A stretch of 64,000 nucleotides of DNA from Candidatus Saccharimonadota bacterium (GTDB lineage: Bacteria > Patescibacteriota > Saccharimonadia > Saccharimonadales > Saccharimonadaceae). The position numbers and the translations under genes were made by a program. The DNA lies in contig JAFUBT010000003.1 of the NCBI GenBank assembly GCA_017460065.1, forward strand, positions 7,134 through 71,133, in the 5' to 3' direction. Positions 1 to 64,000 of the stretch are shown piece by piece. How positions within the stretch are numbered: the first letter of the stretch is position 1; the number at the start of each line of letters is the position of its first letter. Below the pieces are notes generated by a model. It had not been told where the DNA came from. It saw only the letters and a list, made by a program, of their open reading frames with translations, and searched no databases.

Positions 1-1406
1 ACCTTGCTTAGCAGTAATTCCACCGCATCGCCATGTGGGTCGATGAACGCAAAGCCCCGTCCATCACACATATCCTGGTAAGCAATGTTGGTCAGTAAAA
101 TTGACTTACCCATACCAGTCGAACCAATTACATAAGTGTGGCGCCGGCGATCCTTGTCGCGCAGGCGAATAATCTTCTCTTCGCCCCGGAACTTGTTCAC
201 GCCCAAAATCACCCCCTCCTCGGGAATCTTGGCCGGACCATCAACCTGTTTTGTCGCCTGCCGCTCAACTTGCGACGTCGGGATCGAATTCTGCGCCGGC
301 AAATGGAAGAGGCTCGCCATCTCGACACTATTCAAAATCATCTCACGCTGCGTCTGCGGGAAGGACCGTAATATATATTCACGCGCCAAAGTTCCGCTGT
401 TTTTCAGGGCGTCATAACGAAAACCGTTGTAATTCGTCAAATCAAACTGCGAAAACACCGCCACTACATTTTGTAGCAAACTCTCTGACCGCGCCCGCGA
501 TGCTGAACTAGCGCAAATCCGAATCAATACTTCGAAACCTGGATAGCGTGTTTTTTCCTCAATCCGCTGAATCTCTTCCTGCTCCAAGTTAGTTAGAATC
601 CGTTCCGTGTCCTTGTATGCAGCGTGCTCTTCTGGTGGCTGCCACAAAGCTTGCGCCACGTCGCCCACCAAATTGCCCGCATTGTACACCATCCGGCCCA
701 CCAAATTACCCGACGCGTTGCGTGCTTTCTTGCCCTCGCGAATATTTTGTACTCGCTGCAAAGATTTTTGTGTCCAAGATCCATCCGTCGGCCGGAACAT
801 AACTTGCACGCCCACGCCATCGCCCTTCTTGGCAATCGACAAAGCGTTAATCAAAGCTAGACTCGCGTCGCGTTTCGAGTCCTGATAGCTCGCAATCGGG
901 TACCAATAATCGCCCTTTAGACGCAATTCACCCCCCGCCACCGCATCTACGCCCCCTGTCTCATTGAAGAAGTTCGGGTCCGCCACTTCTTCCAGCCGCG
1001 CCGTCGGATAGGCCGCCGTAATCGCCTGTTGCACCGTATCTGTTAACACTGCCGGCACTACCGCATAATATTTAATCGTCCCGTTATGTGCCACAATCTC
1101 GAAACTTAAATGCCTCTGTCCATAAAGTCTGCTTTTTAAGCCCTTCGTTAAAGTCGAAGCGATAATACTATACATCACTTGCGCTTCAGATAACTGCTCA
1201 TCCGTCACGTCGCGCTCGTCACGCCCGCCACCTTGAATATCGTCCGTGCTGGGCGGCAGATGAATTAGCATAGGCACCATCTTGAGCGAGCGCTCATAGT
1301 TCTTACGATCCCGTTTGGCTCCGGCAAACATCCGCCATAGCAGCGCCAACACTACAAAAACTACCGCCAAAACCGCCAAAAGCTCTACCACCGCCACCAC
1401 ATCCAT
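1..1406 (-). CDS. TraD/VirD4/HerA-superfamily P-loop ATPase (type IV secretion-type DNA-binding ATPase); 3' end cut by the window edge
   Basis: Own translation of the minus strand from ATG at 1404-1406. N-terminal TM helix MDVVAVVELLAVLAVVFVVLALLW, about 430 aa, then Walker A HTYVIGSTGMGKSILL and FIDPHGD. Open to position 1, so absent from the ORF track. Confidence 0.6.
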   Translation of the reverse strand, partial: MDVVAVVELLAVLAVVFVVLALLWRMFAGAKRDRKNYERSLKMVPMLIHLPPSTDDIQGGGRDERDVTDEQLSEAQVMYSIIASTLTKGLKSRLYGQRHLSFEIVAHNGTIKYYAVVPAVLTDTVQQAITAAYPTARLEEVADPNFFNETGGVDAVAGGELRLKGDYWYPIASYQDSKRDASLALINALSIAKKGDGVGVQVMFRPTDGSWTQKSLQRVQNIREGKKARNASGNLVGRMVYNAGNLVGDVAQALWQPPEEHAAYKDTERILTNLEQEEIQRIEEKTRYPGFEVLIRICASSASRARSESLLQNVVAVFSQFDLTNYNGFRYDALKNSGTLAREYILRSFPQTQREMILNSVEMASLFHLPAQNSIPTSQVERQATKQVDGPAKIPEEGVILGVNKFRGEEKIIRLRDKDRRRHTYVIGSTGMGKSILLTNIAYQDMCDGRGFAFIDPHGDAVELLLSK

Positions 1407-1408
1407 AG

Positions 1409-1891
1409 CTACTTGCCGTCACCTCGATTACGATTAAAAGCTTTTTTCATCATATCCCACCGTGCTACGTCCAAATCTGCCACCAACTGATGTGGATTTT
1501 GCTTATTTTTATTGATAATCTTCACAACATGGTCCATATAAGCCTTCGGCAATTCTTCCACATCGCGCGGCACCGCCGTCTCAGTCAAAGCACGCAAATC
1601 CGTATCCGTCGGCGCGCCTTCGGAAGCCGTCGCTGTATCCGGATGTGACAGCGCAGCAGCCTGTTGCTCCGGCATTGATAGACTCATCATCTGGTCGTCT
1701 GCTGTTTCGGCCGCTTCCGGCGTCGGCATCGCCTCGCCGCCAATCGTCGGTTGTTCCATCGTATCTGGGCGCAAGTCCGGCCGCCCCTCTACAAAAGCAC
1801 CAAAATTATCTACCACGCCACCCTCAAAAGGATTGGTCGCAGCCGTGCTCTCTTTGGAGCTCTCTCCCGTAGCCGCACCAGAGTTATCCAT
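1409..1891 (-). CDS. hypothetical acidic low-complexity protein
   Basis: ORF 1409..1924, likely starting at internal MDNSGAATGE. Lies directly upstream of, and nearly abuts, the ATPase gene. No recognisable domain. Confidence 0.4.
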   Translation of the reverse strand: MDNSGAATGESSKESTAATNPFEGGVVDNFGAFVEGRPDLRPDTMEQPTIGGEAMPTPEAAETADDQMMSLSMPEQQAAALSHPDTATASEGAPTDTDLRALTETAVPRDVEELPKAYMDHVVKIINKNKQNPHQLVADLDVARWDMMKKAFNRNRGDGK

Positions 1892-1904
1892 AAGCTTTAT
1901 TATA

Positions 1905-2282
1905 TCATAGAATATCGCAAGCAATCAGAAAACACAGCACCGCCTCGACCGCCAATACTAGCACTACTTCCAAGATGGTTATCCCGCCCAAAGACGAGCA
2001 CACAAGTAAAATCAATGGCGCTACCGCTACCGCCGCACCATAATAGTAACTCTTGCGCTCTATGCCGCCCGCGTGCGCCTTGTTTAAGAAAGCACGAAAC
2101 CGAAAAAATAGCCTGCAGCCCAATACTGCAAGCCCTAAAAATAGCACATAAGCGGCTATTAAAAAGATGAGAATCCCCAGTGGTCCTACCCCACTCGGCG
2201 ACGTAAAGAACATCATCCCCAACAACAACACCCCCGCTATCGCGTCGCAGGATAACAAAATCTTGTCCCAAGTCTTCTCCAT
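1905..2282 (-). CDS. small integral membrane protein
   Basis: ORF 1905..2312, likely starting at MEKTWDK (ATG at 2282). Three to four hydrophobic helices. TGA stop followed by T. Confidence 0.45.
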   Translation of the reverse strand: MEKTWDKILLSCDAIAGVLLLGMMFFTSPSGVGPLGILIFLIAAYVLFLGLAVLGCRLFFRFRAFLNKAHAGGIERKSYYYGAAVAVAPLILLVCSSLGGITILEVVLVLAVEAVLCFLIACDIL

Positions 2283-2339
2283 GCCCACATTATAGCATGC
2301 AAGCATAAGCAAAAATCCTCACTTTCCTGCACAGTCAAA

Positions 2340-2770
2340 ACCAAAACTCCACGAAACGGTTTCGATGGTGCCCGAAGCAACGATCAACTCGTGACGATGT
2401 TCGCTCTGTCCTCTTTTTCTGCCGCTTACCGGATAATGTGCTAGGCTCAGAGTCCCCCATAAGACGGCCCAGGTTTAATAAATTATCCAAACCTGGGCTC
2501 GAAGTAGAGGGAACTTATCTGGCGAAATAAATCTTACTATGTGCCACAAGTTTAATCCTCTACTTGAGCTTTATTGACCGCCTCTCATATAGAGAGGCAC
2601 ATCCTTGCATTTGGTGATAGTCTACTCTGTTTTGGGTATCTAAGGTGCTAGTCGACTGTTCCCAAATACGCGCTCTACGCTCATTGCATCACTGCAATAT
2701 TTGGCGGAGCTTAGCTTACTCCTAGAAGTGTAATTTATGGCTAGAAATAAGCTATGGCGACGCCAAATCG
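2340..2770. ncRNA. unassigned structured non-coding region (cluster of abutting hairpins); class and strand unknown
   Basis: No ORF of 60 aa or more on any strand. Hairpins: cccaggttt/aaacctggg (about 2469-2498), aagtagagg/cctctactt (about 2508-2566), gcctctc/gagaggc (about 2580-2598), and a roughly 70-nt hairpin atttggcg...cgccaaat (about 2697-2768). Confidence 0.25.
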
Positions 2771-3107
2771 TTCAAATCTGCCTTCTTTACATTCTCCACT
2801 CCACTGTTTTTATTTTTGTTTTGTGCGTGTTTGTTTTGATTAATTGCACATCCTGACTATAGCAAAGCACAAGCCAAAAGTCAATAATATTATTGTTCAA
2901 AATTCAAAGTATTTATCACAACATTTTGCACCACATACAGGAGTAGAAACTCGCAAAAATGCTAGTTGTATTTTTTACAACACTATTTTTGCCCTCCGTC
3001 CAATCAGCAAAAACCATATTTTCCAAACTCGCAGCTGCTTTTCCAGAATCTTCGCGCCGCAATATTTTTAGACGTCCATACGTTGTAAATAATACAACAA
3101 AAATCTA

Positions 3108-3136
3108 TTGACACTAGCATTTTGAACAATTATTAT
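3108..3136 (+). promoter_or_regulatory. near-consensus sigma70-type promoter
   Basis: TTGACA (3108-3113), 17-nt spacer, TATTAT (3131-3136), inside an ORF-free region. Confidence 0.5.
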
Positions 3137-3142
3137 AAGGTT

Positions 3143-3256
3143 AGCTTTTGAATAAATATCTTATACAAAAGCCAAAAACAAACATCGATTCCAAAATATA
3201 ACTCCATACTCCACACAGAAAGATCCGGTTTTCCTCGCAGTTACCGGATCTTTTGC
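3143..3256 (+). ncRNA. candidate ~110-nt small RNA bounded by promoter and intrinsic terminator
   Basis: Begins about 7 nt after the -10 at 3131-3136. Ends at hairpin gatccggt/accggatc (3222-3250) followed by TTTT. No ORF or RBS inside. Confidence 0.35.
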
Positions 3257-3440
3257 TATCCTGGGGTATTTCTGATTAATTTCTGGGTTCAACGCATCTC
3301 CACCCCCCCCTCTTCTTGCACCACTCTCTGCTATTCATAACTGCACCCCACCAAGCAAGCTACCCACCTCCCCCATGCCGCCATCACCAACATAACAACT
3401 ACTGCAGTCACGGCGTCATCTAGGCATTCAAGCACGGATT

Positions 3441-3466
3441 CAACAAAAAACGACCACTTGGTCGTT
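3441..3466 (-). terminator. intrinsic terminator downstream of ssrA (structurally bidirectional)
   Basis: Hairpin aacgacc/ggtcgtt (3449-3466). A-run 3443-3450 on the plus strand gives a U-run on the minus strand. Confidence 0.6.
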
Positions 3467-3508
3467 CTATTTTGGTCATAATTTCTGTTGTAAAAAATAC
3501 CTAAACAG

Positions 3509-3873
3509 TGGTGGAGCTGCCGGATACTGCCTCCGGGTCCGAAAAATCTTCAATCATGCAATCTACGAGCATAGTCTGTTCTTTTATCTTGGCGGGGACA
3601 AATCAGCTGGAATAGACAAAACTAATCTGCGGCCATGACTGGATTTTCGTGCAACTTCTCGTCACGGAGGTCACCTTAATGCCATATCTATGATACCTCT
3701 ATGCCCTATGGCAATCGCGCACAGAGGCAAGCCTACTAAATTAGGCTAAAGCGTAAGCTGGCATGTATGCCACGTGCTTACTAGCAGTTTTTTCTGCATT
3801 TATGGACTGTACTTACGGTACAAATCGACTCGCCTGCATGTTGTTAATAATCCGTCTAAGCTTTGTCAGCCCC
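3509..3873 (-). ncRNA. ssrA: tmRNA
   Basis: Minus strand starts GGGGCTGACAAAGCTTAGACGG and ends GGACCCGGAGGCAGTATCCGGCAGCTCCACCA. The acceptor stem has the G3:U pair. Tag frame GCA GAA AAA ACT GCT AGT AAG CAC GTG GCA TAC ATG CCA GCT TAC GCT TTA GCC TAA encodes AEKTASKHVAYMPAYALA. Confidence 0.9.
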
Positions 3874-3936
3874 AACTACCGCCATTTTATCACAATCATG
3901 CTTTTCTTTCAATCTACCACCCCTTATACTAGCCGC

Positions 3937-5451
3937 ATGTCTACTGCAAAATGTTACTCTGCTATTCCGCTCGGCTTCACTGGGCGCTCCATCACTGTCG
4001 AATGCGACAGCCTGCATGGTCTGCCCGCATTTAATATCGTCGGCCTGCCCGGCCGCAGCATCGACGAAAGCCGACTTCGCATTCGTTCTGCTATCAAGAA
4101 CTCCGGCTTTCGCTTCCCAGCAGATAGGATCACCGTCAATCTCGCCCCCGCAGACCTTCGCAAGACTGGCACTGGTTTTGACCTACCTATCGCCGTAGAC
4201 ATCCTCGTGTCATCCGGCCAACTCCTCCAACGCGACCTCGAGCAGCGTGCCTTCATTGGCGAATTATCCCTCAACGGAGGCATTAAAGCCACGCATGGCA
4301 TCATCAACGCCATCGAAGCCCTATCCAGCAAAATGCTCCGCGAAATCTATATTCCTGTCGACAATGCCGCCGAGGCCGCACTCATTGCCGACCAACACAC
4401 TATTATTCCCGTACAATCGCTCCGCCAACTCTGACTACATCTGAAGCAAATTCACCCCATTTTACCCCTGAGCAAAAATGTCAAAAATACACAAACAGAT
4501 AACCATAAGCGTCTTCTACTAGATCATATATCTGGTCAGCACGAAGCTAAGCGCGCCATTATCATCGCAGTCGCCGGCCGCCACAACATCCTTCTACATG
4601 GCCCACCCGGCGTTGGCAAAACCATGCTCGCCCAGGCCGCCCGCGACCTTCTTCCGCCCGTCAGCCACGACGAAAGCATCGCTATCACCAAGCTTCGTTC
4701 TCTTAGCTCCCCCAACCTCGCACCCGCCAGTCAGCGCCCTTTTCGCAGCCCACATCATAGCTCAACTCTTAGTAATCTGATCGGCAGCAAACTCAGTCTC
4801 CTCCCGGGCGAAATATCTCTGGCCCACCACGGCGTCCTCTTCCTCGACGAATTCCCCGAATTCTCCAGCCAGGCCATCGAAGCTCTCCGCACTCCACTTG
4901 AGACCAAACAAATCACTCTCTGCCACGCGAACACTAAAATTACCTACCCCGCTGATTTTATACTCATTGCCGCTATGAATCCCTGTCCTTGCGGCTACCA
5001 CAACACCGGCGTGCGCAGCTGTAATTGCACGCCTCACCAACTCTACAAATACCAAAAGAAACTTTCCGGGCCCATCCTCGACCGTATAGATATGACCGTT
5101 CAACTACAAGCCATCGACGCCTCTGTTTTATTAAAAACCACAACGAATAGCACTCGCCAAGATGCTAGTGCTAAAACCGCCATCGCCCGCGCCTACCACG
5201 CCCAAACTCAGCGCTACCACTCCCCCGCCATCACAAACGCCGCGCTTAATTCTGTCAGCGTCTGCGAACGACTCAAACTCAGTCCTAGTGCTCGCCAATT
5301 ACTCAATGAGGCCAGCGCAAAACTCCAACTCTCCGCTCGTGCCTACTTCCAAACTATCAAAATCGCCCAAACTATCGCCGACCTCGATGCTGTGCCTATT
5401 ATCGATGCACCCCAAATCGCCGAAGCTCTTCGTTACCGCCGTCCATTCTAA
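3937..5451 (+). CDS. comM: ComM/YifB Mg-chelatase-like AAA+ competence protein; one reading frame interrupted by a single in-frame TGA at 4432-4434 (pseudogene or readthrough)
   Basis: The N-terminal Lon-like domain (MSTAKCYSAIPLGFTGRSITVE...) runs to the TGA. The same frame continues LHLKQIHP...HISGQHEAKRAIIIAVAGRHNILLHGPPGVGKTMLAQ (Walker A) and joins ORF 4624..5451. The ORF-track start at 3763 overlaps tmRNA and is rejected. Confidence 0.8.
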
Positions 5452-5454
5452 CTA

Positions 5455-5579
5455 TGCTGCAAAAACATAACGGAGCCTGCTGGCAAGTTCAAGATGCGGC
5501 TCGCACGTGAAAGGTATCGACGCCAAGGTAATGCTTAGGCATAAAACATAACGGAGGTTACGACCGAGTTCCAGACGAA
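5455..5579 (+). repeat. two truncated or diverged copies of the TAACGGAGCC-core palindromic element
   Basis: TAACGGAGCCTGCTGGCAAGTTCAAGATGCGGCTCGCACGTGAA at about 5468, then TAACGGAGGTTACGACCGAGTTCCAGACGAAGC at about 5548. The partner of the second copy, GCTTCGCCCC, resumes after 5695. Confidence 0.6.
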
Positions 5580-5695
5580 GCTCAAGCATACTATACTACG
5601 AAACGTAACGGAGCCTGCTGGCGAGTTCAAGATGCGACTCGCCCGTGAAGACGGGCCGAGACGACATCGTGTTTCGTAGCATAGTATGCTTGAGC
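5580..5695 (+). repeat. complete palindromic element, copy A (25-nt arms plus 66-nt conserved core)
   Basis: Arms gctcaagcatactatactacgaaac (5580-5604) and gtttcgtagcatagtatgcttgagc (5671-5695). Core GTAACGGAGCCTGCTGGCGAGTTCAAGATGCGACTCGCCCGTGAAGACGGGCCGAGACGACATCGT. Confidence 0.75.
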
Positions 5696-5705
5696 GCTTC
5701 GCCCC

Positions 5706-5734
5706 TTGTCATCCCGCCCCACTTCTGCTATAAT
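5706..5734 (+). promoter_or_regulatory. infC operon promoter (extended -10)
   Basis: TTGTCA (5706-5711), 17-nt spacer, TGc TATAAT (5726-5734). Confidence 0.55.
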
Positions 5735-5771
5735 TACCCCATAAACAAGTCTAATTTTAAGGAGCACAGCC

Positions 5772-6287
5772 ATCAGTAACCACAATTCGCGCACTCGCAT
5801 CAACGGAGAAATTCGTCATCCCGAGGTCCGCGTAATCAGTGCTGACGGTGCGCAACTTGGCATTATGTCTAGCCGCGACGCCCAACTCATGGCTCGCGAC
5901 GCCGGTTTAGACCTGGTCGAGATTTCGCCAAACGCCAATCCGCCAGTAGTCAAAATCATCGACTGGGGTAAATACCAGTACCAAAAGATGAAGGAGCTCA
6001 GCCGCGCCAAGAAAAATGCCAAAAGCAGCGAGCTCAAACAGATTAGGCTTGGTTTGAAAATTGGGGAAAATGACCTCAATATTAAATGCCGCAAAATCCT
6101 CGAACTCCTCGAAGGTGGCGATCGTGTCAAAGTGATGATTATCTTCCGTGGCCGCGAAATGGCCCACAAAGAAATCGGCACCGAACTCATGAACAAAATC
6201 GTCGAAAAGCTCGGCGACCAAGTCATCGTCGACGGCAAATCGCAGATGAGCGGCCGCAATCTTATCTTTACGGTTCGCCATAAATAG
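5772..6287 (+). CDS. infC: translation initiation factor IF-3, probable non-AUG (ATC) start
   Basis: The frame is open from the stop at 5742 and encodes ISNHNSRTRINGEIRHPEVRVISADGAQLGIM upstream of the ORF-track ATG at 5865. AAGGAG (5759-5764) lies 7 nt before ATC at 5772. The rest is typical IF-3 sequence. Confidence 0.8.
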   Translation: MSNHNSRTRINGEIRHPEVRVISADGAQLGIMSSRDAQLMARDAGLDLVEISPNANPPVVKIIDWGKYQYQKMKELSRAKKNAKSSELKQIRLGLKIGENDLNIKCRKILELLEGGDRVKVMIIFRGREMAHKEIGTELMNKIVEKLGDQVIVDGKSQMSGRNLIFTVRHK

Positions 6288-6367
6288 ATAAGCATTGCCC
6301 CAACGCCCACCGGTTCCCTACACCCCAAAGCGTTGCAATTATTAACTAAAGTAGGAAAGGTATCGAA

Positions 6368-6562
6368 ATGCCAAAACTCAAGACCCACAAGGGCACTGCG
6401 AAGCGCGTCAAAATTACCACCAATGGTAAAATCGTCCGCGAACGTGCCTTCGGCAACCACATTCTTGCCAAAAAGTCCAAAGCCCGCAAGCGCAACATCA
6501 AAACTCCTGCGGTCGTTAAGGGCAAAATTGCCAAAAACATTAAAACTGCACTAGGAGCCTAA
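6368..6562 (+). CDS. rpmI: 50S ribosomal protein L35
   Basis: [22 protein letters not shown]..., 64 aa, between infC and rplT. Confidence 0.95.
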
Positions 6563-6564
6563 TC

Positions 6565-6978
6565 ATGAGAGTCAAACGAGGAGTTGCCGCCCGCGCAAAA
6601 CACAAGAAAATTCTAAAAGCCGCCAAAGGCATGCAGCACTATCGCACCCGCAGCTATCGCATGGCCAAGCAAGGCGTCATCAAGTCCCTCAGCTACGCCT
6701 ACCGCGATCGCCGCAACCGCAAACGCGACCTGCGCAGCCTCTGGATCACCCGCATCAACAATGCGGCCCATGAAAACGGCTTAAACTACAGCACTTTCAT
6801 CAACGGTCTCAAGGCCAAAGACATCGAACTTGACCGCAAAGTTCTCGCCGAACTCGCTGTCAACGACCCCAAGGCCTTTGCCGCCATCTGTGAAAGCGTC
6901 AAAGCAAAACCAGCTACTAAGGCCGACACCAAGAGCGCCAAAGCTCCGGCCAAGGCCAAAGCCGCTGCAAAAGCCTAA
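6565..6978 (+). CDS. rplT: 50S ribosomal protein L20 with Lys/Ala-rich C-terminal extension
   Basis: [22 protein letters not shown]... with tail [23 protein letters not shown]. Confidence 0.95.
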
Positions 6979-7011
6979 GCTTAAGCTGTTTCAGTAATTT
7001 TTACAACAAAA

Positions 7012-7036
7012 AGCACCGCTCCACGCGGTGTTTTTT
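7012..7036 (+). terminator. intrinsic terminator after rplT
   Basis: Stem caccgc/gcggtg (7014-7030) followed by TTTTTT. Confidence 0.7.
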
Positions 7037-7063
7037 GTACCCCTCTCGTGCAGCGAAAGAGAT

Positions 7064-7342
7064 GCAGAAAAGGCTACATAGCTTATTCTTAAAACGTAAC
7101 GGAGCCTGCTGGTATAGTAAAAAGCTAGTATTAACTTTTTTGGAATATAACGGAGCCAAAAAACAGAGACGCAGAAAAGGCTACATAGCTTATTTTTTAA
7201 ACGTAACGGAGCCTGCTGGTATAGTAAAAAGCTAGTATTAACTTTTTTGGAATATAACGGAGCTCACGAGCGAGTTCCAGCAGGCGTTCGCCCGTAACGA
7301 CGGGCCGAACGAACTGCGTATTCCAAAAAAATTAATACTAGC
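7064..7342 (+). repeat. nested and tandem array of the TAACGGAGCC element (107-bp period, 2 units) ending in a complete copy C
   Basis: Unit gcagaaaaggctacatagcttatt..aaacgTAACGGAGCCTGCTGGtatagtaaaaagctagtattaacttttttggaataTAACGGAGC occurs at 7064 and again at 7171. The final copy has arms ctagtattaacttttttggaata and tattccaaaaaaattaatactag around core TAACGGAGCTCACGAGCGAGTTCCAGCAGGCGTTCGCCCGTAACGACGGGCCGAACGAACTGCG. Confidence 0.75.
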
Positions 7343-7347
7343 CTAAC

Positions 7348-7688
7348 AAGCTCATCAATAAGCCGGGTTCTGTACCCCAAAGGGGCAGTAGCCATCTATC
7401 TAGCCTCGCGATTGCTCACGAGATCTAGCGGTGAGCGACCATCCGCGGATCACGGTATCTAGGTCTCCTTGCAGCCAATAGAGTTTACCTCACGCCAATG
7501 TCACCATCAGCGCCTGTGAGCTCTTACCCCACTCTTTTCACCCTTACCACGACCGAAATCATGGCGGTTTAGTTTCTGTGGCACTTTTCCTACCCTTACG
7601 GGCGGTTGCCGTTAGCAACTATCGTATCCTGTGCTGCCCGGACTTTCCTCTCGCTATTTTTCAAGCCAGCGGCTACTTCGATGAGCTT
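7348..7688 (-). ncRNA. rnpB: RNase P RNA, bacterial type A
   Basis: Minus strand contains GAGGAAAGTCCGGGC, ACAGAAA, GGGTGAAA, GTAAGAGC and ACAGAACCCGGCTTA. P1 is formed by AAGCTCATC (5') and GATGAGCTT (3'). Confidence 0.9.
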
Positions 7689-7744
7689 GACAACATCATA
7701 ACACAAAACCCCTCAATTAGCAATCCGCCTATGCTAAGTGCTAA

Positions 7745-8644
7745 CTACCACTCTGCCCGCTGCGTGTGCAGGTCGATTATCTTATTAACTTCAGCATCCG
7801 CCTCGGTATTCTTACTACGCGGTACATGCGTAAAGCTGAACGAATCAAGATTTTCCAGCAACTTTAGCACATCGCTATACACCTGCATCAGATCTTTATT
7901 CTTCACTTGGTACACCCCGTTCAGCTGATTCACCATCATCAGACTGTCGCTCATAAAGTTCACCTTCTTGTAGCCCAGTTCGATTGCCTGCTCTAACCCC
8001 TCTTTCAGGCCATAATACTCTGCTAACCGGCTATTCGACATCCCCAGAAATTCTCCGCCCCGCTTAATTTCCTTGCCGTCCGCATCTAAAATATAATACC
8101 CAACCCCGCTCGGCCCAGGGTTGCCCCGGCTACCGCCATCGGTGTAAACCGTAATCACTCCACTCGCAGTCAGATTGCCGCCTTCACTCTCCTGGCCAAA
8201 ATTCGCCATCCGCTCAGCCAGCTTCGGTCGGTTTGCCTTATTTTGGATAATCTGCAATACCATCCCCGACGCTTCATCGAGTCGCAATTCGTTCACCCGT
8301 TCGACCTCTTGCCAACTATAGGCAACGTGACGCTCATTCGTCAGCTTTATCTCGGCCTGCGCATCAAAATTCACTCGAAACACCACGAACAAATTCGCCA
8401 AAGCCGAAGCCGATTCGAGATTCGTAAAGGTCACGACATCTTCCAGCATTAACTCTTGCGCTTGCACCGCTAGATTCTCGTAAATAATCCGCGCCATCGC
8501 TTCATCCGGCTGTTCGCCGAATACAATCTTCCCTGTCGGCAACTCATAATTATCCATACCAACCACGCGCCCCGCCGCGCGTTTCAAGAGCAACACTTTA
8601 CCCTCGTGCTCACAGATTGCCGTCACCCGAATCCGCTGTTTCAT
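7745..8644 (-). CDS. two-domain protein: N-terminal Nudix-like domain fused to C-terminal RNase HI
   Basis: C-terminal half VITVYTDGGSRGNPGPSGVGYYI...AEYYGLKEGL...HVPRSKNTEADAEVN is RNase H-like. N-terminal GKIVFGEQPDEAMARIIYENLAV resembles a degenerate Nudix box. Confidence 0.7.
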   Translation of the reverse strand: MKQRIRVTAICEHEGKVLLLKRAAGRVVGMDNYELPTGKIVFGEQPDEAMARIIYENLAVQAQELMLEDVVTFTNLESASALANLFVVFRVNFDAQAEIKLTNERHVAYSWQEVERVNELRLDEASGMVLQIIQNKANRPKLAERMANFGQESEGGNLTASGVITVYTDGGSRGNPGPSGVGYYILDADGKEIKRGGEFLGMSNSRLAEYYGLKEGLEQAIELGYKKVNFMSDSLMMVNQLNGVYQVKNKDLMQVYSDVLKLLENLDSFSFTHVPRSKNTEADAEVNKIIDLHTQRAEW

Positions 8645-8680
8645 TACCTTGAATTATACCATAAGCGTAAACCGCAAAAA

Positions 8681-8810
8681 ATCCTAAGTGAGTGCGTTTT
8701 CCCGTGATAAGAACACGGTGGGTAAACTCGCTTGCTCTAGAACCACGGTCCTAAAACCTTGAATTCCCATAAACATGATTATTCAGGAAAATCATGTGCT
8801 CACTTAGGAT
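8681..8810. repeat. 12-bp perfect inverted repeat enclosing ~106 nt in an intergenic region
   Basis: atcctaagtgag (8681-8692) and ctcacttaggat (8799-8810). Internal hairpins ccgtg/cacgg and catgatt/aatcatg. Confidence 0.5.
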
Positions 8811-8845
8811 ACTTCTATTATACCATAATTGCCAAAGCGCCAAAT

Positions 8846-9475
8846 CTAGGCGACGCCGACCAATGCATAGAAAAAATGCAATATCCCCTCTGTCGCTGCG
8901 CTCATATAATTACTGAATAACCCTCCACCTAGCAGTAATAAGGCATAAATCACAATCACCCCATAGCGCTCCATCGTCCGCATCACCCCACGAATCGACT
9001 CCGGCGCCAAGGCGTACAATATCCTCGAGCCATCTAGCGGTGGAATCGGCAATATATTAAATAGACAGAACCCCAGATTCACCATAATCGCCGTCAGCAA
9101 GAAAGTCCCCACCATCCCTGTTGCCTGCGTCCAATACAACAACAAAAATGCCCCTAAGGCCAGCACGAAATTCGTCAGCGGCCCCATCAGCGCCACCAAG
9201 GCAAAGCCCCATTCGCCACCCCGCACCTTTCGGGTGTCAATCGGTACCGGTTTTGCCCCACCAAAGACTGGCATTCCCGCCAACGCAAGCATCAGCGGCA
9301 CCAGTACCGTCATAACTGGATCAATGTGTCGTAGAGGATTTAGTGACAGCCGCCCATCGTTCTTTGCGGTATCGTCCCCCAACTTATAGGCCGTAAAACC
9401 ATGCGCTAATTCATGCAGTACCATCGAAAATACCACAATCACGAACACGAAAATAAGGTAATAGATTTTATCCAT
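8846..9475 (-). CDS. site-2 protease family (M50) membrane metalloprotease
   Basis: HELAHG motif in the first TM helix, multiple TM segments, PLDGSRIL motif. Confidence 0.8.
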   Translation of the reverse strand: MDKIYYLIFVFVIVVFSMVLHELAHGFTAYKLGDDTAKNDGRLSLNPLRHIDPVMTVLVPLMLALAGMPVFGGAKPVPIDTRKVRGGEWGFALVALMGPLTNFVLALGAFLLLYWTQATGMVGTFLLTAIMVNLGFCLFNILPIPPLDGSRILYALAPESIRGVMRTMERYGVIVIYALLLLGGGLFSNYMSAATEGILHFFYALVGVA

Positions 9476-9505
9476 TACCTTATTATAGCACCTACTAAAA
9501 GTGTC

Positions 9506-9697
9506 TTATTTAATCAAACCTTTTTTACGGAGCGTGCGCAAAGCAGAGGTTGAAACATTCAACTTAACCTTACGGCCATCAACCACTACGGTACGCTTTT
9601 GGATGTTTGGCTTAAAAACCTTGCGAGTCTTGTGCTGCGAAAAACTCACATTGTGGCCATACATCTTGCCTTTACCGGTAATTTCACATACTGCCAT
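9506..9697 (-). CDS. rpmB: 50S ribosomal protein L28
   Basis: MAVCEITGKGKMYGHNVSFSQHKTRKVFKPNIQK... Confidence 0.9.
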   Translation of the reverse strand: MAVCEITGKGKMYGHNVSFSQHKTRKVFKPNIQKRTVVVDGRKVKLNVSTSALRTLRKKGLIK

Positions 9698-9780
9698 ATC
9701 TATTATTCTCTATTATTTTCTTAAAACTGCGTTCTATTATATCTTATAATCCCTGTTTTTGCAAGGCTCAGCCGCAGCGT

Positions 9781-10230
9781 CTAGTCCAGCTTCCAGACTT
9801 CGAGCGCCGGCGGCAAAGCCGAGGCGTTCTTAATGCGCAGCTTCTTCTCTAGCTTCACGCCTGCCTTTATCTCTGCAAAGTCCATGTTGCCCATTGGGAT
9901 AACAATCTTCGGCTCGACGATCGACACAATTTTCGCATTCGCCGTTCCCAAGATATCAATCGGCCCCAATTCGTCCAGCTCTTCCGTCTTGACGCCGTCG
10001 CCCACCAAACCAATCTTGATACCGTCGATATCAATCCGATACATCACGCCCCCCTCTTTGGTGTCCTTAGCGCTAATCACAATATCGCCAATTTCATACT
10101 CACCTGCACCGACCAAATCCCCTACCGGTAAGGCTGCATCCACCCTTGATTGTGCGACATTAATATTTACGAGCTTTTCCTTAGCCCGAATCACCATTTC
10201 ATCAGAATTTTTCAGCTCTATTTCAAACAT
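9781..10230 (-). CDS. hypothetical protein
   Basis: 149-aa ORF with a strong upstream GGAGAGGAG RBS. No domain recognised. Confidence 0.5.
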   Translation of the reverse strand: MFEIELKNSDEMVIRAKEKLVNINVAQSRVDAALPVGDLVGAGEYEIGDIVISAKDTKEGGVMYRIDIDGIKIGLVGDGVKTEELDELGPIDILGTANAKIVSIVEPKIVIPMGNMDFAEIKAGVKLEKKLRIKNASALPPALEVWKLD

Positions 10231-10250
10231 TCTCTACTCCTCTCCACCAA

Positions 10251-10853
10251 TTACAAAATATTTTCTGGATCGTATCGCTCGCTGACTTGCAGCTGCATCA
10301 CGCTCTGCAAGAAACGGTCGCGCACGCTCTTTCTATATATATAATCTTCCTTGCTCAGAATGACATAGTTGAGCGGCTTCCCCTCGCGCTTCTCGACTAC
10401 TTCCGCCCACCGCGTCAATTTCCTTGCTTCATCGTTGCCAACAATTAGCACATCAATGCCATCCTGCCCGACCAAACGATTCGTCACCAATACTGCATTA
10501 ATCAAGTTCGCAACTGGACGAATGTATTCTTCCCACACGTCGCGATGCACTTCCACGTCTTCAACCGAACCAATTTTCTTGGAAAAAATTTCAGTCATCG
10601 GCCGCGCAAACGGGTGTCTCATATTAGCTGAATAATATAATTTGTTCTCGTAGTTCTCAGTTTTTACCAACCCAAGAGTACTTAAATTGGTCAGCTCACG
10701 GCGCACAGAGTTAATCTGTTCACCAATTACCCGCGTAATCTCACGCACATAATAATTTTTGTCAGGGTTATCAAAGAACAGCGCAAGTAGCTTTGCTCTG
10801 GTCTTCGAGCCAAATAATTTCTCAAGTGGCATCGTATTATTCTCTTTGCTCAT
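10251..10853 (-). CDS. winged-helix (ArsR-like) transcriptional regulator with C-terminal uncharacterised domain
   Basis: N-terminus LFGSKTRAKLLALFFDNPDKNYYVREITRVIGEQINSVRRELTNLSTLGLV. Confidence 0.6.
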   Translation of the reverse strand: MSKENNTMPLEKLFGSKTRAKLLALFFDNPDKNYYVREITRVIGEQINSVRRELTNLSTLGLVKTENYENKLYYSANMRHPFARPMTEIFSKKIGSVEDVEVHRDVWEEYIRPVANLINAVLVTNRLVGQDGIDVLIVGNDEARKLTRWAEVVEKREGKPLNYVILSKEDYIYRKSVRDRFLQSVMQLQVSERYDPENIL

Positions 10854-10891
10854 CCTACTTCAATTTTAACACAAAACAGAATAAATAATTT

Positions 10892-11677
10892 CTAAGAATA
10901 ATATTTCAATATCCAGTTTTTCGCTTCATTGCTGTTCAGCCAATTAATATTCTGGTTCCGCTTAAACCAAGTTAATTGCCGCTTCGCCAAATGCCAGTCT
11001 ACTACCGCATTTTTCTGTACGGCCGCAGCCAAACTTAGCCGCCCACGCATCACATCCCAGACAATCGGATAAATATCCGACTTCATCGCCTGACAATCCC
11101 AGCCATAAGCCTCCACCATGCGCAAACATTCCGCTTCAATGTCCTGAGCAAATAATTTATGCGACCTTGCTAAAAGCCGCTCTCGCAGCTGTGCACGTGG
11201 CCAATCGAGCCCTACAATTACATACTCCGCACACATTTCTGAACGGTCTGAACAAGTTTTTTTCACATCGTTCGTAAATTGATAGTCGTAAACTAGCGCA
11301 TCAACGTATAGTCCCGTACCGCCAACAATAATCGGCAAGTGCTCTCGCTTACGTATCTCTGCTATCTTCTGCCGCGCATAACGCTGAAAGTCCACCGCCG
11401 TAAAACGTTCATCAGGCTCCACTAAGTCTAAGCCCCAATGCGGCACTCCACGCATCTCCGCCTTTGTCGGTTTTGCCGTGCCGATATCCATCCCCTTATA
11501 AATCGCCCGCGAATCGGCCGATATAACCTCTGCAGCGCAGTCAACCCCCCTCTGCCCCGCTAACGCCAGAGCCACCTCAATCGCCAAAGTAGTTTTCCCA
11601 CTGCCCGTCGGACCAATAATGACCAGGTTTTGCTCCTGGCCATTATTGTGCGACACTGCTGTTTTTGCCACTTTCAA
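10892..11677 (-). CDS. miaA: tRNA dimethylallyltransferase
   Basis: P-loop IIGPTGSGKTTLA, SADSRAIYKGMDIGTAKPT, PIIVGGTGLYVDAL. Confidence 0.85.
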   Translation of the reverse strand: MKVAKTAVSHNNGQEQNLVIIGPTGSGKTTLAIEVALALAGQRGVDCAAEVISADSRAIYKGMDIGTAKPTKAEMRGVPHWGLDLVEPDERFTAVDFQRYARQKIAEIRKREHLPIIVGGTGLYVDALVYDYQFTNDVKKTCSDRSEMCAEYVIVGLDWPRAQLRERLLARSHKLFAQDIEAECLRMVEAYGWDCQAMKSDIYPIVWDVMRGRLSLAAAVQKNAVVDWHLAKRQLTWFKRNQNINWLNSNEAKNWILKYYS

Positions 11678-11689
11678 TATCTCGGTATC

Positions 11690-12250
11690 CTATTTTTGCC
11701 GTTCGCGGTATGCGTAACTTTCTGTATCTACCGAAATCACGTCGTCCGTCTTAATGAAGGCTGGCACCTTCACAGTCACGCCAGTTTCCAGCTTGGCGTC
11801 CTTCATCACAGACGAAGTGGTATCGCCTTTGACGACGCTTTCAGTATACTCTACCTTTAGCCACACATTTTTTGGCAACACTAAGTTAATCGGCGTTTCA
11901 TTATAGAATTGGATATCAAAGTTCTCGCCCTCTTTCATAAAATCCTTCGCATCACCGACCATATCTGCCGATAATTCAAACTGCTCGAAGCTTTCCGGAT
12001 TCATGAAATAGTACTTTTCGCCATCGTTGTACAGATATTGTACCGCTTGATTGGTGACCTCGGCCGGCTCAATCTTTTCTTGCCCTTTGAAAGTTTTTGG
12101 CAACAGCGCACCCGTCACTAAGTTCTTAACCTTAACATTAACGATGCTACCACCGCGCCCCATCACTTTCTGGGAATACTCAACCACCTTATACGGCTGC
12201 CCATCAAGCGTAATCAGCGTATTTTTCTTTAAATCTGTTGGCCCGTACAT
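11690..12250 (-). CDS. efp: elongation factor P
   Basis: 186 aa with ITLDGQPYKVVEYSQKVMGRGGSIVNVKVKNLVTG. Confidence 0.9.
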   Translation of the reverse strand: MYGPTDLKKNTLITLDGQPYKVVEYSQKVMGRGGSIVNVKVKNLVTGALLPKTFKGQEKIEPAEVTNQAVQYLYNDGEKYYFMNPESFEQFELSADMVGDAKDFMKEGENFDIQFYNETPINLVLPKNVWLKVEYTESVVKGDTTSSVMKDAKLETGVTVKVPAFIKTDDVISVDTESYAYRERQK

Positions 12251-12261
12251 TTACCCCCCCA

Positions 12262-12459
12262 CTAAGCGGCTGCCACGAATGGCATTAAGGCCAAATGCCG
12301 TGCTCGCTTGACGGCTACGGCTAGTTGGCGCTGTTGCTTGGCGGATAGGCCAGTTTTGGCAATTGGCTCAATCCGGCCATAGGCATCAACATAACGCTGT
12401 AGAGTCTTTACGTCGCGATAGTCAAAATACATGTTTGGATCATTTTTATAACGTTTCAT
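12262..12459 (-). CDS. rpsR: 30S ribosomal protein S18
   Basis: [22 protein letters not shown]...[26 protein letters not shown]. Confidence 0.9.
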
Positions 12460-12470
12460 TTGTCCCTTTC

Positions 12471-12923
12471 TTAAAATGGAATTTCACTTAAATCAATTGG
12501 TTCATCACTGATGTCATCTGGGGCGACATCTTGGCTGGCGCTAGCGGCCTTACTGCCACCGCTGTAGTTTGCTGCAGTATCGCTGCTGTTACCGCCGCCA
12601 ATGAAGTTGAAATCTTCAACGTTAATTTCGACGCGAGAGCGCTTTTGACCTTCTTTGTCCTCCCAGCTACGCTGGTCGAGGCGGCCAGATACCATAATCC
12701 CGCTGCCTTTTTTGGCATATTGCGCGATAATTTCGCCGCCTTTGCCCCAGGCTGAACAATCAATAAACGAAACCTGTTCCTGCTGTGCGCCAGAACTGTC
12801 TTTATAGCTACGATTTACTGCCACCGTAAAACTACAAACCTGTGCCCCACTGGGGGTGCTACGCAATTCTGGATCACGTGTTAAATTACCCATAATGATT
12901 GCTTTGCTAAAACCGCGCGCCAT
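12471..12923 (-). CDS. ssb: single-stranded DNA-binding protein
   Basis: OB-fold N-terminus [31 protein letters not shown] and acidic tail ending DLSEIPF. Confidence 0.9.
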
Positions 12924-12926
12924 GTC

Positions 12927-13271
12927 TTATTCCTCCTCTTTGCTTGCTTCTTGCGCTTTGCGCTCTTGGCGTTTTGCCAACATTTTTTCGCGACGTGGAT
13001 CCTTGGCAACCAGCAGATAGCGAATTACTTCGTCGGTGATGTTGAGCACAGACGAAATTTTGGCTGGTGCTGGCAGCTCCACTTCGTAGTAGTAATACAC
13101 CGCAAAGTCTTGCCCTTTGATTTGATAGGCGAGCTTTTTCTTGCCTTCGTTGTTTTCTTTGGTAATTTTGCCGCCATTGCTCTCAATCAGAGCCTTGACC
13201 TTGTCGGTGGCCGCCTCAAGATTCATCTCCAAATCTGGATGAACGAGTACGGTTAATTCGTATTCTCGCAT
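12927..13271 (-). CDS. rpsF: 30S ribosomal protein S6
   Basis: Start taken at MREYELTVLVHPDLE. The ORF-track start at 13367 adds an implausible extension. Confidence 0.85.
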   Translation of the reverse strand: MREYELTVLVHPDLEMNLEAATDKVKALIESNGGKITKENNEGKKKLAYQIKGQDFAVYYYYEVELPAPAKISSVLNITDEVIRYLLVAKDPRREKMLAKRQERKAQEASKEEE

Positions 13272-13415
13272 GAACACTCCTTTGGTTAAAGCAAGAGCAC
13301 AATATTTTTGCATTTTTCTGCCTCTTGCTGAGTTATTATCCCTGTAATTATACCACAGTTTAGCCAAATTGCCTAGTCCATAAAAAGTCGCCCGGGAATA
13401 TCCCGAGCGATTTCT

Positions 13416-14711
13416 TTACAGGACGAATAATTTCTCGCGGAAATTATCGTCCCAAATTAGACCCTGGTTCTCCCAAGGCAAATCTGCGGGTTTCAAGCTA
13501 AACTGCCCCGACAGGGCCGTTAGCTGGTCTTCTGGCAAAGACAATCCGCAAGCCAACCAAGCAGGCTTTTCAAAATCCTGCACGAGAGTATAACCAGCAT
13601 AATACTGACACTCTTTCGTGAAGGCATAACCGTAGGGATTGCCACCATCACGACAGCCCTGCATTACGCGCAATGCCAACCCCCAAGCCGTCTCTAGCGG
13701 ATTGCGCAGGTCGCCAGCGTCATAACGTATGCTTTTGTCCGCCCACTGGGCGATTTCACCAAAACTCTTGCCCTGCAGGGCCTGATCGGCCATGATTGTC
13801 AAACGCGCTGCATCACGTAATGTTGGCACTTCGCCGAGAAAATACTCCTCAAGCTCTGCGTCAGAAGTCAAAGCGCGACCTCTCGATACGACGCCATCCG
13901 ATGACGGCATGCCGTGCAACACTGTCCGCGCATTCTCCGCATCCAGTATCCGGCATTCTACCACGCGCCCTATCGCACGCAGCAGCTCAACGCCGTTGAC
14001 GCTACGTGTCGCGGGAATCATGATTTTTCCTGGCTTCGCTTCTGTCGCGAAGCGTGCCACGCTAATCGCTCGCGCCCACTCGCTCTTGCTCACTACATAA
14101 GCGTCAGCCAAGCCATACTGCCGTAAGGCCCATTCAAGGCACATCTGCACTTGCGGCGCCTCTAGTCGCAGGTTAAGCAAAGCCTCTGCTTCCATGCACG
14201 GCGATTCGTAACGCAACGATTCCGCCCGCAGCCATGCTTCTAGCTCGGCCGCCCGCCCATGTGACGGTCGACCAAAACTCACTATCGCCGCTTCGCGTAG
14301 CGCCGCCGAATCACCTTCTGTGAACAACCGCAAAAACGCCAAGCTATTCAGCTTGTCCTTAATGCACTGCTGCACCAAATGTCGCAACACTCCCTCTTCG
14401 GCGTGCTGCGCTGGTGGCATTGCGCGTAGTTCTGCCTGTAATTCACTGAGTGCCCGTTCTTTCCACATCTGGATCGAAACGGTACTCTCATCGTACACAA
14501 ACATCGGCTCAGAAAACTTATTGCGCTTCGCCAGGTACAGCCAGCGCCGCTTTACTTCATCGACGTTGGTTGGTTGCAAAGCGCACGCCATCATCACTTC
14601 GATCTCCGCCAGCTTCTTGATTAACTTATCTAGCTGCGGATTATTTACTTTAGCCATCCCTTTGACAAAATCTCTTGCCAAAAAAATCACCCCTTTCAAA
14701 GTACTAGCCAC
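13416..14711 (-). CDS. DUF1704/MATCAP-like protein, paralog lacking the HExxH motif
   Basis: Shares blocks with ORF 20047..21285 (GYAFTKECQYYAGYT versus GYAFTKDWAYFGGYY). The metal-site position reads IGRVVECR instead of IGHEIECH. The start could be internal MAKVNNPQ. Confidence 0.5.
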   Translation of the reverse strand: MASTLKGVIFLARDFVKGMAKVNNPQLDKLIKKLAEIEVMMACALQPTNVDEVKRRWLYLAKRNKFSEPMFVYDESTVSIQMWKERALSELQAELRAMPPAQHAEEGVLRHLVQQCIKDKLNSLAFLRLFTEGDSAALREAAIVSFGRPSHGRAAELEAWLRAESLRYESPCMEAEALLNLRLEAPQVQMCLEWALRQYGLADAYVVSKSEWARAISVARFATEAKPGKIMIPATRSVNGVELLRAIGRVVECRILDAENARTVLHGMPSSDGVVSRGRALTSDAELEEYFLGEVPTLRDAARLTIMADQALQGKSFGEIAQWADKSIRYDAGDLRNPLETAWGLALRVMQGCRDGGNPYGYAFTKECQYYAGYTLVQDFEKPAWLACGLSLPEDQLTALSGQFSLKPADLPWENQGLIWDDNFREKLFVL

Positions 14712-14769
14712 TCAAAAGTTACTCTATCTTTCTGATTATAGCACATTTTATGTCAAAAATCAAGATGGC

Positions 14770-16731
14770 CTAATCATAAACCGGCAATTCCGGCGGGAAC
14801 GGGTCGTCTGCCATATCACCAAAATCATCTTCGCCGTAATCATCCTCCGCCTCATCGCGCAAAATTGCCCCACTCCCCGCCAAACCGTATGGATTAAAAC
14901 CCAAATCCTGCAAGAATCGTGACGGGAAATTATAATTCCGCCCACCGAACATAAATCGCGATTGCGCATAGCTCAGATATAATTGTTCCATCGCCCGCGT
15001 CATTCCCACATAGGCCAAACGGCGCTCCTCTTCCACGTCCTCCGCCGACTCGTCCATCGAGCGAACATGTGGTAACAAGCCCTCTTCCATCCCCACCAAA
15101 AACACCACCGGAAATTCTAGACCCTTAGCAGCATGCAACGTCATCAAAGTCACGGCATGCTCACCCGCCGACTCGTCTGCCGACGACATCAAAGCCGCAT
15201 CCGCCAAAAACTCATCTAGCGACGCATAGCCAGCCGCTTCACCTACCAAGGCCGTAATGTTTTCGTTGCGCTCCTCTGCCTTCAGCTTATCACCATCATT
15301 TAAGTATTGCCGGTAATCAATTTTCTGCAATAGCGCCTCCAGAATCTCCGCAGGCTGTGTGGCCGCCGCATGCATTTTACGCAGTTCCAGCAAGATCTTC
15401 AAAAATTCTTCATAGCGTTGCGCCGCTTTACCGCTCAATTTATCAGCTTCGCCAGCCAGAATCTTCTGCAGCGACACTGCCCCAATGCCCCGTGCTGGCA
15501 CATTCACCACCCGTTGCAAAGCTACTGTATCAAGAGGATTCACAATTAAATGCAGGTAGGCCAAAATATCCTTAATCTCCTTCCGGTCGTAGAATCGCAC
15601 CCCGCCCACCAATTTGTACGGAATCACCGCCTGCGCAAAGGCGTGCTCAAAGGCCTGCGACTGCGCATTAGTCCGATACAGCACCGCAAAATCACTCAGA
15701 GGCCGGCCGCTCTGCTTAATCGTCCAAGCCACCCAATCAGCCTCTTCCTTTTCGTCGCGCAATGCCTTAATCTCAATCGGCGCGCCATGCCCCTCTTCCG
15801 TAAATAGAACCTTATCGCTCCGCTGAGTATTTTTGGTAATAACTTTCTGCGCCGCATCCAAAATATTCTGCGTCGAGCGGTAATTCTGCTCCAGTTTAAT
15901 CACCTTCGCACCTGGAAAATCCCGCTCAAAATTCAGAATATTCGTAAAATCCGCCCCCCGCCACGAATAAATCGACTGCCAGTCATCTCCCACGCAGCAA
16001 ATATTGCGCTCGGCGTTCACCAACATCTTTACCAGCTGGTATTGGATATGGTTTGTGTCCTGGTATTCGTCAATCAAAATATGCTGGAAACGTCGTTGCC
16101 ACTTCTCGCGCAAATCCGGCCGCTGCCGCAACATTCGCACCACCTCCAGCAGTAAATCATCAAAATCCACCGCATCCGCGTGCTTTCGCATATCTTCATA
16201 TCGTGCATACACCTCTGCGATTTTTTGCTGCTGCGGATACATCGCCCCCGCCAGCAACTCGCCTGGTTCCTGCCCCTCGTTCTTGGCCCGCGAAATCGCC
16301 GCCTCACAGGCTTTCGGCTTCAGATTTTTGTCATTAATCTGCAAATCCTTCATCGCCCGCTTAATCAGCGCCAAGCGATCATCGGTGTCATATATCACAA
16401 AGTTCTTCGACAAGCCCACATTCTCCGCCTCAATCCGCAATATCCGTACACAAATCGCGTGAAAAGTCCCCATCCACGGCATAAAAGCGTACGAGTCGTC
16501 CGCCCCCAACAAGGCCGCCAAGCGGCTCCGCATCTCCCGTGCCGCCTTATTCGTAAAAGTCAGCGCCAAAATTTCATAAGGCTGCACCCCATGCGCAATC
16601 AAATTCGCAATCCGGTGCGTCAAGGTCTTCGTTTTGCCGCTCCCCGCCCCCGCCAAAATCAACACCGGCCCACTCAAAGTCTCCGCCGCATCCCGCTGCG
16701 CCTGATTTAAACCCGCCAAAATATTAGACAT
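14770..16731 (-). CDS. pcrA: ATP-dependent DNA helicase PcrA/UvrD
   Basis: AGAGSGKTKTLTHRIA, LTFTNKAAREM, ILIDEYQDTN, VTLMTLHAAKGLEFPVVFL, ERRLAYVGMTRA. Confidence 0.9.
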   Translation of the reverse strand: MSNILAGLNQAQRDAAETLSGPVLILAGAGSGKTKTLTHRIANLIAHGVQPYEILALTFTNKAAREMRSRLAALLGADDSYAFMPWMGTFHAICVRILRIEAENVGLSKNFVIYDTDDRLALIKRAMKDLQINDKNLKPKACEAAISRAKNEGQEPGELLAGAMYPQQQKIAEVYARYEDMRKHADAVDFDDLLLEVVRMLRQRPDLREKWQRRFQHILIDEYQDTNHIQYQLVKMLVNAERNICCVGDDWQSIYSWRGADFTNILNFERDFPGAKVIKLEQNYRSTQNILDAAQKVITKNTQRSDKVLFTEEGHGAPIEIKALRDEKEEADWVAWTIKQSGRPLSDFAVLYRTNAQSQAFEHAFAQAVIPYKLVGGVRFYDRKEIKDILAYLHLIVNPLDTVALQRVVNVPARGIGAVSLQKILAGEADKLSGKAAQRYEEFLKILLELRKMHAAATQPAEILEALLQKIDYRQYLNDGDKLKAEERNENITALVGEAAGYASLDEFLADAALMSSADESAGEHAVTLMTLHAAKGLEFPVVFLVGMEEGLLPHVRSMDESAEDVEEERRLAYVGMTRAMEQLYLSYAQSRFMFGGRNYNFPSRFLQDLGFNPYGLAGSGAILRDEAEDDYGEDDFGDMADDPFPPELPVYD

Positions 16732-16750
16732 GTATCTATTTTACACCACT

Positions 16751-17560
16751 CTACTCTTCGCAGAGACTCTTCTGGCTACCATCACGGTATACCAACACGC
16801 TCCCCACCGCATCGCCCAAGTTAGTCTCCATTATCGCTGCAACATTCTTTTCAATATTTTTCTCTAACGTTGCCGACTGGGTCGTAGCAGAGGCATATGG
16901 CGCATTTACCCGCAATATACTGGCAACTCCGTCCGTATCGACAAGATATGTTTTAATTTCCGAAACCTGTTGTCCGCATCCAACCATATCTGACACGTAA
17001 ACTATATTATTTAAGTCTAGTTTTATGCCTTCTACCTCAAAAACAGGATTCTCCATATCGTCCGACCATGGATGAAAGTCAAGCTCGTCTTTATTTAGCA
17101 TATATACTCCTGCTGCCCCGATTGTATCTGGGTTTGAAATCTTCCAATCTATCCACGTGTCGCTCTGCTGCACTTGCCTCATTTCTAAATACACATCACC
17201 GGCAGCCGTCACATAATAAGCCATCCCGTAATTTTCGCGCACAAAGCCCATTCGTTGCTTCGCCGCCTTCGGCTCTTCGGCCTTAGCTTCACCCCCACTA
17301 CTCACAGCCTCAGATTCTGTCTGCTCACTATTTTCTTCTCTTGCCGCTTTAGGTATATCATTCTGCTCGGATATCCTATCATAAGCAACATATCCACCCA
17401 ACCCTGCCGTCGCCAGCGCAAAAATTATGCACAGAGTCTTTGTTACCTTACCGCTCTTTGCTTTCTTTGGTTTTTCCGCTACTGGCACCGCTGGCTGCAT
17501 TGGCGTCATAGTCGGTTGCCCCGACGCAATAAATTCACCCTCTTGTTGCATTTTCCCCAT
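16751..17560 (-). CDS. hypothetical membrane-anchored protein
   Basis: 269 aa with one TM helix (LCIIFALATAGLGGYVAY) after a Lys/Pro-rich N-terminus. Confidence 0.5.
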   Translation of the reverse strand: MGKMQQEGEFIASGQPTMTPMQPAVPVAEKPKKAKSGKVTKTLCIIFALATAGLGGYVAYDRISEQNDIPKAAREENSEQTESEAVSSGGEAKAEEPKAAKQRMGFVRENYGMAYYVTAAGDVYLEMRQVQQSDTWIDWKISNPDTIGAAGVYMLNKDELDFHPWSDDMENPVFEVEGIKLDLNNIVYVSDMVGCGQQVSEIKTYLVDTDGVASILRVNAPYASATTQSATLEKNIEKNVAAIMETNLGDAVGSVLVYRDGSQKSLCEE

Positions 17561-17732
17561 TCCTTTTTACTTATGTTTATTTTACCGCACTCGCTGCAAA
17601 GCGCCAACACATTCGCGTCCGCAGACTGAGCCTTTTTGGTCAGGAATCCTGACCAAAAAGGTCTATAGCAAAAAACAGACACTAAGAACGCATCAAATCA
17701 AAGTACCGTTCGTATACATAGTTACGCAACAG

Positions 17733-18119
17733 CTACGTAACCGTGCCCCTCCCATCTTCCTCGGCTCGAGCTTTCTGTACCAGCCAGCCATACTGAACCG
17801 GCTTTTGTATCTGCAGGCCATACCGTCTCGCCCTAATCACATGATATTGCGCATCCACCGCCGACACAAAATTCCGCGCCTTATCGTTATAAACATGTCG
17901 CGCAATCGTCACCACAGTTTTCAAATCATAACACTTGACACATCGTTGTCGGTGAAATTCCAGGACTCCCCGCAATCGCAAACGACGGCACTGTCAGCGT
18001 CCAATCGTCATCTGGCCCAAATGATAATACAAATTACTCTTAGAAATACCTAACAACTCGCAAATCTCACGCACCGTAAAATAAGTATTCTGCTGCAACA
18101 AATCTACGCGAACGACCAT
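17733..18119 (-). CDS. small HTH-domain protein (possible transposase remnant) interrupted by in-frame TGA at 17994-17996
   Basis: Own translation from ATG at 18117-18119: MVVRVDLLQQNTYFTVREICELLGISKSNLYYHLGQMTIGR*QCRRLRLRGVLEF..., continuing in frame into ORF 17733..17981. Confidence 0.4.
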
Positions 18120-18125
18120 GACCTT

Positions 18126-19880
18126 CTATAGCCTCCGCAAATATTCCGCCAAATCCCCCAAGGCCACCGTCTCTTCTTTCTCGCACAGACGCACGCTTAC
18201 CGTCCCCGCCTCAGCATCCTTCGGCCCCACAATCAACACACAAGGAATCTTCATTTTTGTAGCCTCACGAATCTTCTTACCCAGACTCTCATTGCGCTCA
18301 TCAACAAAATATCGCAATTTATTATGCTCAATCGGCTCCGACAGCTCCATCCCATCCAAAACCGCCTGAATCTGCGCCACATATTCGCCAACTGAATCGT
18401 TGATCGTCAAAATCCGCACCTGCTCCGGCGCGCACCAAAACGGGAACCAGCCCGCCGTATGCTCAATAAACACACTCAGAAAACGCTCCACCGAGCCAAT
18501 CAACGCACAGTGAATCATAATCGGTGTCTTTTTCGAGCCATCCTCGGCTACGTACTCTAAGCCAAACCGCGCCGGCATCGCATAATCCAACTGCACCGTC
18601 GCTAACTGCCATTCACGCCCCAGAGCATCCACGGCCATAAAGTCCATCTTTGGTCCATACATCGCCGCCTCACCCTCGCCGACGTAGTAATCCATCTCAA
18701 ACTTCTCGGCCATCGCCTGAATCGAGTTTTGCGCCTTTTTCCACATCTCTGGCGTGCCAATATAACCATCGCCATCATCACGGAAAGACAGGCGCAACTT
18801 CAACTGCATGTCAACTCGTGCGTACAAATCTTTCGCCGACTCAATTAGCTCGCCGAAAATCTCGCCCACCTGCTCCTCGGTACAAAACACATGCGAATCG
18901 TCCTGCGTGATTGCCCTTACTCGCGACAAGCCACCCAGCTCTCCCTTGCGTTCATCACGATACACCGTCGTCGTCTCAAGAAACTTCACCGGCAATTCTT
19001 TGTACGAACGAGGTACGCTAGCAAAAATCTGGCTGTGATGCGGACAATTCACCGGTTTGAGCGCCAATTCGTCGCCCGATTCGGCGCTCGTAAAACGTAA
19101 CATTTCCGGGAATTTCTCCAAATGCCCCGAAGTTTTATACAAATCTGTGCTCGCAATGTGCGGGATGCAAACCTTCTGGTAACCACAACGCTCGCGATAG
19201 CTATTCGCCAAAGCCGCCACCATATCACGCAGCACCGTCCCACGTGGCGTAAAGAGCGGCAAGCCCGCCCCCACTAAATCCGAAAAACAGAACAGCCCCA
19301 GCTCTTTGCCAAGTTTACGATGGTCGCGCCGTCGTGCTTCTTCCTGTCGCGCTTCATAATCTGCCAGCTCTTCCTGCGTAGCAAAGGCCAAACCATAAAT
19401 CCGCGTCAACATCTCGCGCTTTTCGTCGCCCTTCCAGTAGGCACCCGCAATGCGTTCGAGCTTAAACACGCCGACTTCACCCGTATTCTCAACATGCGGA
19501 CCACGGCACAAATCTTCAAAATCCCCCAAAGTATAGAAAGAAATCACTTCGTCTTCGGGTAGCTCTTCGATTAGCTCCATCTTGTAACTCTGCCCGCCAT
19601 CCTTTGCCCACTGCAAAGCCTCTGCCCGCGTTTTCTCGCTGCGCACAATTGGCAACTTCTGCGCAATTATTTTGCGCATTTCTTTCTCGATTTTCTTTAA
19701 ATCGGCCTCGACGACCTTCGCTCCGCCGAAATCAATATCATAGTAGAAACCATTATCAATGGCCGGGCCAATCCCAAACTTGATTGTTGTGCTGTCAGTA
19801 TAAAGATTTTTTACCGCCGCCGCCATGATATGGCTGAGGGAATGGCGCATTTTCTCTAAATATGATTCATCTGACATCAC
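18126..19880 (-). CDS. thrS: threonine--tRNA ligase (short form without N-terminal TGS domain)
   Basis: 584 aa with class II motifs, for example FRDE-like RDERKGELGGLSRVRAITQDDSHVFC, and a C-terminal anticodon-binding domain. The start is GTG at 19880 or ATG at 19877. Confidence 0.9.
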   Translation of the reverse strand: MMSDESYLEKMRHSLSHIMAAAVKNLYTDSTTIKFGIGPAIDNGFYYDIDFGGAKVVEADLKKIEKEMRKIIAQKLPIVRSEKTRAEALQWAKDGGQSYKMELIEELPEDEVISFYTLGDFEDLCRGPHVENTGEVGVFKLERIAGAYWKGDEKREMLTRIYGLAFATQEELADYEARQEEARRRDHRKLGKELGLFCFSDLVGAGLPLFTPRGTVLRDMVAALANSYRERCGYQKVCIPHIASTDLYKTSGHLEKFPEMLRFTSAESGDELALKPVNCPHHSQIFASVPRSYKELPVKFLETTTVYRDERKGELGGLSRVRAITQDDSHVFCTEEQVGEIFGELIESAKDLYARVDMQLKLRLSFRDDGDGYIGTPEMWKKAQNSIQAMAEKFEMDYYVGEGEAAMYGPKMDFMAVDALGREWQLATVQLDYAMPARFGLEYVAEDGSKKTPIMIHCALIGSVERFLSVFIEHTAGWFPFWCAPEQVRILTINDSVGEYVAQIQAVLDGMELSEPIEHNKLRYFVDERNESLGKKIREATKMKIPCVLIVGPKDAEAGTVSVRLCEKEETVALGDLAEYLRRL

Positions 19881-19957
19881 TGCCCTTTCTTAATTACTAA
19901 TTAACTCTGTTATTTTACCATATTCACCGGTATTTTCCATTCCGCCACTCTCCTCTA

Positions 19958-19986
19958 TTGCAAAAATCAATAAAATGTGCTATAAT
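19958..19986 (+). promoter_or_regulatory. promoter of the DUF1704 gene (extended -10)
   Basis: TTGCAA (19958-19963), 17-nt spacer, TGc TATAAT (19978-19986). A ~55-nt leader follows with hairpin gttccg/cggaac, then an AGGAG RBS. Confidence 0.55.
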
Positions 19987-20046
19987 AACGAGAAGTCCAA
20001 CGTTCCGTACGGAGCGGAACTAGTCCCTTAGGAGTGTGATGTTTTT

Positions 20047-21285
20047 ATGAAGGAAACCTTGGGCAGAATCGCCAAAATCGCGATGCGCCTCAACCCCGTT
20101 GAACTGGTCACCCCAGTCAACGAGCGCGACATGCGCGAGAGTTTTCTCAATGCATACGAAGGCGGCATTAAACTACCACCCTACTTCATCTATGATTCGC
20201 GAGCTCTCAATGATGCCACCAAACGCGGGCGAGAATTAGTAGATCTGTACAACAAGTTCCTAATCCTATCGAAAGATTGTCCGGCCACACGGTTTGAGCC
20301 ACGGCAAGAACGCGCCGTCCAAGGCCTCATTTACCGCAGAATCCATGAGGCCCTGCAAACCTACCAGATGGCAGTCGCCCTCCAAGCCAGCGACGACTCC
20401 ACCCTCTCCCGTATGGTCCAAGCAAAATATGGCGAGCCAGACGGCCGTCTTATCGCTATGGCCTACGACCTGACAGATTGGCCCACGAAAAAACGTGCCA
20501 GTACTATCGACGATAGCATCGTCGCACTACTGCGCTCCTTGCACTTTGATGCTGAGAATATTGCTTACTTTTTCCGTAAGGCTCTCAACATCTACGGTAT
20601 CAAGGGGTGGAATGTTAGCCTCGACGACGAAGTCTGCGCAATTGACGTCCGCGACAAAAACCGCGGTGGCCGCCCCATGGTCGTCATTCCCAGCAACCGC
20701 CGAGTTGACGGATTGAAGCTCCTCGAGCTCATTGGTCACGAAATCGAGTGCCATCTGCGCTGCACCGAAAACTCGCGTCACTTCTGGCGTGAGATTCTCT
20801 GTGATGAGTATCAGCCCCTGGTCCCGCTGCTCGCCAAAAGCGATGACGCATTCCTCTATGAGGGGTGCGCCAAACGCAACGACGTGATGGTCAGCGGCAG
20901 CAGCGCAATGCCGTCGCCTTATTACGTCATCGCGATCGATCGTGCCTTGCGAGGCTATTCGTTCATCGATACCTTTGAAGTTATCGCTGGCCTACAGCTC
21001 ATGCGAGACATACCGCGCGAAACCGCCTACTCACGTGCTTGGGTTATTACCCGCCGCATCTATCGCGGCATCAGTAACCCCATTCACGGCGGCTATGCTT
21101 TCACGAAAGACTGGGCGTATTTTGGCGGTTACTACAACAGCAACGCCGCCAATCGACTCGCCAATGATTTCTCAAGCATGACCACTCGCGACATCGCCGA
21201 ATTGCACGGCGCTGGTATCCGCTTTACGACCACCCACGAGCATCTCAAGCTCTGCCTGGATCCGTGGCAACTCGGCATCATCTAA
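20047..21285 (+). CDS. DUF1704/MATCAP-like putative metallocarboxypeptidase (HExxH intact)
   Basis: LIGHEIECHLRC (HExxH) and GGYAFTKDWAYFGGYY. The family assignment is from memory of DUF1704-like sequences, not a search. Confidence 0.5.
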   Translation: MKETLGRIAKIAMRLNPVELVTPVNERDMRESFLNAYEGGIKLPPYFIYDSRALNDATKRGRELVDLYNKFLILSKDCPATRFEPRQERAVQGLIYRRIHEALQTYQMAVALQASDDSTLSRMVQAKYGEPDGRLIAMAYDLTDWPTKKRASTIDDSIVALLRSLHFDAENIAYFFRKALNIYGIKGWNVSLDDEVCAIDVRDKNRGGRPMVVIPSNRRVDGLKLLELIGHEIECHLRCTENSRHFWREILCDEYQPLVPLLAKSDDAFLYEGCAKRNDVMVSGSSAMPSPYYVIAIDRALRGYSFIDTFEVIAGLQLMRDIPRETAYSRAWVITRRIYRGISNPIHGGYAFTKDWAYFGGYYNSNAANRLANDFSSMTTRDIAELHGAGIRFTTTHEHLKLCLDPWQLGII

Positions 21286-21300
21286 CCACTCCAACTCATA

Positions 21301-21330
21301 CCGCCAGCCCACTCGGACTGGCGGTTTTCT
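21301..21330 (+). terminator. intrinsic terminator
   Basis: ccgccag/ctggcgg stem followed by TTTTCTCTT. Confidence 0.65.
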
Positions 21331-21381
21331 CTTGTCCATGCTACAATTACAAAGCAACTTTACCTCACGGCATCAATATTT

Positions 21382-21458
21382 GGGTCGCTAGCTCAGTTGG
21401 CTAGAGCGCCTCGTTTACACCGAGGAGGTCGGGGGTTCGAGCCCCTCGCGACCCACCA
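21382..21458 (+). tRNA. tRNA-Val(TAC), CCA encoded
   Basis: GGGTCGC acceptor, anticodon loop TTTACAC, T-arm GGGGGTTCGAGCCCC, ending GCGACCCACCA. Confidence 0.9.
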
Positions 21459-21639
21459 GAGAAACTAGAAATACCCAATACAGCCCGCTACTCCGCATAT
21501 GTGCGAGGAGGGGCGAGAACCCAAAGGTTCGTGCGAGCAAGGAGCCGAAGCAAGCAAAAATGCTTGCATTTTTATTTGTGAGGCGACGCCGCGAACCAAG
21601 GCTCCGTCAGGAGCCGCTGCCCCTCGCGACCCACCAGAG
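21441..21639 (+). repeat. 21-bp direct repeat of the tRNA-Val 3' end flanking a 157-bp palindromic insert (att-like scar)
   Basis: gcccctcgcgacccaccagag occurs at 21441-21461 and again at 21619-21639. The segment between folds as a long imperfect palindrome centred on gcaagcaaaaatgcttgc. Confidence 0.6.
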
Positions 21640-21668
21640 GATTATGAATACCCCGCGGGGTATTTTTT

Positions 21669-22133
21669 CTATGTCATTACTACGTAACTTACGTATTCTC
21701 TCCCCAACCAATCTTCCACCTTGCAGCGCTTGCGAATTTCCTCACAGCTAATTTTATTAAATCCCAGCTCAAGCCCCACCCCGAGCATCTTCGCGTAAGC
21801 CTCTTTCAGTACCCACGCTTCTAGCAAATCCTCACTTTCCTCCGGAGTCAAAATCCGCCGCCGCATACGTTCATTAATCGGCCGTCGTAACTGCAAATCA
21901 AAACCCACCGCCTCACGCGCCATCGCGACCCCCCAATACGGACCCGAATGACTGATGCTAAAATGCCAGCCACTTACTGGCTGCGGCTTACCATACTCGT
22001 CGCGCGGAATTTTCGTATAGTCCACCTCCACGCCAAACTCTTCCCGAAACACCCGCGCCAACATCTCTGCCGACCGCCGCTGCGCCCCATCGCCAATCTT
22101 ATAGACAAAAACTCGAGCAGTTCCATCTTTCAT
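21669..22133 (-). CDS. 4'-phosphopantetheinyl transferase (Sfp-type)
   Basis: GKPQPVSGWHFSISHSGPYWGVAMA, VGFDLQ, WVLKEAYAKMLGVGL. The start could be 22160 or 22133. Confidence 0.7.
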   Translation of the reverse strand: MKDGTARVFVYKIGDGAQRRSAEMLARVFREEFGVEVDYTKIPRDEYGKPQPVSGWHFSISHSGPYWGVAMAREAVGFDLQLRRPINERMRRRILTPEESEDLLEAWVLKEAYAKMLGVGLELGFNKISCEEIRKRCKVEDWLGREYVSYVVMT

Positions 22134-22164
22134 ACCCTCTATTATAAATAGAGAGCACAAAAAA

Positions 22165-22240
22165 TGGAGCCGCGACCGGGATTTGAACCCGGGACCTCAT
22201 CCTTACCATGGATGCGCTCTACCAACTGAGCTATCGCGGC
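22165..22240 (-). tRNA. tRNA-Thr(GGT), CCA encoded
   Basis: Minus strand GCCGCGATAGCTCAGTTGGTAGAGCGCATCCATGGTAAGGATGAGGTCCCGGGTTCAAATCCCGGTCGCGGCTCCA. Confidence 0.9.
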
Positions 22241-22302
22241 ACTGCGATCATTCTATCATATCTGAAGACGAAAAGAAATAGCCGCCTCACGTCAGACTCC
22301 GC

Positions 22303-22308
22303 TATAAT
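22303..22308 (+). promoter_or_regulatory. -10 box placed for a leaderless transcript of the GT39 gene
   Basis: TATAAT at 22303-22308. ATG at 22316 is 7 nt downstream, with no room for an RBS. Confidence 0.45.
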
Positions 22309-22315
22309 AATAAAC

Positions 22316-23770
22316 ATGAAGCGCGATACACCCAAAAAACCATTCAGTATCATCTCTTATCTTGCACCGCTCGGCTCTGCTTTAATTTTTACAATCTTGT
22401 CCTGCCTCAATCTTCGCACTGCCATGTGGTTTGATGAATCGTACTCCGCCTATCTCGTTCGTGGCGATTTCGGCCAAATCTGGCAAATGACCGCTCTCGA
22501 CGTTCATCCGCCTTTCTATTACTTCTGCCTCAAAGTCTGGTCTCTTCTCTTCGGCAATAGCGATTTCGCTCTTCGCTCCATGAGCGTTTTCTTCGGCGGT
22601 CTAGCAATCATCCTTACTTTCTTCCTTCTCCGTCGCTGGTTCGGCGAAAAAGCCGCCGCCATCTCTACCCTCGCACTCAGCATTGCGCCAATCTTTGTCC
22701 GCTACAGCCAAGAAATGCGCATGTATGCTCTAGTTTTCGCTATTATCATTGGCGCCACCCTTGTCCTCGACATTGCGCTCAAATCCAAACGCAAAGTCGC
22801 CTGGTGCGCTTACGCCCTCCTCGTTTGTCTTGGCATGTGGACACATTATTTCTCCGCCCTCGCTTGGCTCGCCCAACTTGGATACATTATTTACTACTTC
22901 CGTCAGCATGGTCGTCAGAATAGCATTTTCTGGGTTTACCCGCTCGCCGTCCTGCTCTATTTGCCTTGGCTGCCATCGTTCTTCTCGCAAGTGAAATCCG
23001 TCCAAAGCGGCTTCTGGATTCCCCCCGTCGACCTCAGTACGCCACTCAGCTTCTTTTCCGAAAGCCTCGTCCAGAGCAACGCCGCCGATACACAATCTTG
23101 GCTCGCCCTTCTCGTCTGCGCCCTAATTTGGCTCAGCGCCTACCTGCTGCACCGCCATACCCCTAAAGCAGCTCGCGGTAAATTCGGCTTTCTTCTCGCA
23201 ATGACTTTTGTACCACCCATCCTCCTCATGCTGCTTTCTCTACCGCCGCTCAAACCAACCTACGTTACCCGTTATGTTGTATACTCAGCCAGCCTACTTT
23301 GGGCCATCATCGGCTTGGCCGCATATTGGACCTGGCGCTACGGCAAAAAAGCCCTCGCCGTCGCCTTCGCCGTTCTTGCACTTATCTCAGCCAGCATCGG
23401 GCTTTACTCTGTCACCACTCGTCAAAATAACGAAGATGTTCGTGGCCTAGTTGCGGTCTTGCAGGCTCACGAAGCTGCCCCTATTCTCGTTCACGTCGAC
23501 GCCATGAGCTACTACGACTTCTTCTTCTACGAGAGCGCCGAACGGCCAATTTACGGCATCGATGTCGACTTTGTCTGGAATTCACTCGAGCCCATCCGTC
23601 AATATTCGCAAAATTATCTCAGCGACCTCGATTCCTACATTGTTCAGCAAGATCGCTTTTGGCTCGTTCTACCCAACGACGCCGCCGCCGATTATGCCTT
23701 TGCCGGTTTTCGCCCCAGTGACAGCATTATTACCGACCACTACACCGCCACTGCTTATCAAAAGCTTTAG
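22316..23770 (+). CDS. GT39/ArnT-like (PMT_2) membrane glycosyltransferase
   Basis: About 12 TM helices, with N-terminal loop MWFDESYSAYLVRGDFGQIWQMTALDVHPPFYY typical of the ArnT/PMT family. The ORF-track start at 22208 overlaps tRNA-Thr and is rejected. Confidence 0.65.
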   Translation: MKRDTPKKPFSIISYLAPLGSALIFTILSCLNLRTAMWFDESYSAYLVRGDFGQIWQMTALDVHPPFYYFCLKVWSLLFGNSDFALRSMSVFFGGLAIILTFFLLRRWFGEKAAAISTLALSIAPIFVRYSQEMRMYALVFAIIIGATLVLDIALKSKRKVAWCAYALLVCLGMWTHYFSALAWLAQLGYIIYYFRQHGRQNSIFWVYPLAVLLYLPWLPSFFSQVKSVQSGFWIPPVDLSTPLSFFSESLVQSNAADTQSWLALLVCALIWLSAYLLHRHTPKAARGKFGFLLAMTFVPPILLMLLSLPPLKPTYVTRYVVYSASLLWAIIGLAAYWTWRYGKKALAVAFAVLALISASIGLYSVTTRQNNEDVRGLVAVLQAHEAAPILVHVDAMSYYDFFFYESAERPIYGIDVDFVWNSLEPIRQYSQNYLSDLDSYIVQQDRFWLVLPNDAAADYAFAGFRPSDSIITDHYTATAYQKL

Positions 23771-23824
23771 CGCCAAGAAAAATCCCCGCATTACTCCTGC
23801 GGGGATTTGGCATAATCGCTTGGA

Positions 23825-24307
23825 TTATGCCAGTTCTTGGAAATAGTACCATTCGGCGTGCTCGTCTGCCGTCTCGCCCAAAACCGACAATAGTCGCATC
23901 AACTGCGTTGCGGCAATGTAGCCTCCGAGCTCTTCGCTCCAAAAATGCGCACCGCATCGATCGGCCGGAATATGGCAGTTAAAGGGTAGCCGCTGCTGCA
24001 TGCCATAATGCCGCTCTATTGTAATCGATAGCGACAATAGCGGACCATAAGTCCATTCCTCCATCGGTGCCGCGACCAACATTAACTCGAACTCGTTGTC
24101 CCACAGCTCAAAGCTAGCTGCGATACCGCTCTGCATGGCATGTTCGCCATCCCAGCCAAAGAAGCACAACAAGTCTTCGAAATGCAGTTCCCAGCCGCCT
24201 TCGGGTAGCCGTTCTACGAAGCCCATTTGCACCGCAAATTGCACCGCATCACTAACTTGACCGGCACAATTTCGCCATGCGAAAGCTCCCATTCGGAACA
24301 CCTCCAT
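23825..24307 (-). CDS. hypothetical acidic Trp-rich cytoplasmic protein
   Basis: 160-aa ORF with no recognisable motif. Confidence 0.4.
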   Translation of the reverse strand: MEVFRMGAFAWRNCAGQVSDAVQFAVQMGFVERLPEGGWELHFEDLLCFFGWDGEHAMQSGIAASFELWDNEFELMLVAAPMEEWTYGPLLSLSITIERHYGMQQRLPFNCHIPADRCGAHFWSEELGGYIAATQLMRLLSVLGETADEHAEWYYFQELA

Positions 24308-24392
24308 TCCATATGTTTTTCTAAAGTACCTAATTACTATGCTTACCCTATCATCATAACATCAAAAAGTGCTATAATCTAATTATCCATTT

Positions 24393-24468
24393 GGGGTGTT
24401 AGCTCAGTTGGTAGAGCGATTGGTTCGCAATCAATAGGTCAGGAGTTCGAATCTCCTACACTCCACCA
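24393..24468 (+). tRNA. tRNA-Ala(CGC), CCA encoded
   Basis: GGGGTGT acceptor with G3:U70, anticodon loop TTCGCAA. Preceded by TGc TATAAT at 24370-24378. Confidence 0.9.
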
Positions 24469-24507
24469 TATTTCCCGTCAGTTTGTCGGGGCTTTTTTAT
24501 GTGCCAA

Positions 24508-25203
24508 TTATTCAACCAGCATCTCTACTAACAGTACGTCTCGATATAATCGTGCATTCACATCACAAGTCGACAGCATCAATAGCTTTCCGCCAACATG
24601 TTCGTCTCGCCAATTCGTCGCCTGTTGTCGTAGCCGTGCAAGCACATAGTTATTCTTAGCCCGTAAAAAACTATCCACACGGTACAGTTCATCTGTTGCA
24701 TCAATCACGACATACGCCAACACTCGCAGTCGGACTTGCCGCCGTCTTATCGTCAACTCACCACTATCATGCTCTGCAAAATACTCCTCATCGGCAAAGC
24801 GACTAATGTCTCCGAACATCCGATGACCATCCATCCGGTGTCCATAAATCACTGCAAAATCATCGCTAAAATCTCGCGCATTCCGATAATCCAAAAAGAT
24901 ACTTCCCGCCGTCGCATATTCATCCCGATAATTGTGCCGCAAGTAATAGTTGTTGTCCGCCGCTTGCATAATCGGCTGGTTAATCTGCGTCTCATCAAAT
25001 TTAATCCAGCCCACTAAGTTTGCGCTGGCCGCCGCATCCGCCAAGACCACTTCCGCCTGCGCCTCGTCCGCAAACACCGGTGCGCTCTGCATCACCTGCC
25101 GCGCATCCCACAAGGCATAACCACCCAAAGCCAACATTCAGACCACGATGGACCACATTATCGTTCGTAAAATCACCTCCACCCACCGCAAGCATCTATT
25201 CAT
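24508..25203 (-). CDS. srtB: class B-like sortase; N-terminal membrane anchor interrupted by in-frame TGA at 25138-25140
   Basis: GWIKFDETQINQPIMQAADNNYYLRHNY, GSIFLDYRN, VIYGHRMDGHRMF and LMLSTCD (TLxTC). Own translation from ATG at 25201-25203 gives MNRCLRWVEVILRTIMWSIVV*MLALGGYALW, a TM helix spanning the stop. Confidence 0.75.
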
Positions 25204-25513
25204 CAACAATCCCCCTCACTCGCAACAATGCCAGCACGCGCCCTTTTATTTCGCCACCGTTCATTGCAGGCAACTCGTCAATTCGCCAACCGTTTTTGTC
25301 ATACAATATCACGTCGCTGTCGCCATATTGCCGCCATAATCGCTCATATATCACCAAATCGCCATCTCGCAACGTGGGGTTTTCTTCGCCCGTTGCCCGG
25401 TAAAATCCCAACACCTGCGCAAAACACAGTCAGCCCAACATCAGCAAACAGCCAATTCGCACCAAACACCCAATCTCGAGCCTATCCCGCCACCGTTTTG
25501 TAATTTTCAGCAT
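25196..25513 (-). CDS. SipA/LepA-like signal-peptidase-I homolog lacking the catalytic Ser; in-frame TGA at 25430-25432
   Basis: Own translation from ATG at 25511-25513: MLKITKRWRDRLEIGCLVRIGCLLMLG*LCFAQVLGFYRATGEENPTLRDGDLVIYERL... The S26 box GxSMxPTLxxGD appears here as GEENPTLRDGD. Confidence 0.55.
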
Positions 25514-25564
25514 ACTATACCACTTTAAAGGCCGCCACCATTGCAACGGCCTCGCCTGATTCCT

Positions 25565-26638
25565 CTAGTTTTTCTTTTTCGAAATCGCCCAATACACGCA
25601 AACGCCAGCTATGCCAATAATCGCAATTCCCACGAACGGCAGCACCATCGTCGACACCCCAGTCGCCACCGAACCGTTCCGCATATTATCAAAGCTCGTC
25701 ACATTCTCGGCACTAAAGCTCATCCCGCTCGGGTTGCCACCATATTCACTGGCGGTTTGTTTGGCGCGAGATTGCTTCGTACTTACGCTCATGTCGCCAT
25801 CAACATACGTACTGTAACTATCTGCGTCCAGCTCCGTGATGCTATACTCAAGTCCTAGCGGCAATTCGTTCTCTCCGTTATTGCCAATCTGTACGCTCTG
25901 ACCGTGTTTCAAATACACAAAGTTCTCTTCGCCCACGGTATAGTAGCGCTGCGTCTGGATGCTCTGTCCACCATATTCAACTACCGTATCCTGGCCCGTA
26001 ATCGAAAACACGTCACCCAACCGCGCAGTCGGAAAATCTATCCGGAATTTAAAGTACTCATCGGTGTCCGCATTGTCGCCCGATACAGTCTTGGATAACT
26101 GGATATGAGTCCGACGGGCCATTGAATCAAACATCAAGTTATCCGTCTTCCGACCACCAGCATCCGTTACCTGATCGGCCACCGTTGCAATTAAATTACC
26201 CGTCGGTCTAGTGCCGTCCAGCTCATTACGAGCTGCAATTAGCACCGTATAGGCTTGCATGTCATCAATTGGGTAATTACGCTCGTCCGACGACGCAATC
26301 TCACGAATCACGATTCGGTAGTCCCCTACCTTCGTAAAAGTTAAGTCTGACAAATTCACAATCTTGTCGCTCTGCGCAATCCCACCATTCGGCGTCGCCG
26401 ACACTCGCATACTAAAATTCGCCAATCCGCCAATCTCTGCCGGATTATTCTCGTCGGCCGTCATCGAATAGCTAAATGTTACTGCTACCGGGTTTGCGAC
26501 GTTCGATACGCTCCGCACAATTCTTACATTATTTTCGCCTGACGTAACGTGCGTTTCCGCTGCCATCACCGGCGCCGTTGCGCCCGCCTGCAACATAATC
26601 ATGGCCGCAAAAGCCAGGCCTTGCCAAAACTTTTTCAT
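25565..26638 (-). CDS. sortase-dependent backbone-pilin-like surface protein (isopeptide/CnaB-type folds)
   Basis: Signal peptide MKKFWQGLAFAAMIMLQAGATAPVMA. LTFTKVGDYRIVIREI (T-antigen-like motif). E-box-like LEYSITELDADSY. C-terminus SVATG plus a hydrophobic stretch and KKKN. Confidence 0.6.
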   Translation of the reverse strand: MKKFWQGLAFAAMIMLQAGATAPVMAAETHVTSGENNVRIVRSVSNVANPVAVTFSYSMTADENNPAEIGGLANFSMRVSATPNGGIAQSDKIVNLSDLTFTKVGDYRIVIREIASSDERNYPIDDMQAYTVLIAARNELDGTRPTGNLIATVADQVTDAGGRKTDNLMFDSMARRTHIQLSKTVSGDNADTDEYFKFRIDFPTARLGDVFSITGQDTVVEYGGQSIQTQRYYTVGEENFVYLKHGQSVQIGNNGENELPLGLEYSITELDADSYSTYVDGDMSVSTKQSRAKQTASEYGGNPSGMSFSAENVTSFDNMRNGSVATGVSTMVLPFVGIAIIGIAGVCVYWAISKKKN

Positions 26639-26802
26639 TTTCCTCCTTATGGTTCTTTTTACGGATTCATGGCCACGAATTCGTCTAGCCCTCATTTAAA
26701 CACCCCTCCAAAAAACAAAAAAGCACAAGTACGACGTTTTGCAATCACCTGCTAAAATACATCAAAAATCCCCCTCTAACAGGGGGATTTTATTGAACAA
26801 AT

Positions 26803-28587
26803 TTATTGTTCGTTTTTGACAGCTCGGTAGCTACCTGCGGCCACCAGCACGCCTAGGGCCGATAGCAACATGCCGTAGCTTTCCGTCGTCAATACGTCAG
26901 CTGTCTTTGGGTTTGAGCCGTCCGCGACAACTTCTTCCGCAGCAGATTCCTCTGTCGGAACAGCCTCGTCATCGCCACCCTTACCCGGCTCTTCCTCTTC
27001 CACTACATAACTCACGAAAGGCTGTTCGAAATCCTCTGCCTCACGTTCGTTGCCTTCCGAGTCAACCGGGTACAAAGTCGCAACTTCATTCGTTGGCACG
27101 CTATATTCGCCCGCCTCCGTAGCCTTATTAACTAACTGCAGTATATAGCTCAGCGACACCCGCTCAAAGTTAGAAATATTCCGCAAAATATTCCAAGTAA
27201 AGCTTTCACCATCGGCGTCATAGTCAATCGTGAATTCGACCACGCCATCCGCGTTCGCAAACTCAATCGTGCTGCCATTGACGGTCTTTGTTAGAGCGGC
27301 CTTCTCTGCGCCGTCCACACCCGTCACGACCAAATTGAAACTGCCCAAATCATACAAATCAAAGTCTTCGCCAATCACGCCGACGACCTTGCTCCCCCTA
27401 CCTAGCAAGTACAAGATATCTTTGCCAACTTTCGCAAAATCCATCGTCTCGCCGTTGTTCATCGCATCAATCAAAGCTACCGTCAAAGGGCTATTTGAAC
27501 CAGATTTGACTGCATAGACATGGTAATTTTCGGCCATCTGGCGCCACTGCTTGAGCGCTTCAAAGATAGCCCGATCCATTGACAAAGCGTGCTCTTTCTC
27601 GCCGTATGGCACATAAACAAAGTCTTCGCTTGGTGCACCGTAGTAGATGTTTGTACCATTAAAAGGGTAGGCATAGCTGTCACCATCGGCCGCAACCCAC
27701 TCTTCTACCTGCGCCATGTAGGCATCCCAGTCGCCACCGGGAATACCGTAGCTACCCTCTTTTACGCCACGTGCAACCGACCAAGACGACGACTCGCCCC
27801 AGTACTGCGCACTGTTTTTATATAACTGGTAATAAATATCCATTACCGTGCCGTCTTCCGACGTCCACAGACGCGTCAAGCCGTCCGTCACTAAAATAAC
27901 GTGTTTGCGCGTATTCGTCACCTCGGCGTCAGCCTGCAACAGCTCTTCAGCCCTCAAGAGGCCGTCCTGGATATTTGTACCACCATACGGCGGATTCTTA
28001 TAGCCTTCTCGAATCAAAGCCTTTATCGCGTCAACATTATCGGCCGACAATTCTACTAGCTCTTGCGTAACTTTTGCATTGCCCTTGAACACAACGATGG
28101 CAATCTTAATTTTCGTACCGTCATCATTCTGCACCTGCGCATACAAATCATCAACCAGTTGTACGGCATCATTAATAGTTGCGCTCTTACAGCTCGAATT
28201 ATCAACCACGAACACAATATCGCTGGCCAAGTTTTCTTCGCTCGACGGCAAAGACAAGGTCACCTCAGTGCGATCATTCTCGTCCAATTCAGTCGCCTCC
28301 TTTGATTTCGAGACGTCCCATTCTTGCGCCGCCGGATCATCGGTGTCCGGCCCCTCGCCTTCATTGCTTGGCTCACTTGTGGTCTGGCCGTCAGCCGTAC
28401 CCCCATCATCCGCGCCGCTAGTCGTTTCGGCATCACCGTTCGTGGCTGGCTGCTCTTCGGCCGTCGGCGTGCTTTCGCTAGCCTCCCCACCGTCTAACGC
28501 GTAGACACTATGCGTCGACATGCCAAAACAGAAGCCAAGCGCCAAAAAACCGGCTAGCACCCACGGAAAAGCCCATGTCTTTTTCAT
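26803..28587 (-). CDS. von Willebrand factor A domain surface adhesin with NPKTA sorting signal
   Basis: Signal peptide MKKTWAFPWVLAGFLALG, acidic linker, VWA core DIVFVVDNSS...ILVTDG. C-terminus NPKTAD (26899-26913) plus a TM helix and RAVKNEQ. Confidence 0.7.
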   Translation of the reverse strand: MKKTWAFPWVLAGFLALGFCFGMSTHSVYALDGGEASESTPTAEEQPATNGDAETTSGADDGGTADGQTTSEPSNEGEGPDTDDPAAQEWDVSKSKEATELDENDRTEVTLSLPSSEENLASDIVFVVDNSSCKSATINDAVQLVDDLYAQVQNDDGTKIKIAIVVFKGNAKVTQELVELSADNVDAIKALIREGYKNPPYGGTNIQDGLLRAEELLQADAEVTNTRKHVILVTDGLTRLWTSEDGTVMDIYYQLYKNSAQYWGESSSWSVARGVKEGSYGIPGGDWDAYMAQVEEWVAADGDSYAYPFNGTNIYYGAPSEDFVYVPYGEKEHALSMDRAIFEALKQWRQMAENYHVYAVKSGSNSPLTVALIDAMNNGETMDFAKVGKDILYLLGRGSKVVGVIGEDFDLYDLGSFNLVVTGVDGAEKAALTKTVNGSTIEFANADGVVEFTIDYDADGESFTWNILRNISNFERVSLSYILQLVNKATEAGEYSVPTNEVATLYPVDSEGNEREAEDFEQPFVSYVVEEEEPGKGGDDEAVPTEESAAEEVVADGSNPKTADVLTTESYGMLLSALGVLVAAGSYRAVKNEQ

Positions 28588-28779
28588 ACTTTCTCCCATT
28601 CCTTATGTTTTCCGACCGCCACAGCCGCATGGCAGCCTTCTACCAGAAACATATACCGCCTACCACTAATTTGCAATCATAAGCATAATATTTTATAATA
28701 TACTTTTTACGCTTAAAATTATTGCTCACCCTCCCCTGCGCCATTACAGTATTATTGTAAAAATCACAACACAAGAAAA

Positions 28780-28803
28780 AATGTTGTATAAAATACAACA
28801 TTT
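28780..28803 (-). terminator. intrinsic terminator after the GT2 gene
   Basis: Perfect palindrome aatgttgta-tttta-tacaacatt, followed on the minus strand by TTTTTT. Confidence 0.65.
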
Positions 28804-28828
28804 ACAGATACCACAACGGACTATCGGA

Positions 28829-30451
28829 CTACTTCTTCACTACCTTCTCGGTTACGTCGAATTTCTCCATGTAGAAGCCCAGCATTAAACGAATTTGCGA
28901 ATACAGCGCACAGAACGACGTGTAGACCACTGCAATAATCGGCGAAATCACCCATTGCAACACCATCAAAATCCGCTTTGAGTCACGGTAACGCTTCGGC
29001 TTTGGTGGCAGCATCTTAATCGACAGACCAATCGACACAAAGAGCAGACACATCGCAAAGGTCTGGATATAGCTCACTACCGTCGGCAAATTATGCGCCA
29101 AAAGATTGCGCGACTCAAAGTTAAAAATCAGCGGGACCCAACCCCCCAGCGCCACAATCGGCGCTGTTGCCGCCAAAGTCACATGCCCATCTAACAGCTT
29201 CACAAAGCGCGGCAACAACTCCGACAACTTCATTTTGCGTTGCTTCGACAACATATAATCCGCCACATAAGCCACATCGCTCGCTCCGTAATCCCAGCGA
29301 CGCAGCTGGATCCACTGCGCTTTCAGCGTCTTCGGCAAAGTATCGCTCAGCACCGCATCCTGGTAAATTGGCGCCCGAATCGGCAATACTTCGTAGTCGC
29401 CATCAAAGTAGAACAGGCTCCGCCAATACTGGTGCCCATCCTCCACGATTGTCCGCACACTCCAGAAATTCATTCCCACCAACGCATCAAGCGGCTGTGA
29501 ATGCGAAGCGAAGTTCCGCAAGTCCATCGGCCGCATTGTACAGACCAAGTTCCAGAATGAATTCGTCGAGGCGACCACGCGCGACACCGCCGGCGCATCC
29601 CAAATATTATTCGTAAACAACGACACTGGCTGGAAAGACATACGTTGGCGCTCTTCGTGCACCACGTACTCATACGCCACCTGGTCAAAATAGCACTTAT
29701 GCGGATGGTTATCGCTATCCAGCGTCGTCACGATAATATTCTCATACGACATCTTGTGTTCATCCGCATAGGCCTGCAGCCGCTTCCCCGCGAAAGTAAT
29801 ATTACCGCCCTTACCGATTACCTCATTCGGCAAACCGTCCGGATGTTTCGACAAAATAAAATCATAGAACTTCCCTGCATAACGTTGCTTGAGCTCTTGC
29901 GCCACCGCCTCGGCCGCCGCCCCACCCCGCTCCTCGTATGCCAGCAAAACAATCATCCGCTCCTTCGGGAAAGTCGAATCGCACACACTATCCAACGTCG
30001 GCACCAACGTATCCAGCCCCTCAGTATACATTGTCACAATCACTGCATGGTACACCGTGCGTGGGTCCAGGTATTTACCGCTCTCGTCAGCCGCCATCAG
30101 GCACAAATTACGTAAATGCTGCTGGTGATCATAGGCCTTACTACGCGAATGCGCCAGACGTTCGTAACTCTCCTTTGGCGTCTCCAAATCCACCATCCGT
30201 TTACGCCAATCAATCGCGCAACCCGCCTGCACCGTTTTATACCCTTGTACCGTTCGGAACATCACGCCAATCGCTTTTACTACACTGCTAATCACAATCA
30301 TCAGCAAGAAAATCGACCCCGCCACCGGCGACCACGCCGACAAAATCACCAGCGTCACCATAATCCCAATACTGACTAGCCCCGGGAAAATCTCAAAAAA
30401 CCGGTAGCGGCGCGTACGTTTCCCCACCGGAATTTCTCGAACTTTGGCCAT
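28829..30451 (-). CDS. processive family-2 glycosyltransferase (cellulose/chitin-synthase-like) with TM domains
   Basis: TTLDSDN and the QLRRWDYG (QxxRW) motif. TM helices at the N- and C-termini. Confidence 0.7.
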   Translation of the reverse strand: MAKVREIPVGKRTRRYRFFEIFPGLVSIGIMVTLVILSAWSPVAGSIFLLMIVISSVVKAIGVMFRTVQGYKTVQAGCAIDWRKRMVDLETPKESYERLAHSRSKAYDHQQHLRNLCLMAADESGKYLDPRTVYHAVIVTMYTEGLDTLVPTLDSVCDSTFPKERMIVLLAYEERGGAAAEAVAQELKQRYAGKFYDFILSKHPDGLPNEVIGKGGNITFAGKRLQAYADEHKMSYENIIVTTLDSDNHPHKCYFDQVAYEYVVHEERQRMSFQPVSLFTNNIWDAPAVSRVVASTNSFWNLVCTMRPMDLRNFASHSQPLDALVGMNFWSVRTIVEDGHQYWRSLFYFDGDYEVLPIRAPIYQDAVLSDTLPKTLKAQWIQLRRWDYGASDVAYVADYMLSKQRKMKLSELLPRFVKLLDGHVTLAATAPIVALGGWVPLIFNFESRNLLAHNLPTVVSYIQTFAMCLLFVSIGLSIKMLPPKPKRYRDSKRILMVLQWVISPIIAVVYTSFCALYSQIRLMLGFYMEKFDVTEKVVKK

Positions 30452-30452
30452 C

Positions 30453-30827
30453 CTATCCCCTTCCGACCAAGCTCAGCAAAACATGTAGCGCGATAATAAT
30501 TACCACACAACTTACCCCCATAAACAATCGCGCAATATCCTTCCCTCGCTTCGTGTGCAAACGCGCGGCGATTAAGATGTGCCCTGCGCCTAGCACAATC
30601 GCCATAATTGTAAAACTCAACAAATACCACCAACTCTGGCTATCGTCGTAGCTACTAAAGACGTCCGAGTATCGCCAATACAGCCGGCTATTCGGGTCTA
30701 ATCGGAATAACGACTCCAAAAACAACCAAATACTTAAGGCAAAATCCACCAACATCCATGCGATAAGTCCGCGATCCCTCTTAAAGATAGCTTCAAAATC
30801 AGCTGCTAACTGTTTCATACTAGCCAT
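30453..30827 (-). CDS. small 4-TM membrane protein, translationally adjacent to the GT2 gene
   Basis: 124-aa hydrophobic ORF. Its stop lies 1 nt from the GT2 start. Confidence 0.5.
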   Translation of the reverse strand: MASMKQLAADFEAIFKRDRGLIAWMLVDFALSIWLFLESLFRLDPNSRLYWRYSDVFSSYDDSQSWWYLLSFTIMAIVLGAGHILIAARLHTKRGKDIARLFMGVSCVVIIIALHVLLSLVGRG

Positions 30828-30948
30828 ATTTTACCATGTTTTACCTTTGCGCAACAATCACCAGCGCCACCAGAGATAAATGTAGTAATTTTTACATTTT
30901 CATGTCATTTTGCTTGCTTTTTGTTTTAGACCAGCCTAAAATTGAAAA

Positions 30949-30963
30949 TGAAAATCATTTTCA
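30949..30963 (+). promoter_or_regulatory. Zur-box-like operator
   Basis: Perfect 7-1-7 palindrome TGAAAATCATTTTCA about 70 nt upstream of zur, with an extra TGAAAAT half-site at 30943-30949. Confidence 0.6.
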
Positions 30964-31033
30964 TATGATTTCACTTTAATAAATTTTACTTCATATAAAT
31001 CAACAAACCCTTGGCTAGGGAGAGGCAAAATAT

Positions 31034-31453
31034 ATGACGGAAGGTCGCAAAAAATACAATACAATGTCCAATCAAATCATATTTAACACTATCAAGGAAT
31101 TCCAAACCGATTTTACGGTGAAGGAATTGCTGCGTAAGCTCGAAGACGAAGGTCACGACATGGGCATCGCCACAGTTTATCGCCATCTCGACGAGATGGA
31201 ATCAACTGGTATGCTCCGCCGCGCCTATCTCAATGGGCGCAACGTTGCCAGCTATTGGTACACCGAGCCCTGCGACGGCGAAAGCCACTTCAATTTGCGC
31301 TGTATGCAATGTGAGCGTGTTTTCCATGTTGATTGTGAATATATTCGTAAATTTGTTAATCATGTCCGCGAAGAACACGGTTTTGTCGTGCTCACTAATC
31401 GCGCCTTAATTCGGGGCGTTTGCGCCGATTGTCGCAAAAAGGAGACCGCCTAG
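31034..31453 (+). CDS. zur: Fur-family metalloregulator (likely Zur)
   Basis: DNA-binding helix GIATVYRHLDEM. CxxC pairs (RCMQCERVFHVDC, CADCRKK). First gene of the znu operon. Confidence 0.75.
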   Translation: MTEGRKKYNTMSNQIIFNTIKEFQTDFTVKELLRKLEDEGHDMGIATVYRHLDEMESTGMLRRAYLNGRNVASYWYTEPCDGESHFNLRCMQCERVFHVDCEYIRKFVNHVREEHGFVVLTNRALIRGVCADCRKKETA

Positions 31454-31455
31454 CC

Positions 31456-32481
31456 ATGGCTACTTCGCATAAAAAAATCACTCGCATCATCGTTGCCTTA
31501 GTGCTCCTCTTGGCGGTTGCCGGAGGTCTAGCATATTTCGCAAAGAAGCATCAGAGTGATTCAACAACTTCCGAGGTCAAAATCGTCTCGACTGTCTTTC
31601 CCGGCTACGATTTTGCCCGCTCCGTCGTTGGCGACAACGCCAACCTTACTCTTCTCGTCCATCCAGGCTCCGAAACCCATTCCTACGAGCCTAGCCCTCA
31701 AGACATCGTCGCCGTCCAACAATGCGACCTTTTTATTTATGTTGGCGGCGAATCGGAGTCCTGGGTGGATAAGGTTATTATAAACCTTGACACTACAAAA
31801 ACCAAAGTGGTCCGCATGATGGACTACGTCGATGTTGTCGAAGAAGAAATCGTCGACGGCATGGAATCCGACGAACACACCGATGCAATTGACTACGAAC
31901 ATGACCATGACGATCACGACCGCAATCATCATCACGATGACGAAGAAGCCGTCGAATACGACGAGCACGTTTGGACTAGCCCCAAAAACGCCATCAAACT
32001 CGTGCAGGCCATTCGCGACCAGCTCGTCGTACTCAACGCCGCCAAGGCCGACCAATATCGCAGCAACGCGGCCAACTACATCGCATCGCTCGAACATCTT
32101 GACCAAGATATCCGTACGCATGTGGCTCAAGCCAAGCGCAAAGAACTCATTTTCGGCGACCGCTTCCCTCTTCGCTATTTCGTCGAAGAATACGACCTCG
32201 ACTACTACGCGGCCTTCCCCGGCTGTTCTAGTCAGACCGAAGCTTCTGCCGCTACAATTGCTTTTCTCACTCAGAAAATCAAGCAAGACAACATCCTTTA
32301 TATTTTCAAGATAGAATTATCCAACAACCGGATTGCCGAAACCCTTGCCGCCGAGACTGGCGCCGAGGTGCTCGAATTCCATTCCTTGCACAATCTCAGC
32401 AAAGAAGACTTCGACGCAGGCAAAACCTACCTTGAAATCATGCGCCAAAACCTAGATAATCTAGACAAAGCCCTTAATTAA
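31456..32481 (+). CDS. znuA: zinc ABC transporter substrate-binding protein with His/Asp-rich loop
   Basis: Signal anchor followed by HPGSETHSYEPSPQD, then loop DEHTDAIDYEHDHDDHDRNHHHDDE and DEHVWTSP. Confidence 0.8.
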   Translation: MATSHKKITRIIVALVLLLAVAGGLAYFAKKHQSDSTTSEVKIVSTVFPGYDFARSVVGDNANLTLLVHPGSETHSYEPSPQDIVAVQQCDLFIYVGGESESWVDKVIINLDTTKTKVVRMMDYVDVVEEEIVDGMESDEHTDAIDYEHDHDDHDRNHHHDDEEAVEYDEHVWTSPKNAIKLVQAIRDQLVVLNAAKADQYRSNAANYIASLEHLDQDIRTHVAQAKRKELIFGDRFPLRYFVEEYDLDYYAAFPGCSSQTEASAATIAFLTQKIKQDNILYIFKIELSNNRIAETLAAETGAEVLEFHSLHNLSKEDFDAGKTYLEIMRQNLDNLDKALN

Positions 32482-32498
32482 TTCATCAGTTTTTATTT

Positions 32499-33200
32499 AT
32501 GTCTTTAATTAAAGTTCAAAAGCTTAGTCTTGGCTATGGCAATCATACTGTCGTCAAAGACCTCAGCTTCACCGTTGATAGTGAAGACTTCATCTGCATT
32601 GTCGGCGCCAATGGCTCGGGTAAGTCTACTCTCGCCAAAGGCATCCTCGGCTTACTCAAGCCGCAATCTGGTAAGGTTATTTTTGATAATCTCAAAGCCA
32701 CCGCCATCGGCTACATGCCCCAAGAGCACAAAATCATCCCCAACTTCCCCGCCTCCGTTCTCGAAATCACCCTCTCTGGCTTTCTTAACCAGCTCCATTT
32801 CCGCCCCTACTACACTGCCAAGCAAAAGGCCCGCGCAAAGCATAACCTCGCCCTATTGCACATCGAAGACCTCGCCAACGAAAACTTTAGTGACCTCTCG
32901 GGCGGCCAACGCCAAAAAGTCCTTCTCGCTCGCGCCCTTTGCGCCACCACCAAATTATTAATTCTCGACGAACCCAGCAATAACCTTGACCATCAGTCCA
33001 AACAAGAATTATACGAACTGGCGCTACGCCTCAACCGTCAGCACCACATCGCTGTCCTGATGATTACCCACGACCTCGACCATCATAACCTCATTGGCGA
33101 TAAAATCCTCGCCCTCAGCAACGGCCAAAAGTATTTCTTTGGTCCTACCGCCGCATACGTCAAAAAAATTCACAGCGATACGGAGCACCACCATGCTTAG
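32499..33200 (+). CDS. znuC: zinc/manganese ABC transporter ATP-binding protein
   Basis: GANGSGKSTL, LSGGQRQKVLLARAL, LLILDEP. Confidence 0.85.
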   Translation: MSLIKVQKLSLGYGNHTVVKDLSFTVDSEDFICIVGANGSGKSTLAKGILGLLKPQSGKVIFDNLKATAIGYMPQEHKIIPNFPASVLEITLSGFLNQLHFRPYYTAKQKARAKHNLALLHIEDLANENFSDLSGGQRQKVLLARALCATTKLLILDEPSNNLDHQSKQELYELALRLNRQHHIAVLMITHDLDHHNLIGDKILALSNGQKYFFGPTAAYVKKIHSDTEHHHA

Positions 33201-34005
33201 CCTACTAACCGAAATGCTTAGCTACACCTTTATCCAACGTGCACTCGTTGTCGGCATTATTGTTTCTATCTGCGCCGCCCTCATGGGCGTCATCATGGTG
33301 CTCCGACGTAGCTCCATGATTGGCGACGGTCTCTCTCACGTGGCCTTCGGCGCCTTCGCCGTCGCTACCGTACTCGGTCTTACGCCCATCTATTTTGCCA
33401 TCCCGGTCTCCATTCTCACTTCATTCTTCATCCTCCGCCTTAGCCAAAACAGCAAAATCCACGGCGATTCCGCCATCGCCCTCTTCTCGGCTTCTGCTCT
33501 CGCTATCGGCATCATGGCCATCTCCGTCACCAAGGGCGTCAACGTCGACATCAATGCCTACCTTTTTGGCAGCATCCTCTCCATCAATCCGCGCGACCTC
33601 ATCATCAGCGTTATCCTTGGCCTTGCCGTACTCGCCTTTTTCCTCATCTTCTATCACCACATCTTCGCTATCACCTTTGACGAAAGCTTTGCTAAATCCA
33701 TCGGCCTCAAAGTCGACCTATATCGCGGCATCCTTGCCGTCATGTGCTCCATCATTGTCGTACTCGGCATGAAGCTACTCGGCTCCCTCCTCATCTCCAG
33801 CCTCATCATTTTCCCCTGCCTTACCAGCATGCAACTCTTCAAAAACTTCCGCCAAGTCGTCATCGCCTCGGCCACCGTCTCCGTTCTCTGCTTCATCCTT
33901 GGCCTAGTCGCCTCCTACGTCTTTAGCACCCCCACTGGCGCCACCATCGTCATCGCCAACCTTGGCGCCTTTCTCGCCTGCTGGCTCCTCGCCAAAATCA
34001 AATAA
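33193..34005 (+). CDS. znuB: zinc/manganese ABC transporter permease
   Basis: Start at MLSLLTEMLSYTFIQRAL (ATG at 33193, overlapping the znuC stop). Eight or so TM helices. Confidence 0.8.
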   Translation: MLSLLTEMLSYTFIQRALVVGIIVSICAALMGVIMVLRRSSMIGDGLSHVAFGAFAVATVLGLTPIYFAIPVSILTSFFILRLSQNSKIHGDSAIALFSASALAIGIMAISVTKGVNVDINAYLFGSILSINPRDLIISVILGLAVLAFFLIFYHHIFAITFDESFAKSIGLKVDLYRGILAVMCSIIVVLGMKLLGSLLISSLIIFPCLTSMQLFKNFRQVVIASATVSVLCFILGLVASYVFSTPTGATIVIANLGAFLACWLLAKIK

Positions 34006-34019
34006 CCCCACCAGATTTC

Positions 34020-34162
34020 GTAGATAGAATCGTTCAGGTTGGTGTTTTCTTGATGTCTTGCTATGTTTTTGTAGATAAAATCGTCCAGATTGGTAGTTTC
34101 TTCTTCTGAAGCGCGTCTTCTAGACGAGCGAAGAAGAAAAACTGCCTATATGGGCGATTTTA
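34020..34162. repeat. long imperfect palindrome with a duplicated left arm
   Basis: gtagatagaatcgttcaggttggtgttttctt (34020) is repeated as gtagataaaatcgtccagattggtagtttcttcttc (34071). The complementary arm gaagaagaaaaactgcctatatgggcgatttta lies at 34130-34162. Confidence 0.5.
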
Positions 34163-34171
34163 GCACAAAAA

Positions 34172-34247
34172 TGGAGCCGCTGGCAGGGGTCGAACCTGTG
34201 ACCTGCTCGTTACGAATGAGCTGCTCTACCAACTGAGCTACAGCGGC
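34172..34247 (-). tRNA. tRNA-Thr(CGT), CCA encoded
   Basis: Minus strand GCCGCTGTAGCTCAGTTGGTAGAGCAGCTCATTCGTAACGAGCAGGTCACAGGTTCGACCCCTGCCAGCGGCTCCA. Confidence 0.85.
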
Positions 34248-34319
34248 ACCTAAGAGTATTATACCACAGACCAAGAAAAAACCGGCGGCCTCTGCCTCCG
34301 GCTTTTACAATTCTCATAC

Positions 34320-35210
34320 CTAATACATCAATGTTTTTAATGGCCCACTTACGCGATAAATTCTAAAGTCATCTGTGCCATTAAACAGCAAGTAGCATTC
34401 ACCATCCGCAAAATCCAAGCTTTCCAGCTCTTGACGCGGCTCACGCACGGCGAAAGCCTCCACTTCGCCCGTCCAGCCGTCAACTCGGTAAATCACGTTG
34501 CGGTTTAATTGTAGCCCCATCCGACGTAGCCAAGAAATATTATTTATAGCGCCCCAATCCGCTAAGTAAATATAGCCGCCATGATATGCGATATCTTGCA
34601 CAGCGAGACCCGAGCTAAAACTATATCGTTCACCGGTTGGGCGCAACTTGGCGTCCAGTTTACGGATAGTGCTACCAGTACGTACATAGTACTCGCCACT
34701 GCCAGCATAAGCAATGCCACTCGCCGCCCCAGCTAAAGTTTCCGACGATATCACGGAAAAATCATCTGGCCGAATCCGCACAGCCGTATCACAATGAGCG
34801 TCCGTCGTACTCCGTACGCCGACCACTACTAGCTCGGCGCGCTTCGGGTCATAGGTCATCCCGTTAGCATGCCCCAGATCATAGGTCATCTGCGCATGCT
34901 CCAGCTGCGCGGTAATGTCACTCATCGTTTCCCGGTCAATCACCGTCAGCCGGTTTTGGTTTTCACCACCGTTCGCTGCTTCGTCTGGCGGCCGCGATGT
35001 CACCACGAAATATTCCGGCGTAATCGCCAGAGCCTGCACTGACCCCATGCCTGGCGGCTTCGCAGCCACATAAACTTGCTCCAACTCTAGTTCCTGTATC
35101 TCGCTAAACTGCGCCAGAGCCTCGCCATAATCCGTCAAAGCGCCCGTTACGCCGAGCACCGTTAGCAGTATTGCGATAGCCAACAAAGTCCAAGCTACTA
35201 CTTTCTTCAT
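34320..35210 (-). CDS. hypothetical secreted protein
   Basis: Signal peptide MKKVVAWTLLAIAILLTVLG. 296 aa with no motif recognised. Confidence 0.5.
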   Translation of the reverse strand: MKKVVAWTLLAIAILLTVLGVTGALTDYGEALAQFSEIQELELEQVYVAAKPPGMGSVQALAITPEYFVVTSRPPDEAANGGENQNRLTVIDRETMSDITAQLEHAQMTYDLGHANGMTYDPKRAELVVVGVRSTTDAHCDTAVRIRPDDFSVISSETLAGAASGIAYAGSGEYYVRTGSTIRKLDAKLRPTGERYSFSSGLAVQDIAYHGGYIYLADWGAINNISWLRRMGLQLNRNVIYRVDGWTGEVEAFAVREPRQELESLDFADGECYLLFNGTDDFRIYRVSGPLKTLMY

Positions 35211-35344
35211 TCATGTCACCCCCGTCTAAAATATGAGAATTTTTAAGGTACCCAATTATATTAAAATAAAAACGCCACTCTGTCAAAAAACATGCCGTTG
35301 CCTCTTGCGCCCCCAGGGCCATCCATGGTATACTTAACCCACTA

Positions 35345-35421
35345 GGGCTCGTGGTATAGTGGTCTAGTACGCCTCCCTGTCACGGAGGAGATCGCCAGTT
35401 CGACTCTGGTCGGGCCCGCCA
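35345..35421 (+). tRNA. tRNA-Asp(GTC), CCA encoded
   Basis: Anticodon loop CTGTCAC, T-arm GCCAGTTCGACTCTGGT. TGg TATACT promoter at 35326-35334. Confidence 0.9.
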
Positions 35422-35436
35422 AACCTAGTATCCAAA

Positions 35437-35462
35437 ACACCTCCATTACGGAGGTGTTTTTT
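35437..35462 (+). terminator. intrinsic terminator after tRNA-Asp
   Basis: acacctcc/ggaggtgt stem followed by TTTTTT. Confidence 0.7.
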
Positions 35463-35755
35463 GCATACTCCCTACGCCGCACTTTAATACATAATACGGT
35501 CATGGTTTTGGCAAGAAACCAACTATGCCGTACGCCAAATATACGGCTATTGTTAAAGAATTTTGAATTATTTTTTACAACAAAACAGAGGTAGAATTTT
35601 TACCTATAGAGGTCTATTGTTAAAGATTTTTTAATAATAGGGCTAGTCTCAAAAAATACCTCTCATACCCATATCTCCATGAAAAAGCAAAAGGGCAAAA
35701 ATCCATCAAAGATTGCAAAAGCCACAAAAAGAGCCAAAATCGGCTCAAATACTGG

Positions 35756-35830
35756 TGGTGCGGGTAGAGGGAGTCGGACCCTCGTCTCTTGCTTGGGAAG
35801 CAAACATAATAGCCGTTATACGATACCCGC
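35756..35830 (-). tRNA. tRNA-Gly(CCC), CCA encoded
   Basis: Minus strand GCGGGTATCGTATAACGGCTATTATGTTTGCTTCCCAAGCAAGAGACGAGGGTCCGACTCCCTCTACCCGCACCA. Confidence 0.85.
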
Positions 35831-35881
35831 AACATTTCCATTATACCACCCCAAGACGCTTATGCTAAAATTAGAGTAATT

Positions 35882-36832
35882 ATGCAATCGAACAACTTTC
35901 TTCAACCCAACATCTACTACCAAGTCCAGCAGAGTAAACCGCCTGCAAAACCGAGAAGACGCCCCATTACCCCTATCATCATAATCATCGTACTTATGCT
36001 TGGCTTCATTGGCCTCGGCGGCTATATTCTAGTGGACAAGTTCTTCTCTACCGACGCCCCAGAAGAAGTTGTCAACGACCTTAGCGCCACCCCTGCCAAC
36101 CTCGCTCTCTCCACCGTGCAAATCCCCGCCAACGCCAGCGACGACGTCCTCAAAAACGTCCTCGCCGGCCGTAGCTTCTGGGCCGACGAGCTCGGCGATC
36201 AATACCTCACCTTCAAATCTGCCACTGAGTACACCCTCTCCTACTACCGCGATCCCAGTGACGCTGCAGATTATGCACAAAATCTACCCAGCGAACATAA
36301 CGGCACCTATACTGTCAAAGACCATACTATCAGCCTCAGCGGCGGCGAAACCTTCACCATCACCGGAGATTACCTCATCAAAGATACCAGCACACTCAGT
36401 GCTAACCAAGGTTCAGTCTATTTTGACGCCAACCAGCTACCACTTTTCAAGAAGAACCTCGTCAACGCCCTCAGCCGGCATCTGAAACAACTACAAGCAG
36501 ACAACTCTAGCCCCCTCCAAGTTCAAAAAGTCGCTCTTTCCGCCCATAGCTGCACTAATAACCCCGAACGTCAAAGCAAAGCCGATAACTTCATCTGCCG
36601 TGCCACCTACACCATCAACTTCAACGCTGCAGATATCGCGCAGCTCGCCCAAACCGGCACCAGCTTCGCTCAACTCTGTCCCCAACTTGCTGCCAGCTTC
36701 AACGCCGCCGACCGTCTACTCTCCTGCGCTTCATCGGACAGTCAACAAGCTCACCTCCAAAGCTGGAGCAACTTCATCATCCGCATCAAAAGCCCCACTG
36801 ACTACGAAATCACCGGCTCCTTCCGCGAATAA
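35882..36832 (+). CDS. hypothetical membrane-anchored protein
   Basis: 316 aa with a single TM helix (IIIIIVLMLGFIGLGGYILV). Confidence 0.5.
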   Translation: MQSNNFLQPNIYYQVQQSKPPAKPRRRPITPIIIIIVLMLGFIGLGGYILVDKFFSTDAPEEVVNDLSATPANLALSTVQIPANASDDVLKNVLAGRSFWADELGDQYLTFKSATEYTLSYYRDPSDAADYAQNLPSEHNGTYTVKDHTISLSGGETFTITGDYLIKDTSTLSANQGSVYFDANQLPLFKKNLVNALSRHLKQLQADNSSPLQVQKVALSAHSCTNNPERQSKADNFICRATYTINFNAADIAQLAQTGTSFAQLCPQLAASFNAADRLLSCASSDSQQAHLQSWSNFIIRIKSPTDYEITGSFRE

Positions 36833-36846
36833 CCCTCAGAAATACT

Positions 36847-37953
36847 CTATTCGCCGTTTTCGCCAGGAATCTCAGTTAATTCATTGTCGACGGTTTCTCC
36901 GCCATCCGCAGAATCTTCGAGATTGATATATTCTTTCACCTTGTCTTCGTCGCGAATCTTCTGTAAATCATCTGCTAACTTCGAGAAGCGAATCCAGATC
37001 GACTCATAACTCACCTTCCCCTCGCTGCGTGCGGTCAATTTTACAATGTAATAACCATCACCGTTCTTCGACACGAACACATCCGAAATATCGCCAATTT
37101 CTGCCAAAGCATAGGCTTGTGCTGCCCTACCACTGTCCAAATTATTCACACTCACCGCTGAGTCAGTTTTTTCATAACTAAAAATATTGCTATTGCTATA
37201 CTCTTGCACCAACGCTGCCATATCGCCATCGTTTTGCGCCAGTTTAGCCTTAATCTCGGCTGCCATATCTTTCGCTGCCGTATCCACTTCCTCGGCCACC
37301 TTTCGCTTGGCCAACGACAGGCTAATCAGGCGTCGGTAATTGCGCAGTGACAGACCAAAATTATCCTTCACAATCTCTTCGAACACCTCATCGCTGCGAC
37401 GTTCACCATTAATCGTCTTATGCTCTTCAATAAGCGCATCAATTTCTTCATCACTTACACTCAGCCCCAATTCATCCATCTTCGCCAACACATAGCTGTA
37501 GTCTTCGGCCTCGTTCATCGCTTGACGTTTGTAGTGGCTAATCTGACTCTTTGCATCTTCGGAATCGTCCAACTTACCGCTCTGATACTCAATCGAGCGA
37601 ATACTACTCCGGTATAGCATCAAATAATCGCTATAACGCACTTTATGCCCATCAATCTCGGCCACAGGCAAACCCAAAACACTCGTAAAACGATATGCCA
37701 CCTCGCTGGTTGTCTGGAAATGATACAACTGCAGATAGCCGACCGTCACAAAAGCCACCACGGCCACCACGGCAATCAGAATCGTGTTAATCACTAAGCG
37801 ATGCTTAGCATACTGGAACGGATAGCGATATTTTTTACCGTTCGCCAATACTTCTTCGCGACTTTCTTCAATATTCTTTTGCGTAACCGCCGGGCTCTTC
37901 TTGGCCTTTTCGTTTTTGTCGCGCTGCTTTAGTTTGTCTGCAATTTTCATCAC
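36847..37953 (-). CDS. membrane-anchored protein, possibly SurA/PpiD-like chaperone
   Basis: 368 aa with an N-terminal TM helix. Weak resemblance to the SurA N-terminal domain. The ATG overlaps the upstream TGA (ATGA). Confidence 0.35.
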   Translation of the reverse strand: MMKIADKLKQRDKNEKAKKSPAVTQKNIEESREEVLANGKKYRYPFQYAKHRLVINTILIAVVAVVAFVTVGYLQLYHFQTTSEVAYRFTSVLGLPVAEIDGHKVRYSDYLMLYRSSIRSIEYQSGKLDDSEDAKSQISHYKRQAMNEAEDYSYVLAKMDELGLSVSDEEIDALIEEHKTINGERRSDEVFEEIVKDNFGLSLRNYRRLISLSLAKRKVAEEVDTAAKDMAAEIKAKLAQNDGDMAALVQEYSNSNIFSYEKTDSAVSVNNLDSGRAAQAYALAEIGDISDVFVSKNGDGYYIVKLTARSEGKVSYESIWIRFSKLADDLQKIRDEDKVKEYINLEDSADGGETVDNELTEIPGENGE

Positions 37954-38435
37954 TCTTCTTCCCCACCTTCGCCATGCTTGGCATTCTGGATTTCATTATA
38001 CACGTTTTCCGGGTGGCTGACCATGCTCAAGCTCAGGTCTCCCACCCCCGTCTGAATCAAAATCGTACCATAATCAAACAGCGAACCAAACACCCCCATC
38101 ACCCCAAAAGAAATACTCTGGATATTATCCAATTCCAAGTCCACCACCGTCCGCTTAAACATCCCCTTTTGCCGCACCTGTCGAATCCGCTCATTCGTCA
38201 CCAAATAATAACTAAAATGCCACAACATATAGCTGTACAGATAACCCAACACCCCCAAGACAATACAGGCCACCCACAACCAAAACAACTGCGGGTCGTC
38301 CGGCATCAAAATCATTGGTAGGGCCCCACCCCCAATTAGCAATAGCATCACCAAGAAACCCCGAATCGTCGTCAGAATATGTCGCCGAAATACCAGTACA
38401 ACCTCTTCCCCCGTCCGCTGTCCTTCAAAGTCCAT
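37950..38435 (-). CDS. bacterial PH-domain (YdbS/YdbT-like) membrane protein
   Basis: Two TM helices followed by YLVTNERIRQVRQKGMFKRTVVDLELDNIQSI. Confidence 0.55.
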   Translation of the reverse strand: MDFEGQRTGEEVVLVFRRHILTTIRGFLVMLLLIGGGALPMILMPDDPQLFWLWVACIVLGVLGYLYSYMLWHFSYYLVTNERIRQVRQKGMFKRTVVDLELDNIQSISFGVMGVFGSLFDYGTILIQTGVGDLSLSMVSHPENVYNEIQNAKHGEGGEEE

Positions 38436-38545
38436 ATGCTTTTATCATATCACACCAGGCAAGTTGGACATCTTCTTCGTTTGACGCGCGGTTATCGACC
38501 GAGCGAGAACGAAAAAATGCCTAAATAGGCGATTATAGCGCAAAT

Positions 38546-38621
38546 TGGTGACCCGGGTGCGAGTCGAACGCACAACCTTCTCCTTAGGACGGAGCTGCTC
38601 TATCCATTGAGCTACCAGGCC
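38546..38621 (-). tRNA. tRNA-Arg(CCT), CCA encoded
   Basis: Minus strand GGCCTGGTAGCTCAATGGATAGAGCAGCTCCGTCCTAAGGAGAAGGTTGTGCGTTCGACTCGCACCCGGGTCACCA. Confidence 0.85.
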
Positions 38622-38643
38622 ACTATTCGTATTCTAGCACAAT

Positions 38644-39228
38644 CTAGCGCGTGAACTTCTCGTTCAAAGTACGATAAACCTGAATCTCCTCTGGCTTAAA
38701 CCAGTAGGACACCTCAGCCTCAGCCTCTTCGGGGTTACCACTGGCGTGAATCAGATTCGGCACCGCCTCTTCATGTGCGTCCGCATAGCCAAACGAAATG
38801 TGCGCATAATCCCCGCGAATCGTCCCCATATCTGCCGCCATTGGCTCGGTTGAACCAACCATTTTGCGTACCAGAGGCACCGCTTCAACGCCCTCTAATA
38901 CCATCGCAATGACTGGCCCAGAGGTCATAAACTTCAGGGTGATATCAAAGGTCTTCTGCCCACGGCGCGAAATCATCTTCGAAATCCCCTCGTAGTGCTG
39001 GTAATAATGATCCTTATCCGGGTTCACCATTTTGGCGCCCACAATCTTCAAGCCAATTCGCTCAAAACGGCTGAGGATTTCACCTACAATCCCCCGCTGC
39101 ACTGCATCTGGCTTAAACACAATCAAAGTCCTCTGCACCATACCGCTCGGATTATTCTCTTTCGTAAAACCAATGTTCGCTGCCGTCACTTTGCTGGCGG
39201 TCTTTTTTGCGTCTTTTTTCTCTGACAT
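38644..39228 (-). CDS. ndk: nucleoside-diphosphate kinase with N-terminal extension
   Basis: RTLIVFKPDAVQRGIVGEILSRFERIGLKIVGAKM, GSTEP, IHASG. Confidence 0.85.
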   Translation of the reverse strand: MSEKKDAKKTASKVTAANIGFTKENNPSGMVQRTLIVFKPDAVQRGIVGEILSRFERIGLKIVGAKMVNPDKDHYYQHYEGISKMISRRGQKTFDITLKFMTSGPVIAMVLEGVEAVPLVRKMVGSTEPMAADMGTIRGDYAHISFGYADAHEEAVPNLIHASGNPEEAEAEVSYWFKPEEIQVYRTLNEKFTR

Positions 39229-39282
39229 CCCAATCTTCTCCTTTCCTCTACTCTATACCATCCCCATCAAAAGCGCAAAAAC

Positions 39283-40209
39283 CTACTTTATCTCTGTGTC
39301 ACTATGAAACCGCTCGTGCACTTCACGCAAATGCGGATCTGTCACGTGCGTATAAATCTGCGTCGTTGAAATATTCGAATGCCCCAACATCGACTGTACC
39401 GAGCGCAAATCCGCCCCATTCATCAACAAATCCGTCGCAAAGGAGTGCCGCAAGGTGTGTGGCGTTACGTGCTTAGTAATCCCTGCCAAACGCACGTATT
39501 TATCCACGATGCGCTGTACACTACGCGACGTCAAACGCCGATCATCTTTCTTGTTCTCGGCCTCCGGACGATTCCGCGAATTATTCAAAAACAAGGCCGG
39601 CAACTTATCACGCCGCTCAGCCAAATAGTCTCGCAGGGCATCTGCCGCCTGCTCCGAAATAAACACCGGGCGGTCCTTCTGCCCCTTACCACGCACCATA
39701 AACTCCCGCCGCTCCAGATTAACATGCTGCCGGTCAAGGTTAATCAGCTCCGAAACACGCAGCCCCGACGAAAACAGCAACTCTAAGATCGCTCGGTCTC
39801 GCAAGCCCGCTTCATTATCCAACGGCACCTCAGATAACATCCGGTCAATCTCGTCCACATGCAAGAAAGTCACCTGCGGCCGATGCGTCTTCGGCAAATC
39901 TATCAACACCGGGTCCATCGACTTAATCCCCCGCTTCAACAGATACTTCAAAAAGCCCCGCAAGGCCACCAGATGGTAATTCTGCGTCGCCACCGACAAG
40001 CCTTTCTTGCGTTCCGTCACATAGCGATTCAGCCACAAGCGATATTGCCGCAGCCACTCTGGCGTAATCTCCGCTGGCTTCATTTCCTCGCCGCCAAACT
40101 CCGTCACGCGCGACAAATACAACTCATAGTTACGTGTCGTATAACGGCTGCGCCCGCTCTCAATCTCCAGCGATTGTAGGTATTCAATAATCAAATCACT
40201 GACAAACAT
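39283..40209 (-). CDS. xerC: tyrosine recombinase XerC/XerD family
   Basis: HTLRHSFATDLLMNGADLRSVQSMLGHSNISTTQIYTHV. Confidence 0.85.
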   Translation of the reverse strand: MFVSDLIIEYLQSLEIESGRSRYTTRNYELYLSRVTEFGGEEMKPAEITPEWLRQYRLWLNRYVTERKKGLSVATQNYHLVALRGFLKYLLKRGIKSMDPVLIDLPKTHRPQVTFLHVDEIDRMLSEVPLDNEAGLRDRAILELLFSSGLRVSELINLDRQHVNLERREFMVRGKGQKDRPVFISEQAADALRDYLAERRDKLPALFLNNSRNRPEAENKKDDRRLTSRSVQRIVDKYVRLAGITKHVTPHTLRHSFATDLLMNGADLRSVQSMLGHSNISTTQIYTHVTDPHLREVHERFHSDTEIK

Positions 40210-40212
40210 TTA

Positions 40213-41022
40213 TCAAAGCCCCGCCCCAATAAACTTCAACAACCACCCCTGGCAGAAAAACACTCCCAAGACTCCCGCCACCAAGAACGGCCCAAACGGA
40301 ATTTGCATATGCTTTGACCGTTTTAGCACAGCCACTGGCAACATCACCAGTGACCCCAATAAATTCGCCACAAACATTGCAAACATTGCCAACCAAAAAT
40401 TTCCCAACATCAACGCCAGCGGTACGCACAACATCCAGTCACCCCCGCCCACCAGCTTCTCACTACTCAACCGATACAACAGATAGTAAAACACCGGCAT
40501 AATTAGCACCGCCCCCACAAGATTCTGCCAATCCACCACTCCCGTCATCTGGAAGCTTTGCCACAAATTTAGCGCTAAAAACAAAATCCCCACACCCCAT
40601 GCCCCGTACAACAGTTTTACGGGCAACTCACGCCATTTTATGTCATAAACGCATAAAACCGCGAAAATCGTCGAAATCACCAAAAACAGCCCAAATTTGG
40701 CCATTTCCAGCCCATCTAACGCCGACAAGGCCTCAAACCACGGCCACAATGCATAACTGAGCGCAAAGACTAAAGCCGTTCCGATTTCCGTCAAAATTTC
40801 GGCACAACCAATCTTTTTGCCACATTTGCGGCATTTGCCCCGCAGAGCCAACCAGCTCACAATCGGGATATTGTCGTACCATTGAAGACGATATTTACAG
40901 TGCATACAATGCGACCACTTTGCCTTATCCCCCTGGCGCAAACGCCAAGCCTGACAACAAGCAAACGATCCCATCATCGCCCCCAGCACAAACAGTACTA
41001 TCATCACGCCTATGTTTACCAT
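40213..41022 (-). CDS. pilD: prepilin peptidase (A24 family)
   Basis: N-terminal Cys pairs (CMHCKYRL, CRKCGKKI), polytopic, with GGGDWML. Confidence 0.8.
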   Translation of the reverse strand: MVNIGVMIVLFVLGAMMGSFACCQAWRLRQGDKAKWSHCMHCKYRLQWYDNIPIVSWLALRGKCRKCGKKIGCAEILTEIGTALVFALSYALWPWFEALSALDGLEMAKFGLFLVISTIFAVLCVYDIKWRELPVKLLYGAWGVGILFLALNLWQSFQMTGVVDWQNLVGAVLIMPVFYYLLYRLSSEKLVGGGDWMLCVPLALMLGNFWLAMFAMFVANLLGSLVMLPVAVLKRSKHMQIPFGPFLVAGVLGVFFCQGWLLKFIGAGL

Positions 41023-41085
41023 ATCTCTATCTTAGCATAAAAAATAGAGCTCCCCCTACGGAGCTCTATTTTGAATCAGCCATGA

Positions 41086-41619
41086 TTAGTGATTGTCGTT
41101 ACACTGAATCGAGCCACCTTCATTCACGTAGAAGATTGCAACCTGCCGGCTACCAGTGCCAACCTTGTACTCACCTTCAGTCGAACAAGAAGCGTTCGTG
41201 TACACATGGAAGGTATGATCAACCGAAGTGAAGTTTGCTGTACCATCAGCAGTTACATCCGCTTCGTACTTCATCTTATAGGTTTCGCCATCTGGATCCT
41301 TAAACTGATCACTGCTGTCGCTACAGCTATATGAGATGCCATCGGTCTGCTGAGTACAAGTCTCGTCAATATATCTCTTCACGAAATTAGCATTGACACT
41401 CATGCTACTCTTTTCAAACGGCGTCTGGCCACTGTTGTTGCTTTGATACGAATTCACGGCCGTCAACACGCGCGACAAATCGTCACCACGCTGCGTATTG
41501 CGCTGGCTTCGTTGTAGGGCTGGGAGCGCGATGAAGACCATCAGGAAGATCAGGCCAGCAATAGCGAGGACCAACACGACCTCGATGATTGTAAAGCCTT
41601 TTTTGGATTTGCTAGACAT
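41086..41619 (-). CDS. type IV pilin (prepilin-type N-terminal cleavage/methylation domain)
   Basis: MSSKSKKGFTIIEVVLVLAIAGLIFLMVF. Confidence 0.85.
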   Translation of the reverse strand: MSSKSKKGFTIIEVVLVLAIAGLIFLMVFIALPALQRSQRNTQRGDDLSRVLTAVNSYQSNNSGQTPFEKSSMSVNANFVKRYIDETCTQQTDGISYSCSDSSDQFKDPDGETYKMKYEADVTADGTANFTSVDHTFHVYTNASCSTEGEYKVGTGSRQVAIFYVNEGGSIQCNDNH

Positions 41620-41784
41620 TTTTACTCCTTTTTTATTTTTGCAATTAGCAATCGCCTACCGTGGCAGTTAGATGCCTTCTAACTATATTGCCGATTGCAA
41701 AATTTTTCCTAAGCTCAGTATATAACATGCTTATGTTAAAATTCAAGCATTTTGCAAGCTTTTCTCAAAAATCCGTCTTTTACC

Positions 41785-42987
41785 CTAGCTAATCTTGCCG
41801 ACCAAGGAGTAAATCGGCAGCAACACGCCAGCCACCAACAGTGCCGCCACGCCACCTAGCATCAAAAGCATAATTGGCTCAATCATTGTCGTGATTGCAT
41901 TCACCTTCTCGTCCAATTCATCCTCATAGACCTGCGCGGCCTTACCCAGCATCTCGTCCATCTTACCAGATTCCTCACCAATGGCCGCCATATTCGGCAC
42001 CAGCGGCAAAATGTAATCTTTATCTTTCAGCGACACTGACAATGCCTTACCACCCTGCACCATCGTCGCCGCTTCCTCAATCACATCTTGCACTACAACG
42101 TTATCAGTCGCTTCACCGGCAATCTTCACCGAATCCAGCATCGACACGCCCGTCGACAACAAAATCTGTGCAATCCGCGCAAAGCGCCCGTTGTACATTA
42201 ACCAGAACAAATCCTTAAACATCGGGATATTCAGCTTGATATTGGCCGCCGCGCGAATCCCCGGCTCAGTCTTAAAGAATTGCCGCAAACCCACCCCAAT
42301 TGCAGCCACCATAATCAACACCAGATACCAGAAATTCATAATAAAATCTTTAATCCCCACCAAAGCCTTCGTCAAAGCTGGTAGGGTCTCGTTCATGCTA
42401 ATATAGAGATTCTCCACCTCTGGCACCACTTCAACCATCATGTATACAAAGACCGCGATAATCACCAAAAGAGCAATAATCGGATACATCATCGCACCAC
42501 GAATCTTCTTCATGATTTTCTCGCTCTTTTCTTCCTGTTCGGCAATCCGGCGCAAACTGTCATCCAAAGTACCAGACACCTCACCCGCACGAATCAAAGA
42601 CAAATACACATTATTAAACACCTCTGGATGTTTGCCAAACGCCTCACCCAAGGTTCGCCCCGCTTCCACATCGGCATTAATCTGTTCAATGACCGCTTTC
42701 ATGCCCTTTGACTCGGTCTGTTCGGCCACCGTGCGCAACGATTGCGCCACCGGCAAACCCGCCCCAATCAAAGTCGAAAACTGCCTCGTGAAGGTAATTC
42801 GGTCGTTCGCCGCAATCCGCGTCTGCGCTTTGTCGAACAGCCCCGTACCTTCCTCGCGCACGCTGTCAGGAATATAACCACGGTCCAACAATAACTTACC
42901 CGCAGTCCGTTCATTCTCGGCCTGAATTGTACCCTTGATTACTTTACCGGTACTCTGCTCTTTTGCTCGGTAGGTAAAGCGTTTCAT
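41785..42987 (-). CDS. pilC: type IV pilus platform protein (GspF/PilC family)
   Basis: 400 aa with two GspF repeats and three TM helices. Confidence 0.85.
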   Translation of the reverse strand: MKRFTYRAKEQSTGKVIKGTIQAENERTAGKLLLDRGYIPDSVREEGTGLFDKAQTRIAANDRITFTRQFSTLIGAGLPVAQSLRTVAEQTESKGMKAVIEQINADVEAGRTLGEAFGKHPEVFNNVYLSLIRAGEVSGTLDDSLRRIAEQEEKSEKIMKKIRGAMMYPIIALLVIIAVFVYMMVEVVPEVENLYISMNETLPALTKALVGIKDFIMNFWYLVLIMVAAIGVGLRQFFKTEPGIRAAANIKLNIPMFKDLFWLMYNGRFARIAQILLSTGVSMLDSVKIAGEATDNVVVQDVIEEAATMVQGGKALSVSLKDKDYILPLVPNMAAIGEESGKMDEMLGKAAQVYEDELDEKVNAITTMIEPIMLLMLGGVAALLVAGVLLPIYSLVGKIS

Positions 42988-44087
42988 CCGCGCGCCAGCC
43001 TTTCAAACTCTTGCAAATCCACTGCATACTCGCGTGCGTTATCATAAGTAATCACACCCGTTTGAATCAGTTTCACCAATGTGCGATCCATCGTCTGCAT
43101 CCCTTGGTCAGCTCCAGTCTGGATAATTGTGTCGAGTTGATGCGTCTTGCCTTCGCGAATTACCGAACGTACCGCCGGATTCGCAATCATCACCTCGGCC
43201 GCCACTACGCGACCACCACCAATTGCTGGTACCAAACGCTGCGCACAAATCGCCATCAAGATGTTCGACAACTGCGAGCGAATCTGCGGCTGCTGATGCG
43301 GTGGAAATACGTCAATCATCCGGTCGATACTCTGCGCCGCCGAGTTCGTGTGCAAAGTCGCAAACACCAAGTGTCCCGTCTCGGCAATCGTAATCGCCGC
43401 GGATATTGTCTCCAAATCGCGCATCTCGCCAATCAACACCACGTCGGGGTCTTCACGCAGCACCGAACGTAGTGCCGCCGAGAACGAATAAGTATCGTAA
43501 TGTACCTCACGCTGCACCACCACGCTACGGCGTGATTTATGCGTAAATTCAATCGGGTCCTCAATCGTAATGATGTGGCGAGCTTTTTCGCGGTTAATCT
43601 TGTCCACTAATGCCGCTAATGTGGTCGACTTACCCGAACCAGTCGGCCCGGTCACCAAGACTAAACCACGCGGATATTCGGCAAAACTTGTCACCACTGA
43701 CGGCATACCCAAATCGGCCACTGACTTAATTTCGTTCGGAATCAACCGAAAAGCTGCCGCCAAATTCCCCTTTTCATGGAAGGCATTTACCCGAAAACGC
43801 CCCAAATCACCAAACGAGAAGGAATAATCAAATTCTTTGTCTTTGAGCAGGATATTTTTCTGCTCTTCCTCCAACGTCGAAAACACTAAGCGTTCTACCG
43901 TCGCTTCATCCAGTGCTGTATAGCCGCCAATCGGCTGCAAAGCCCCGTCAATCCTTAAAATTGGCGGTAACGACGTCTGCAAATGCAAATCACTCGCCTT
44001 GGTTCGTACACATTCTTCCAGAAGATTTTCGATTCGGATACCGCTGTTCGGCGCCGCATTGGTCGTACCCTGCCCACTTTGTTCCAT
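42984..44087 (-). CDS. pilT: type IV pilus retraction ATPase PilT
   Basis: 367 aa with GPTGSGKSTTLAAL, IITIEDPIEF, DVVLIGEMRD. Confidence 0.85.
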   Translation of the reverse strand: MEQSGQGTTNAAPNSGIRIENLLEECVRTKASDLHLQTSLPPILRIDGALQPIGGYTALDEATVERLVFSTLEEEQKNILLKDKEFDYSFSFGDLGRFRVNAFHEKGNLAAAFRLIPNEIKSVADLGMPSVVTSFAEYPRGLVLVTGPTGSGKSTTLAALVDKINREKARHIITIEDPIEFTHKSRRSVVVQREVHYDTYSFSAALRSVLREDPDVVLIGEMRDLETISAAITIAETGHLVFATLHTNSAAQSIDRMIDVFPPHQQPQIRSQLSNILMAICAQRLVPAIGGGRVVAAEVMIANPAVRSVIREGKTHQLDTIIQTGADQGMQTMDRTLVKLIQTGVITYDNAREYAVDLQEFERLARG

Positions 44088-44131
44088 ACCACCATTGTAC
44101 TTATGTTTTTAACAAAAATCAAACGAATTGC

Positions 44132-45103
44132 TTATTTTAAGTACTCGTGCAATTTCTTCGTATCTTTGTTTTTGCGCAGCTTTGTCAAAGCCTTCGCCTC
44201 AATCTGCCGAATCCGCTCCCGCGTCACCGAAAACTCCGCCCCAACTTCCTCCAAGGTGTGACTCTTGCCACCACCAATGCCAAACCGCATCTTGATAATC
44301 TTCTGTTCACGATCAGTCAAAGTTGAAAGAATCGACGCAATCTGCTCCTTCAGTAGCTGATTGGCCGCCGAATCTTCTGGCGAAATCCGGTCCTCATCCT
44401 CGATAAAATCACCCAGCGACGAGTCATCATCCTCGCCGTCCCGCCCCACTGAAGCATCGAGCGATGCAATGTCCTGCTTAATCTTCATCACATACTCAAT
44501 CTTCTCTGGTTCCATGTCCATCGCCTCGGCGATTTCTTCCGTCGAAGGCTCACGGTTCAGCTCTTGCGTCAAACGTCGCTGCGTCCGCAGCACCTTATTA
44601 ATCGTTTCAACCATGTGCACTGGAATCCGAATCGTTCGCGCCTGGTCTGCAATCGCCCGCGTAATCGCCTGCCGAATCCACCACGTCGCATAGGTCGAGA
44701 ACTTGAAGCCCTTATCTGGGTCAAATTTCTCTACCGCCCGCAACAAACCGGTATTCCCCTCTTGAATCAAATCCAGAAAATCCAAACCTCGCCCCGAATA
44801 ACGCTTTGCAATTGAAACCACTAAGCGCATATTAGACTCCGCCATTTTGTCCTTGGCACGTTTCTGCTGTTTGGGTGTACCATGAATCACTTTCTGCGCT
44901 AAATCAAACTCTTCTTCGGCCGTCAAAAGCGGAATCTTACCAATCTCGCGCAAGTACAAACGCACTGAATCGTCTACAATTTCTTCGTAAGTTGAATTCG
45001 CATCCAGGGAGAGATCTTCTTCGTTCTCTTCCTCGGTCATATCGTCCGCAGTCGGCTCCTCAAAATCTGCCGCCGTCAACAAATCTTTCTCGTCTTCGTC
45101 CAT
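44132..45103 (-). CDS. rpoD: RNA polymerase sigma factor, primary sigma-70 type (short region 1)
   Basis: [50 protein letters not shown]. Confidence 0.9.
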
Positions 45104-45253
45104 TTATTTCCCAATTATTGCTTTAACTTATCTGTTTGTGTTTGCGTTTTTTGCCTTTTTGCATTGCTCTGGACGGACTATCAAAATAAGCCCAGCTTTC
45201 CAGCCATTAAGCCATATCTTACCACTCCCGCCCCCAAAATGTCTAGTTTTTAG

Positions 45254-46888
45254 CTATTTTTCACGAATTAGCTCATTCATCTCGGCCATTAGCTGATTCA
45301 ACAGTTCATCGTCATGGTTTTCTTCTGCCTCCCGAATCCGCACCGACAGCTCTTGCCGCCGCTGCGCCAGCCGCTCTTTCGTCACTGTTCGACACAGCAC
45401 TTCAGCCTCGCGCTGCTGCTCCTCGGCCGACCACGACGCGTATTGCTCTTCAAAAATCAGCTCCAATTCTGCCCGCTCCAAATCGCCCAGCACTAAGCCA
45501 TCTTCGACCTTCGCCTTCCCGCACGTTACCAAAGCCGCCAAATTCTTCTCTGCTCGACTTATCTCAGATGTTGTATTTTTCACAACAGCAGCCCCCTTCT
45601 TCAGTCTTTTTACTTCCTGCCGCACCTTTTTCGCTCGAAAGGCTTCTAACGAAATCCCCAAGCGCTTACTCACCATGCGTTCGTACTTCTCGCGCAGCAC
45701 TGTATCGCTTGCATCAATTCCGTCAATCAAGCGCTTTGCTTCCTTGGCGTACTCCTGGAAGCCCTTCTCGGTTTTCAAATTGTACTTCGCCTCGTACTGC
45801 TCCAAAATCCACTCCAAAGCTGGTCGGTAGCTCTGCACCGCCTCTTGCCACAACTTCGCATCTTTCTGAATCAATTCATCCGCATCTTTACAGCCATGGT
45901 AATCATCGATCACCGACAGATAAATCCCGAACTTCGACGCCATCGCAATCGCTCGCTCGGCCGCGCGCACCCCAGCTTCATCGCCGTCATAGGCCAGCCG
46001 AATATCATTCGTCATCCTACTAAAGGCCTTCAGGTGGTTCTCTGTCATCGCCGTACCGGCCGTCGCCACCGCCTCTCGCACACCAGCCTGATGCGACGAA
46101 ATCACGTCCATATTCCCCTCGACCACCACCACAAACTCCGACCGCCGAATTGCGTCTCGCGCCTGGCTCAAGCCAAAAATATGTCGCCCCTTGTTATACA
46201 ACATTGTCTCTGGCGTGTTTAAGTACTTCGGCGTGTCCTTTGCATTTGCATCCACAATCCTTCCCGTAAAGCCAATCACTCGCCCACCCTGGTCCATCAA
46301 CGGAATCATCATCCGCCCCTTAAACAAATCTCCGCCAAAGCGATTTACTAAGCCGGCATCCTCCAACTCTTGCGCCGAAAAACCCCGCTTTTTCAGAAAA
46401 TTTGTCAATGCATTTCCCGACATTGGCGCATAGCCAATCCGAAAATTCTCCACCGTCCCCCTGTTCAGATGTCGCTCGTAAAACACATATTTGCAGACCG
46501 CCTTATTCCGTACTAAACAAGTCTGAAAATATTTTGTAGCCAATTCCAAAGCCTCGTATAGTCGCCGTTTGCGCTCTGCTACCGCCTTGTCGTCACCGCT
46601 ATAGCGCTTCAACTCTACCCCCGCCTGCTGCGCTAACTTCTCCAAAGCCTCCCGAAAAGTAATCCCCTCCATTTCCATCACAAAACTAAAAATATCGCCG
46701 CCTTTATTGCTCGAGAAATCATGCCAAATCCCCTTTTCTGGCGACACCATAAAGCTCGGTGTCCGGTCCGTCCCCCACGGCGAATGCCCCTTCAAATTAC
46801 GCCCCGCCCGTTTCAGCTCAATATACTGCCCAATCACATCTTCGACCGCTAAGCGCTCCCGAATCTCCTCTTTAGCAGCATCATTCAT
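45254..46888 (-). CDS. dnaG: DNA primase
   Basis: Zinc-finger region (CPFHGEKTPSF-like: GHSPWGTDRTPSFMV) and TOPRIM VVVEGNMDVIS. Confidence 0.85.
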   Translation of the reverse strand: MNDAAKEEIRERLAVEDVIGQYIELKRAGRNLKGHSPWGTDRTPSFMVSPEKGIWHDFSSNKGGDIFSFVMEMEGITFREALEKLAQQAGVELKRYSGDDKAVAERKRRLYEALELATKYFQTCLVRNKAVCKYVFYERHLNRGTVENFRIGYAPMSGNALTNFLKKRGFSAQELEDAGLVNRFGGDLFKGRMMIPLMDQGGRVIGFTGRIVDANAKDTPKYLNTPETMLYNKGRHIFGLSQARDAIRRSEFVVVVEGNMDVISSHQAGVREAVATAGTAMTENHLKAFSRMTNDIRLAYDGDEAGVRAAERAIAMASKFGIYLSVIDDYHGCKDADELIQKDAKLWQEAVQSYRPALEWILEQYEAKYNLKTEKGFQEYAKEAKRLIDGIDASDTVLREKYERMVSKRLGISLEAFRAKKVRQEVKRLKKGAAVVKNTTSEISRAEKNLAALVTCGKAKVEDGLVLGDLERAELELIFEEQYASWSAEEQQREAEVLCRTVTKERLAQRRQELSVRIREAEENHDDELLNQLMAEMNELIREK

Positions 46889-46969
46889 ACCTTAATTATA
46901 CCATCAAGCTAACAGATACGCACCACCCAGTCCTAATACATCTCAGGCGATAACCGTCAATGTCCGTCC

Positions 46970-47075
46970 TAGCTACATAGACTTCTTGAGCCGCATCGAA
47001 ACGGCCCGTCGTTACGGGCGTTTCGTGCTTGGACTCGGCCGTAGCCTGCGTAAGCTCAAGAAGTCTACGTAGCTA
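46970..47075 (-). repeat. palindromic element, copy D (reverse orientation, diverged core)
   Basis: Arms tagctacatagacttcttgagc and gctcaagaagtctacgtagcta. The reverse-complemented core TTACGCAGGCTACGGCCGAGTCCAAGCACGAAACGCCCGTAACGACGGGCCGTTTCGATGCG aligns with copy A. Confidence 0.65.
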
Positions 47076-47166
47076 TATCTGCCAAATACCCCAATGCGCA
47101 ACAGCAACCGCGAATTACGGTGATGATAAGTACAGTATTAACGAGAACGTCGCAGGCTGCAGCGGC

Positions 47167-47274
47167 GATAGATATGTATACTACTAAGAACGTACGCAGT
47201 TACGACGAGTATAGTTGACGACACCCCGCGACGGCGGGCTGGCGTCAACGGTTCTTAGTAGCATACATATCTAC
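47167..47274 (+). repeat. palindromic element, copy E (diverged core), inserted after a truncated CGCAGGCTGCAGCGG copy
   Basis: Arms gatagatatgtatactactaagaac and gttcttagtagcatacatatctac. Core GTACGCAGTTACGACGAGTATAGTTGACGACACCCCGCGACGGCGGGCTGGCGTCAACG. Confidence 0.6.
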
Positions 47275-47315
47275 CGCATAGCATAATGACATACCGCTTG
47301 TGCTATAATCACCTT

Positions 47316-47930
47316 ATGGACAACAAGGCTTACCTCGATCAAATCGCCGTTAAAGGCAAAAAAACCACTTCAAAACCTTTATTTACCCCGGCAATCATCA
47401 AGTTATTTGCCGCCGGCATAGTCGCCTTGCTCCTCTTTTTCATCGTCATCTTCATGCTCAATTCCAATAATGCCAAAATCACCCAAAAATTCGAGGCGCT
47501 CTATCAACGCAGCGCCAGCCTCTCTGCGGAAGACGGCCCACTCAACAGCTACAACGACAAACTCAAATCTTCCGACTTGCGTCAATACAACAGCACGCTA
47601 CAAGTCACCATGGCTAATTTCGTCAACACCTACGGCGGCATGTCCAGCACAGCCGGCTTCAATCCAGGCTCCATCTCATCCACCGTCGCCGGCGAAGACA
47701 GCACCAATACCAGCGAAATCGAGAACGACCTCAATGCCGGCTATCTCAACGGCTTACTCGACCACACCTACGCCTCCACAGCCTATTATCAGGTTTCCGT
47801 GCTGATTACCATGTGCCAAGAAGCCCTCTCTGCCTCAACTAACGAACAGTTGTCCGACGTCATCAATCGCTACAGCCTCGACCTCACCGAACTACAAAAA
47901 CTCTACAAAGCCCAGCTCGAGAGCAACTAA
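47316..47930 (+). CDS. hypothetical membrane-anchored protein (leaderless start)
   Basis: TGc TATAAT at 47301-47309 with ATG at 47316. TM helix LFAAGIVALLLFFIVIFML. Confidence 0.5.
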   Translation: MDNKAYLDQIAVKGKKTTSKPLFTPAIIKLFAAGIVALLLFFIVIFMLNSNNAKITQKFEALYQRSASLSAEDGPLNSYNDKLKSSDLRQYNSTLQVTMANFVNTYGGMSSTAGFNPGSISSTVAGEDSTNTSEIENDLNAGYLNGLLDHTYASTAYYQVSVLITMCQEALSASTNEQLSDVINRYSLDLTELQKLYKAQLESN

Positions 47931-48256
47931 AGCACTCGCGTTTGTTCGTAGCTGTGTCGGATTAAATCTATGATTTCCGACTCATCTAATTGACCGCTGC
48001 AAATAATTTCAATACCGTTGCGTCCCAAAGCCCTGCTCTCCATTACGCTCTCATAGCGTTCTTGCAGGGTTTTAGCTAGCTTGTTATCGCTTCTCAGCTC
48101 AATGCGCAGGGGCTGCGTTTCCGCTCGCACTACCAGCACAATTTTGTCGCCATAATAAAACACTCGCAACAAGCGGTCATTTTTGTCGCGTTGCTCTTGC
48201 TCGCTAACCCCCTCCAATTGCCGGACGTAATCTACGATATGCTCTTCAGATACCAT
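47927..48256 (-). CDS. MmcQ/YjbR-family DNA-binding protein
   Basis: 109 aa with a family-like pattern (VFYYGDKIVLVVRAE...LRSDNKLAKTL). Assignment from memory. Confidence 0.5.
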   Translation of the reverse strand: MVSEEHIVDYVRQLEGVSEQEQRDKNDRLLRVFYYGDKIVLVVRAETQPLRIELRSDNKLAKTLQERYESVMESRALGRNGIEIICSGQLDESEIIDLIRHSYEQTRVL

Positions 48257-48768
48257 TTCAGTTCCTCTATGCTCCCGCGGATATCGTCCAGCGCACGATG
48301 TTGTTCTGGTTTCGTAAAATGTTTATGCAGCGCACCTTCAAAGAAAATCTTCCACGCGCTCACGTCTAACATCCGGTAGTGCAGCCGCTTATCCAGCTTC
48401 GGCCACTCGCGCTCAATAAATTTCCGGTCTTGATGAATCGAATTACCCGCCAAATATACTTCGTCGCCAAAATGCTGCTCCACAAACTGCAGCAATTCTT
48501 TCTCGACCTGCGCCGCTGCTAGACCACTGGCGTTCTGTGCCACAAGCGCTTCATAAGACGCTCGGTTTTTCTCCCAAAACTCTCCTACCATCCGTTTTTT
48601 CATCAACTCCTCGTCGACTTTTACTACAGCGGTATAAGTTCCCAGCTCTTCCAAGCCCCAATTCGTCGCAATGGCAGCAACCTCCAAAATCCGGTCTTTC
48701 TCTGGAGAAAGCCCCGTCATTTCTAGGTCCACCCACAACAGTACGCCAGTTTTCTGCTTCGTCATCAA
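48232..48768 (-). CDS. orn: oligoribonuclease
   Basis: LLWVDLEMTGL, AGNSIHQDRKFI, HRALDDIRGSIEELKWY (DEDDh). Confidence 0.85.
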   Translation of the reverse strand: MMTKQKTGVLLWVDLEMTGLSPEKDRILEVAAIATNWGLEELGTYTAVVKVDEELMKKRMVGEFWEKNRASYEALVAQNASGLAAAQVEKELLQFVEQHFGDEVYLAGNSIHQDRKFIEREWPKLDKRLHYRMLDVSAWKIFFEGALHKHFTKPEQHRALDDIRGSIEELKWYLKSIS

Positions 48769-48769
48769 A

Positions 48770-49165
48770 CTATTTCTTCAAATCTAGCTTCAAAGCTTTC
48801 ACGACCAGATAAATCACCAAAGCCAAGACCAAGAAATTAATCAAGTCATTAATGAAAGTACCGTAGCTCAAAACGGCAACTTCACCCGATGGCGTTGTGC
48901 CAAGCTCGGCCGTTAAACCTTTCAAGCCTTCCGCTGAACCAAGCAAAAAGCCTAGTGGTGGCATAATTAGGTTGTTAATCAGGGAGTTCACTAAGCCACC
49001 CGCAGCAGTACCCAACACCAAACCTACGGCCAAGCCGACTACGTTTTGCTCCTTAATAAAGCTCATGAAACCGCTTGCGCCGCCCTTAAATTTATTCATA
49101 CCTGCAGCAGCGAGTTCCTTTGATTTTGCCTTTGCGTCTTTTGATGACATCTTAGCTTGCGCCAT
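48770..49165 (-). CDS. mscL: large-conductance mechanosensitive channel
   Basis: FIKEQNVVGLAVGLVLGTA, INFLVLALVIYLVV. Confidence 0.85.
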   Translation of the reverse strand: MAQAKMSSKDAKAKSKELAAAGMNKFKGGASGFMSFIKEQNVVGLAVGLVLGTAAGGLVNSLINNLIMPPLGFLLGSAEGLKGLTAELGTTPSGEVAVLSYGTFINDLINFLVLALVIYLVVKALKLDLKK

Positions 49166-49212
49166 AAAAACACCTTCCTTATGTTATTTTGCTTTTACTA
49201 TACCATATTAGG

Positions 49213-50898
49213 CTACATTTTAGCGGGAACTTCAATCCCCAACAGCTCCAGAGCGCGCGTCAACACGCTGTCGGCTTTCTCGATTGTCCACAAACGTGCC
49301 GACTTCGTCGCTTCATCCGCCGAAGATATTGGCGCTTTTTCGTAATAACGATTCAACTCTTGCGCCAGCTCAAAACAAAAACCCGCCAACTTGTGCATTT
49401 CAAACTCCGCACAAACTCCCCGCACCAAAGTCGGGAATTTCAGCAGTAACTGCAGAATTGGCTTTTCGGCCGCAAAATCATAACCACTAAAATCAACTCG
49501 CGCAAAAGCCGCATTTTTTTCCAAAATCCGTCGCATCCGCACGTCTGCATACTGGCAAAATGGCCCCGATTGCCCCGTTAATGCAAAAATCTTGTCTGGA
49601 TCATACAAAATCCCCGTCTTGCGATCCGCCACAAAATCCGAATATTTTATCGCCCCCACTGCAATTTTTGCAATATCCGCGTCATCTAACTCCGCGCCAA
49701 AATTCTGCCGTACCCGCGCTTCGGCATCGTCTAGCAATTCTTCCATCAGTACCACGCCCTTGCGCGATGACATTTTTTCGCGCTTCCCCTCGGGCGTAAT
49801 TTGGTCAATCGTGCCAAACCACAGATGGTAGTTGTCAATTTTCAACCCAATCTTCTTTGCCATCGCAAATAGCTGCTCAAAGTAGAACTTTTGCTCTGCT
49901 CCCACCGCATAAATAATCCGCTCCGGCCGTAATTCTTCCGCCCGATACAACAAGCAGCCCAAATCCGTCGTCGCATACAGCGCCGCACCATTGCTCTTCA
50001 ACATTAGCATCGGTACATCTATGCCAAATTCGTCCAGCCGGCAAATCACCGAACCGTCATCGTTCTCTTCAAACAAGCCTTCCTTCAAATATTGCTTCAC
50101 GGCTGCCTTGCCCCGCTCCACGAAGCAACTCTCACCCATCTCCAAATCGGTCGCAATCCGCAAACGCCCCATCACTTCGTGCGTATGCTGCAAGGATATT
50201 TCTTTAAAACGCGTCGACAATGCTACCGCCTCAGGGTCTTTTGCCTCCAATTTCAGCAGCCAACTCTGTACCTCATCCGCCAAATTATGTTTACCGGCCT
50301 TAGCTTCAGCTTTCAAATCCGCCTTCATTTGAATGTAAATTTGCCCTAAATCATACACCGTCACTTCATCGATGTTTTTGCCCGAGCGGCGAAAACCCAC
50401 CGCCCAAACCCCAAACGGCGTCCCCACATCACCCAGATGGTTATCCGTCGTCACTTGCCAGCCGTTTGCTTCCAGCACCATTTTGGCCGCCCACCCCTGC
50501 GTGCCAGGCCGCAAATGCCCCACCGAATAGGGCTTCGCAATATTTGTACTCGGAAATTCCACTAACGCCGTCTTGCCAGTTCCACTATCGTTATCGCCAT
50601 AATGCTCTGACCACTGCGCAGCTAAAGCCGCCTGCAAATTACGGCCACTTATCTCCACATTAATAAAACCCGGCCCGGCCACCGAAAAAACATACTCCGA
50701 CGCTTTGCTCAGCTCGGCGATTATTTCCTCGGCAATTTGTCGCGGGCTCTTCCCCACCTGTCGCGCCAAACGCATCGCGACATTACAAGCATAATCACCC
50801 GCAATCTCACTTGGCACATCAGTTAATTCAATCTTAATATCATTGACGCCAAACAACCGCGCCACTACTTCGCTAATTTGCTCCCGAATCTGCTCCAT
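49213..50898 (-). CDS. argS: arginine--tRNA ligase
   Basis: EFPSTNIAKPYSVGHLR (HIGH-like), MSSRKG (KMSK), C-terminal DALR domain. Start chosen at MEQIREQ. Confidence 0.9.
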   Translation of the reverse strand: MEQIREQISEVVARLFGVNDIKIELTDVPSEIAGDYACNVAMRLARQVGKSPRQIAEEIIAELSKASEYVFSVAGPGFINVEISGRNLQAALAAQWSEHYGDNDSGTGKTALVEFPSTNIAKPYSVGHLRPGTQGWAAKMVLEANGWQVTTDNHLGDVGTPFGVWAVGFRRSGKNIDEVTVYDLGQIYIQMKADLKAEAKAGKHNLADEVQSWLLKLEAKDPEAVALSTRFKEISLQHTHEVMGRLRIATDLEMGESCFVERGKAAVKQYLKEGLFEENDDGSVICRLDEFGIDVPMLMLKSNGAALYATTDLGCLLYRAEELRPERIIYAVGAEQKFYFEQLFAMAKKIGLKIDNYHLWFGTIDQITPEGKREKMSSRKGVVLMEELLDDAEARVRQNFGAELDDADIAKIAVGAIKYSDFVADRKTGILYDPDKIFALTGQSGPFCQYADVRMRRILEKNAAFARVDFSGYDFAAEKPILQLLLKFPTLVRGVCAEFEMHKLAGFCFELAQELNRYYEKAPISSADEATKSARLWTIEKADSVLTRALELLGIEVPAKM

Positions 50899-50920
50899 GA
50901 ATATCAATATTATAACATCT

Positions 50921-52516
50921 TTACGCACTCTTAGCAGCTCTTATCAGCCCCTCAAACAGCGGATGCGCCCGATACGGCCGGCTCTTGAACTCTGGATGCG
51001 CCTGCGTCGCCACAAAATATTTGCAATCTGGCGCTTCGACAAATTCCACCAATTCGCCGTTTGGCGAAGTCCCCGAAACTTTCAGACCGCCCCGTTCAAT
51101 TTCCGCCACAAACTGCTGATTCACCTCATAGCGATGCCGATGCCGCTCAACCACTTTCTTCTCGCCATACAAACTCTCAACCAGGCTACCTGCCTTCAAT
51201 TTCGCCGGATAATCGCCCAGCCGCATTGTTCCACCGGTGCTCTCTTTACCCTTTTGTCCGGGCATAATATACACCACTCGCGCTTTCGCCGGAGCGTCAA
51301 ATTCTTCAGAGTTGGCCTGCTTCACGCCGCCGCGTCGCGCTGCTGCAATTACCGCCGTCTGCAGGCCCAGACACAGTCCCAAATATGGCTTATCGTGCTC
51401 CAAACAATACTTGGCCGCGGCAATTTTTCCTTCTACGCCACGTGCGCCAAAACCCCCCGGCACTACGATACCGTCCACCTTCGCAAAATCTGCATCAGTA
51501 GCTTTCTCGGCGTCCACCCAAATCGTCCGCAACTTTACTCCCGCCTTCCAGGCCGCCGCCTTCAGTGCCTCCGTCACCGATAGATAAGTATCAGTATTAT
51601 CAATATACTTCGCCACTAGGCCAATCTTGACGACCTCCTTTGGCTCCGCCTCAATATTCTTTACCAGTTTTTCCCACTGGCTCATATCCGGATCACCGTG
51701 GTCAATAAAACGCTCCAGCGGTGCCAACACACCACCTTTCACTGCATTCAGGGGCACTTCATAGACAGACTTCGCATCCGGCATCAGCACCACCGCATCC
51801 GCCTCGACTCCACAAAATGTCGCCAGTTTCTGCGCCACATGCGGCGCCTTAATTACTTTATCTACGTCCATTCGCGCCACTACCATATCTGGAATAATGC
51901 CAAATTCACGCAAATCTCGCAGTGAATTTTGCGCTGGCTTCGTCTTAAACTCCTCCGAAGTCGATAGCCACGGCACATAGCACACATGCACAAACAAGCA
52001 ATTCTCGCGTCCTACTTTCGTAGGAAATTCTCGAATCGCCTCCACGAAATGCGATCCCTCCAAATCACCAATCGTCCCACCAATTTCCACAATATGTACG
52101 TCGGACTTGAAATGCTTCGAGTTGTCAATAAAAGTCTTTTGCACCAAGCCAGTCACGTGCGGCACTAACTGCACTGTTTTACCACCAAACTTCCCCGCTC
52201 GCTCATCATCAATCAAACATTTGTATAATTTTCCGGAAGTCCAAATCGAATCTCCCGTCATTTCCTCATCCAAAAAACGCTCATAGTGCCCCAAGTCCAA
52301 ATCTGTCTCTGCGCCATCATGCGTCACAAAGCATTCGCCGTGCTCCCGCGGATTCAGTAGCCCTGCATCGACATTAAAATAAGGGTCGCACTTCTGCATC
52401 GACACCTTCAGTCCTTTCGCCTTCAAAATTGCCCCGATGCTTGCCGCCATAATACCCTTGCCAACGCCAGAGATTACTCCCCCTGTTACAAAAATGTATT
52501 TCGTGTTTGTTTTCAT
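50921..52516 (-). CDS. pyrG: CTP synthase
   Basis: KYIFVTGGVISGVGKG, GLCLGLQ, C-terminal glutaminase domain. GAAGGAGG RBS before ATG at 52516. Confidence 0.9.
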   Translation of the reverse strand: MKTNTKYIFVTGGVISGVGKGIMAASIGAILKAKGLKVSMQKCDPYFNVDAGLLNPREHGECFVTHDGAETDLDLGHYERFLDEEMTGDSIWTSGKLYKCLIDDERAGKFGGKTVQLVPHVTGLVQKTFIDNSKHFKSDVHIVEIGGTIGDLEGSHFVEAIREFPTKVGRENCLFVHVCYVPWLSTSEEFKTKPAQNSLRDLREFGIIPDMVVARMDVDKVIKAPHVAQKLATFCGVEADAVVLMPDAKSVYEVPLNAVKGGVLAPLERFIDHGDPDMSQWEKLVKNIEAEPKEVVKIGLVAKYIDNTDTYLSVTEALKAAAWKAGVKLRTIWVDAEKATDADFAKVDGIVVPGGFGARGVEGKIAAAKYCLEHDKPYLGLCLGLQTAVIAAARRGGVKQANSEEFDAPAKARVVYIMPGQKGKESTGGTMRLGDYPAKLKAGSLVESLYGEKKVVERHRHRYEVNQQFVAEIERGGLKVSGTSPNGELVEFVEAPDCKYFVATQAHPEFKSRPYRAHPLFEGLIRAAKSA

Positions 52517-52757
52517 GGGCACCTCCTTCAAATTACCCACCTATATTTATACTCTTAGCATAAGCAAAAACATCTCTCGCCGCAAGCAGTGACATTTCCA
52601 ACTTTTCTGTCCTAACACTTGGCACAAGACGCTATATCTGGTGTTTTATGACTAATTTTCTACACTAAGACTTTTGTCCCAATTATCTTTATTATCTACT
52701 GTCAGAAACACGGTGGCACGAATCAGACGACCGTACTTTACTGCATCAGTAATAATT

Positions 52758-52869
52758 GACATACAGTTTAGTATGGAAACGTAACGGAACCTGCTGGCGA
52801 GTTCAAGATGCGACTCGCCCGTGAAGACGGGCCGAGGCGACATCGTGTTTCCGTACTAAGCTGTATGTC
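52758..52869 (+). repeat. complete palindromic element, copy F (core nearly identical to copy A, arms unrelated)
   Basis: Arms gacatacagtttagtatggaaac and gtttccgtactaagctgtatgtc. Core GTAACGGAACCTGCTGGCGAGTTCAAGATGCGACTCGCCCGTGAAGACGGGCCGAGGCGACATCGT has 2 differences in 66 nt from copy A. Confidence 0.75.
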
Positions 52870-52891
52870 AACCCGCGCTATAATAAAACCA

Positions 52892-53872
52892 ATGAAATGT
52901 TTCTATCACACGCGTTATCGTTTTTATAAACCCCAAATCAGCACCACTCCGTCTTTTTTCTTAATCAGCGACATTCACTTCAGCCCCAAAGTACACAGCG
53001 AGCGTCTCAACGCCATCACCAAGCATGCCGCGCAACAAAAACCGGACTACATCATTATCGCCGGTGATCTGGTTGATTCGCTCGATGCCATCGACACCAC
53101 CGCCAAACTCCGCCGCCTTTGCGCCTGGCTTACCCGGCTCGGCGAAGTCGCACCGGTCTTCATCGGTCTTGGCAACCACGATTTTTACCGCCGCAACCCT
53201 AAATATAAAAACATCTTCTCCAAAGAACGCCATTGGTACACTGCCGATAACCAGCGCCTCACTGACGCCCTGCGCAACCTCGACAAAGTCTACCTGCTAG
53301 ACAACCAGAGCTTCGAGGATCGCCAGCTTTACATTTTTGGCTTCACCGTGTCGCCAGATTATTACCAACTCGACCACGAAGACAATACCACTACCATTTT
53401 TCACCCCGGCAACGAAGACAAAAATATTCTCCGACTCGACCTCAAGCAGCTCGACCCAAAATTATTACACAACCTGCCAACCCATAAGGCAAAAATCGCC
53501 ATCGTCCACTCCTCCGTCTATCTCAATGACCCCGCTATCGCGCCATTTTTCGCTGATTTCGACTTTGTCATATCTGGCCACATGCACAACGGTATCGTTC
53601 CGCCGCTCATCAACGATTTTTGGCGCTCCGACCGCGGCCTTTACGCCCCTGGCAAACACTTCTTCCCGCACCAATCACGTGGCCACGTTGCCTCGGCCAA
53701 CCAAAAAACCATCATCTGCGGCGCCGTTTCCACCTTCCAGGACAGCGCCAAGCCGCTCACTTTCCTCAACGCCAGTTTCCCAGTCTTCACCGCCAGCCTC
53801 GAATGCACGCATCGCGAAACCTACGCTCGCAAACCCGACGTCAAGCGGCAATATCTTAGCTTCCCAAAATAA
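52892..53872 (+). CDS. calcineurin-like metallophosphoesterase (leaderless start)
   Basis: FLISDIHFSP, IIIAGDLVD, GNHDF, SGHMHNG. TATAAT at 52879-52884 lies 7 nt before the ATG. Confidence 0.75.
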   Translation: MKCFYHTRYRFYKPQISTTPSFFLISDIHFSPKVHSERLNAITKHAAQQKPDYIIIAGDLVDSLDAIDTTAKLRRLCAWLTRLGEVAPVFIGLGNHDFYRRNPKYKNIFSKERHWYTADNQRLTDALRNLDKVYLLDNQSFEDRQLYIFGFTVSPDYYQLDHEDNTTTIFHPGNEDKNILRLDLKQLDPKLLHNLPTHKAKIAIVHSSVYLNDPAIAPFFADFDFVISGHMHNGIVPPLINDFWRSDRGLYAPGKHFFPHQSRGHVASANQKTIICGAVSTFQDSAKPLTFLNASFPVFTASLECTHRETYARKPDVKRQYLSFPK

Positions 53873-53884
53873 TTACACAAAAAA

Positions 53885-53959
53885 TGGTAGGCCCAGTTGG
53901 AATCGAACCAACATTGTACCCTTAGAGGGGGTATGTCCTATCCGTTGAACGATGGGCCC
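53885..53959 (-). tRNA. tRNA-Arg(TCT) with unusual C33 and G1:U72, CCA encoded
   Basis: Minus strand GGGCCCATCGTTCAACGGATAGGACATACCCCCTCTAAGGGTACAATGTTGGTTCGATTCCAACTGGGCCTACCA. Anticodon stem TACCC/GGGTA, loop CCTCTAA. Confidence 0.7.
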
Positions 53960-54060
53960 ACCTCCCCTAATTTTACCATAGGCCTACTGCCGGTAGAGTG
54001 GCTGTCCATTTTTCATCAGATAGTGCTATAATCAACAGAGATAAATAAACAGGAGTCATC

Positions 54061-55272
54061 ATGAAATTATCCGAAGAGCTTCAGTGGCGTGGTTTCGTGG
54101 CTGAACACACTTTAGATCAGATATCAGATTTAGACAAAGCTCCACGGAATTTCTATTGGGGCACCGACCCTAGTGCCGACAGCCTCCATATTGGCCACCT
54201 CGCCGCACTGATGATGTGCGCTTGTTTCGTGCGCCATGGCTATACTCCTTACTACCTCGTCGGCGGCGCCACCGGCCAGATTGGCGACCCCAAGGAAAAC
54301 GAAGAGCGCGACCTCAAGAGCCTCGACGAAATCGCCCACAACAAACAAGCTCTCGCCGCTCAGATTATTCGTGTCACACACTCGCCCGCCGAGACCAAAA
54401 TTCTCGACAATAACGACTGGTTCCAAGACGTCAAATTCCTCCCCTTCCTCCGCGAAATCGGCAAGGCTTTTAGCATGACCCAGCTGCTCGACCGCCAATT
54501 TGTCCAAAACCGCATCGGCGCCGGCGGCTCCGGCATTTCTTACGCCGAGTTCAGCTACACCCTTATTCAGGGCTATGATTTCCTGCATCTTTTCCGCACG
54601 CATCAAGTCGACCTGCAGCTCTGCGGCGCCGACCAATACGGCAACTGCACCTCTGGCATCCACCTCATCAAGCGCCTCGAAAACGCCAAGGCCGACGCCT
54701 ACTCTTGCCCACTCATTATCGACAAAGTCACCGGCCGCAAATTCGGCAAGTCCGAAGGCAATGCTGTCTGGCTCGACGCCGCCAAAACCAGCGTCTTCGA
54801 CTTCTATCAATTCTGGCTCAACCAGTCCGACGACGCCCTTGCCGACTACTTCAAGTACTTCACTCTCGTCACCCCCGAAGCACTCGACCAAATCCTCGCC
54901 GCACACCAGCAAAACCCCGGTGCCCGCAGCGGCCAAAAACGCCTTGCCACCGAAGTCACCACGGTCGTCCATGGCGCCACCGCCGCCGCGCAAGCCGCCA
55001 AACTCACCGATTTGCTCTTCGGCAAAGGCGATTTCGCCCAACTCAGCAACGCCGACCTTGAATTGCTCGCTCAAAGCTTCCCCACTACCAGCACCACCAA
55101 TCTCATCGACGCCCTCGTTGTTACTGGCCTCGCCAGCAGCAAAGGCGAGGCCCGCAAACTTATTGCTGGCAACGCTGTCTCTGTTAACGGCCAAAAAGTC
55201 ACCACCGACCAAACACTCACCGCCCCCTGTCTCCTCAAAAAGGGCAAAAACAAGTTCGCCATCGTAAAATAA
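54061..55272 (+). CDS. tyrS: tyrosine--tRNA ligase
   Basis: HIGHLAAL, KFGKS, C-terminal S4 domain. AGGAG RBS. TGc TATAAT at 54024-54032. Confidence 0.95.
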   Translation: MKLSEELQWRGFVAEHTLDQISDLDKAPRNFYWGTDPSADSLHIGHLAALMMCACFVRHGYTPYYLVGGATGQIGDPKENEERDLKSLDEIAHNKQALAAQIIRVTHSPAETKILDNNDWFQDVKFLPFLREIGKAFSMTQLLDRQFVQNRIGAGGSGISYAEFSYTLIQGYDFLHLFRTHQVDLQLCGADQYGNCTSGIHLIKRLENAKADAYSCPLIIDKVTGRKFGKSEGNAVWLDAAKTSVFDFYQFWLNQSDDALADYFKYFTLVTPEALDQILAAHQQNPGARSGQKRLATEVTTVVHGATAAAQAAKLTDLLFGKGDFAQLSNADLELLAQSFPTTSTTNLIDALVVTGLASSKGEARKLIAGNAVSVNGQKVTTDQTLTAPCLLKKGKNKFAIVK

Positions 55273-55304
55273 AGCCCAAAAATCACCACTACCCCAGAAT
55301 ACTA

Positions 55305-55333
55305 TTGACTTTTTTGCAAATCTGTGGTAATAT
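55305..55333 (+). promoter_or_regulatory. sigma70-type promoter with extended -10
   Basis: TTGACT (55305-55310), 17-nt spacer, TGg TAATAT (55325-55333). Confidence 0.5.
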
Positions 55334-55435
55334 ATAGACATAACCGCAACTCTGTTGTGGTAAATTGCACGTTAGCAGCAAGAGATCTTCCCGTCCCAAG
55401 TTAGCAGTTCAGCATGTCAAAAGGAGTTGATATTT

Positions 55436-56197
55436 ATGCTGAGAAAAAACCTTGAAATCGACATCAAAGGGGAAACTACTCATCTTCCCCTCAAAGGCGG
55501 CAGCACTGCCACCAATGCCGACTCCGCCCACATCCAGTGGGATGACGCTCAGTGCGTGGTACTCGTTATCGCGCCCGAATCTGGTGCTTTCCAGACCACT
55601 AAGCAAAGGAAGGCCGTCAAAAAGGAGTTGAAGGCAATTCTGGCGAAAGCCTCCCGTGAAAGCCGTCCAGGTATTGGCGGCTCACTTACGGGCAAAGGCC
55701 TGCCCATCGAGGATGCTCTTTCTGGATTCTGTATCTACTATCCAGAAAGGGGCTTCGATTTAACGAAGGCCAAGCATCAGAAAGCGGCTACCAAACTGTT
55801 TGGCACATTCGATACATGGCTCGACCAAAATTGCGTCGTAGATGAAGCCAAGGAGAAGAAACTCGAACTCGCCGAGTACTTTGACGACCCCGAAGTCGAG
55901 GTCACAGAAGTAGCGGAAGACCGTGAGAGTTACATCGCTCCCACAGTAGCCCCCGACCCTGCGCCTGAACCAACCAAAGCAGACGCCGAGCCTCCCGAAG
56001 GCACACAGGCCGCCTCGCCAGACGATGCTGGCCCCGCTGGCACCAAACGGCTTCGCCCCAAGGACACCACCACACAGGCCAAAAAGCCGGCGCCCACCCC
56101 CATGGTCGGCCCCGCTTACAAACCTTGGTGGCATGGACTCGATCCGGCCGATAAGACCGCTTGGCAAGCCGCGGCTCGCCAATTCCTCGATAGTTAA
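55436..56197 (+). CDS. hypothetical protein with acidic/Pro-rich disordered C-terminal half
   Basis: AAGGAG (55421-55426) lies 9 nt before ATG at 55436. No motif recognised. Confidence 0.5.
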   Translation: MLRKNLEIDIKGETTHLPLKGGSTATNADSAHIQWDDAQCVVLVIAPESGAFQTTKQRKAVKKELKAILAKASRESRPGIGGSLTGKGLPIEDALSGFCIYYPERGFDLTKAKHQKAATKLFGTFDTWLDQNCVVDEAKEKKLELAEYFDDPEVEVTEVAEDRESYIAPTVAPDPAPEPTKADAEPPEGTQAASPDDAGPAGTKRLRPKDTTTQAKKPAPTPMVGPAYKPWWHGLDPADKTAWQAAARQFLDS

Positions 56198-56250
56198 GAT
56201 CTCTTCGCCCATCCTGCCGGTTTTTACCCATTTTTCCGGTAGGACCTCCA

Positions 56251-56284
56251 CCCCCGCTCCTCACCGAGCGGGGGATTTTATTTT
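56251..56284 (+). terminator. intrinsic terminator
   Basis: cccccgctc/gagcggggg stem followed by ATTTTATTTT. Confidence 0.75.
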
Positions 56285-56334
56285 GCATCTCTCCGCCAAC
56301 TCTTGTAGAATATCCCTATAACTCAGGAGGTATA

Positions 56335-57108
56335 ATGAAAAAAGTTCTTGCATTTGACGTTGATCAAACCCTAAACATCGCCAAGATGCCCATCCCCGAC
56401 GAAATCGCTGAACTCCTCATCGGCTGCCTCGACCACTACGAAATCTGCCCTATTTCCGGCCAAAAATACGAGCAATTCCTCATCCAGATTGTTGACCGGC
56501 TCAGCGAACACGGCGCCACGCCAGAACAACTCAGCCACCTACATCTCTTCGTCGCCCAAGGCACCCAATATTATCGCTACGATGCCGCCCAACAAACTTG
56601 GCAGCAAGTTTACAACTACCCACTTACCGACGCACAAGTCGCCAAAATCACTCAGGCCATCGAGCAAGCCGCGACCGAGCTCGGCTACTGGGAGGCTGAC
56701 AAGCTCGCCCCTGGCGACGAAATCATCGAAAACCGCCTCAGCCAAGTCACCTTCTCGGCCCTCGGCCAGACCGCTGGCACCGAGGCCAAGTACGCTTGGG
56801 ACCCCGATTGCAAAAAGCGTGAGGCCATCGTCAAACGCGCCAAAGAAATCGCCCCCGAATTTGAGTACGAGATTGGTGGCACCACCTCTATCAACGCCAT
56901 CACTCCAGGCATGAACAAAGTCTTTGGCATGACTCACCTCATGGAAGAGCTCAAAGTCGAAAAAGCCGACATCCTCTACTTCGGCGATATGACCCAGCCC
57001 GGCGGCAACGATTACCCAGTCGTCCAAATGGGCATCGACACCATCACCGTCCGCAACCACGAAGACACCGCCTACGCTCTCCGCGGCATCCTCGGCGTCA
57101 GCGCCTAA
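56335..57108 (+). CDS. HAD-IIB hydrolase (phosphomannomutase-like)
   Basis: AFDVDQTL (DxDxT), GGTTSINAITPGMNK, FGDMTQPGGNDY. Confidence 0.65.
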   Translation: MKKVLAFDVDQTLNIAKMPIPDEIAELLIGCLDHYEICPISGQKYEQFLIQIVDRLSEHGATPEQLSHLHLFVAQGTQYYRYDAAQQTWQQVYNYPLTDAQVAKITQAIEQAATELGYWEADKLAPGDEIIENRLSQVTFSALGQTAGTEAKYAWDPDCKKREAIVKRAKEIAPEFEYEIGGTTSINAITPGMNKVFGMTHLMEELKVEKADILYFGDMTQPGGNDYPVVQMGIDTITVRNHEDTAYALRGILGVSA

Positions 57109-57165
57109 CGCCGTCGCCTCGCCACCGCGCATACTGCTTTAGCTTTTTCATGCTAAAATAGGCTT

Positions 57166-57948
57166 ATGACTAGTCCAAGAAAAACTTATATCATCGCCAA
57201 CTGGAAGATGAACTTCACCCCTGGCCAAGCCAGCCTTTATCTCCAGCGGCTCAGCAATCGCGTCCAGACTTCACGCGATTTACAAGTTATACTTGCCCCT
57301 TCGACTATCTCTCTGCAACCCCTGTCGCTCCAAATCAACCGGCGTCAATTCAAGCTTGCCGCCCAGAATTTCTACTGGCGCGACTTCGGTCCCTATACGG
57401 GCGAAACCGCCATCTCGCAAATTCGTAGCTTCGTCGACTACGCCATCGTTGGCCACTCCGAGCGCCGCTACCTCTTCCACGAGAGCGAGCAAGATATCGC
57501 CGCCAAGGTCGCCGCCGCCATCCGCAACGGCGTTACTCCTATCCTTTGCATCGGCGAAACATCTTTCGAGCGCAAAAACGGCGAAACCAAATCCGCCATC
57601 TCCGCCCAGCTCCACGAGGGGCTTCACGATATCAGTGCCGAAGACGTCGACAAAGTCATCATCGCCTACGAGCCAGTCTGGGCCATTTCTAGCACCAAAA
57701 ACGCCCGCCCTGCCAAACCTGCTGACATTGCCGATGCCCAGGATCTCATTCGCAAGCAAATCGCTCGTCTCTACGGCAAAGCCACTGCCGAAAAAATCTC
57801 CGTCCTCTACGGCGGCTCCGTTAACGCCGATACCGCTGCTGGTTATCTCGCAATCCCCGGCATCGACGGCCTACTCGTCGGCGACGCCAGCTTGGTCGGT
57901 GATTCGTTCTGTAGTATAATAGAGGCAGCAAAAAGGTATCAGGAATGA
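57166..57948 (+). CDS. tpiA: triose-phosphate isomerase (leaderless start)
   Basis: IIANWKMN, VGHSERR, AYEPVWAI, YGGSVN. TGc TAAAAT at 57151-57159 lies 6 nt before the ATG. Confidence 0.9.
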   Translation: MTSPRKTYIIANWKMNFTPGQASLYLQRLSNRVQTSRDLQVILAPSTISLQPLSLQINRRQFKLAAQNFYWRDFGPYTGETAISQIRSFVDYAIVGHSERRYLFHESEQDIAAKVAAAIRNGVTPILCIGETSFERKNGETKSAISAQLHEGLHDISAEDVDKVIIAYEPVWAISSTKNARPAKPADIADAQDLIRKQIARLYGKATAEKISVLYGGSVNADTAAGYLAIPGIDGLLVGDASLVGDSFCSIIEAAKRYQE

Positions 57949-58790
57949 GCGATCACATCGATTACGACGAACTAGACAAAGCTGTCAACGAAGCAATCAA
58001 ATCTCGTCAGGCCGCCCGCCCCGTCCGCCGTCCTGCCGCAAAAACTGTTGTAAAAACCACAACGCCAAAGGCACCTCGTCCTCATGGCCAATACATTGAT
58101 TTTGTCGCCAAACGCCCCACCGTTAAGCGCAGCGTCGCTCGCCCCGTCACGAAACCTACTATCACCCAACCGGTTGCCCGCGGCCCACAACCGGCCATCC
58201 GGCGCGCTATCGTCCGGCCAACCACCCCTCGCCCCGTCGTCAAACCGGCCGCTCAGTCAACCGCCAGAGCCGCCCGTCCTCTCGCTAAGACCCCAACCGT
58301 CAAGGCACCCACTGCCCAACGCCCCATCGTCAAAGCCGCACCGCGGCCAACAGTGTCTCGCCCGCAACCAAAGCCCAATACCGTCGTTAGGCCAGCCATG
58401 CCCAGCCCTGCCGCTGTGGCCGCCACTAAAGCTGCCGCCGCAACTACCACTCCTGCCCCAGCCACGTCCAAAGATGACACCAAAGCCCCCAACGCCAACA
58501 ATTATTCTCTCGGCGGTCGCTCGCCTTTCATGATTGACGCCAAAGTCGACAAACGCCCCCTTGGCACCAACATCCCCGAGACCACCGCTCGCACTCTCCT
58601 TAGCACCAAGAACACCTACAGCCAAAAAGACCCCAGCGCAACCACCAAACGCCGCAAAGCCAACAAGCATATCATCACCGAATCCCCCAAGAAACACTCC
58701 GGCTGGCTCTGGACGCTCATCGTCCTCTTGGTCATCGCCGGTGGCGCCGGTCTCGGCTACCTTGCCTACCTCATCGTCTTCGCCAACTAG
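57945..58790 (+). CDS. Pro/Ala/Lys-rich low-complexity protein with C-terminal TM anchor
   Basis: Repeated RPxxKP and PTVxxP units. C-terminus GWLWTLIVLLVIAGGAGLGYLAYLIVFAN. The ATG overlaps the tpiA TGA (ATGA). Confidence 0.55.
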   Translation: MSDHIDYDELDKAVNEAIKSRQAARPVRRPAAKTVVKTTTPKAPRPHGQYIDFVAKRPTVKRSVARPVTKPTITQPVARGPQPAIRRAIVRPTTPRPVVKPAAQSTARAARPLAKTPTVKAPTAQRPIVKAAPRPTVSRPQPKPNTVVRPAMPSPAAVAATKAAAATTTPAPATSKDDTKAPNANNYSLGGRSPFMIDAKVDKRPLGTNIPETTARTLLSTKNTYSQKDPSATTKRRKANKHIITESPKKHSGWLWTLIVLLVIAGGAGLGYLAYLIVFAN

Positions 58791-58827
58791 CCAAAGCTCA
58801 CCATCTCTGGTATAATATCCACCACGT

Positions 58828-58905
58828 GGTGAGCGTAGCTCAGTTGGTTAGAGCATCTGATTGTGGTCCAGAGGGTCGGAGGTTCAAATCCTCTCGCTCA
58901 CCCCA
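58828..58905 (+). tRNA. tRNA-His(GTG) with encoded G-1 and C73, CCA encoded
   Basis: G-GTGAGCG acceptor, anticodon loop TTGTGGT, ending CGCTCAC-C-CCA. TGg TATAAT at 58808-58816. Confidence 0.9.
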
Positions 58906-58913
58906 TAACACCT

Positions 58914-58988
58914 GCGAGTTTCATATAACGGTTATTATGTGAGTTTTCCAAACTCAACATGAGAGTTCGACTCTCTCAACTCGCACCA
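58914..58988 (+). tRNA. tRNA-Gly(TCC), CCA encoded
   Basis: GCGAGTTTCATATAACGGTTATTATGTGAGTTTTCCAAACTCAACATGAGAGTTCGACTCTCTCAACTCGCACCA, followed by the tacccc/ggggta terminator. Confidence 0.85.
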
Positions 58989-59068
58989 AGCACAAAAGCT
59001 ACCCCCAACGGGGTATATTTTTATGCCACTTACAACTATCAAAAAGCCCGCCATTCCGGCGAGCTTCA

Positions 59069-59683
59069 TTAAACATTCCTTACCTGTAGAGCTTCCTTAC
59101 ACACTAAAAATCTACCTAAATCACTTTGTCTCCATTTCTCCTTTGTCGCCACGGGGTGCTCCGTGCCAGCATAGTAGATTCGCGCCCGATATTTTACCGC
59201 TCTTCGCAAGATAATCATGCAACGCCGCAAGTGAAAATCACTCGTCACCACTACATAAGACAACTCTTCAACTGCGTATCCCCTCTCCCTCAGCAAAGCT
59301 AGCGAATTAGCCACATTCTCATAGCTATTACGGGCTTGCTCTTCTACTATCAAATCACGGTATTTCATTCCCCATTCCAAAATCTGCGCCGCCAACGCGG
59401 CCGCCTCTGGACGATCTCGCAGTGTATTGTATTTTCCTACACCACCCGAGATGAGGACTTTCTTGACCACCCCTGCCTGATACAACTCGTAGGCTTTTCG
59501 CACGCGCGCAAAATCGTTCTCTGCGCCAAACACAAAAGCAATATCCGCCGCCCCCTCTTTTGGCAGCAACTCCGGCGACGAGAAAAACACACTCTCCTCT
59601 ATCTTTCCTAGCACATCATCCGGCAAGATTTTGACGAGACCACCGAACACCGCAGCACAAGTCTGCAGCTTCATGCGCCTCAC
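59069..59683 (-). CDS. DUF218 (YdcF/SanA/ElyC-like) protein
   Basis: VLISGG, VVVTSDFHLRRCMIILRR. TGg TATAAT on the minus strand at about 59724-59732. Confidence 0.65.
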   Translation of the reverse strand: MRRMKLQTCAAVFGGLVKILPDDVLGKIEESVFFSSPELLPKEGAADIAFVFGAENDFARVRKAYELYQAGVVKKVLISGGVGKYNTLRDRPEAAALAAQILEWGMKYRDLIVEEQARNSYENVANSLALLRERGYAVEELSYVVVTSDFHLRRCMIILRRAVKYRARIYYAGTEHPVATKEKWRQSDLGRFLVCKEALQVRNV

Positions 59684-59988
59684 CCCCTCTACAAATAAGG
59701 CCTGTTTTTAAGGTACTTTGCAGATTATACCACGAATCTCTATAAAATCAATGCGCCAGCAAGCCCACCGCGCATTTCGCATGACATATCAATACTACTC
59801 ATCACCATGGGCTATGACGCTATTTTTTGCCGCGGTCTTCAGGAAACTCACCCTATCACCGCAGCACGGAGTCTTCTGTTTCATCTTCAAAAATCTTAAT
59901 TACTGTTACGAATTTACCGCCGCAGCTCTTACATAGCAGCCCTACGAGCCTAAGCGACAAAGACATGGACCACATTGAAGACGAAAAT

Positions 59989-60114
59989 ACGGGCCGCACC
60001 CCAATCGTATTGTTGGCATTGTTGCCATTCGCATTACCATTGTTACCATTGAACACACCTGCGTTGGCGTTGTTGTTTTCGAAGTTGATCGGCGACACAC
60101 CCCACCACACAAAG
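59989..60114 (-). repeat. DGR template repeat (TR)
   Basis: 126 nt aligning without gaps to 62117-62242. Read in the VR frame it encodes FVWWGVSPINFENNNANAGVFNGNNGNANGNNANNTIGVRPV, rich in AAY codons. It lies 48 nt downstream of the RT stop. Confidence 0.9.
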
Positions 60115-60161
60115 CGCACTCTACGGTCCCTTTTGATGAAGACCCCTCCCAATTTTAGCAA

Positions 60162-61442
60162 TTACCACAAGCGCAACGCAATTCCCTCCGACGAACACTC
60201 CATCAACTCATCTCTCGTTTGTTCCAAGTAAGCCAATGCCATGTCGCCCCTTAGTCCTGCATAAAAATCCCCCATCGCATAAAGCATATTTCTATGCCGC
60301 AAAATCACCTCCGCCTCTCCAGCCGACCGACAATAAGCTCCATAATCCGCCAAGCTCCATCGAAAATCCGGCTGAGGCATCTTTCGTCGCACCGTAGTCG
60401 TCGCTCGCCAATAACCATAATAGCTCGCCAACGAGTGCCAATAGTCAAGTCTATCCTGTCGCGCTAGTTCCCGTAGACGCAACCGGATTCTTCGTCTAGT
60501 CCGCGGCGCCGCATCTACTCGTAACTTCGCCTCATGCGTGCGAAAACGAAAACCCAGAAACACAAACCCTCGCCGACAAGGGAATATCGCCGTCTTCGGG
60601 TTCAGCGCCAAATGATATTCCGTGTCTAGCTTCCGCTCTAATTCGCGCCACACTCGCCGCAGCTTAGCTTTACTAGTTGATAGAATCAAAAAATCATCCA
60701 TGTAGCGCACATAATATCTACAGCCCAACTTCTCCTTGATGTAGTGGTCTAAATCCGATAGATAATATATTGCCAAAAACTGGCTAGTCATAGCACCGAT
60801 ACTTAGCCCTCGTCCTTTCGTGTAGTGCGGTATATCCGTCCCATAACGATTGTTATAAAAGTCCACTGCTTCGTTAATATATTCGCTATCAGTTTCATCA
60901 ATAATCCTGCGCAATATATCCAAAACCTTTTCATCATACATTCGTCTGCGCACCTTTTTCAGCAAAATATCATGGTCAATACTATAAAAATACTTACTGA
61001 TGTCCAGTTTCAGCGCATATATTTCTTTCCCGGGTTCTCGCACCATTATTTGGTGAAAATAACGTTTCGTAAGCGCAATCCCCATTGCGCCACCTCTCCC
61101 CTTACGCGTTGCCACATTTGCCTCAATTAGGCTCTGCTCTAAATACGGTAATAGATAATTATTCGCCACAAAGTGGTTTACAATTTTATCCCGCACCGAC
61201 TGACTCATCACCAGACGCGCCTTTGGTTCAAAAATCATAAATGCCCGATACGGGTCAGGCCTATAGTCCCCCTCACGCAACTCTCTCAAGATACTATACA
61301 AATTTGCTTGCAAATTCATCGCAAAAATCGCCAGCTCTCGCTTGTTTTTGCAGGTCGTGCGCACCACACGCCAAGCCTCATACACTCTATCGTAGGTCAA
61401 GGCTTGGCCATATATCTCACGACTTCTTTGCCGTCTCTTCAC
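60162..61442 (-). CDS. DGR-type reverse transcriptase
   Basis: LSIGAMTSQFLAIYYL (the IGxxxSQ motif typical of DGR RTs) and YVRYMDDFLIL (YMDD). 426 aa with no maturase or endonuclease domains. Confidence 0.9.
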   Translation of the reverse strand: MKRRQRSREIYGQALTYDRVYEAWRVVRTTCKNKRELAIFAMNLQANLYSILRELREGDYRPDPYRAFMIFEPKARLVMSQSVRDKIVNHFVANNYLLPYLEQSLIEANVATRKGRGGAMGIALTKRYFHQIMVREPGKEIYALKLDISKYFYSIDHDILLKKVRRRMYDEKVLDILRRIIDETDSEYINEAVDFYNNRYGTDIPHYTKGRGLSIGAMTSQFLAIYYLSDLDHYIKEKLGCRYYVRYMDDFLILSTSKAKLRRVWRELERKLDTEYHLALNPKTAIFPCRRGFVFLGFRFRTHEAKLRVDAAPRTRRRIRLRLRELARQDRLDYWHSLASYYGYWRATTTVRRKMPQPDFRWSLADYGAYCRSAGEAEVILRHRNMLYAMGDFYAGLRGDMALAYLEQTRDELMECSSEGIALRLW

Positions 61443-61824
61443 GGTGTGCCCATCCGTAAGTAATTGTCTTCATCTCCAGCAATAGCGCTGCCACATGCTC
61501 CAATTTTGCAGATTTCACGCAATGCAAATCATAAACTTGTCTCAGTAGCATATCGGCCAAAGTCAGATGAATCTTCAACTCCGTCAGGTGCTTGCGCCGA
61601 ACATTTCCTACTGTAAAACTAGCCGCATAAATCTCTTGCGCAATCTTATACATTTCCTCCAACAAATGTATCCGAATGTCGCGATGCATATTCGGAATAT
61701 TGTTCGCAATTTGGCTTCGCACATAATTGTCCAAAGCATAAGCCTTATCTGCCAAACGAAACGTGTTGCTGTATTTATTATCCAAAGTCTTACTTAAGCC
61801 TTGTGTCTTTGTTCTCGTCGCCAT
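61417..61824 (-). CDS. avd: Avd-like accessory variability determinant (four-helix bundle family)
   Basis: 135 aa, basic and helical. Sits immediately upstream of the RT and overlaps it by 26 nt. Confidence 0.75.
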   Translation of the reverse strand: MATRTKTQGLSKTLDNKYSNTFRLADKAYALDNYVRSQIANNIPNMHRDIRIHLLEEMYKIAQEIYAASFTVGNVRRKHLTELKIHLTLADMLLRQVYDLHCVKSAKLEHVAALLLEMKTITYGWAHREETAKKS

Positions 61825-61881
61825 CCTTACACCAAGATGGGGCGCCCACTAGCGCCCCATCTCCCTATTTCTTAATTCTTT

Positions 61882-63486
61882 CTAGCGTCTGCGCAAACCG
61901 CGTCGTGCCACTATACTCCCCCCAACTACTACGACCGCAGCGGCGGCCATCACGGCAACCACGCTATCGCTCGTTGCCGGATTCACCGGTGTTTCCGGCG
62001 TCTCCTCTGGCGCCATTTCCTCATCTTCGCTCTCTGTCACCTCAGCGAGCGCCGTGAAAGGGTTTTCACGGCTGCCATCACCGTCAAAAGCGCCAAGCGT
62101 AGATTTTAATGAAACGACGGGCCGCACCCCAAGCGCATGGTAGGCAGCGCGGCCACGCGCATCACCAAAGTCACCAAAGAACACACCTGCGACGGCGTAG
62201 TCGCTCCCGAAGACGATCGGCGACACACCCCACCACACAAAGTTATCGTCAATGTAGGTACCCTTAGCATAGGCCGGATAACCGTTACCGGCCATAATCA
62301 TTTCGGTAGTGCTTAAGAGGCCAACCGGATATTTCAGGGTGCCGTTAGCGACCGTGTAGATGCCGCCCTGGTCAGTGTAATCGAAATTAACGGCGTTCAT
62401 CATGTTTGTTGAATCGTTCAGGCTACTATCTTTTTCCCGGCTGGCACCGTGATAGAAAGTATCGATGGTAGTATCGGTGTAGGAGTAGCCACATTGATCA
62501 AAGTTAGAGCCAAAGTCTGCATCCTTGGTAGAAAGTGAGCCACTGGCAAAGGTTTTACTGCCGTAGAAGATGGTGTCTTCAAGATACTCAGCGGCATCGG
62601 TCATATGTTCGGCATACCAGTTCTCTACGGCAGTTTTCGCCACGGAATCGTGCTCGTTTGCTGCCATCTTAGCAAGAGCAGTCTCCAAGGTATCTCCACC
62701 CGTGAAAGTAAGGAAGTAGCCATTTGTGTTGGTAGCGCTGCCGCGATAGTTTTCGTAGTAAACCTCAGAACAAGTGGTGCCGGTGGTGAGGCAGGTGTAG
62801 TGATGGCCGTTGTATGCGTTGGAGCCGCCAGTGACGGTATCCTGAAGCGTGTAGACCCCGTTGGCGTAAGTGACGTCATTGCCGAAGACGGTAGTGTTGG
62901 AAAAGCTTTTGCTAGTAGTTTCATAGCGCTCGCCGTACATATAGTACATGTCTGAGGGGGAGTTATAGCCGGCGTTGAACTGTGAAACGTCCGCAATGGT
63001 TCCCGGCCAGGTACTGGCGTCGTCAGGATTGAAGCTGTTTATCTTTTCCAAGCTCCAATCCGGGTCACCTAGACATTGGCCGTCGGTTGGCGTTCCATTG
63101 TATAACAGCTTTGTCCCGCCGGTTTCCGTAGTGCGTACAATCAGCCAGCACATGTCGTTCAGGATGACGTTATTGTCCGTCACGTTGCCACGATAGAAGT
63201 ACACTGGCTTGTCGTCATCTTTAGTTTCTTGAAGTATATACAAACCACCGATGTCGCTGATGGGGACGCCGTAGGTTTCGTCGACCTGTTCACCCGTTGC
63301 CGGAGCCTCGTTGAAATCTATCACGGTGTCTTTATCTGCCTGTGAGGCGAGATAATCGTAAAAAGTTTTATCGCCCGTGCCGGCTCCCGCCGCAAAAGCA
63401 TCTATCGGCGTCAGCACACTACTGCCCAGCAAAATACCGCCAGCAACCAGCGCGCCCAACCTTACACTATTCCTAGTTTGACCCAT
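61882..63486 (-). CDS. DGR variable surface protein: signal peptide, large N-terminal domain, C-type-lectin-fold VR domain, NPATS sorting signal
   Basis: MGQTRNSVRLGALVAGGILLGSSVL signal peptide. VR region NFVWWGVSPIVFGSDYAVAGVFFGDFGDARGRAAYHALGVRPVV. Tail PVNPATSDSVVAVMAAAAVVVVGGSIVARRGLRRR. Confidence 0.85.
   Translation of the reverse strand: MGQTRNSVRLGALVAGGILLGSSVLTPIDAFAAGAGTGDKTFYDYLASQADKDTVIDFNEAPATGEQVDETYGVPISDIGGLYILQETKDDDKPVYFYRGNVTDNNVILNDMCWLIVRTTETGGTKLLYNGTPTDGQCLGDPDWSLEKINSFNPDDASTWPGTIADVSQFNAGYNSPSDMYYMYGERYETTSKSFSNTTVFGNDVTYANGVYTLQDTVTGGSNAYNGHHYTCLTTGTTCSEVYYENYRGSATNTNGYFLTFTGGDTLETALAKMAANEHDSVAKTAVENWYAEHMTDAAEYLEDTIFYGSKTFASGSLSTKDADFGSNFDQCGYSYTDTTIDTFYHGASREKDSSLNDSTNMMNAVNFDYTDQGGIYTVANGTLKYPVGLLSTTEMIMAGNGYPAYAKGTYIDDNFVWWGVSPIVFGSDYAVAGVFFGDFGDARGRAAYHALGVRPVVSLKSTLGAFDGDGSRENPFTALAEVTESEDEEMAPEETPETPVNPATSDSVVAVMAAAAVVVVGGSIVARRGLRRR
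62051..62072 (-). promoter_or_regulatory. hairpin downstream of VR (candidate DGR target-recognition cruciform)
   Basis: gccgtgaaa-gggt-tttcacggc, a perfect 9-bp stem with a 4-nt loop, about 45 nt 3' of the VR end on the coding strand. Confidence 0.45.
62117..62242 (-). repeat. DGR variable repeat (VR)
   Basis: 25 mismatches to the TR over 126 nt. Every mismatch is at a TR position that is T on the printed strand, meaning A on the coding strand. 25 of the 34 TR adenines are substituted. Confidence 0.9.
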
Positions 63487-63599
63487 TCCTACTAACCCTT
63501 CCTAATTGTTTTTGACCTTTTTATCTTAAAATTAATTAACTTAAGCATAAACTAAATCACAAATAATTTCAAGTTATTACTGTTGTATTTTTTACCACA

Positions 63600-63628
63600 T
63601 TTGCCCAATCTCCCCTTCTCCGCTATAA
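63600..63628 (+). promoter_or_regulatory. candidate promoter
   Basis: TTGCCC (63600-63605), 17-nt spacer, TATAAT (63623-63628). Confidence 0.4.
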
Positions 63629-63634
63629 TCAAAA

Positions 63635-63703
63635 AAGATACGCCTCTAGGAAACGTATCAATGGGTTTGTTTCGTCTATCCTTTTCTCAAGGATAGACTT
63701 TTT
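63635..63703 (+). ncRNA. candidate ~70-nt small RNA (two hairpins, the second an intrinsic terminator)
   Basis: gatacg/cgtatc hairpin, then gtctatcc/ggatagac followed by TTTTTT, directly after the promoter. Divergent from the DGR target gene. Confidence 0.3.
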
Positions 63704-64000
63704 TACTACTTGAGCAACTTAAAAGAAAGTGTTATTCTGAAGTTAAACAAGGTTAACTGCACTTTCATAACATCCTCCTTTCTAGAGGCCTCTAACGGAG
63801 CCTAGAACGTCGTTCAATGAAGACCCCACACCTCGCCTCCATTTGCAAACGTAGCCCAAACCCAAGAGCATTCTAGAAAACTTCCAGAAAACATGAAAGC
63901 ATAAGTGCGAACATTTCAACTGTTCGCACTTTTTTGTTATACGACAGATCTCTGCTGACGCGATTTTGATAGTGTTTGGCAATTAATAGTAATTCTGGAA

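Follow-up and report, generated by a model that had tools for sequence, protein, structure and literature searches.

Genes with in-frame and terminal TGA codons

We analysed a 64-kb stretch of DNA (the window) from a member of the Saccharibacteria (class Saccharimonadia) that lives in the rumen. Four of its genes, comM, a small HTH protein gene, a class B sortase gene and a SipA-like gene, each contain exactly one TGA in frame and zero other stops (Table 1). The preliminary description had reported four such TGAs, three of them followed by C; all four were confirmed at the given positions in real genes, and the following bases were C, C, A and C, respectively. No further in-frame TGA was found in window ORFs of at least 90 aa, giving 4 internal TGAs per 64 kb, and neither a frameshift nor a TAA or TAG was present in the affected genes. 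Same-frame neighbours split by TAA or TAG were considered as interrupted genes and rejected, since Pfam separates them into distinct genes (miaA/efp, SSB/S6), in agreement with the earlier statement that TAA- or TAG-interrupted genes are absent.

Table 1. Positions of the affected genes, their internal TGAs, the neighbouring pilin/adhesin genes and the terminal TGAs in the window
Feature	Position	Strand	Remarks
comM (YifB/ComM Mg-chelatase-like AAA ATPase)	3937..5451	+	504 codons, one in-frame TGA
In-frame TGA, comM codon 166	4432..4434	+	CTC TGA CTA
Small HTH protein gene	17733..18119	-	128 codons, one in-frame TGA
In-frame TGA, HTH gene codon 42	17994..17996	-	CGC TGA CAG
Class B sortase gene	24508..25203	-	231 codons, one in-frame TGA; Pfam Sortase
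In-frame TGA, sortase codon 22	25138..25140	-	GTC TGA ATG; within membrane anchor
SipA-like gene (signal-peptidase-like pilus accessory)	25196..25513	-	105 codons, one in-frame TGA
In-frame TGA, SipA-like gene codon 28	25430..25432	-	GGC TGA CTG
Two pilin/adhesin genes (25565-26695 and 26803-28599)	25565..28599	-	same sortase-pilus locus
Terminal TGA, small membrane-protein gene	1905..1907	-	TAA/TAG 7 codons on
Terminal TGA, bPH_2-domain gene	37950..37952	-	GAG TGA TGA AAA; next gene's ATG overlaps adjacent second TGA
Terminal TGA, prepilin peptidase gene	40213..40215	-	tandem TGA TAA
Terminal TGA, pilT	42984..42986	-	ATGA overlap with pilC start; TAA/TAG 15 codons on
Terminal TGA, triose-phosphate isomerase gene	57946..57948	+	ATGA overlap with next gene
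Terminal TGA, DGR accessory gene avd	61417..61419	-	

In the comM reading frame (1 TGA, 0 TGG), the Pfam domains ChlI, Mg_chelatase and Mg_chelatase_C flank the TGA, which sits between ChlI and Mg_chelatase. The results showed W at this site in 8/8 of the closest ComM homologues (51-64% identity) and F or Y in more distant ones, and strain L082, from a different sample, has the same TGA (98-99% nt identity). The HTH protein gave weak HTH matches in Pfam at residues 7-37, and homologues of 144 aa (P0185) and 228 aa (P0188) align over both of its halves. A relative at 95% nt identity (L096) retains the HTH-gene TGA, also as TGA-C. Trp cannot be assigned at this TGA, because distant homologues vary at the aligned position, with E or Q.

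In the sortase gene, a strong Shine-Dalgarno sequence (GAGGGGG) precedes the upstream ATG at 25203, and the part downstream of the TGA is named class B sortase by NCBI. L087 and L088, representing another species (83% aa identity, dS≈1.1), carry TGA at the same codon. Comparison of the window with L087 gave dN=0.106 and dS=1.08 (dN/dS≈0.1), and conservation extended to the 21 codons that precede the TGA (pN=0.145 vs pS=0.81). The in-frame UGAs are conserved, and purifying selection acts on the genes that contain them. At the sortase site, A, V, L or P is found in more distant homologues. Additionally, the sortases of five further lineages contain one TGA each at positions other than that of the window, making six lineages with five positions (codons 6/7, 10, 22 and ~70, the last twice). 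Four of those five fall on a Trp of relatives: the L092 TGA aligns with W7 of the window sortase, the L089 TGA aligns with a W of P0134, and the L002 and L101 TGAs fall on an invariant GW motif, with W in 29/29 homologues among the matches listed.

The SipA-like gene is flanked by the pilin and sortase genes, in the same order in L089, L092 and L102, and its orthologues are uninterrupted. The nearest of them, in L092, has W at the TGA site (LLVAFWLCFGW) and that of L089 has Y. Orthologues of the pilin/adhesin genes in L002, L007, L089 and L092 carry DUF7601 and VWA domains (Pfam), and the L002 pilin has an in-frame TGA of its own after the signal peptide. In-frame TGAs are common to a whole clade of rumen Saccharibacteria (GC 44-50%), beyond the organism of the window.

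TGA also ends genes. The six terminal TGAs of the window were located as previously described, with T, T, T, A, G and G as the next bases, and three of the six overlap the next start codon, in keeping with the ATGA overlaps noted earlier. The L092 orthologue of the bPH_2-domain gene is also TGA-terminated, with the ATGA overlap at the same position, and the L103 counterparts of the triose-phosphate isomerase gene and avd carry Pfam TIM and bAvd, respectively. UGA also holds homologous stop positions: in 8/100 orthologue-supported genes, a TGA stop lies exactly where the orthologues have TAA or TAG, and readthrough in such genes would add up to 99 codons. The +4 base of the clade's terminal TGAs is mostly U. 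A TAA or TAG immediately follows 4/14 terminal TGAs vs 5/92 TAA/TAG stops (p=0.017); given this frequent tandem backup, UGA termination looks leaky.

Identity, context and distribution of the internal stops

The clade-wide sample comprises 10 internal and 14 terminal TGAs, a small number, and several of the tests on context and distribution reported here were picked post hoc with the data already seen. All internal stops across the clade were TGA (10/10; 0 TAA, 0 TAG), upholding the earlier count for the window. With the codon usage of these genomes, TGA is expected in 22% of random nonsense changes, and the probability of 10/10 by chance is 2e-7. The base C followed 6/10 internal TGAs, compared with 1/14 terminal TGAs (Fisher p=0.009) and a background of 26%. 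Similarly, TGA-CT occurred at 5/10 internal sites vs 7.7% CT after TGG (p=5e-4), and the same number (5/10) showed the motif TGA-CTR.

Among genes with comparable orthologues, internal TGAs were confined to the pilus locus, with 8 TGA vs 64 TGG in pilus-locus genes and 0 TGA vs 405 TGG in non-pilus orthologue-supported genes after removal of artefacts (p=2e-7). Such an uneven distribution is not what an efficiently decoded synonymous codon would show. The internal UGAs mostly correspond to Trp in homologues; the four lacking an aligned W (codon 22 of the window sortase, the HTH gene, the L002 pilin and, by BLAST alignment, L007) are all in variable stretches. Neither Cys nor Gly aligned at any of the sites.

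Readings of the internal UGAs

We consider it probable, from sequence comparison, that the rumen Saccharimonadia decode UGA as Trp in an ambiguous, early-stage manner. In a few genes that are intact but for this codon, chiefly the pilus sortase gene, UGA stands at codons where relatives have Trp, under purifying selection, and it ends other genes, so the codon seems caught between two meanings, stop and Trp. UGA would remain a terminator, though an infrequent one; U is usually the next base, and a TAA or TAG often stands right behind it as a backup. It would also be decoded as tryptophan at a useful rate, and TGG→TGA changes could therefore be fixed and kept within functional genes. Readthrough of the four UGAs would give full-length ComM and HTH protein, the SipA-like protein and a sortase with its membrane anchor. 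Internal UGAs would persist mainly in contexts predicted to terminate least efficiently (+4 C, above all UGA-CUR), and also where a reduced protein level or a short abortive peptide is cheap, as in accessory genes and at the very start of the sortase gene. Termination and Trp decoding would then both occur in one cell, with RF2 presumably still present in the clade. Because no prfB or tRNA-Trp gene lies within the clade loci examined, only the stop positions suggest that RF2 coexists with Trp decoding. The decoder would be a tRNA-Trp, be it the normal CCA tRNA, one whose anticodon stem has 4 bp, or a copy with a UCA anticodon.

A complete reassignment of UGA to Trp (code 4), with RF2 lost, UGA a rare Trp codon and the terminal TGAs read on to the next TAA or TAG, is possible but distinctly less probable. 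It would account for the W of homologues aligning with TGA, for the rarity of TGA stops (the 8/100 above) and for the unusually common TAG, as predicted if RF1 does most of the termination. In the window, all six terminal TGAs have a TAA or TAG within 1-15 codons (chance ~0.007), and such short extensions are compatible with relic stops. However, terminal TGAs match the TAA/TAG positions of orthologues far more often than a sense codon of 0.02% frequency allows, and some extensions would reach 25, 27 and 99 codons. The ATGA overlap conserved between species (window and L092), the lack of TGA among the 405 non-pilus Trp codons, and the difference in +4 base between internal and terminal TGAs, unexpected without a release factor reading UGA, also speak against it. 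The earlier view that wholesale reassignment is unlikely therefore stands.

We regard as rather improbable that the early UGAs of the sortase and SipA-like genes are a selected regulatory device, in which programmed, context-dependent readthrough would keep pilus-assembly enzymes low or condition-dependent, and the same leakiness would incidentally affect comM and the HTH gene. Exactly one TGA in each of six sortase lineages, the strong pilus-locus enrichment, the over-represented TGA-CTR and the conservation of the sortase TGA over dS≈1 would suit such a device. The uninterrupted sortase of the related lineage L102 (P0134) in the same locus does not, nor do the variable position of the TGA and the lack of RNA structure downstream of the internal TGAs (z -0.7 to +0.7). 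Moreover, drift in a low-demand gene yields the same pattern without selection.

Ordinary recent pseudogenisation by TGG→TGA nonsense mutation, an option raised in the preliminary description, is very unlikely. Only one transition is needed, the affected genes are accessory and pseudogenes accumulate in small host-dependent genomes, but a second species has the same sortase TGA with dN/dS≈0.1 on either side. Furthermore, the stops were exclusively TGA, even though TGG→TAG takes no more than TGG→TGA and most nonsense changes should come from Gln codons. Frameshifts were absent, and in six lineages one and the same gene carried TGA at differing Trp codons. Least probable of all are errors of sequencing or assembly, and a UGA that encodes selenocysteine or glycine (code 25), even though the data are metagenome assemblies and related Patescibacteria (Gracilibacteria, Absconditabacteria) decode UGA as Gly (PMC13293708), since assemblies made independently, from different samples and by different pipelines (ENA, Logan, NCBI), agree, a downstream hairpin was absent, and W, never Cys or Gly, aligned at the sites. 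Readthrough as Trp or early reassignment, which the preliminary description had also offered, gains support from the W of the closest homologues (comM, SipA and several sortase sites) and the +4 C bias.

Comparison with known systems

Early, ambiguous decoding of UGA as Trp in this clade would share features with classical leaky UGA. The readthrough protein A1 of phage Qβ arises from a leaky UGA read by tRNA-Trp, and in E. coli UGA-C is the weakest RF2 context. As in that system, Trp would be inserted, +4 C would favour and +4 U oppose readthrough, and the same codon also terminates. A +4 U forms part of an extended termination signal (PMC5289835). Classical leakiness gives a minor extended product past the normal end of a gene, whereas here the UGA is intragenic and the feature clade-wide; because the UGA lies inside the gene, readthrough would be needed for any functional product. 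A tRNA-Trp(CCA) with a 4-bp anticodon stem has been described (PMC13092985).

Within the Patescibacteria, UGA recoding is also found in Gracilibacteria and Absconditabacteria (PMC13293708), to whose lineage a 2026 review limits recoding in the phylum. Their code 25 assigns Gly and is genome-wide and complete, whereas Trp would be inserted in this clade. We found no report of UGA→Trp in Saccharimonadia in the literature searched. Full code 4 occurs in Mycoplasmatales, Hodgkinia, Nasuia, Zinderia, Stammera and Eggerthellaceae (PMC13462651), and in this same phylum in family JAKLIH01 of class Minisyncoccia (PMC13092985). These lineages resemble the clade in having UGA at Trp positions of homologues and in being host-dependent organisms with reduced genomes. 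In code 4 lineages, however, UGA is a common Trp codon genome-wide that has ceased to end genes, and prfB is lost, whereas in this clade intragenic UGA is very rare and absent from housekeeping genes, and UGA is still found at homologous stops.

Of the leech symbionts named 'Candidatus Providencia siddallii', PSOF and PSLP show an early onset of UGA→Trp and PSAC an intermediate code 4; PSOF and PSLP keep prfB and trnW(CCA), and ~9 genes depend on UGA readthrough (PMC10540940). Providencia is an intracellular gammaproteobacterium rich in AT (22-24% GC), in which TGG→TGA is due to AT pressure, unlike this clade of Patescibacteria with its higher GC. Its affected genes include essential ones, compared with accessory genes concentrated in one pilus locus here, and its prfB and trnW have been examined, whereas dual decoding in this clade is read from stop and TGA positions. 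Both have a small proportion of otherwise intact genes in which an in-frame UGA takes the place of Trp, in some cases conserved between species, and a UGA that still serves as a stop. The Providencia authors view such readthrough-dependent genes as the start of reassignment (PMC10540940).

Interrupted genes and their genomic setting

We examined comM, a small HTH gene, a class B sortase gene and a SipA-like gene, which the preliminary description had listed as broken by one TGA each. The results showed that all four TGAs lie in frame, are followed by C, C, A and C, respectively, as had been reported, and are the only defect in otherwise intact genes. A scan of all window ORFs of at least 90 aa having TGA as the upstream in-frame stop revealed no further internal TGA. 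The claim that no gene is interrupted by TAA or TAG also held, the same-frame neighbours miaA/efp and SSB/S6 being separate genes by Pfam. The HTH gene is genuine, both of its halves being covered in alignments by two homologues of 144 and 228 aa. With Trp at the TGA, the predicted peptides would be LRQLWLHLK for comM and IMWSIVVWMLALGGYALWDAR for the sortase. The mechanical comM ORF begins at 3763 and overlaps the tmRNA gene, the true start being the one tabulated; TGG is absent from comM, and its sole Trp position is the TGA.

Positions of the interrupted genes and of other features in the window
Feature	Position	Strand	Remarks
tmRNA gene	3509-3873	-	
comM	3937-5451	+	TGA = codon 166, between ChlI and Mg_chelatase domains (Pfam)
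~75-nt repeat, first copy	5601-5675		97-100% identical to second copy
RNase P RNA gene	7343-7689	-	
ORF	13416-14711	-	~430 aa; no confident Pfam domain
HTH gene	17733-18119	-	128 codons; TGA = codon 42
ORF	20047-21285	+	412 aa; no confident Pfam domain
Class B sortase gene	24508-25203	-	TGA = codon 22, within membrane anchor
SipA-like gene	25196-25513	-	TGA = codon 28
~75-nt repeat, second copy	52777-52851		
Diversity-generating retroelement (DGR)	60162-63486	-	Pfam bAvd and RVT_1 on matching genes of a relative's locus, L103
DGR reverse transcriptase	60162-61469	-	
DGR avd	61417-61848	-	
Protein adjoining DGR	61882-63486	-	534 aa, secreted; likely DGR target

The window has a G+C content of ~50%, carries 10 tRNA genes and has most of its genes on the minus strand. 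Its GC skew is very strong and uniform (-0.16 to -0.31 in 4-kb windows; 0.23-0.36 in the related contigs L002, L005 and L007). A self-trained codon-usage score was set aside because it was dominated by GC skew and favoured antisense frames of plus-strand genes. The two ORFs without a confident Pfam domain have translations that look alike by eye. The ~75-nt repeat, possibly a small mobile or regulatory element, recurs at corresponding places in strains L082-L084, and near 7101 about 100 nt of repeat-related sequence differs between the window and L081.

To place the window among its relatives, we scanned for the ThrRS gene in one genome per species, and its neighbours were uncultured Saccharibacteria. 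The closest were MAGs from sheep rumen and gut, namely L001 (86% identity), L002 (RGIG6922; 83%), L003-L005 (70-75%) and the Nanosyncoccaceae MAG L007 (64%). A search for exact matches of ribosomal protein L20 identified the ENA rumen assembly L081 as the window's own genome (99.96-100% identical) and L082 as another strain of the same species from a separate sample (98-99% identity). All sequence data are metagenome assemblies.

The residue at internal TGAs and the use of UGA as a stop

To identify the residue at the internal TGAs, we carried out the ortholog alignment proposed in the preliminary description; the aligned residue was mostly W, and at no site Gly or Cys. The ComM site is occupied by W in 8/8 of the closest homologues (51-64% identity) and by F or Y in remoter ones, and the nearest SipA-like orthologue with a sense codon, in L092, has W (LLVAFWLCFGW). 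The same was seen in sortases interrupted elsewhere. Those of L092-L095 carry a single TGA of their own (MNNLLH[TGA]LEV), opposite LRW in the window and L087, and the L007 sortase has its TGA at the matching motif position. Those of L089-L091 and L100 read VIE[TGA]FLG where the homologous protein P0134 has VEW. The GW motif, whose residue is W in all 29 sortase homologues listed, is interrupted by TGA in L002 (VVA[TGA]LTI) and L101 (IIG[TGA]ISI). Three sites in variable regions give no W alignment, namely window sortase codon 22, the L002 pilin and the HTH site. The L002 pilin is the second interrupted gene of the L002 pilus locus; its TGA lies directly after the signal peptide (L002 669-671, AGT TGA ATA), where orthologues have N, S or V. 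Judged from these alignments, the amino acid at internal UGAs is most probably tryptophan.

In-frame UGA where homologues keep Trp, as in comM, the SipA-like gene and the sortases of L002, L101, L089 and L092, is also what a complete UGA-to-Trp reassignment (code 4) predicts, with terminal TGAs as relic stops. However, UGA still ends genes. The six terminal TGAs of the preliminary description, followed by T, T, T, A, G and G, were all recovered, and three of them form ATGA overlaps with the next start. Of 100 genes with an end defined by cross-species alignment, 55 stop at TAA, 37 at TAG and 8 at TGA, and these 8 TGAs stand at the exact positions of the orthologues' TAA/TAG, with readthrough extensions of up to 25, 27 and 99 codons. 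TGA is the stop of a bPH-domain gene in the window as well as in L092 (~81% identity); it adjoins or overlaps the next start, and an ATGA overlap is conserved between the two. Since TGA makes up only ~0.02% of codons inside genes, its chance occurrence at gene ends this often is impossible.

Code 4 is further weakened by the distribution of the internal TGAs. All-against-all BLAST of TAA/TAG-delimited ORFs returned many spurious in-frame TGAs from off-frame ORFs, tRNA overlaps and stretches 5' of starts; these were weeded out by inspection and cross-species-supported cases were kept. In cross-species aligned codons, the pilus-locus genes (sortase, SipA-like gene and pilins) contained 8 TGA and 64 TGG, whereas the other orthologue-supported genes, after tRNA-overlap and start-upstream artefacts had been dropped, contained 0 TGA and 405 TGG (P = 2e-7). 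UGA is thus not a Trp codon employed across the genome, housekeeping genes included, and we regard code 4 as the weaker alternative, in agreement with the preliminary description, which had thought wholesale reassignment unlikely.

We then compared the sequence context of internal and terminal TGAs, samples that are small (10 and 14, respectively) and for which several tests were framed after the data were seen. The +4 base was C at 6/10 internal TGAs, compared with 26% after in-frame TGG (P = 0.025) and 1/14 terminal TGAs (P = 0.009). TGA-CT(A/G) accounted for 5/10 internal TGAs, while CT follows 7.7% of TGG (P = 5e-4). The internal TGAs thus carry a weak termination context (+4 C, TGA-CT), as in programmed readthrough. 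An immediate TAA or TAG followed 4/14 terminal TGAs and 5/92 TAA/TAG stops (P = 0.017), and the only terminal TGA-C, that of L003 uvrD, is backed by a further stop after two codons. These last two observations are signs that UGA may be a weak stop in this clade of rumen Saccharibacteria. Low use of TGA as a stop was left out as evidence because it is not clade-specific, occurring also in the distant Saccharibacteria loci L040 and L074. The internal TGAs are mostly located early in the gene (codons 6-42), the exceptions being the L002 sortase (~codon 70), L101 at the same GW site and comM (codon 166). In the related lineage L102, the sortase at the same locus is uninterrupted.

TAG is a very common stop, both in the orthologue-supported genes (37/100) and among the larger window ORFs, where it is the commonest; such a preference is unusual in bacteria and suggests that termination depends heavily on RF1. 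A release-factor motif search of the window and related Saccharibacteria loci yielded no prfA or prfB, and no tRNA-Trp was present among the 10 window tRNAs or 25 tRNAs of related loci.

Two other decodings fared worse than code 4. Code 25 (UGA = Gly), which the preliminary description had doubted, was rejected because no internal TGA aligns with Gly. Selenocysteine was rejected because no SECIS-like hairpin was present and ComM homologues have W, F or Y, never C; the 70 nt 3' of each UGA folded no better than shuffled sequences (z -0.71 to +0.68).

Conservation of the internal TGAs

The evidence for a conserved TGA is strongest for the sortase. In databases (NCBI, ENA and Logan), its downstream part is a 209-aa "class B sortase". 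All homologues of >50% identity are N-terminally truncated in databases because their DNA also carries in-frame TGAs, and remoter homologues are full length; a sortase scan of JGI metagenomes returned 3 distant homologues only. In the L087 and L088 sortases (83% amino acid identity), the corresponding codon is also TGA (...IMWSVVA[TGA]MLALGG...). Comparison of the window with L087 gave a dS of 1.08 and a dN of 0.106 (dN/dS ~0.1), and the 21 codons 5' of the TGA gave pN 0.145 versus pS 0.81. With dN low and synonymous sites near saturation, both parts of the sortase have been kept as one frame that includes the TGA. The upstream ATG is preceded by a GAGGGGG Shine-Dalgarno sequence.

Nonsense pseudogenes, one option of the preliminary description, would be expected to show relaxed selection, mixed disabling mutations and an unconserved stop. 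None of these fits, the sortase TGA being kept at dS ~1.1 under purifying selection and all 10 internal stops of the clade being TGA, without frameshifts. Codon usage predicts TAG, TAA and TGA in 48%, 30% and 22% of random nonsense changes, and the count was 10/10 TGA although TGG-to-TAG is as likely as TGG-to-TGA. Plain pseudogenes were therefore rejected. Termination with a restart at the ATG that follows the sortase TGA was also rejected, since other lineages have no start codon 3' of the TGA and the product would miss half of its membrane anchor. Assembly error was discarded because the comM TGA recurs in L082, whose comM has 8 other differences, the HTH TGA (C next) in L096 (95% nucleotide identity) and the sortase TGA in L087/L088. 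The DGR was dismissed as a source of TGG-to-TGA changes because the affected genes are unrelated to it.

Proposed ambiguous decoding and comparison with known recodings

Taken together, the comparative sequence data fit an ambiguous, early-stage UGA-to-Trp reassignment in the clade. As in the Providencia type, a few intact genes would depend on readthrough, their UGAs are conserved and UGA still serves as a stop. UGA is not simply an efficient synonymous Trp codon, because such a codon would spread over all genes and ignore the next base, nor is it a pure stop, which would not persist inside genes under purifying selection. Under ambiguous decoding, RF2 would still terminate at UGA, best with +4 U, and tRNA-Trp would read UGA often enough for TGG-to-TGA changes to be tolerated at sites of weak termination and wherever little is lost through a lower yield or a very short abortive peptide. 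A bolder proposal, which we consider improbable, gives the codon two context-set meanings in one cell (UGA-U/A/G stops, UGA-CUR = Trp), with the single UGA near the 5' end of each lineage's sortase gene acting as a selected throttle. If true, the throttle would couple sortase-dependent pilus assembly to the RF2/tRNA-Trp balance, a natural bacterial case of context-dependent dual decoding for gene regulation.

To our knowledge, UGA-to-Trp reassignment is found in few bacterial lineages, nearly all of them AT-rich reduced symbionts in which the change is already complete, and the ambiguous intermediate required by theory has been glimpsed essentially in Providencia siddallii only. The present clade would show the intermediate state in another phylum, and with a G+C of ~50% it does not point to AT pressure as the obvious cause. 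As several species are affected, the order of the steps (a weaker RF2, an altered tRNA-Trp, UGA moving from dispensable into essential genes) becomes directly testable. Standard annotation cuts such genes short or calls them pseudogenes; the NCBI sortase entry of 209 aa lacks the membrane anchor. In rumen Saccharibacteria, the result is an under-calling of pilus, competence and regulatory functions, and coding-density methods, probably also Codetta-style ones, may overlook such low-frequency recoding.

A 2026 survey placed UGA-to-Trp only in Bacillota, Pseudomonadota, Verrucomicrobiota and, newly, Actinomycetota (PMC13462651). A 2026 NAR paper described it in one Patescibacteriota family, JAKLIH01 of the class Minisyncoccia, and showed that tRNA-Trp(CCA) can read UGA when its anticodon stem has 4 bp; within the supplementary text covered, this tRNA is attributed to a single, unrelated Saccharimonadales genome (PMC13092985). 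A 2026 review confined recoding in the phylum (UGA to Gly) to Gracilibacteria/JAEDAM01 (PMC13293708), and Saccharibacteria are regarded as using code 11 (PMC10746230). The nearest precedent, and the same kind of case, is 'Ca. Providencia siddallii' PSOF and PSLP, which retain prfB and trnW(CCA), have ~9 genes dependent on UGA readthrough at Trp positions and share some readthrough UGAs between species (PMC10540940). The present case differs from it in belonging to Saccharimonadia, in its G+C of ~50%, in its focus on a sortase-pilus locus and in the marked sequence context of its internal UGAs.

Follow-up and report, generated by a model that had tools for sequence, protein, structure and literature searches.

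Hairpin-forming elements with a conserved centre and locus-specific ends in Saccharibacteria behave as selfish or neutral DNA and probably act through single strands

The stretch of 64,000 nt analysed here (the window), from a contig of a Candidatus Saccharimonadota bacterium, contains a dispersed repeat whose core is shared among copies and whose flanking arms are self-complementary within each copy and different between copies, that is, the reverse of the layout of MITE and REP families. A previous, sequence-only reading of the window recognized this arrangement and proposed a structured RNA, an element that inserts into hairpin loops, or a DNA cruciform. The question raised by the locus is what kind of element conserves its centre and leaves its ends to each locus. 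Our results extend the layout to at least 119 copies and show that the elements behave as selfish or neutral DNA, akin to Rickettsia palindromic elements (RPEs).

A covariance model (R1) trained on 14 copies, all from other genomes, recovered exactly five full copies (A, C, D, E and F) when the window was scanned with filters off, confirming that repeats exist where the earlier reading had placed them. The window holds these five complete copies plus 5' fragments, as follows (P1 to P3 denote the stems described below):

5467-5511, plus strand: fragment of an A-type core, comprising its 5' two thirds, ATAACGGAGCC...CACGTGAA, and ending in the P3 loop
5548-5579, plus strand: fragment, an isolated 5' domain with the P2 hairpin and its tandem G·A, AACGGAGGTTACGACCGAGTT, abutting copy A
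5580-5695, plus strand: copy A, arms 5580-5604 and 5671-5695, core 5605-5670; R1 match 5594-5680 (plus), E = 7e-11
7058-7263, plus strand: 5' fragments of two elements in a 107-bp tandem duplication (TRF, 1.9 copies, 96% matches)
7231-7342, plus strand: copy C, arms 7231-7254 and 7319-7342; R1 match 7243-7329 (plus), E = 5e-12
46970-47075, minus strand: copy D, core sense on the minus strand; R1 match 46981-47065 (minus), E = 8.9e-16
47165-47277, plus strand: copy E, divergent core with tip CCCCGC-GACG-GCGGG; R1 match 47180-47261 (plus), E = 4.6e-7
52756-52871, plus strand: copy F, arms 52756-52780 and 52847-52871; R1 match 52770-52856 (plus), E = 1.8e-9

All five complete copies (5/5) lie in intergenic spacers: A is flanked by a comM-like gene and the infC promoter; the 3' arm of C adjoins the RNase P RNA gene (7343-7689, minus strand) at that gene's 3' end; D lies upstream of dnaG (45254-46888, minus strand) and 89 nt from E, the two copies being divergently oriented; and F has the CTP synthase gene (minus strand) on one side and a leaderless-type promoter on the other. 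They are also the five best long inverted repeats of the window (22-27 nt, 92-96% complementary, spacer 59-66 nt). Allowing for up to one mismatch, we counted the string TAACGGAGCC 10 times in the window vs. 2.9 expected, a count reached in 0/100 shuffles. The hairpin CCCGT-N4-ACGGG, previously taken as part of the core in general, is found in A, C, D and F; copy E lacks both signature strings and is still a divergent family member. The cores of A and F are 64/66 identical, and their arms are unrelated outside the inner GAAAC/GTTTC, as the earlier comparison had found (2 differences in 66 nt).

The list of at least six copies needed revision elsewhere. Region 5455-5579, read as two truncated copies, consists of two 5' fragments, the first of which (5467-5511) is missing in strain contig L123 through an 81-nt indel flanked by the direct repeat AAAACATAACGGAG; the second matches R1 at 5550-5570 (model positions 14-34, E = 1.1). 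The copy assigned to 7064-7342 is complete at 7231-7342, the remainder being the tandem duplication, which differs among strains (a single intact copy in L123, another chimera in L124, an N gap in L122); given this N gap, the chimeric locus 7058-7342 may partly be an assembly artefact. The fragment suspected at about 63791 is a 10-mer at 63793 that, like another at 57814 inside a coding ORF, has no covariance-model support and is attributable to chance.

Searching other genomes with R1 returned at least 119 copies in Saccharibacteria loci (99 sources), and about 95 of 120 genome matches (among the matches listed) were Candidatus Saccharibacteria or Nanosyncoccus MAGs. Since relatives were collected with an exact 19-nt P3-tip pattern and counts from relatives refer to the matches listed, tip conservation and taxonomic range are biased. 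The elements form a large, Saccharibacteria-specific family from gut and rumen members of this group, apparently undescribed so far: the Rfam search, which the earlier reading had recommended, matched no family, a literature search returned nothing matching, and neither the plasmid and phage sequences nor the viral contigs searched gave a match.

The elements are non-coding and about 105-150 bp long. Of their conserved core (60-70 nt), just one strand adopts the fold, a three-way junction. The closing stem (P1; 14-52 bp, median 28) has a sequence peculiar to each locus, P2 is a short hairpin with conserved tandem G·A/A·G pairs (70/119 and 80/119 copies among the matches listed), and P3 is a long hairpin with a bulged C and the tip CCCGU-RAMG-ACGGG, near-invariant in relatives that were themselves selected by the tip pattern. 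Across the 119 copies listed, 86.3% of the paired cells were complementary vs. 63.2% in shuffles, both sides changed in 32/34 pairs, and the covariation score was 0.538 vs. 0.155 in shuffles (reached by 0/500) and 0.04-0.07 with slid partners. The P3 result was the same when 93 copies were aligned with MAFFT without regard to structure; in this alignment, the four pairs beside the CCCGT hairpin showed 17-55 double changes each; hence, the covariation noticed there in the window is real and general. Further, P1 mismatches, scored symmetrically, were G·T in 61 cases vs. A·C in 9 (p = 1.3e-10), an excess present in sense, antisense and intergenic copies alike. Collectively, covariation, tandem G·A pairs and the G·T excess strongly support a fold made by one strand alone, and we infer that selection keeps the folding strand paired irrespective of how the host gene is oriented. 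A symmetric double-stranded palindrome or cruciform serving as a protein-binding site would be in keeping with the near-perfect long inverted repeats and with the similar DNA folding energies of both strands; however, the G·T vs. A·C asymmetry, the confinement of the conserved G·A pairs and asymmetric bulges to one strand, and a core that is itself not palindromic make this model very unlikely.

The family is not inherently intergenic, as the earlier reading had labelled it from the window. Based on crude ORF calls, 65/97 of the relatives' copies among the matches listed, that is, two thirds, sit within open frames of 200 aa or longer without shifting the frame or introducing a stop codon (29 sense, 36 antisense), and the hosts are housekeeping genes, Pfam-confirmed for LeuRS, LepA, IleRS, UvrD, UvrB, ValRS, TsaD, Der, RecX, ArgRS, AlaRS, TrmD, TatD, MnmA and BipA. 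The P3 tip is read in five of six frames across the genic copies. No gene was split by an element among the copies examined, and intergenic copies have 1.6 open frames vs. 2.9 for genic ones. The elements survive only at harmless sites, i.e., intergenic spacers or permissive loops of essential proteins. Removal from the mRNA as an intervening sequence (intron-like, or by RNase III excision and ligation), with P1 joining the exon ends, could be considered because a long P1 sets the flanks adjacent and because, if the element stayed in, RNase III should be drawn to a perfect duplex of 20-40 bp within essential mRNAs. Yet excision would not need the genic copies to be, as they all are, in frame and stop-free, nor does it agree with the fewer open frames of intergenic copies, with the lack of any out-of-frame copy splitting a gene among those examined, or with a strand-specific structure present in both orientations; we regard this scenario as hardly credible.

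Orientation follows the composition of the strand. The folding strand was on the C-rich strand in 81/97 pattern matches and 99/119 covariance-model matches (p = 9e-14), and a genome-majority count gave 50 to 8 for the C-rich vs. the G-rich strand (all among the matches listed); in the window, copy D is the only one with its folding strand on the G-rich strand. The window's skew (-0.26) is equal within plus-strand and minus-strand genes and therefore does not come from transcription, and genes prefer the G-rich strand. That is, element orientation tracks a strand compositional asymmetry attributed to replication rather than transcription. The C-rich strand is taken to be the lagging strand, an assignment that rests on the general rule for GC skew and on gene-strand bias, the contigs being MAG fragments. 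This orientation points to a single-stranded-DNA life cycle.

Alternatively, the elements might be a family of transcribed, functional structured RNAs, e.g., a protein-binding small RNA or an mRNA element whose tandem G·A motif resembles a kink-turn, in which P1 is a closing helix free to vary. The strong covariation, tandem G·A, tetraloops and one-strand G·T excess would all fit, as would the four window copies that are upstream of, and codirectional with, the neighbouring gene. However, 36 of the 65 genic copies among the matches listed are antisense to their host with identical strand-specific pairing, the intergenic copies of the relatives have no consistent orientation to their neighbours (15/32 lie between convergent genes, among the matches listed), and no Rfam family matches. 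Moreover, the window copies lie upstream of predicted -10 boxes and would therefore not be included in transcripts from the downstream promoter. The single-strand structure implied by the RNA model of the earlier reading stands; a functional transcript appears unlikely given both orientations relative to host genes and the replication-type skew.

Comparing related genomes, much as had been proposed for strains, revealed gain and loss of elements, with empty sites at orthologous loci. Filled and empty alleles were found for AlaRS, TrmD, ValRS and TsaD, and UvrD is filled in a relative, the window itself being the empty allele; empty alleles are without most or all of the stem, and no target-site duplication was evident at the filled/empty junctions compared. 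Filled TsaD and TrmD alleles carry both arms in addition to the sequence of the empty ones; in AlaRS and ValRS one arm continues into native codons and the other resembles an inverted copy of these. Elements also flip in place: the arms of loci L046 and L129 are orthologous, and their cores, 68/68 identical, point in opposite directions; in LepA, UvrD, IleRS, LeuRS and RecX, one and the same site is occupied in either orientation. Further, the TrmD, LepA and ValRS cores of one genome are 67/67 identical on unrelated stems, vs. 63/67 for the TrmD orthologue core in a 93%-identical relative. In two paralogous pairs a stem of 17-24 bp moved along with the core into unrelated flanks; most near-identical cores have merely 2-8 bp of stem in common. 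These cases show that cores are copied or homogenised among loci of one genome and that stems are inherited with the locus, changing via compensating substitutions; overall, core identity did not differ significantly within genomes vs. at the same site (p = 0.21). The idea of insertion into hairpin loops is hence borne out insofar as cores are swapped or homogenised between unrelated stems, but not as to pre-existing hairpins: the long-inverted-repeat search revealed no family of empty long hairpins in the window, and empty alleles lack the stem wholly or for the most part.

We favor, as the probable explanation, RPE-like selfish elements that act through single-stranded DNA. The active form would be a single strand at the replication fork, and one of three processes could be at work: copying or conversion via single strands of a lagging-strand type, a templated fold-back synthesis by which the stem is built and lengthened out of local sequence, or preferential loss of copies in the opposite orientation. 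A trans-acting host protein recognizing the invariant P3 tip, although hypothetical, is likely; no element-encoded enzyme was found, nor any excision product or transposition intermediate in the sequences analysed. Strong purifying selection on the stems of single, non-transmitted copies is not predicted by simple selfish DNA and leaves room for a host-level function. A polar chromosomal single-strand signal beneficial to the host (used, for example, for priming, for restarting replication or for binding a fork-associated protein), selected at many loci, has to be weighed. The selection on stems, where G·T far exceeds A·C though the opposite would be expected from the base composition of the C-rich strand, the strongly biased orientation, the near-invariant tip and the persistence of the elements in very small genomes speak for it. 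Nonetheless, it fits poorly with same-site presence/absence among close relatives without apparent consequence, with very uneven density (four copies in 8 kb of L042 vs. five in the 64-kb window), with fragments, nested copies and chimeras typical of junk proliferation, and with costly insertion into essential proteins for no obvious gain, and we deem such a signal improbable.

The selfish-element interpretation is closest to RPEs, small hairpin-forming repeats (105-146 bp) of a reduced genome, without an element-encoded enzyme, that occur between genes or as in-frame fusions with conserved protein genes, and are also found beside or inside the RNase P and tmRNA genes (PMC2229807). RPE families are defined by conserved sequence, including terminal inverted repeats of roughly 12 bp (PMC2229807). 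The Saccharibacteria elements are likewise small hairpins, intergenic or in frame within genes, lacking an enzyme of their own, one of them beside the RNase P RNA gene; unlike RPEs, they conserve only the centre, have locus-specific termini, and their core is read in five frames, and the two are unrelated in sequence and belong to different phyla. To our knowledge, strand-specific structure, replication-skew bias, in-place flips and within-genome core homogenisation have not been reported for RPEs.

It is quite unlikely that the elements are ordinary MITEs, or derivatives of REP/RAYT or IS200/IS605 systems moved by a transposase that is encoded at another locus and recognizes their ends. The two paralogous pairs with a shared stem are as expected after transposition of an inverted-repeat unit, and size, hairpin shape and strand or replication bias resemble substrates of HUH transposases. 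REP/BIME, REPINs with RAYT (Y1 HUH) and IS200/IS605 with PATEs are also short strand-specific hairpins thought to be active as single-stranded DNA in step with replication, with many dispersed, non-autonomous copies that often sit directly past stop codons; classical MITEs (Correia/NEMIS, ERIC, RUP, YPAL) are also 100-200 bp long, with transcripts that fold into long stem-loops. However, in REP/REPINs the conserved parts are the hairpin arms and a 5' GTAG-type motif, and the loop varies; they are essentially intergenic and are accompanied by a RAYT or TnpA gene, whereas neither the annotated parts of the window, in line with the earlier reading, nor annotated neighbouring contigs showed a transposase. 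MITEs have conserved terminal inverted repeats, TA termini and target-site duplications, none of which were seen here, where termini are not conserved family-wide. Finally, the active strand of IS608-type elements is on the lagging-strand template, and the folding strand here, on the C-rich strand, appears opposite to this rule.

Two other systems share part of the picture. What defines an integron attC site is the fold of one strand and not its sequence; its stem varies, it carries extrahelical bases, and its orientation is restricted with respect to replication. The Saccharibacteria elements similarly combine a one-strand fold, variable stems and replication-related orientation; attC sites, however, occur in cassette arrays beside an integrase, with conserved R/L boxes at the stem base and a variable centre, whereas the copies here are dispersed, conserve the centre and come without an integron integrase. 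In plastid non-coding flip-flop inversions the segment between inverted repeats likewise occurs in either orientation on fixed stems, but these are a generic outcome of recombination rather than an element family, and account for the flips only.

The palindromic elements constitute a real family of widespread, structured and strand-specific repeats. The core of the folding (core-sense) strand forms a three-way junction, in which P1, the copy-specific stem formed by the two arms (median 28 bp), meets two core hairpins. P2 is short, laid out as a stem, a tandem G·A/A·G, 2-3 bp and a tetraloop, and exists in two forms (CGGAG-GYUACGRC-CGAG and CGCGAC-CAACG-GGGAGCG), and P3 is long, bulges at an A and at a C and is tipped by CCCGU-RAMG-ACGGG. 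A covariance model (CM) built from 14 copies, all from genomes other than that of the window, recovered exactly five full copies when run on the window with filters off (E-values are rough):

5594-5680, plus strand: CM match to copy A, E = 7e-11
7243-7329, plus strand: CM match to copy C, E = 5e-12
46981-47065, minus strand: CM match to copy D, E = 8.9e-16
47180-47261, plus strand: CM match to copy E, E = 4.6e-7
52770-52856, plus strand: CM match to copy F, E = 1.8e-9

That is, a model from other genomes retrieves the window's five full copies as well as further genomic copies, and the sequences that the sequence-only reading had reported were confirmed at their coordinates. The same five elements are the top five long inverted repeats with a 59-66-nt spacer across the whole window, and each full copy folds with z = -8.8 to -10.7 against shuffled sequence. 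The CCCGT-N4-ACGGG hairpin that had been attributed to the copies is present in four, not in all of them. Two 5' fragments lie in 5455-5579, where two truncated copies had been proposed, and the CM also matched an isolated 5' domain at 5550-5570. The 10-mer TAACGGAGCC occurs 10 times in the window with at most one mismatch (2.9 expected); its occurrence near 63793, put forward earlier as a possible fragment, is a chance match, as is the one near 57814. The interval 7064-7342 does contain complete copy C, preceded by a 107-bp tandem duplication of 5' fragments (7058-7263). In other assemblies of the same species, this locus holds a single intact A-type copy with its own arms (L123), a chimera unlike the window's (L124) or an N gap (L122), variation that points to core-core recombination, assembly breakage by repeats, or both. 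A search across the window found no further copies of any arm, which means that no arm is copied, in the manner of a spacer, from elsewhere in the window, and the window holds no family of empty long hairpins. A 17-nt inverted repeat at 2965-3098 (GTTGTATTTTTTACAAC / GTTGTAAATAATACAAC; 94% complementary, 100-nt spacer) gave no CM match and was rejected as a member.

Relatives were found with an exact 19-nt P3-tip pattern in species-representative genomes, at no fewer than 120 loci. About 95 of the matches listed lie in MAGs assigned to Candidatus Saccharibacteria or Nanosyncoccus, from the gut of ruminants, mice and humans, and the remaining matches listed are chance matches in GC-rich coding DNA; the sample consists of MAG contigs, and loci that share a genome or orthology are not independent. 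No family known to Rfam matches the elements: Rfam 15, small self-cleaving ribozymes included, gave no match on them at gathering thresholds, none at E <= 10 over 5400-7400, and none at E <= 1 for one type-1 genic copy. The viral contigs of IMG/VR contained no family member, two matches there being a chance P3 tip in a GC-rich ORF and an isolated 17-mer, and the family is not phage-borne in that collection. BLAST against plasmids and phages returned no match, and full-text literature on palindromic, MITE or repeat elements of Saccharibacteria/CPR yielded no description.

Covariation supports the fold. In 119 CM-aligned Saccharibacteria copies among the matches listed, 86.3% of cells hold standard pairs, compared with 63.2% when shuffled, covariation scores 0.538 vs. 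0.155 (0 of 500 shuffles reach 0.538) and falls to 0.04-0.07 when partners are slid, and 32 of the 34 pairs show double-sided changes. The covariation claimed beside the CCCGT hairpin is borne out in a structure-blind MAFFT alignment, where each of four pairs directly under the tip has 17-55 double changes. RNAalifold, applied to the unmodified MAFFT alignment, recovered the P3 tip alone because the flanks were misaligned, which was remedied by a hand-written structure on a gap-free subset followed by CM realignment. Of the 119 copies among the matches listed, 70 have G·A at the first of the two tandem positions of P2 and 80 have A·G at the second, and in many members inner P1 contains another tandem G·A. 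A kink-turn sets tandem sheared G·A pairs beside a bulge of 3 nt, between a C and an NC helix, whereas the tandem G·A of P2 and inner P1 stands beside a bulge of 0-1 nt, as judged from sequence. Four relatives (L006, L085, L108 and L115) carry an extra small GC-rich hairpin module within or beside P2 (e.g., GTTCGCCCCTTGGGACGCG), which is a nested insertion into the element.

Folding energies, computed as RNA or as DNA, do not distinguish the two strands; mismatch types alone do. When the arms are compared with a strand-symmetric score that counts only Watson-Crick pairs, stem mismatches are G·T/T·G in 61 cases vs. A·C/C·A in 9 (p = 1.3e-10, among the matches listed). The excess recurs in sense (12:2), antisense (16:3) and intergenic copies (33:4; all among the matches listed), and therefore pairing is maintained on the core-sense strand and not on the mRNA strand. 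The C- and A-rich composition of the folding strand alone should give A·C, not G·T, and an excess against this expectation suggests that the folding-strand hairpin is subject to selection or correction.

The elements are also oriented non-randomly relative to strand skew. With elements masked, GC skew around them is negative on the folding strand for 81 of 97 pattern matches, for 99 of 119 CM matches (p = 9e-14), for 77 to 10 in the subset with |skew| > 0.08, and for 50 to 8 when counted by genome majority, in each case among the matches listed. The plus-strand GC skew of the window is strong and uniform (-0.22 to -0.28 in each 8-kb bin), and the whole window appears to lie within one replichore. 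Transcription is not the source of the asymmetry, as the skew is the same whether measured within plus-strand genes (-0.264) or within minus-strand ones (-0.259). Coding bases fall on the G-rich strand to 62.5% (median 71% per locus), the window's value being 72% on its G-rich minus strand. The G-rich strand is usually the leading strand; under this rule the folding strand would carry the sequence of the nascent lagging strand, i.e., of the leading-strand template, an indirect assignment that comes from the skew rule.

The sequence-only reading regarded the family as intergenic, which is true of all five window copies and untrue of most listed relatives: among the matches listed, 97 Saccharibacteria copies were parsed, and 65 of these are internal to open frames of 200 codons or more, well away from both ends (with a crude ORF calling that takes the longest non-overlapping ORFs), 29 in sense and 36 in antisense to the host gene. 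Hosts confirmed by Pfam are LeuRS, IleRS, ValRS, ArgRS, AlaRS, LepA, BipA, Der, UvrD, UvrB, RecX, TsaD, TrmD, TatD, MnmA and an IscS-like enzyme, and one 8-kb locus holds four genic copies. Elements are thus tolerated in frame in essential genes, as all genic copies among the matches listed are in frame and stop-free and none of these splits its gene by a shift of frame; the predicted junction peptide of AlaRS, for instance, reads ...FLGTGSRRPVVTGGAPLATSVVTSGAPQK.... An intron or intervening sequence would not need to be in frame and stop-free if excised, which speaks against this candidate. Sense translations of the P3 tip are SPVTTGR and ARNDGP, antisense ones RPVVTG, GPSLRA and ARRHGR; the tip is thus read in five of six frames, with a stop in the loop closing the sixth. 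Use of five frames means that it is nucleotides or structure that are conserved, and that selection on the host protein passes those copies that stay in frame without stops. Intergenic copies, the window's five included, are closed in most frames, and 15 of 32 among the matches listed lie between convergent genes, often a few bases from the stop codons. A rule that the element sits upstream of a co-oriented promoter is true of window copies A, D, E and F (4 of 5) and fails elsewhere.

Orthologous sites show both presence/absence polymorphism and flips. Elements in either orientation, with different stems, occur at the same orthologous site in LepA, UvrD, IleRS, LeuRS, RecX, TsaD, Der, TrmD, TatD and a gene of loci L043 and L051 that we take, by eye, to be Gat-like, and AlaRS shows this as well. 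Empty alleles exist for UvrD (in the window itself), AlaRS, TrmD, ValRS and a second TsaD site. For AlaRS, the empty allele of a 93%-identical relative reads CAGTCTGAAAAAACTCAG|TTATCAGGG, compared with which the filled allele is longer by a net 96 nt. The arm on the upstream side of the gene overlaps native codons (QSE..), and in the other arm 9-15 nt are absent from the empty allele and repeat the native codons as their inverted complement; the ValRS arms are the mirror image of this arrangement. Inverted duplication of one flank would suit AlaRS and ValRS but fails as the sole origin of the arms, since both arms are extra relative to the empty alleles in TsaD and TrmD. No direct repeats were found at the filled/empty junctions of the three sites AlaRS, ValRS and TsaD.

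The AlaRS copies of two relatives, L046 and L129, have orthologous arms and cores that are 68/68 identical and in opposite orientation, with a clearly diverged flanking gene (86% amino acid identity and many nucleotide differences in local alignment), and the RecX copies of L033 and L103 behave in the same way. Identical cores lying in opposite orientation between orthologous arms indicate that the core flips in place between its own inverted repeats. No solo hairpin is claimed for two candidate 'solo-stem' alleles: only a weak 5-bp palindrome is left in AlaRS of L130 (z = -1.2 to -2.0), and the repeat in the TrmD homologue P0163 is direct, not inverted. The window ORF at 26803-28599 is unrelated to LepA (21% identity) and was discarded as its empty-site reference. 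In TrmD homologues (alignment A10), the stretch between WNQEMAR and HYIILCPHYEG is an insertion hot spot; their lengths range over 215-293 aa, and several inserts unrelated to the element family occur besides it (e.g., …RSGPLGQVLV… and the direct-repeat insert of P0163).

Identical cores are found in unrelated stems. One genome, RGIG5840, has copies in TrmD, LepA and ValRS whose cores agree at 67/67 positions and whose stems are unrelated beyond 3-8 bp. When the TrmD copy of RGIG5840 is compared with that of a 93%-identical relative, nucleotide identity is 81-84% for the gene and 86-90% for the arms, and the core matches at 63/67, so that paralogous cores are closer to each other than orthologous ones. 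In the window, the near-identical cores of copies A and F (64/66) and their different arms stand as described earlier, only GAAAC/GTTTC being common beyond the core, and most pairs with near-identical cores have just 2-8 bp of stem in common. Longer common stems (17-24 bp) are limited to two non-orthologous pairs, each from the same genome and with an outer stem that is again locus-specific (24 bp for UvrB of L062 and LepA of L078; ~17 bp for L023 and L038); here, part of the stem moved together with the core. Overall core identity does not differ significantly within genomes (median 0.765) vs. between genomes at the same site (0.723; p = 0.21). Core homogenization is shown for particular cases (the identical paralogues and the TrmD orthologue/paralogue contrast), not as a general rate. 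Tight divergent element pairs, minus then plus and 33-91 nt apart, occur in the window (46970-47277) and at L045 1756-1987, L107 700-909 and L113 5665-5872. In the L107 pair a central arm is common to both elements (A'-core(rc)-A-core-A'), the pattern expected of palindrome growth by template switching.

As the sequence-only reading noted, the layout is opposite to that of classical MITE and REP families: across the family the center is conserved and the arms vary. The closest analogue is the Rickettsia palindromic element (RPE), a small hairpin element that forms in-frame fusions in conserved genes and is also reported inside the RNase P and tmRNA genes of Rickettsia (PMC2229807). The two are alike in size and in the shape of the hairpin, in fusing in frame to conserved genes and in lying near RNase P and tmRNA genes. 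However, RPEs have family-wide conserved sequence, terminal inverted repeats included, and Rickettsiales hosts, whereas the present elements have locus-specific termini and Saccharibacteria hosts; homology to RPE-1 to RPE-8 is unlikely, given the different architecture. In the window, copy C comes, with its 3' arm, within one base of the 3' end of the minus-strand RNase P RNA gene (7343-7689), and a tmRNA gene lies at 3509-3873 (minus strand). Classical MITEs conserve terminal inverted repeats for a transposase and make direct target-site duplications, whereas the present elements lack conserved termini and show no such duplication at three sites (AlaRS, ValRS and TsaD). REP/REPIN elements with RAYT have conserved arms, a 5' tetranucleotide and a variable loop, the reverse of what is seen here, and attC sites form arrays with an integron integrase and R''/L''-L'/R' boxes, whereas these copies are dispersed in and between housekeeping genes. 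Because RPEs and MITEs conserve termini, and REP/REPIN elements arms, the family is not filed under any of them; we rate it as palindromic selfish DNA that colonizes coding sequence, with a reversed layout.

The earlier observation that the window lacks a transposase extends to neighboring contigs: the window and these contigs encode only housekeeping functions, including a XerC/D-like recombinase, and no Y1 (HUH) transposase was found in the window or in ~45 kb of annotated neighboring contigs. The XerC/D-like tyrosine recombinase gene (Phage_integrase domains; 39283-40209, minus strand) sits in a cluster of type IV pilus genes, and the window showed no other recombinase. The elements are probably selfish or neutral DNA of the RPE kind. 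Their active form may be single-stranded DNA at the fork, with cores spreading or being converted as lagging-strand-like single strands and stems being built or lengthened by templated fold-back synthesis and compensating substitutions. Alternatively, the orientation bias might reflect faster loss of those elements whose more stable hairpin is on the template of the lagging strand. It is a speculative and rather unlikely proposal that this represents a previously unknown transposase-less mobility, in which a single-stranded core is copied between loci at the fork and receives a fold-back-built stem. The structured core would enter as, or anneal like, a lagging-strand fragment, and its own locus-specific hairpin stem would be made, then lengthened, by fold-back (template-switch) synthesis from local sequence. 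The outcome would be a conserved center, unique arms, replication-tied orientation, concerted core evolution and in-place flips. A host-level DNA function of the elements is kept as a rival explanation, which selection on the stems of individual copies would favor, being awkward for a purely selfish model.

If this account is true, a selfish structured element is present at tens of copies per genome in the smallest, most streamlined bacterial genomes, those of episymbiotic Saccharibacteria, with many copies lodged in genes for aminoacyl-tRNA synthetases, translation GTPases and repair helicases. Rickettsia has so far been the best-known host of selfish DNA in protein-coding genes, and the present family would be a second independent case, one in which far more can be compared, since filled, empty and flipped alleles occur across hundreds of MAGs. 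To our knowledge, no described family combines a conserved three-way-junction core, strand-specifically selected locus-specific stems and a replication-relative orientation bias. The system opens tests of how palindromes originate, grow and are tolerated in essential genes, and of spread as single-stranded DNA at the fork without a dedicated transposase. The insertions, of 35-50 residues, would explain length variation of conserved Saccharibacteria marker proteins, the elements would explain assembly breaks at their own loci, and the CM could serve as a lineage marker.

Finally, the comM-like Mg-chelatase gene (3763-5451) contains a single in-frame TGA at 4432-4434, past which the frame runs straight into the Walker-A region (…DHISGQHEAKRAI…GPPGVGKT); the two-ORF split is called likewise in the same-species assemblies L122 and L123, and the TGA could reflect a pseudogene, a recoding event or read-through. 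Consensus TATAAT boxes stand 6-7 nt upstream of ATG at 47305-47330 and 52875-52897 in the window, so near as to suggest leaderless mRNAs, and intergenic elements in L004, L034, L045 and L109 are followed by boxes placed likewise.

Follow-up and report, generated by a model that had tools for sequence, protein, structure and literature searches.

The nearest described relatives of the locus analyzed here are covalent pilus loci of streptococci. The FCT region of Streptococcus pyogenes comprises Spy0128/FctA, SipA/LepA, SrtC1/Spy0129, Cpa, and FctB, and PI-2 of S. pneumoniae and S. oralis encodes the adhesin PitA, SipA, the backbone pilin PitB, and the sortase SrtG1, with pitA often carrying a premature stop. 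A further comparison is offered by the adhesins GBS104 (S. agalactiae PI-1) and RrgA (S. pneumoniae PI-1), which belong to pili that are built by class C sortases and without SipA.

A related arrangement is found on the minus strand of a 64,000-nucleotide stretch of DNA (hereafter, the window) from a rumen Candidatus Saccharibacteria (CPR) genome, where four co-directional genes encode an adhesin, a pilin, a SipA-like protein, and a sortase. The sequence-only reading of this DNA had likened these genes to a Gram-positive covalent pilus island, and every component test was favorable to that view. We consider it probable that they constitute a sortase-built covalent pilus locus of the S. pyogenes FCT or S. 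pneumoniae PI-2 kind, vertically inherited, with its in-frame UGA codons read through. The locus occupies one common chromosomal site in about 10 related Saccharibacteria lineages, flanked by the gene for a 540-aa membrane protein and by tRNA-Ala(CGC) (24393–24468, plus strand), which is the conserved downstream boundary in all related Saccharibacteria loci. Because this shared site is accompanied by a G+C content (0.49–0.50) equal to that of the rest of the window, sequence comparison points to a resident locus, inherited vertically in rumen Saccharibacteria. Type IV pilus genes (PilD, a pilin, PilC, and PilT) are present nearby in the window, as had been noted.

The backbone pilin (357 aa; 25565–26638, minus strand; longest ORF to 26695) matches Pfam DUF7601 (1e-11), and the three motifs by which it had been recognized, the T-antigen-like LTFTKVGDYRIVIREI, YSITELD, and SVATG, are all present and conserved in 15 homologues. 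Its profile matched T18.1 (2.6e-27) and Spy0128 (2.3e-17) in the PDB. Structure prediction of the 25565–26638 product, which had been suggested as a check, returned an Ig-like T-antigen fold: the AF2 model has a pLDDT of 84, and its top 16 Foldseek matches are all Spy0128/T-antigens (best E 2e-16, TM 0.68), with PitB next. Sequence profile and predicted fold thus support a protein of two Ig-like domains in the Spy0128/T-antigen family, sharing both its two-domain fold and its sequence family with the S. pyogenes backbone pilin. PitB structures are the best fold matches after the T-antigens, although sequence similarity to PitB is much below that to T-antigens. The C-terminal sorting signal consists of SVATG, 23 hydrophobic residues, and KKKN; all 15 homologues retain its xVxTG motif, which resembles the xVPTG-like signal of the FCT pilin.

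Alignment of the pilin profile to Spy0128 (pilin residues E132, K183, K202, E288, and N337 are numbered on the 376-aa ORF) pairs E132 with E117, K202 with K179, E288 with E258, and N337 with N303. The K202/E288/N337 triad of the C-terminal domain is conserved, as in S. pyogenes, whereas Spy0128 K36 is matched by an invariant Arg61 and N168 by Ser191. Isopeptide triads had been proposed as a test of the pilin assignment; at the sequence level a Lys-Asn triad is present in the C-domain only, and the N-domain pair appears from the alignment to be lost (Lys to Arg, Asn to Ser), a feature reported here for the first time and a difference from the FCT pilin. A conserved loop lysine, K183, is a further likeness to the S. 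pyogenes protein; it aligns no more than one residue away from the polymerization lysine K161 of Spy0128 and is a candidate for the linkage lysine.

Upstream of the pilin gene, a consensus scan picked out a putative terminator-like hairpin (26765–26791, minus strand; an 11-bp stem followed by a T-run) that separates it from the adhesin gene. The adhesin (594 aa; 26803–28587, minus strand; longest ORF to 28599) matches Pfam VWA_2 (1.4e-10), VWA (1e-9), and GBS104-like_Ig (1.8e-8). It is composed, in order, of a signal peptide, an acidic linker, a VWA domain (approximately residues 127–390 of the 598-aa ORF), a GBS104-like Ig domain (404–529), an acidic stalk, NPKTA, a TM helix, and a basic tail ending in RAVKNEQ, in agreement with the VWA protein with a C-terminal signal described before. 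This combination of VWA, GBS104-like Ig, and sorting signal is that of GBS104/RrgA-like tip adhesins, and the protein is therefore a putative tip or surface adhesin. Its MIDAS-like site is imperfect (DNSSC...GGT...TDG), the first element being DNSSC here and DxSxS in GBS104 and RrgA. By sequence, no match to solved structures was found beyond the generic VWA domain. In related loci, giant adhesins carry NPKTED or SPNTED at the corresponding C-terminal position.

The small protein between pilin and sortase had been described as a SipA-like protein of about 105 aa. Its relation to S26 peptidases and the motif GEENPTLRDGD both hold up; the open frame does not. The gene (25196–25513, minus strand) runs for 105 codons from ATG 25513 to TAG 25196 with a TGA at codon 28 (25432–25430), and under table 11 there is no open frame, only a mechanical 72-aa ORF that starts from GTG. 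The encoded product, here called mini-SipA, would consist of an N-terminal TM helix, the S26 box B/C remnant GEENPTLRDGD, and the last beta-strand, KGRVLALLRVRG. Pfam Peptidase_S26 gave no match to the mini-SipA of the window, and a profile of its family matched only SipA (4n31; 1.6e-9) and LepA (4k8w; 1.6e-8) of S. pyogenes in the PDB. The alignment with 4n31 contains one long gap, and the central ~66 residues of SipA are absent from all mini-SipAs; by our reading of the S26 boxes this segment would hold boxes D and E, including the Lys box. With the Ser box reading EENPTL, the catalytic Ser/Lys dyad is lost, and profile homology supports a SipA/LepA-type non-catalytic S26 relative. A complete SipA fold takes about 170 aa and is not attained by mini-SipA, while full-length forms of 169–180 aa occur as a second copy in locus L003 and in L008. 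Clusters of 72–108 aa in this family number only about 5 among 1.84e9 representatives, and the 105-codon protein is, judged by these comparisons, a new, shortened form. Its role is uncertain because half of the SipA fold is missing and some lineages (L010 and L011) are without any sipA.

The sortase ORF of 209 aa (24508–25137) proves to be only the part downstream of an in-frame TGA (25140–25138). The conserved start is ATG 25203, overlapping the sipA stop (ATGAATAG), which gives a gene of 231 codons (24508–25203, minus strand) whose codon 22 is a TGA inside the N-terminal TM helix. The His (YGHRM), Cys (LSTC), and Arg (YRDVLL) motifs of the sortase triad are all present. Class B is supported by sequence as the closest family, as had been proposed: NCBIfam TIGR03064 (class B sortase) gives the best match (E about 1e-40 to 2.6e-40), and PDB matches are class B sortases at 7e-29 to 5e-15, including 3psq at 2.4e-23, which we take to be Spy0129, the pilus polymerase of S. 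pyogenes. The HMM searches called for earlier thus matched Pfam VWA and DUF7601 and the NCBIfam class B sortase model, with SipA/LepA recovered by family profile. Close homologues of the sortase in databases are nearly all called as fragments of 158–221 aa, since gene calling under table 11 truncates TGA-bearing sortases. The TIGR03064 score of 139.4 bits is below the equivalog cut-off of 153.75 and counts against a pilus.

The earlier comparison with FCT loci is therefore apt for the pilin, the SipA-type protein, and the class-B-like sortase; as in S. pyogenes, a non-catalytic S26 homologue is encoded beside a class B-type sortase. It needs qualifying in other respects: VWA and Ig domains stand here in place of the thioester-domain Cpa, FctB has no counterpart, SipA has shrunk to 105 codons, the locus belongs to a CPR bacterium, and the assembly genes carry in-frame UGA. 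Neither an FctB-like basal pilin nor a housekeeping sortase was found in the window, which also counts against a pilus, as does the presence of two signal classes, NPKTA in the adhesin and SVATG in the pilin, at a locus that encodes one sortase.

Attaching NPxTx substrates to peptidoglycan is the task of classical class B sortases. The enzyme could then be a general NPxT-type anchoring sortase and the T-antigen-like protein a single stalk, with the locus yielding wall-anchored monomeric adhesins and no polymer. The NPKTA of the adhesin, the missing basal pilin, better E-values for the sortase against Listeria and Bacillus SrtB than against Spy0129, and a DGR target elsewhere in the window (61882–63486) that ends in NPATS, a TM helix, and RRGLRRR all lean this way. 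However, the pilin signal is of the xVxTG form typical of FctA-type pilins, not NPxT, and a lysine is conserved in the very loop that bears the Spy0128 polymerization lysine. To our knowledge, pilus polymerization loci are the only ones reported to place a SipA homologue beside a class B sortase and a T-antigen homologue. We regard the monomeric reading as quite unlikely.

The in-frame TGA codons, overlooked in the sequence-only reading and reported here for the first time, are one each in sipA and srtB, within the membrane-anchor segment, such that neither frame is uninterrupted; a further one lies in comM of the window. Across lineages, the 8–9 independent in-frame stops in these three genes are all TGA, with no TAA or TAG, at srtB codons 7, 10, 22, 32, and ~62–64 (twice), at sipA codon 28 (twice), and in comM of the window. 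Random nonsense mutation would be expected to yield TGA in 22–31% of cases (p ~1e-4 for 8 events). Relatives have Trp at six of seven TGA positions, and Ala or Phe at the position of the srtB codon-22 TGA. Codon 28 of sipA is W in L012 and L013, as is the equivalent position of the L003 paralogue, and at srtB codon 10 two groups have TGA while L028, nested between them, has TGG. The codon-22 TGA is common to the window and L026, which differ at a dS of 1.08 and a dN/dS of 0.10, with nine synonymous and six conservative changes in the 21 codons that precede this TGA, and dN/dS between L006 and L014 is 0.18; both ratios were computed on TGA-bearing srtB genes. TGA-bearing srtB is under purifying selection, and so are its codons that precede the TGA. 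The TGA-only pattern, the equivalence to Trp, and purifying selection together argue that these UGAs are translated. From sequence comparison, the UGAs of sipA and srtB are most likely read through, the amino acid being probably Trp, which would yield full-length SipA and SrtB, probably at a reduced level; without read-through, both would lose their sole membrane anchor.

A decaying locus would account for the same codons differently. The genes sipA, srtB, and comM would have been inactivated by nonsense mutation, no pilus would be made, and pilin and adhesin would be relics or be served by another sortase. Both assembly genes are indeed interrupted under table 11, srtB is frameshifted in L010 (intact in L011), L016 has a pilin with neither sipA nor srtB downstream, and UGA functions as a stop in related genomes. 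Three stops fall within one gene, the srtB of L014, and if they were not read through efficiently, hardly any product would result. Decay is nonetheless unlikely in our judgment: it does not explain why none of the independent stops is TAA or TAG, why TGA-bearing genes, L010 excepted, have no frameshift, or why dN/dS stays at 0.10–0.18 in TGA-sharing lineages across saturating synonymous divergence, with the codon-position substitution pattern kept upstream of the TGA too and TGA and TGG interchanging at one codon. The stop codons reported for PI-2 differ in being inactivating and in affecting the adhesin gene, with the assembly genes spared.

UGA encodes Trp under table 4 in Mollicutes and some endosymbionts, and low-level read-through by tRNA-Trp occurs in Bacillus subtilis and E. 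coli. The present case resembles such systems in having TGA where relatives have TGG, in codon interchange, and in retained coding constraint, and differs in that few genes (srtB, sipA, and comM) are involved, not the whole genome, while UGA still terminates others. Full reassignment of UGA to Trp in the window lineage (table 4-like, with RF2 lost) would make the TGAs ordinary Trp codons with no particular tie to the pilus. TGA ends only 4 of 54 window genes (three forced ATGA/GTGA overlaps and one TGATAA), TAG makes up 50% of window stops, an unusually large share among bacteria, and in two of the three window genes with an in-frame TGA the codon stands at a position where relatives have Trp. 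However, these three TGAs compare with 206 TGG in 16,797 window codons, far from a spread over many genes, and two of the three lie in a pair of small neighboring genes. In related clades that share the srtB TGAs, TGA also serves as a free-standing stop, in the L006 clade clearly and without a nearby back-up stop. A scan of the 64-kb window and the related loci found no tRNA with a UCA anticodon, and the genes for RF2 and tRNA-Trp are not located in this DNA. We therefore hold full reassignment to be very improbable. A possibility that we raise tentatively is that this rumen Saccharibacteria family decodes UGA ambiguously, as terminator at gene ends and as Trp inside genes, whether as reassignment in progress or as a suppressor-dependent 'UGA gate'. 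Selection may then have placed such codons preferentially in sipA, srtB, and comM, throttling or co-regulating organelle assembly and DNA uptake at termination.

In the covalent pilus that we favor, the 357-aa pilin would be secreted and then retained at the membrane through its C-terminal signal. The class-B-like sortase would cut after the Thr of SVATG and link it to loop K183 of the next subunit, and membrane-anchored mini-SipA may aid this linkage step, as SipA/LepA does in streptococci. Each C-terminal pilin domain would be locked by a Lys202-Asn337 isopeptide with Glu288 as the catalytic residue, the N-domain bond having been lost. The VWA adhesin may be placed at the tip, or be separately anchored, via NPKTA.

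Saccharibacteria are obligate episymbionts. Two structures have until now been held responsible for their attachment to host bacteria: type IV pili and, as a recent addition, donor-strand-exchange Pam pili (10.64898/2026.03.03.709456). We found no report of a covalent T-antigen-type pilus in Saccharibacteria in the searchable literature. A sortase-built pilus of this type, if true, would be a third adhesive organelle in the phylum and would point to gene flow from Firmicutes to CPR bacteria in the rumen. The 105-codon mini-SipA represents the smallest version of a poorly understood assembly factor and could assist in mapping the functional core of that factor. Of greatest importance are the in-frame UGAs, which are conserved under purifying selection, all TGA, and mostly at Trp positions. 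Their practical consequence is that standard table-11 gene calls truncate these sortases, and they offer a testable case of gene-specific bacterial read-through or of early UGA-to-Trp reassignment outside the known lineages.

Four co-directional open reading frames occupy positions 24508-28599 on the minus strand of the window, where the sequence-only reading had recognized a streptococcal FCT-like sortase pilus locus. The adhesin gene (26803-28599, minus strand; likeliest start 28587, giving 594 aa) encodes an N-terminal signal peptide and low-complexity acidic stretch, matches Pfam VWA_2 (1.4e-10), VWA (1e-9) and GBS104-like_Ig (1.8e-8), and ends, as had been proposed, in NPKTA, a hydrophobic transmembrane segment and the basic tail RAVKNEQ. 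Searched by sequence against the PDB, the adhesin returned only a generic VWA domain, and its single-sequence AlphaFold2 model (pLDDT 39) was not used. The pilin gene (25565-26695, minus strand) starts at 26638 in homologues and public gene calls, giving a 357-aa protein that matches Pfam DUF7601 (1e-11) and whose C-terminus consists of SVATG, then a hydrophobic stretch, then KKKN. Next comes sipA (ATG 25513 to TAG 25196, minus strand; 105 codons), ahead of the sortase gene; its product, here called mini-SipA, carries the motif GEENPTLRDGD. Under table 11 the sortase gene, srtB, spans 24508-25137 on the minus strand (NCBIfam class B sortase TIGR03064, 2.6e-40). A terminator-like hairpin lies between the adhesin gene and the pilin, sipA and srtB genes; a promoter scan found nothing above chance. 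Two further features were absent from the earlier reading: the sipA frame contains an in-frame TGA at codon 28 (25432-25430), and the srtB frame can be followed 5' of its first ATG, past a TGA (25140-25138), as far as an ATG at 25203, which overlaps the stop codon of sipA (ATGAATAG). Conceptual translation from ATG 25203 gives the N-terminus MNRCLRWVEVILRTIMWSIVV-TGA-MLALGGYALWD, the sole transmembrane anchor of the sortase.

The identity of the backbone pilin was supported by both profile and predicted fold. When a 15-homologue profile was searched against the PDB, both domains found matches in Spy0128 and the T-antigens of S. pyogenes (2.6e-27 to 1.2e-11), with weaker matches to the Cpa C-terminal domain and FctB. 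An AlphaFold2 model built from the same alignment (mean pLDDT 84) is all-beta with two domains, and in Foldseek its 16 closest PDB structures were all Spy0128 or T-antigens (E 2e-16, target TM 0.68), followed by PitB of pilus islet 2. In the profile alignment, Spy0128 E117 corresponds to an invariant E132 (numbered on the 376-aa ORF, 19 higher than in the 357-aa protein), the C-domain triad K179/E258/N303 to the conserved K202/E288/N337, and the polymerization lysine K161 to K183, with an alignment offset within one residue. The N-domain pair K36/N168 is replaced by Arg61/Ser191, the Arg being invariant across the Saccharibacteria group. By sequence, then, the pilin is predicted to keep the C-domain isopeptide and the inter-subunit lysine and to have lost the N-domain bond. 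All members carry an xVxTG sorting motif (SVATG, AVLTG and TVMTG among the variants), which resembles the (E/Q)VPTG of FctA pilins. One apparent pilin-sortase fusion, P0011, was set aside as a chimeric call in which the pilin is linked to a class C sortase.

To characterize mini-SipA, we aligned the Saccharibacteria SipA-like proteins with full-length S26-like neighbors from two loci fetched for comparison, L003 and L008 (the nearest non-CPR locus). The mini-SipAs keep the transmembrane helix, the box B/C region (…GEENPTLRDGDLVIY…) and the last strand (KGRVLALLRVRG), and lack about 66 central residues. A profile of this alignment matched solely S. pyogenes SipA (4n31, 1.6e-9) and LepA (4k8w, 1.6e-8) in the PDB, with one long gap in the same place. 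The proposed SipA/LepA homology therefore stands, and what does not is an open table-11 frame for the approximately 105-aa product, given the TGA at codon 28. By our reading of the S26 boxes, the residue at the catalytic serine site is not Ser and the Lys-bearing box lies inside the deleted segment. The family is tiny: HMMER, run exhaustively over 1.84 billion representatives, recovered about five clusters of 72-108 aa and a few full-length SipA-like proteins. In one example of constraint, sipA of the window and of the related locus L012 differ with pN 0.26 and pS 0.61.

Read with its upstream codons, srtB has 231 codons and encodes a transmembrane anchor and a catalytic triad of His (YGHRM), Cys (LSTC) and Arg (YRDVLL). 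The best PDB matches are class B enzymes, namely Listeria Lmo2181 (7e-29), B. anthracis SrtB (1e-26), S. pyogenes Spy0129 (3psq, 2.4e-23) and the C. difficile and S. aureus SrtB. Class B was also the family assigned at first reading, and the NCBIfam class B model, TIGR03064, is indeed the top family, although at 139 bits it falls short of the equivalog cut-off of 153.75; the accurate label is class-B-like.

We then inspected the sipA and srtB frames in every fetched Saccharibacteria locus (labelled by L numbers). In srtB, TGA stands at codon 7 in L012 (Trp in the window); at codon 10 in L006, L007, L014, L015, L019, L024 and L025, and in L013 (Trp in L028); at codon 22 in the window, L029 (97.5% nucleotide identity), L026 and L027 (83% amino-acid identity), where it aligns with Ala or Phe; at codon 32 in L014 (Trp in L006); and at the GW(I) position, around codons 62-64, in L003 and independently in L014 (Trp in all others). 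In sipA, codon 27/28 is TGA in the window, L029 and L003 and Trp in L012, L013 and the L003 paralogue. A third window gene, comM (3937-5451, plus strand), has a TGA at 4432-4434, between its ChlI-like and AAA+ domains, where the eight closest orthologues have Trp; the gene is otherwise full-length and can be aligned over its whole length with Legionella ComM (8rxd, 1e-104). This YifB/ComM competence helicase gene contains no TGG codon at all, and just upstream of it lies a tmRNA gene (3509-3873, minus strand), with an RNase P RNA gene at 7343-7689 on the same strand as the tmRNA. The residues flanking the TGA are ...SIVV and MLALGGYALWDAR in srtB, ...LLMLG and LCFAQVLGFYR in sipA, and ...SLRQL and LHLK in comM. 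Relatives thus have Trp at six of the seven TGA positions, the exception being codon 22 of the window srtB. In 8 of the 10 cases the TGA is followed by A or C, but the sample is too small for interpretation.

Decay of these genes into pseudogenes would also place stops in their frames, and a single frameshift was found, in L010. However, every in-frame stop in sipA and srtB is TGA, never TAA or TAG, whereas simulated single-base nonsense changes in intact homologues yield TGA just 22-31% of the time, so that eight independent TGA events have p ~ 1e-4. Between the window and L026, which have the codon-22 TGA in common, srtB shows dS 1.08 and dN/dS 0.10, and among the changes in the 21 codons 5' of the TGA nine are synonymous and six conservative, with differences at 11 of the 21 third positions; this pattern implies one reading frame on both sides of the TGA. 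The L006 and L014 srtB genes likewise differ with dN/dS 0.18 (dS 0.36). The codon-10 TGA is common to the L006 clade and L013 despite saturated synonymous sites (pS 0.75, pN 0.29), and in a neighbor-joining tree L028, with TGG at this codon, groups with these TGA-bearing loci, which indicates that TGA and TGG interchange there. The TGA-only pattern, the Trp equivalence and the selection are hard to reconcile with pseudogenes, and the comparative evidence is strong that the sipA and srtB UGAs are translated. It is suggestive as to the amino acid, tryptophan being the simplest fit. Selenocysteine was rejected, as the positions vary by lineage, sit in a transmembrane helix and align with Trp. Re-initiation, for which the window has a TGA-ATG, was rejected as sufficient because its product would have no membrane anchor, and it is also unable to rescue the mid-gene TGAs of L003 and L014.

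Such translation could reflect a change of the code throughout the genome. The 54 window genes (16,797 codons) contain 206 TGG codons and 3 in-frame TGAs, two of the latter in the adjacent sipA and srtB genes, and across about 200 kb of related loci that were scanned no further gene was split by TGA. In the L006 clade, TGA also terminates genes on its own, the 22-99 codons that follow being free of TAA and TAG. Given these few in-frame TGAs and the L006-clade terminators, we judged genome-wide code 4 unlikely. The window's own lineage is nevertheless peculiar: the stop codons of the 54 confident window genes are TAA 23, TAG 27 and TGA 4, three of the four TGAs being ATGA/GTGA overlaps with the next start and the fourth TGATAA. 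For TAG to make up 50% of stops is unusual for a bacterium, and the pattern would fit weak UGA termination. No UCA anticodon was found among the 10 window tRNAs or the tRNAs of 13 related loci. UGA is probably not cleanly reassigned genome-wide, and candidates for its decoding are a near-cognate tRNA-Trp, an unrecognized suppressor or an early reassignment.

The window sortase occurs on rumen metagenome contigs. For the pilin, just 15 homologues could be detected in 5.8 billion clusters, and one of these is named Candidatus Saccharibacteria. A single-pilin query of the genome collection gave no matches; with a tighter six-sequence pilin alignment, relatives were found in six species-representative genomes, each of them a Candidatus Saccharibacteria MAG; goat or sheep gut is the source of two, and for the other four no source is stated. 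The locus site is identical across these genomes, with 121-124-aa and 540-aa membrane proteins and a Zn/Mn ABC transporter upstream and tRNA-Ala(CGC) and a PMT_2 glycosyltransferase downstream. In the window the upstream pair lies at 28829-30451 (540 aa, multi-pass) and 30453-30827 (124 aa), both on the minus strand; it has no match in Pfam or NCBIfam and keeps its place beside the pilus locus in all lineages, and its larger member, with motifs DSDNHPH and QLRRWDYG, resembles by eye a processive GT2 glycosyltransferase. The G+C (0.49-0.50) and GC skew of the locus match those of the remaining window, so the locus is a long-term resident and no recent island. Plus-strand skew is strongly and uniformly negative across the window (about -0.05 to -0.33 in every 2-kb bin) and its genes are mostly on the minus strand, which suggests a pronounced strand asymmetry; one of these minus-strand genes (7745-8644) encodes a 299-aa protein in which a NUDIX hydrolase domain is fused to an RNase H-like (RVT_3/RNase_H) domain.

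Gene content varies among lineages. The adhesin ranges from 594 aa in the window to giants of 1,964-2,314 aa with VWA, DUF7604, DUF5979, DUF7601 and FctA domains. L003, L004 and L005 have, at 8222-10586, a tandem second pilus set made up of a 350-aa DUF7601 pilin, a non-catalytic S26 protein of full length (169 aa) and a sortase of 264 aa; the set has no in-frame TGA and adjoins the TGA-bearing mini-SipA set. The L010/L011 locus consists of pilin and sortase genes alone, without sipA or an adhesin gene. These are two assemblies of one lineage (L010 7107-7821, L011 5033-5749) that differ by the srtB frameshift, which splits the gene into 82 + 161 aa in L010 and leaves it intact (238 aa) in L011. 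In L008, YabP/YqfD sporulation genes and AgrB accompany genes for a pilin, an S26 protein of 180 aa, a small minor pilin and a sortase of 339 aa, a setting that suggests Firmicutes as the ultimate source of the locus.

Sortases are frequent in CPR bacteria (PMC6744442), and the pili described to date in Saccharibacteria are type IV pili (PMC11623550) and donor-strand-exchange Pam pili (10.64898/2026.03.03.709456). Our literature search found no report in the phylum of a T-antigen/SipA/sortase-B pilus or of UGA read-through. The type IV pilus system noted earlier is indeed encoded nearby (40213-44087, minus strand), with a Peptidase_A24 prepilin peptidase, an N_methyl pilin, PilC (T2SSF) and a PilT-like ATPase (T2SSE). 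Parts of the sortase pilus locus are recognizably like FCT/PI-2 loci, from which it differs in its VWA tip protein, truncated SipA, predicted loss of the N-domain isopeptide and UGA-interrupted assembly genes. Overall, the observation of the sequence-only reading is confirmed and its interpretation supported; the identification of a pilus is firm for homology, and polymerization is a prediction.

The established FCT and PI-2 pilus paradigms suggest how assembly might proceed. Pilin and adhesin would be exported and held by their C-terminal signals, and the membrane-anchored sortase would form a thioacyl intermediate at the Thr of SVATG. K183 of another pilin would resolve this intermediate, repeats of the reaction building the shaft. 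Mini-SipA, a putative assembly factor by homology and gene order, would assist, and the adhesin would be added to the tip or anchored separately. The sorting signals differ in class, NP[KN]T[AE]D in adhesins and xVxTG in pilins, and the NPxT class recurs on another window surface protein, a 534-aa ORF (61882-63486, minus strand) ending in NPATS, a transmembrane segment and RRGLRRR. Given this mismatch and the second NPxT protein, the sortase may also be a general anchoring enzyme, or another sortase may lie elsewhere in the genome. The 534-aa ORF is the target of a complete diversity-generating retroelement (59983-63486, minus strand) with a 135-aa accessory ORF (61417-61824), an RVT_1 reverse transcriptase (60162-61442), and template (59983-60114) and variable (62111-62242) repeats, all on the minus strand, whose mismatches all fall at template adenines; the target is therefore a hypervariable surface protein bearing a sortase signal. 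Finally, the UGAs would reduce output of both pilus assembly proteins relative to pilin, and a practical upshot is that, among close homologues of the window sortase in public protein sets, nearly all are truncated calls of 158-221 aa.
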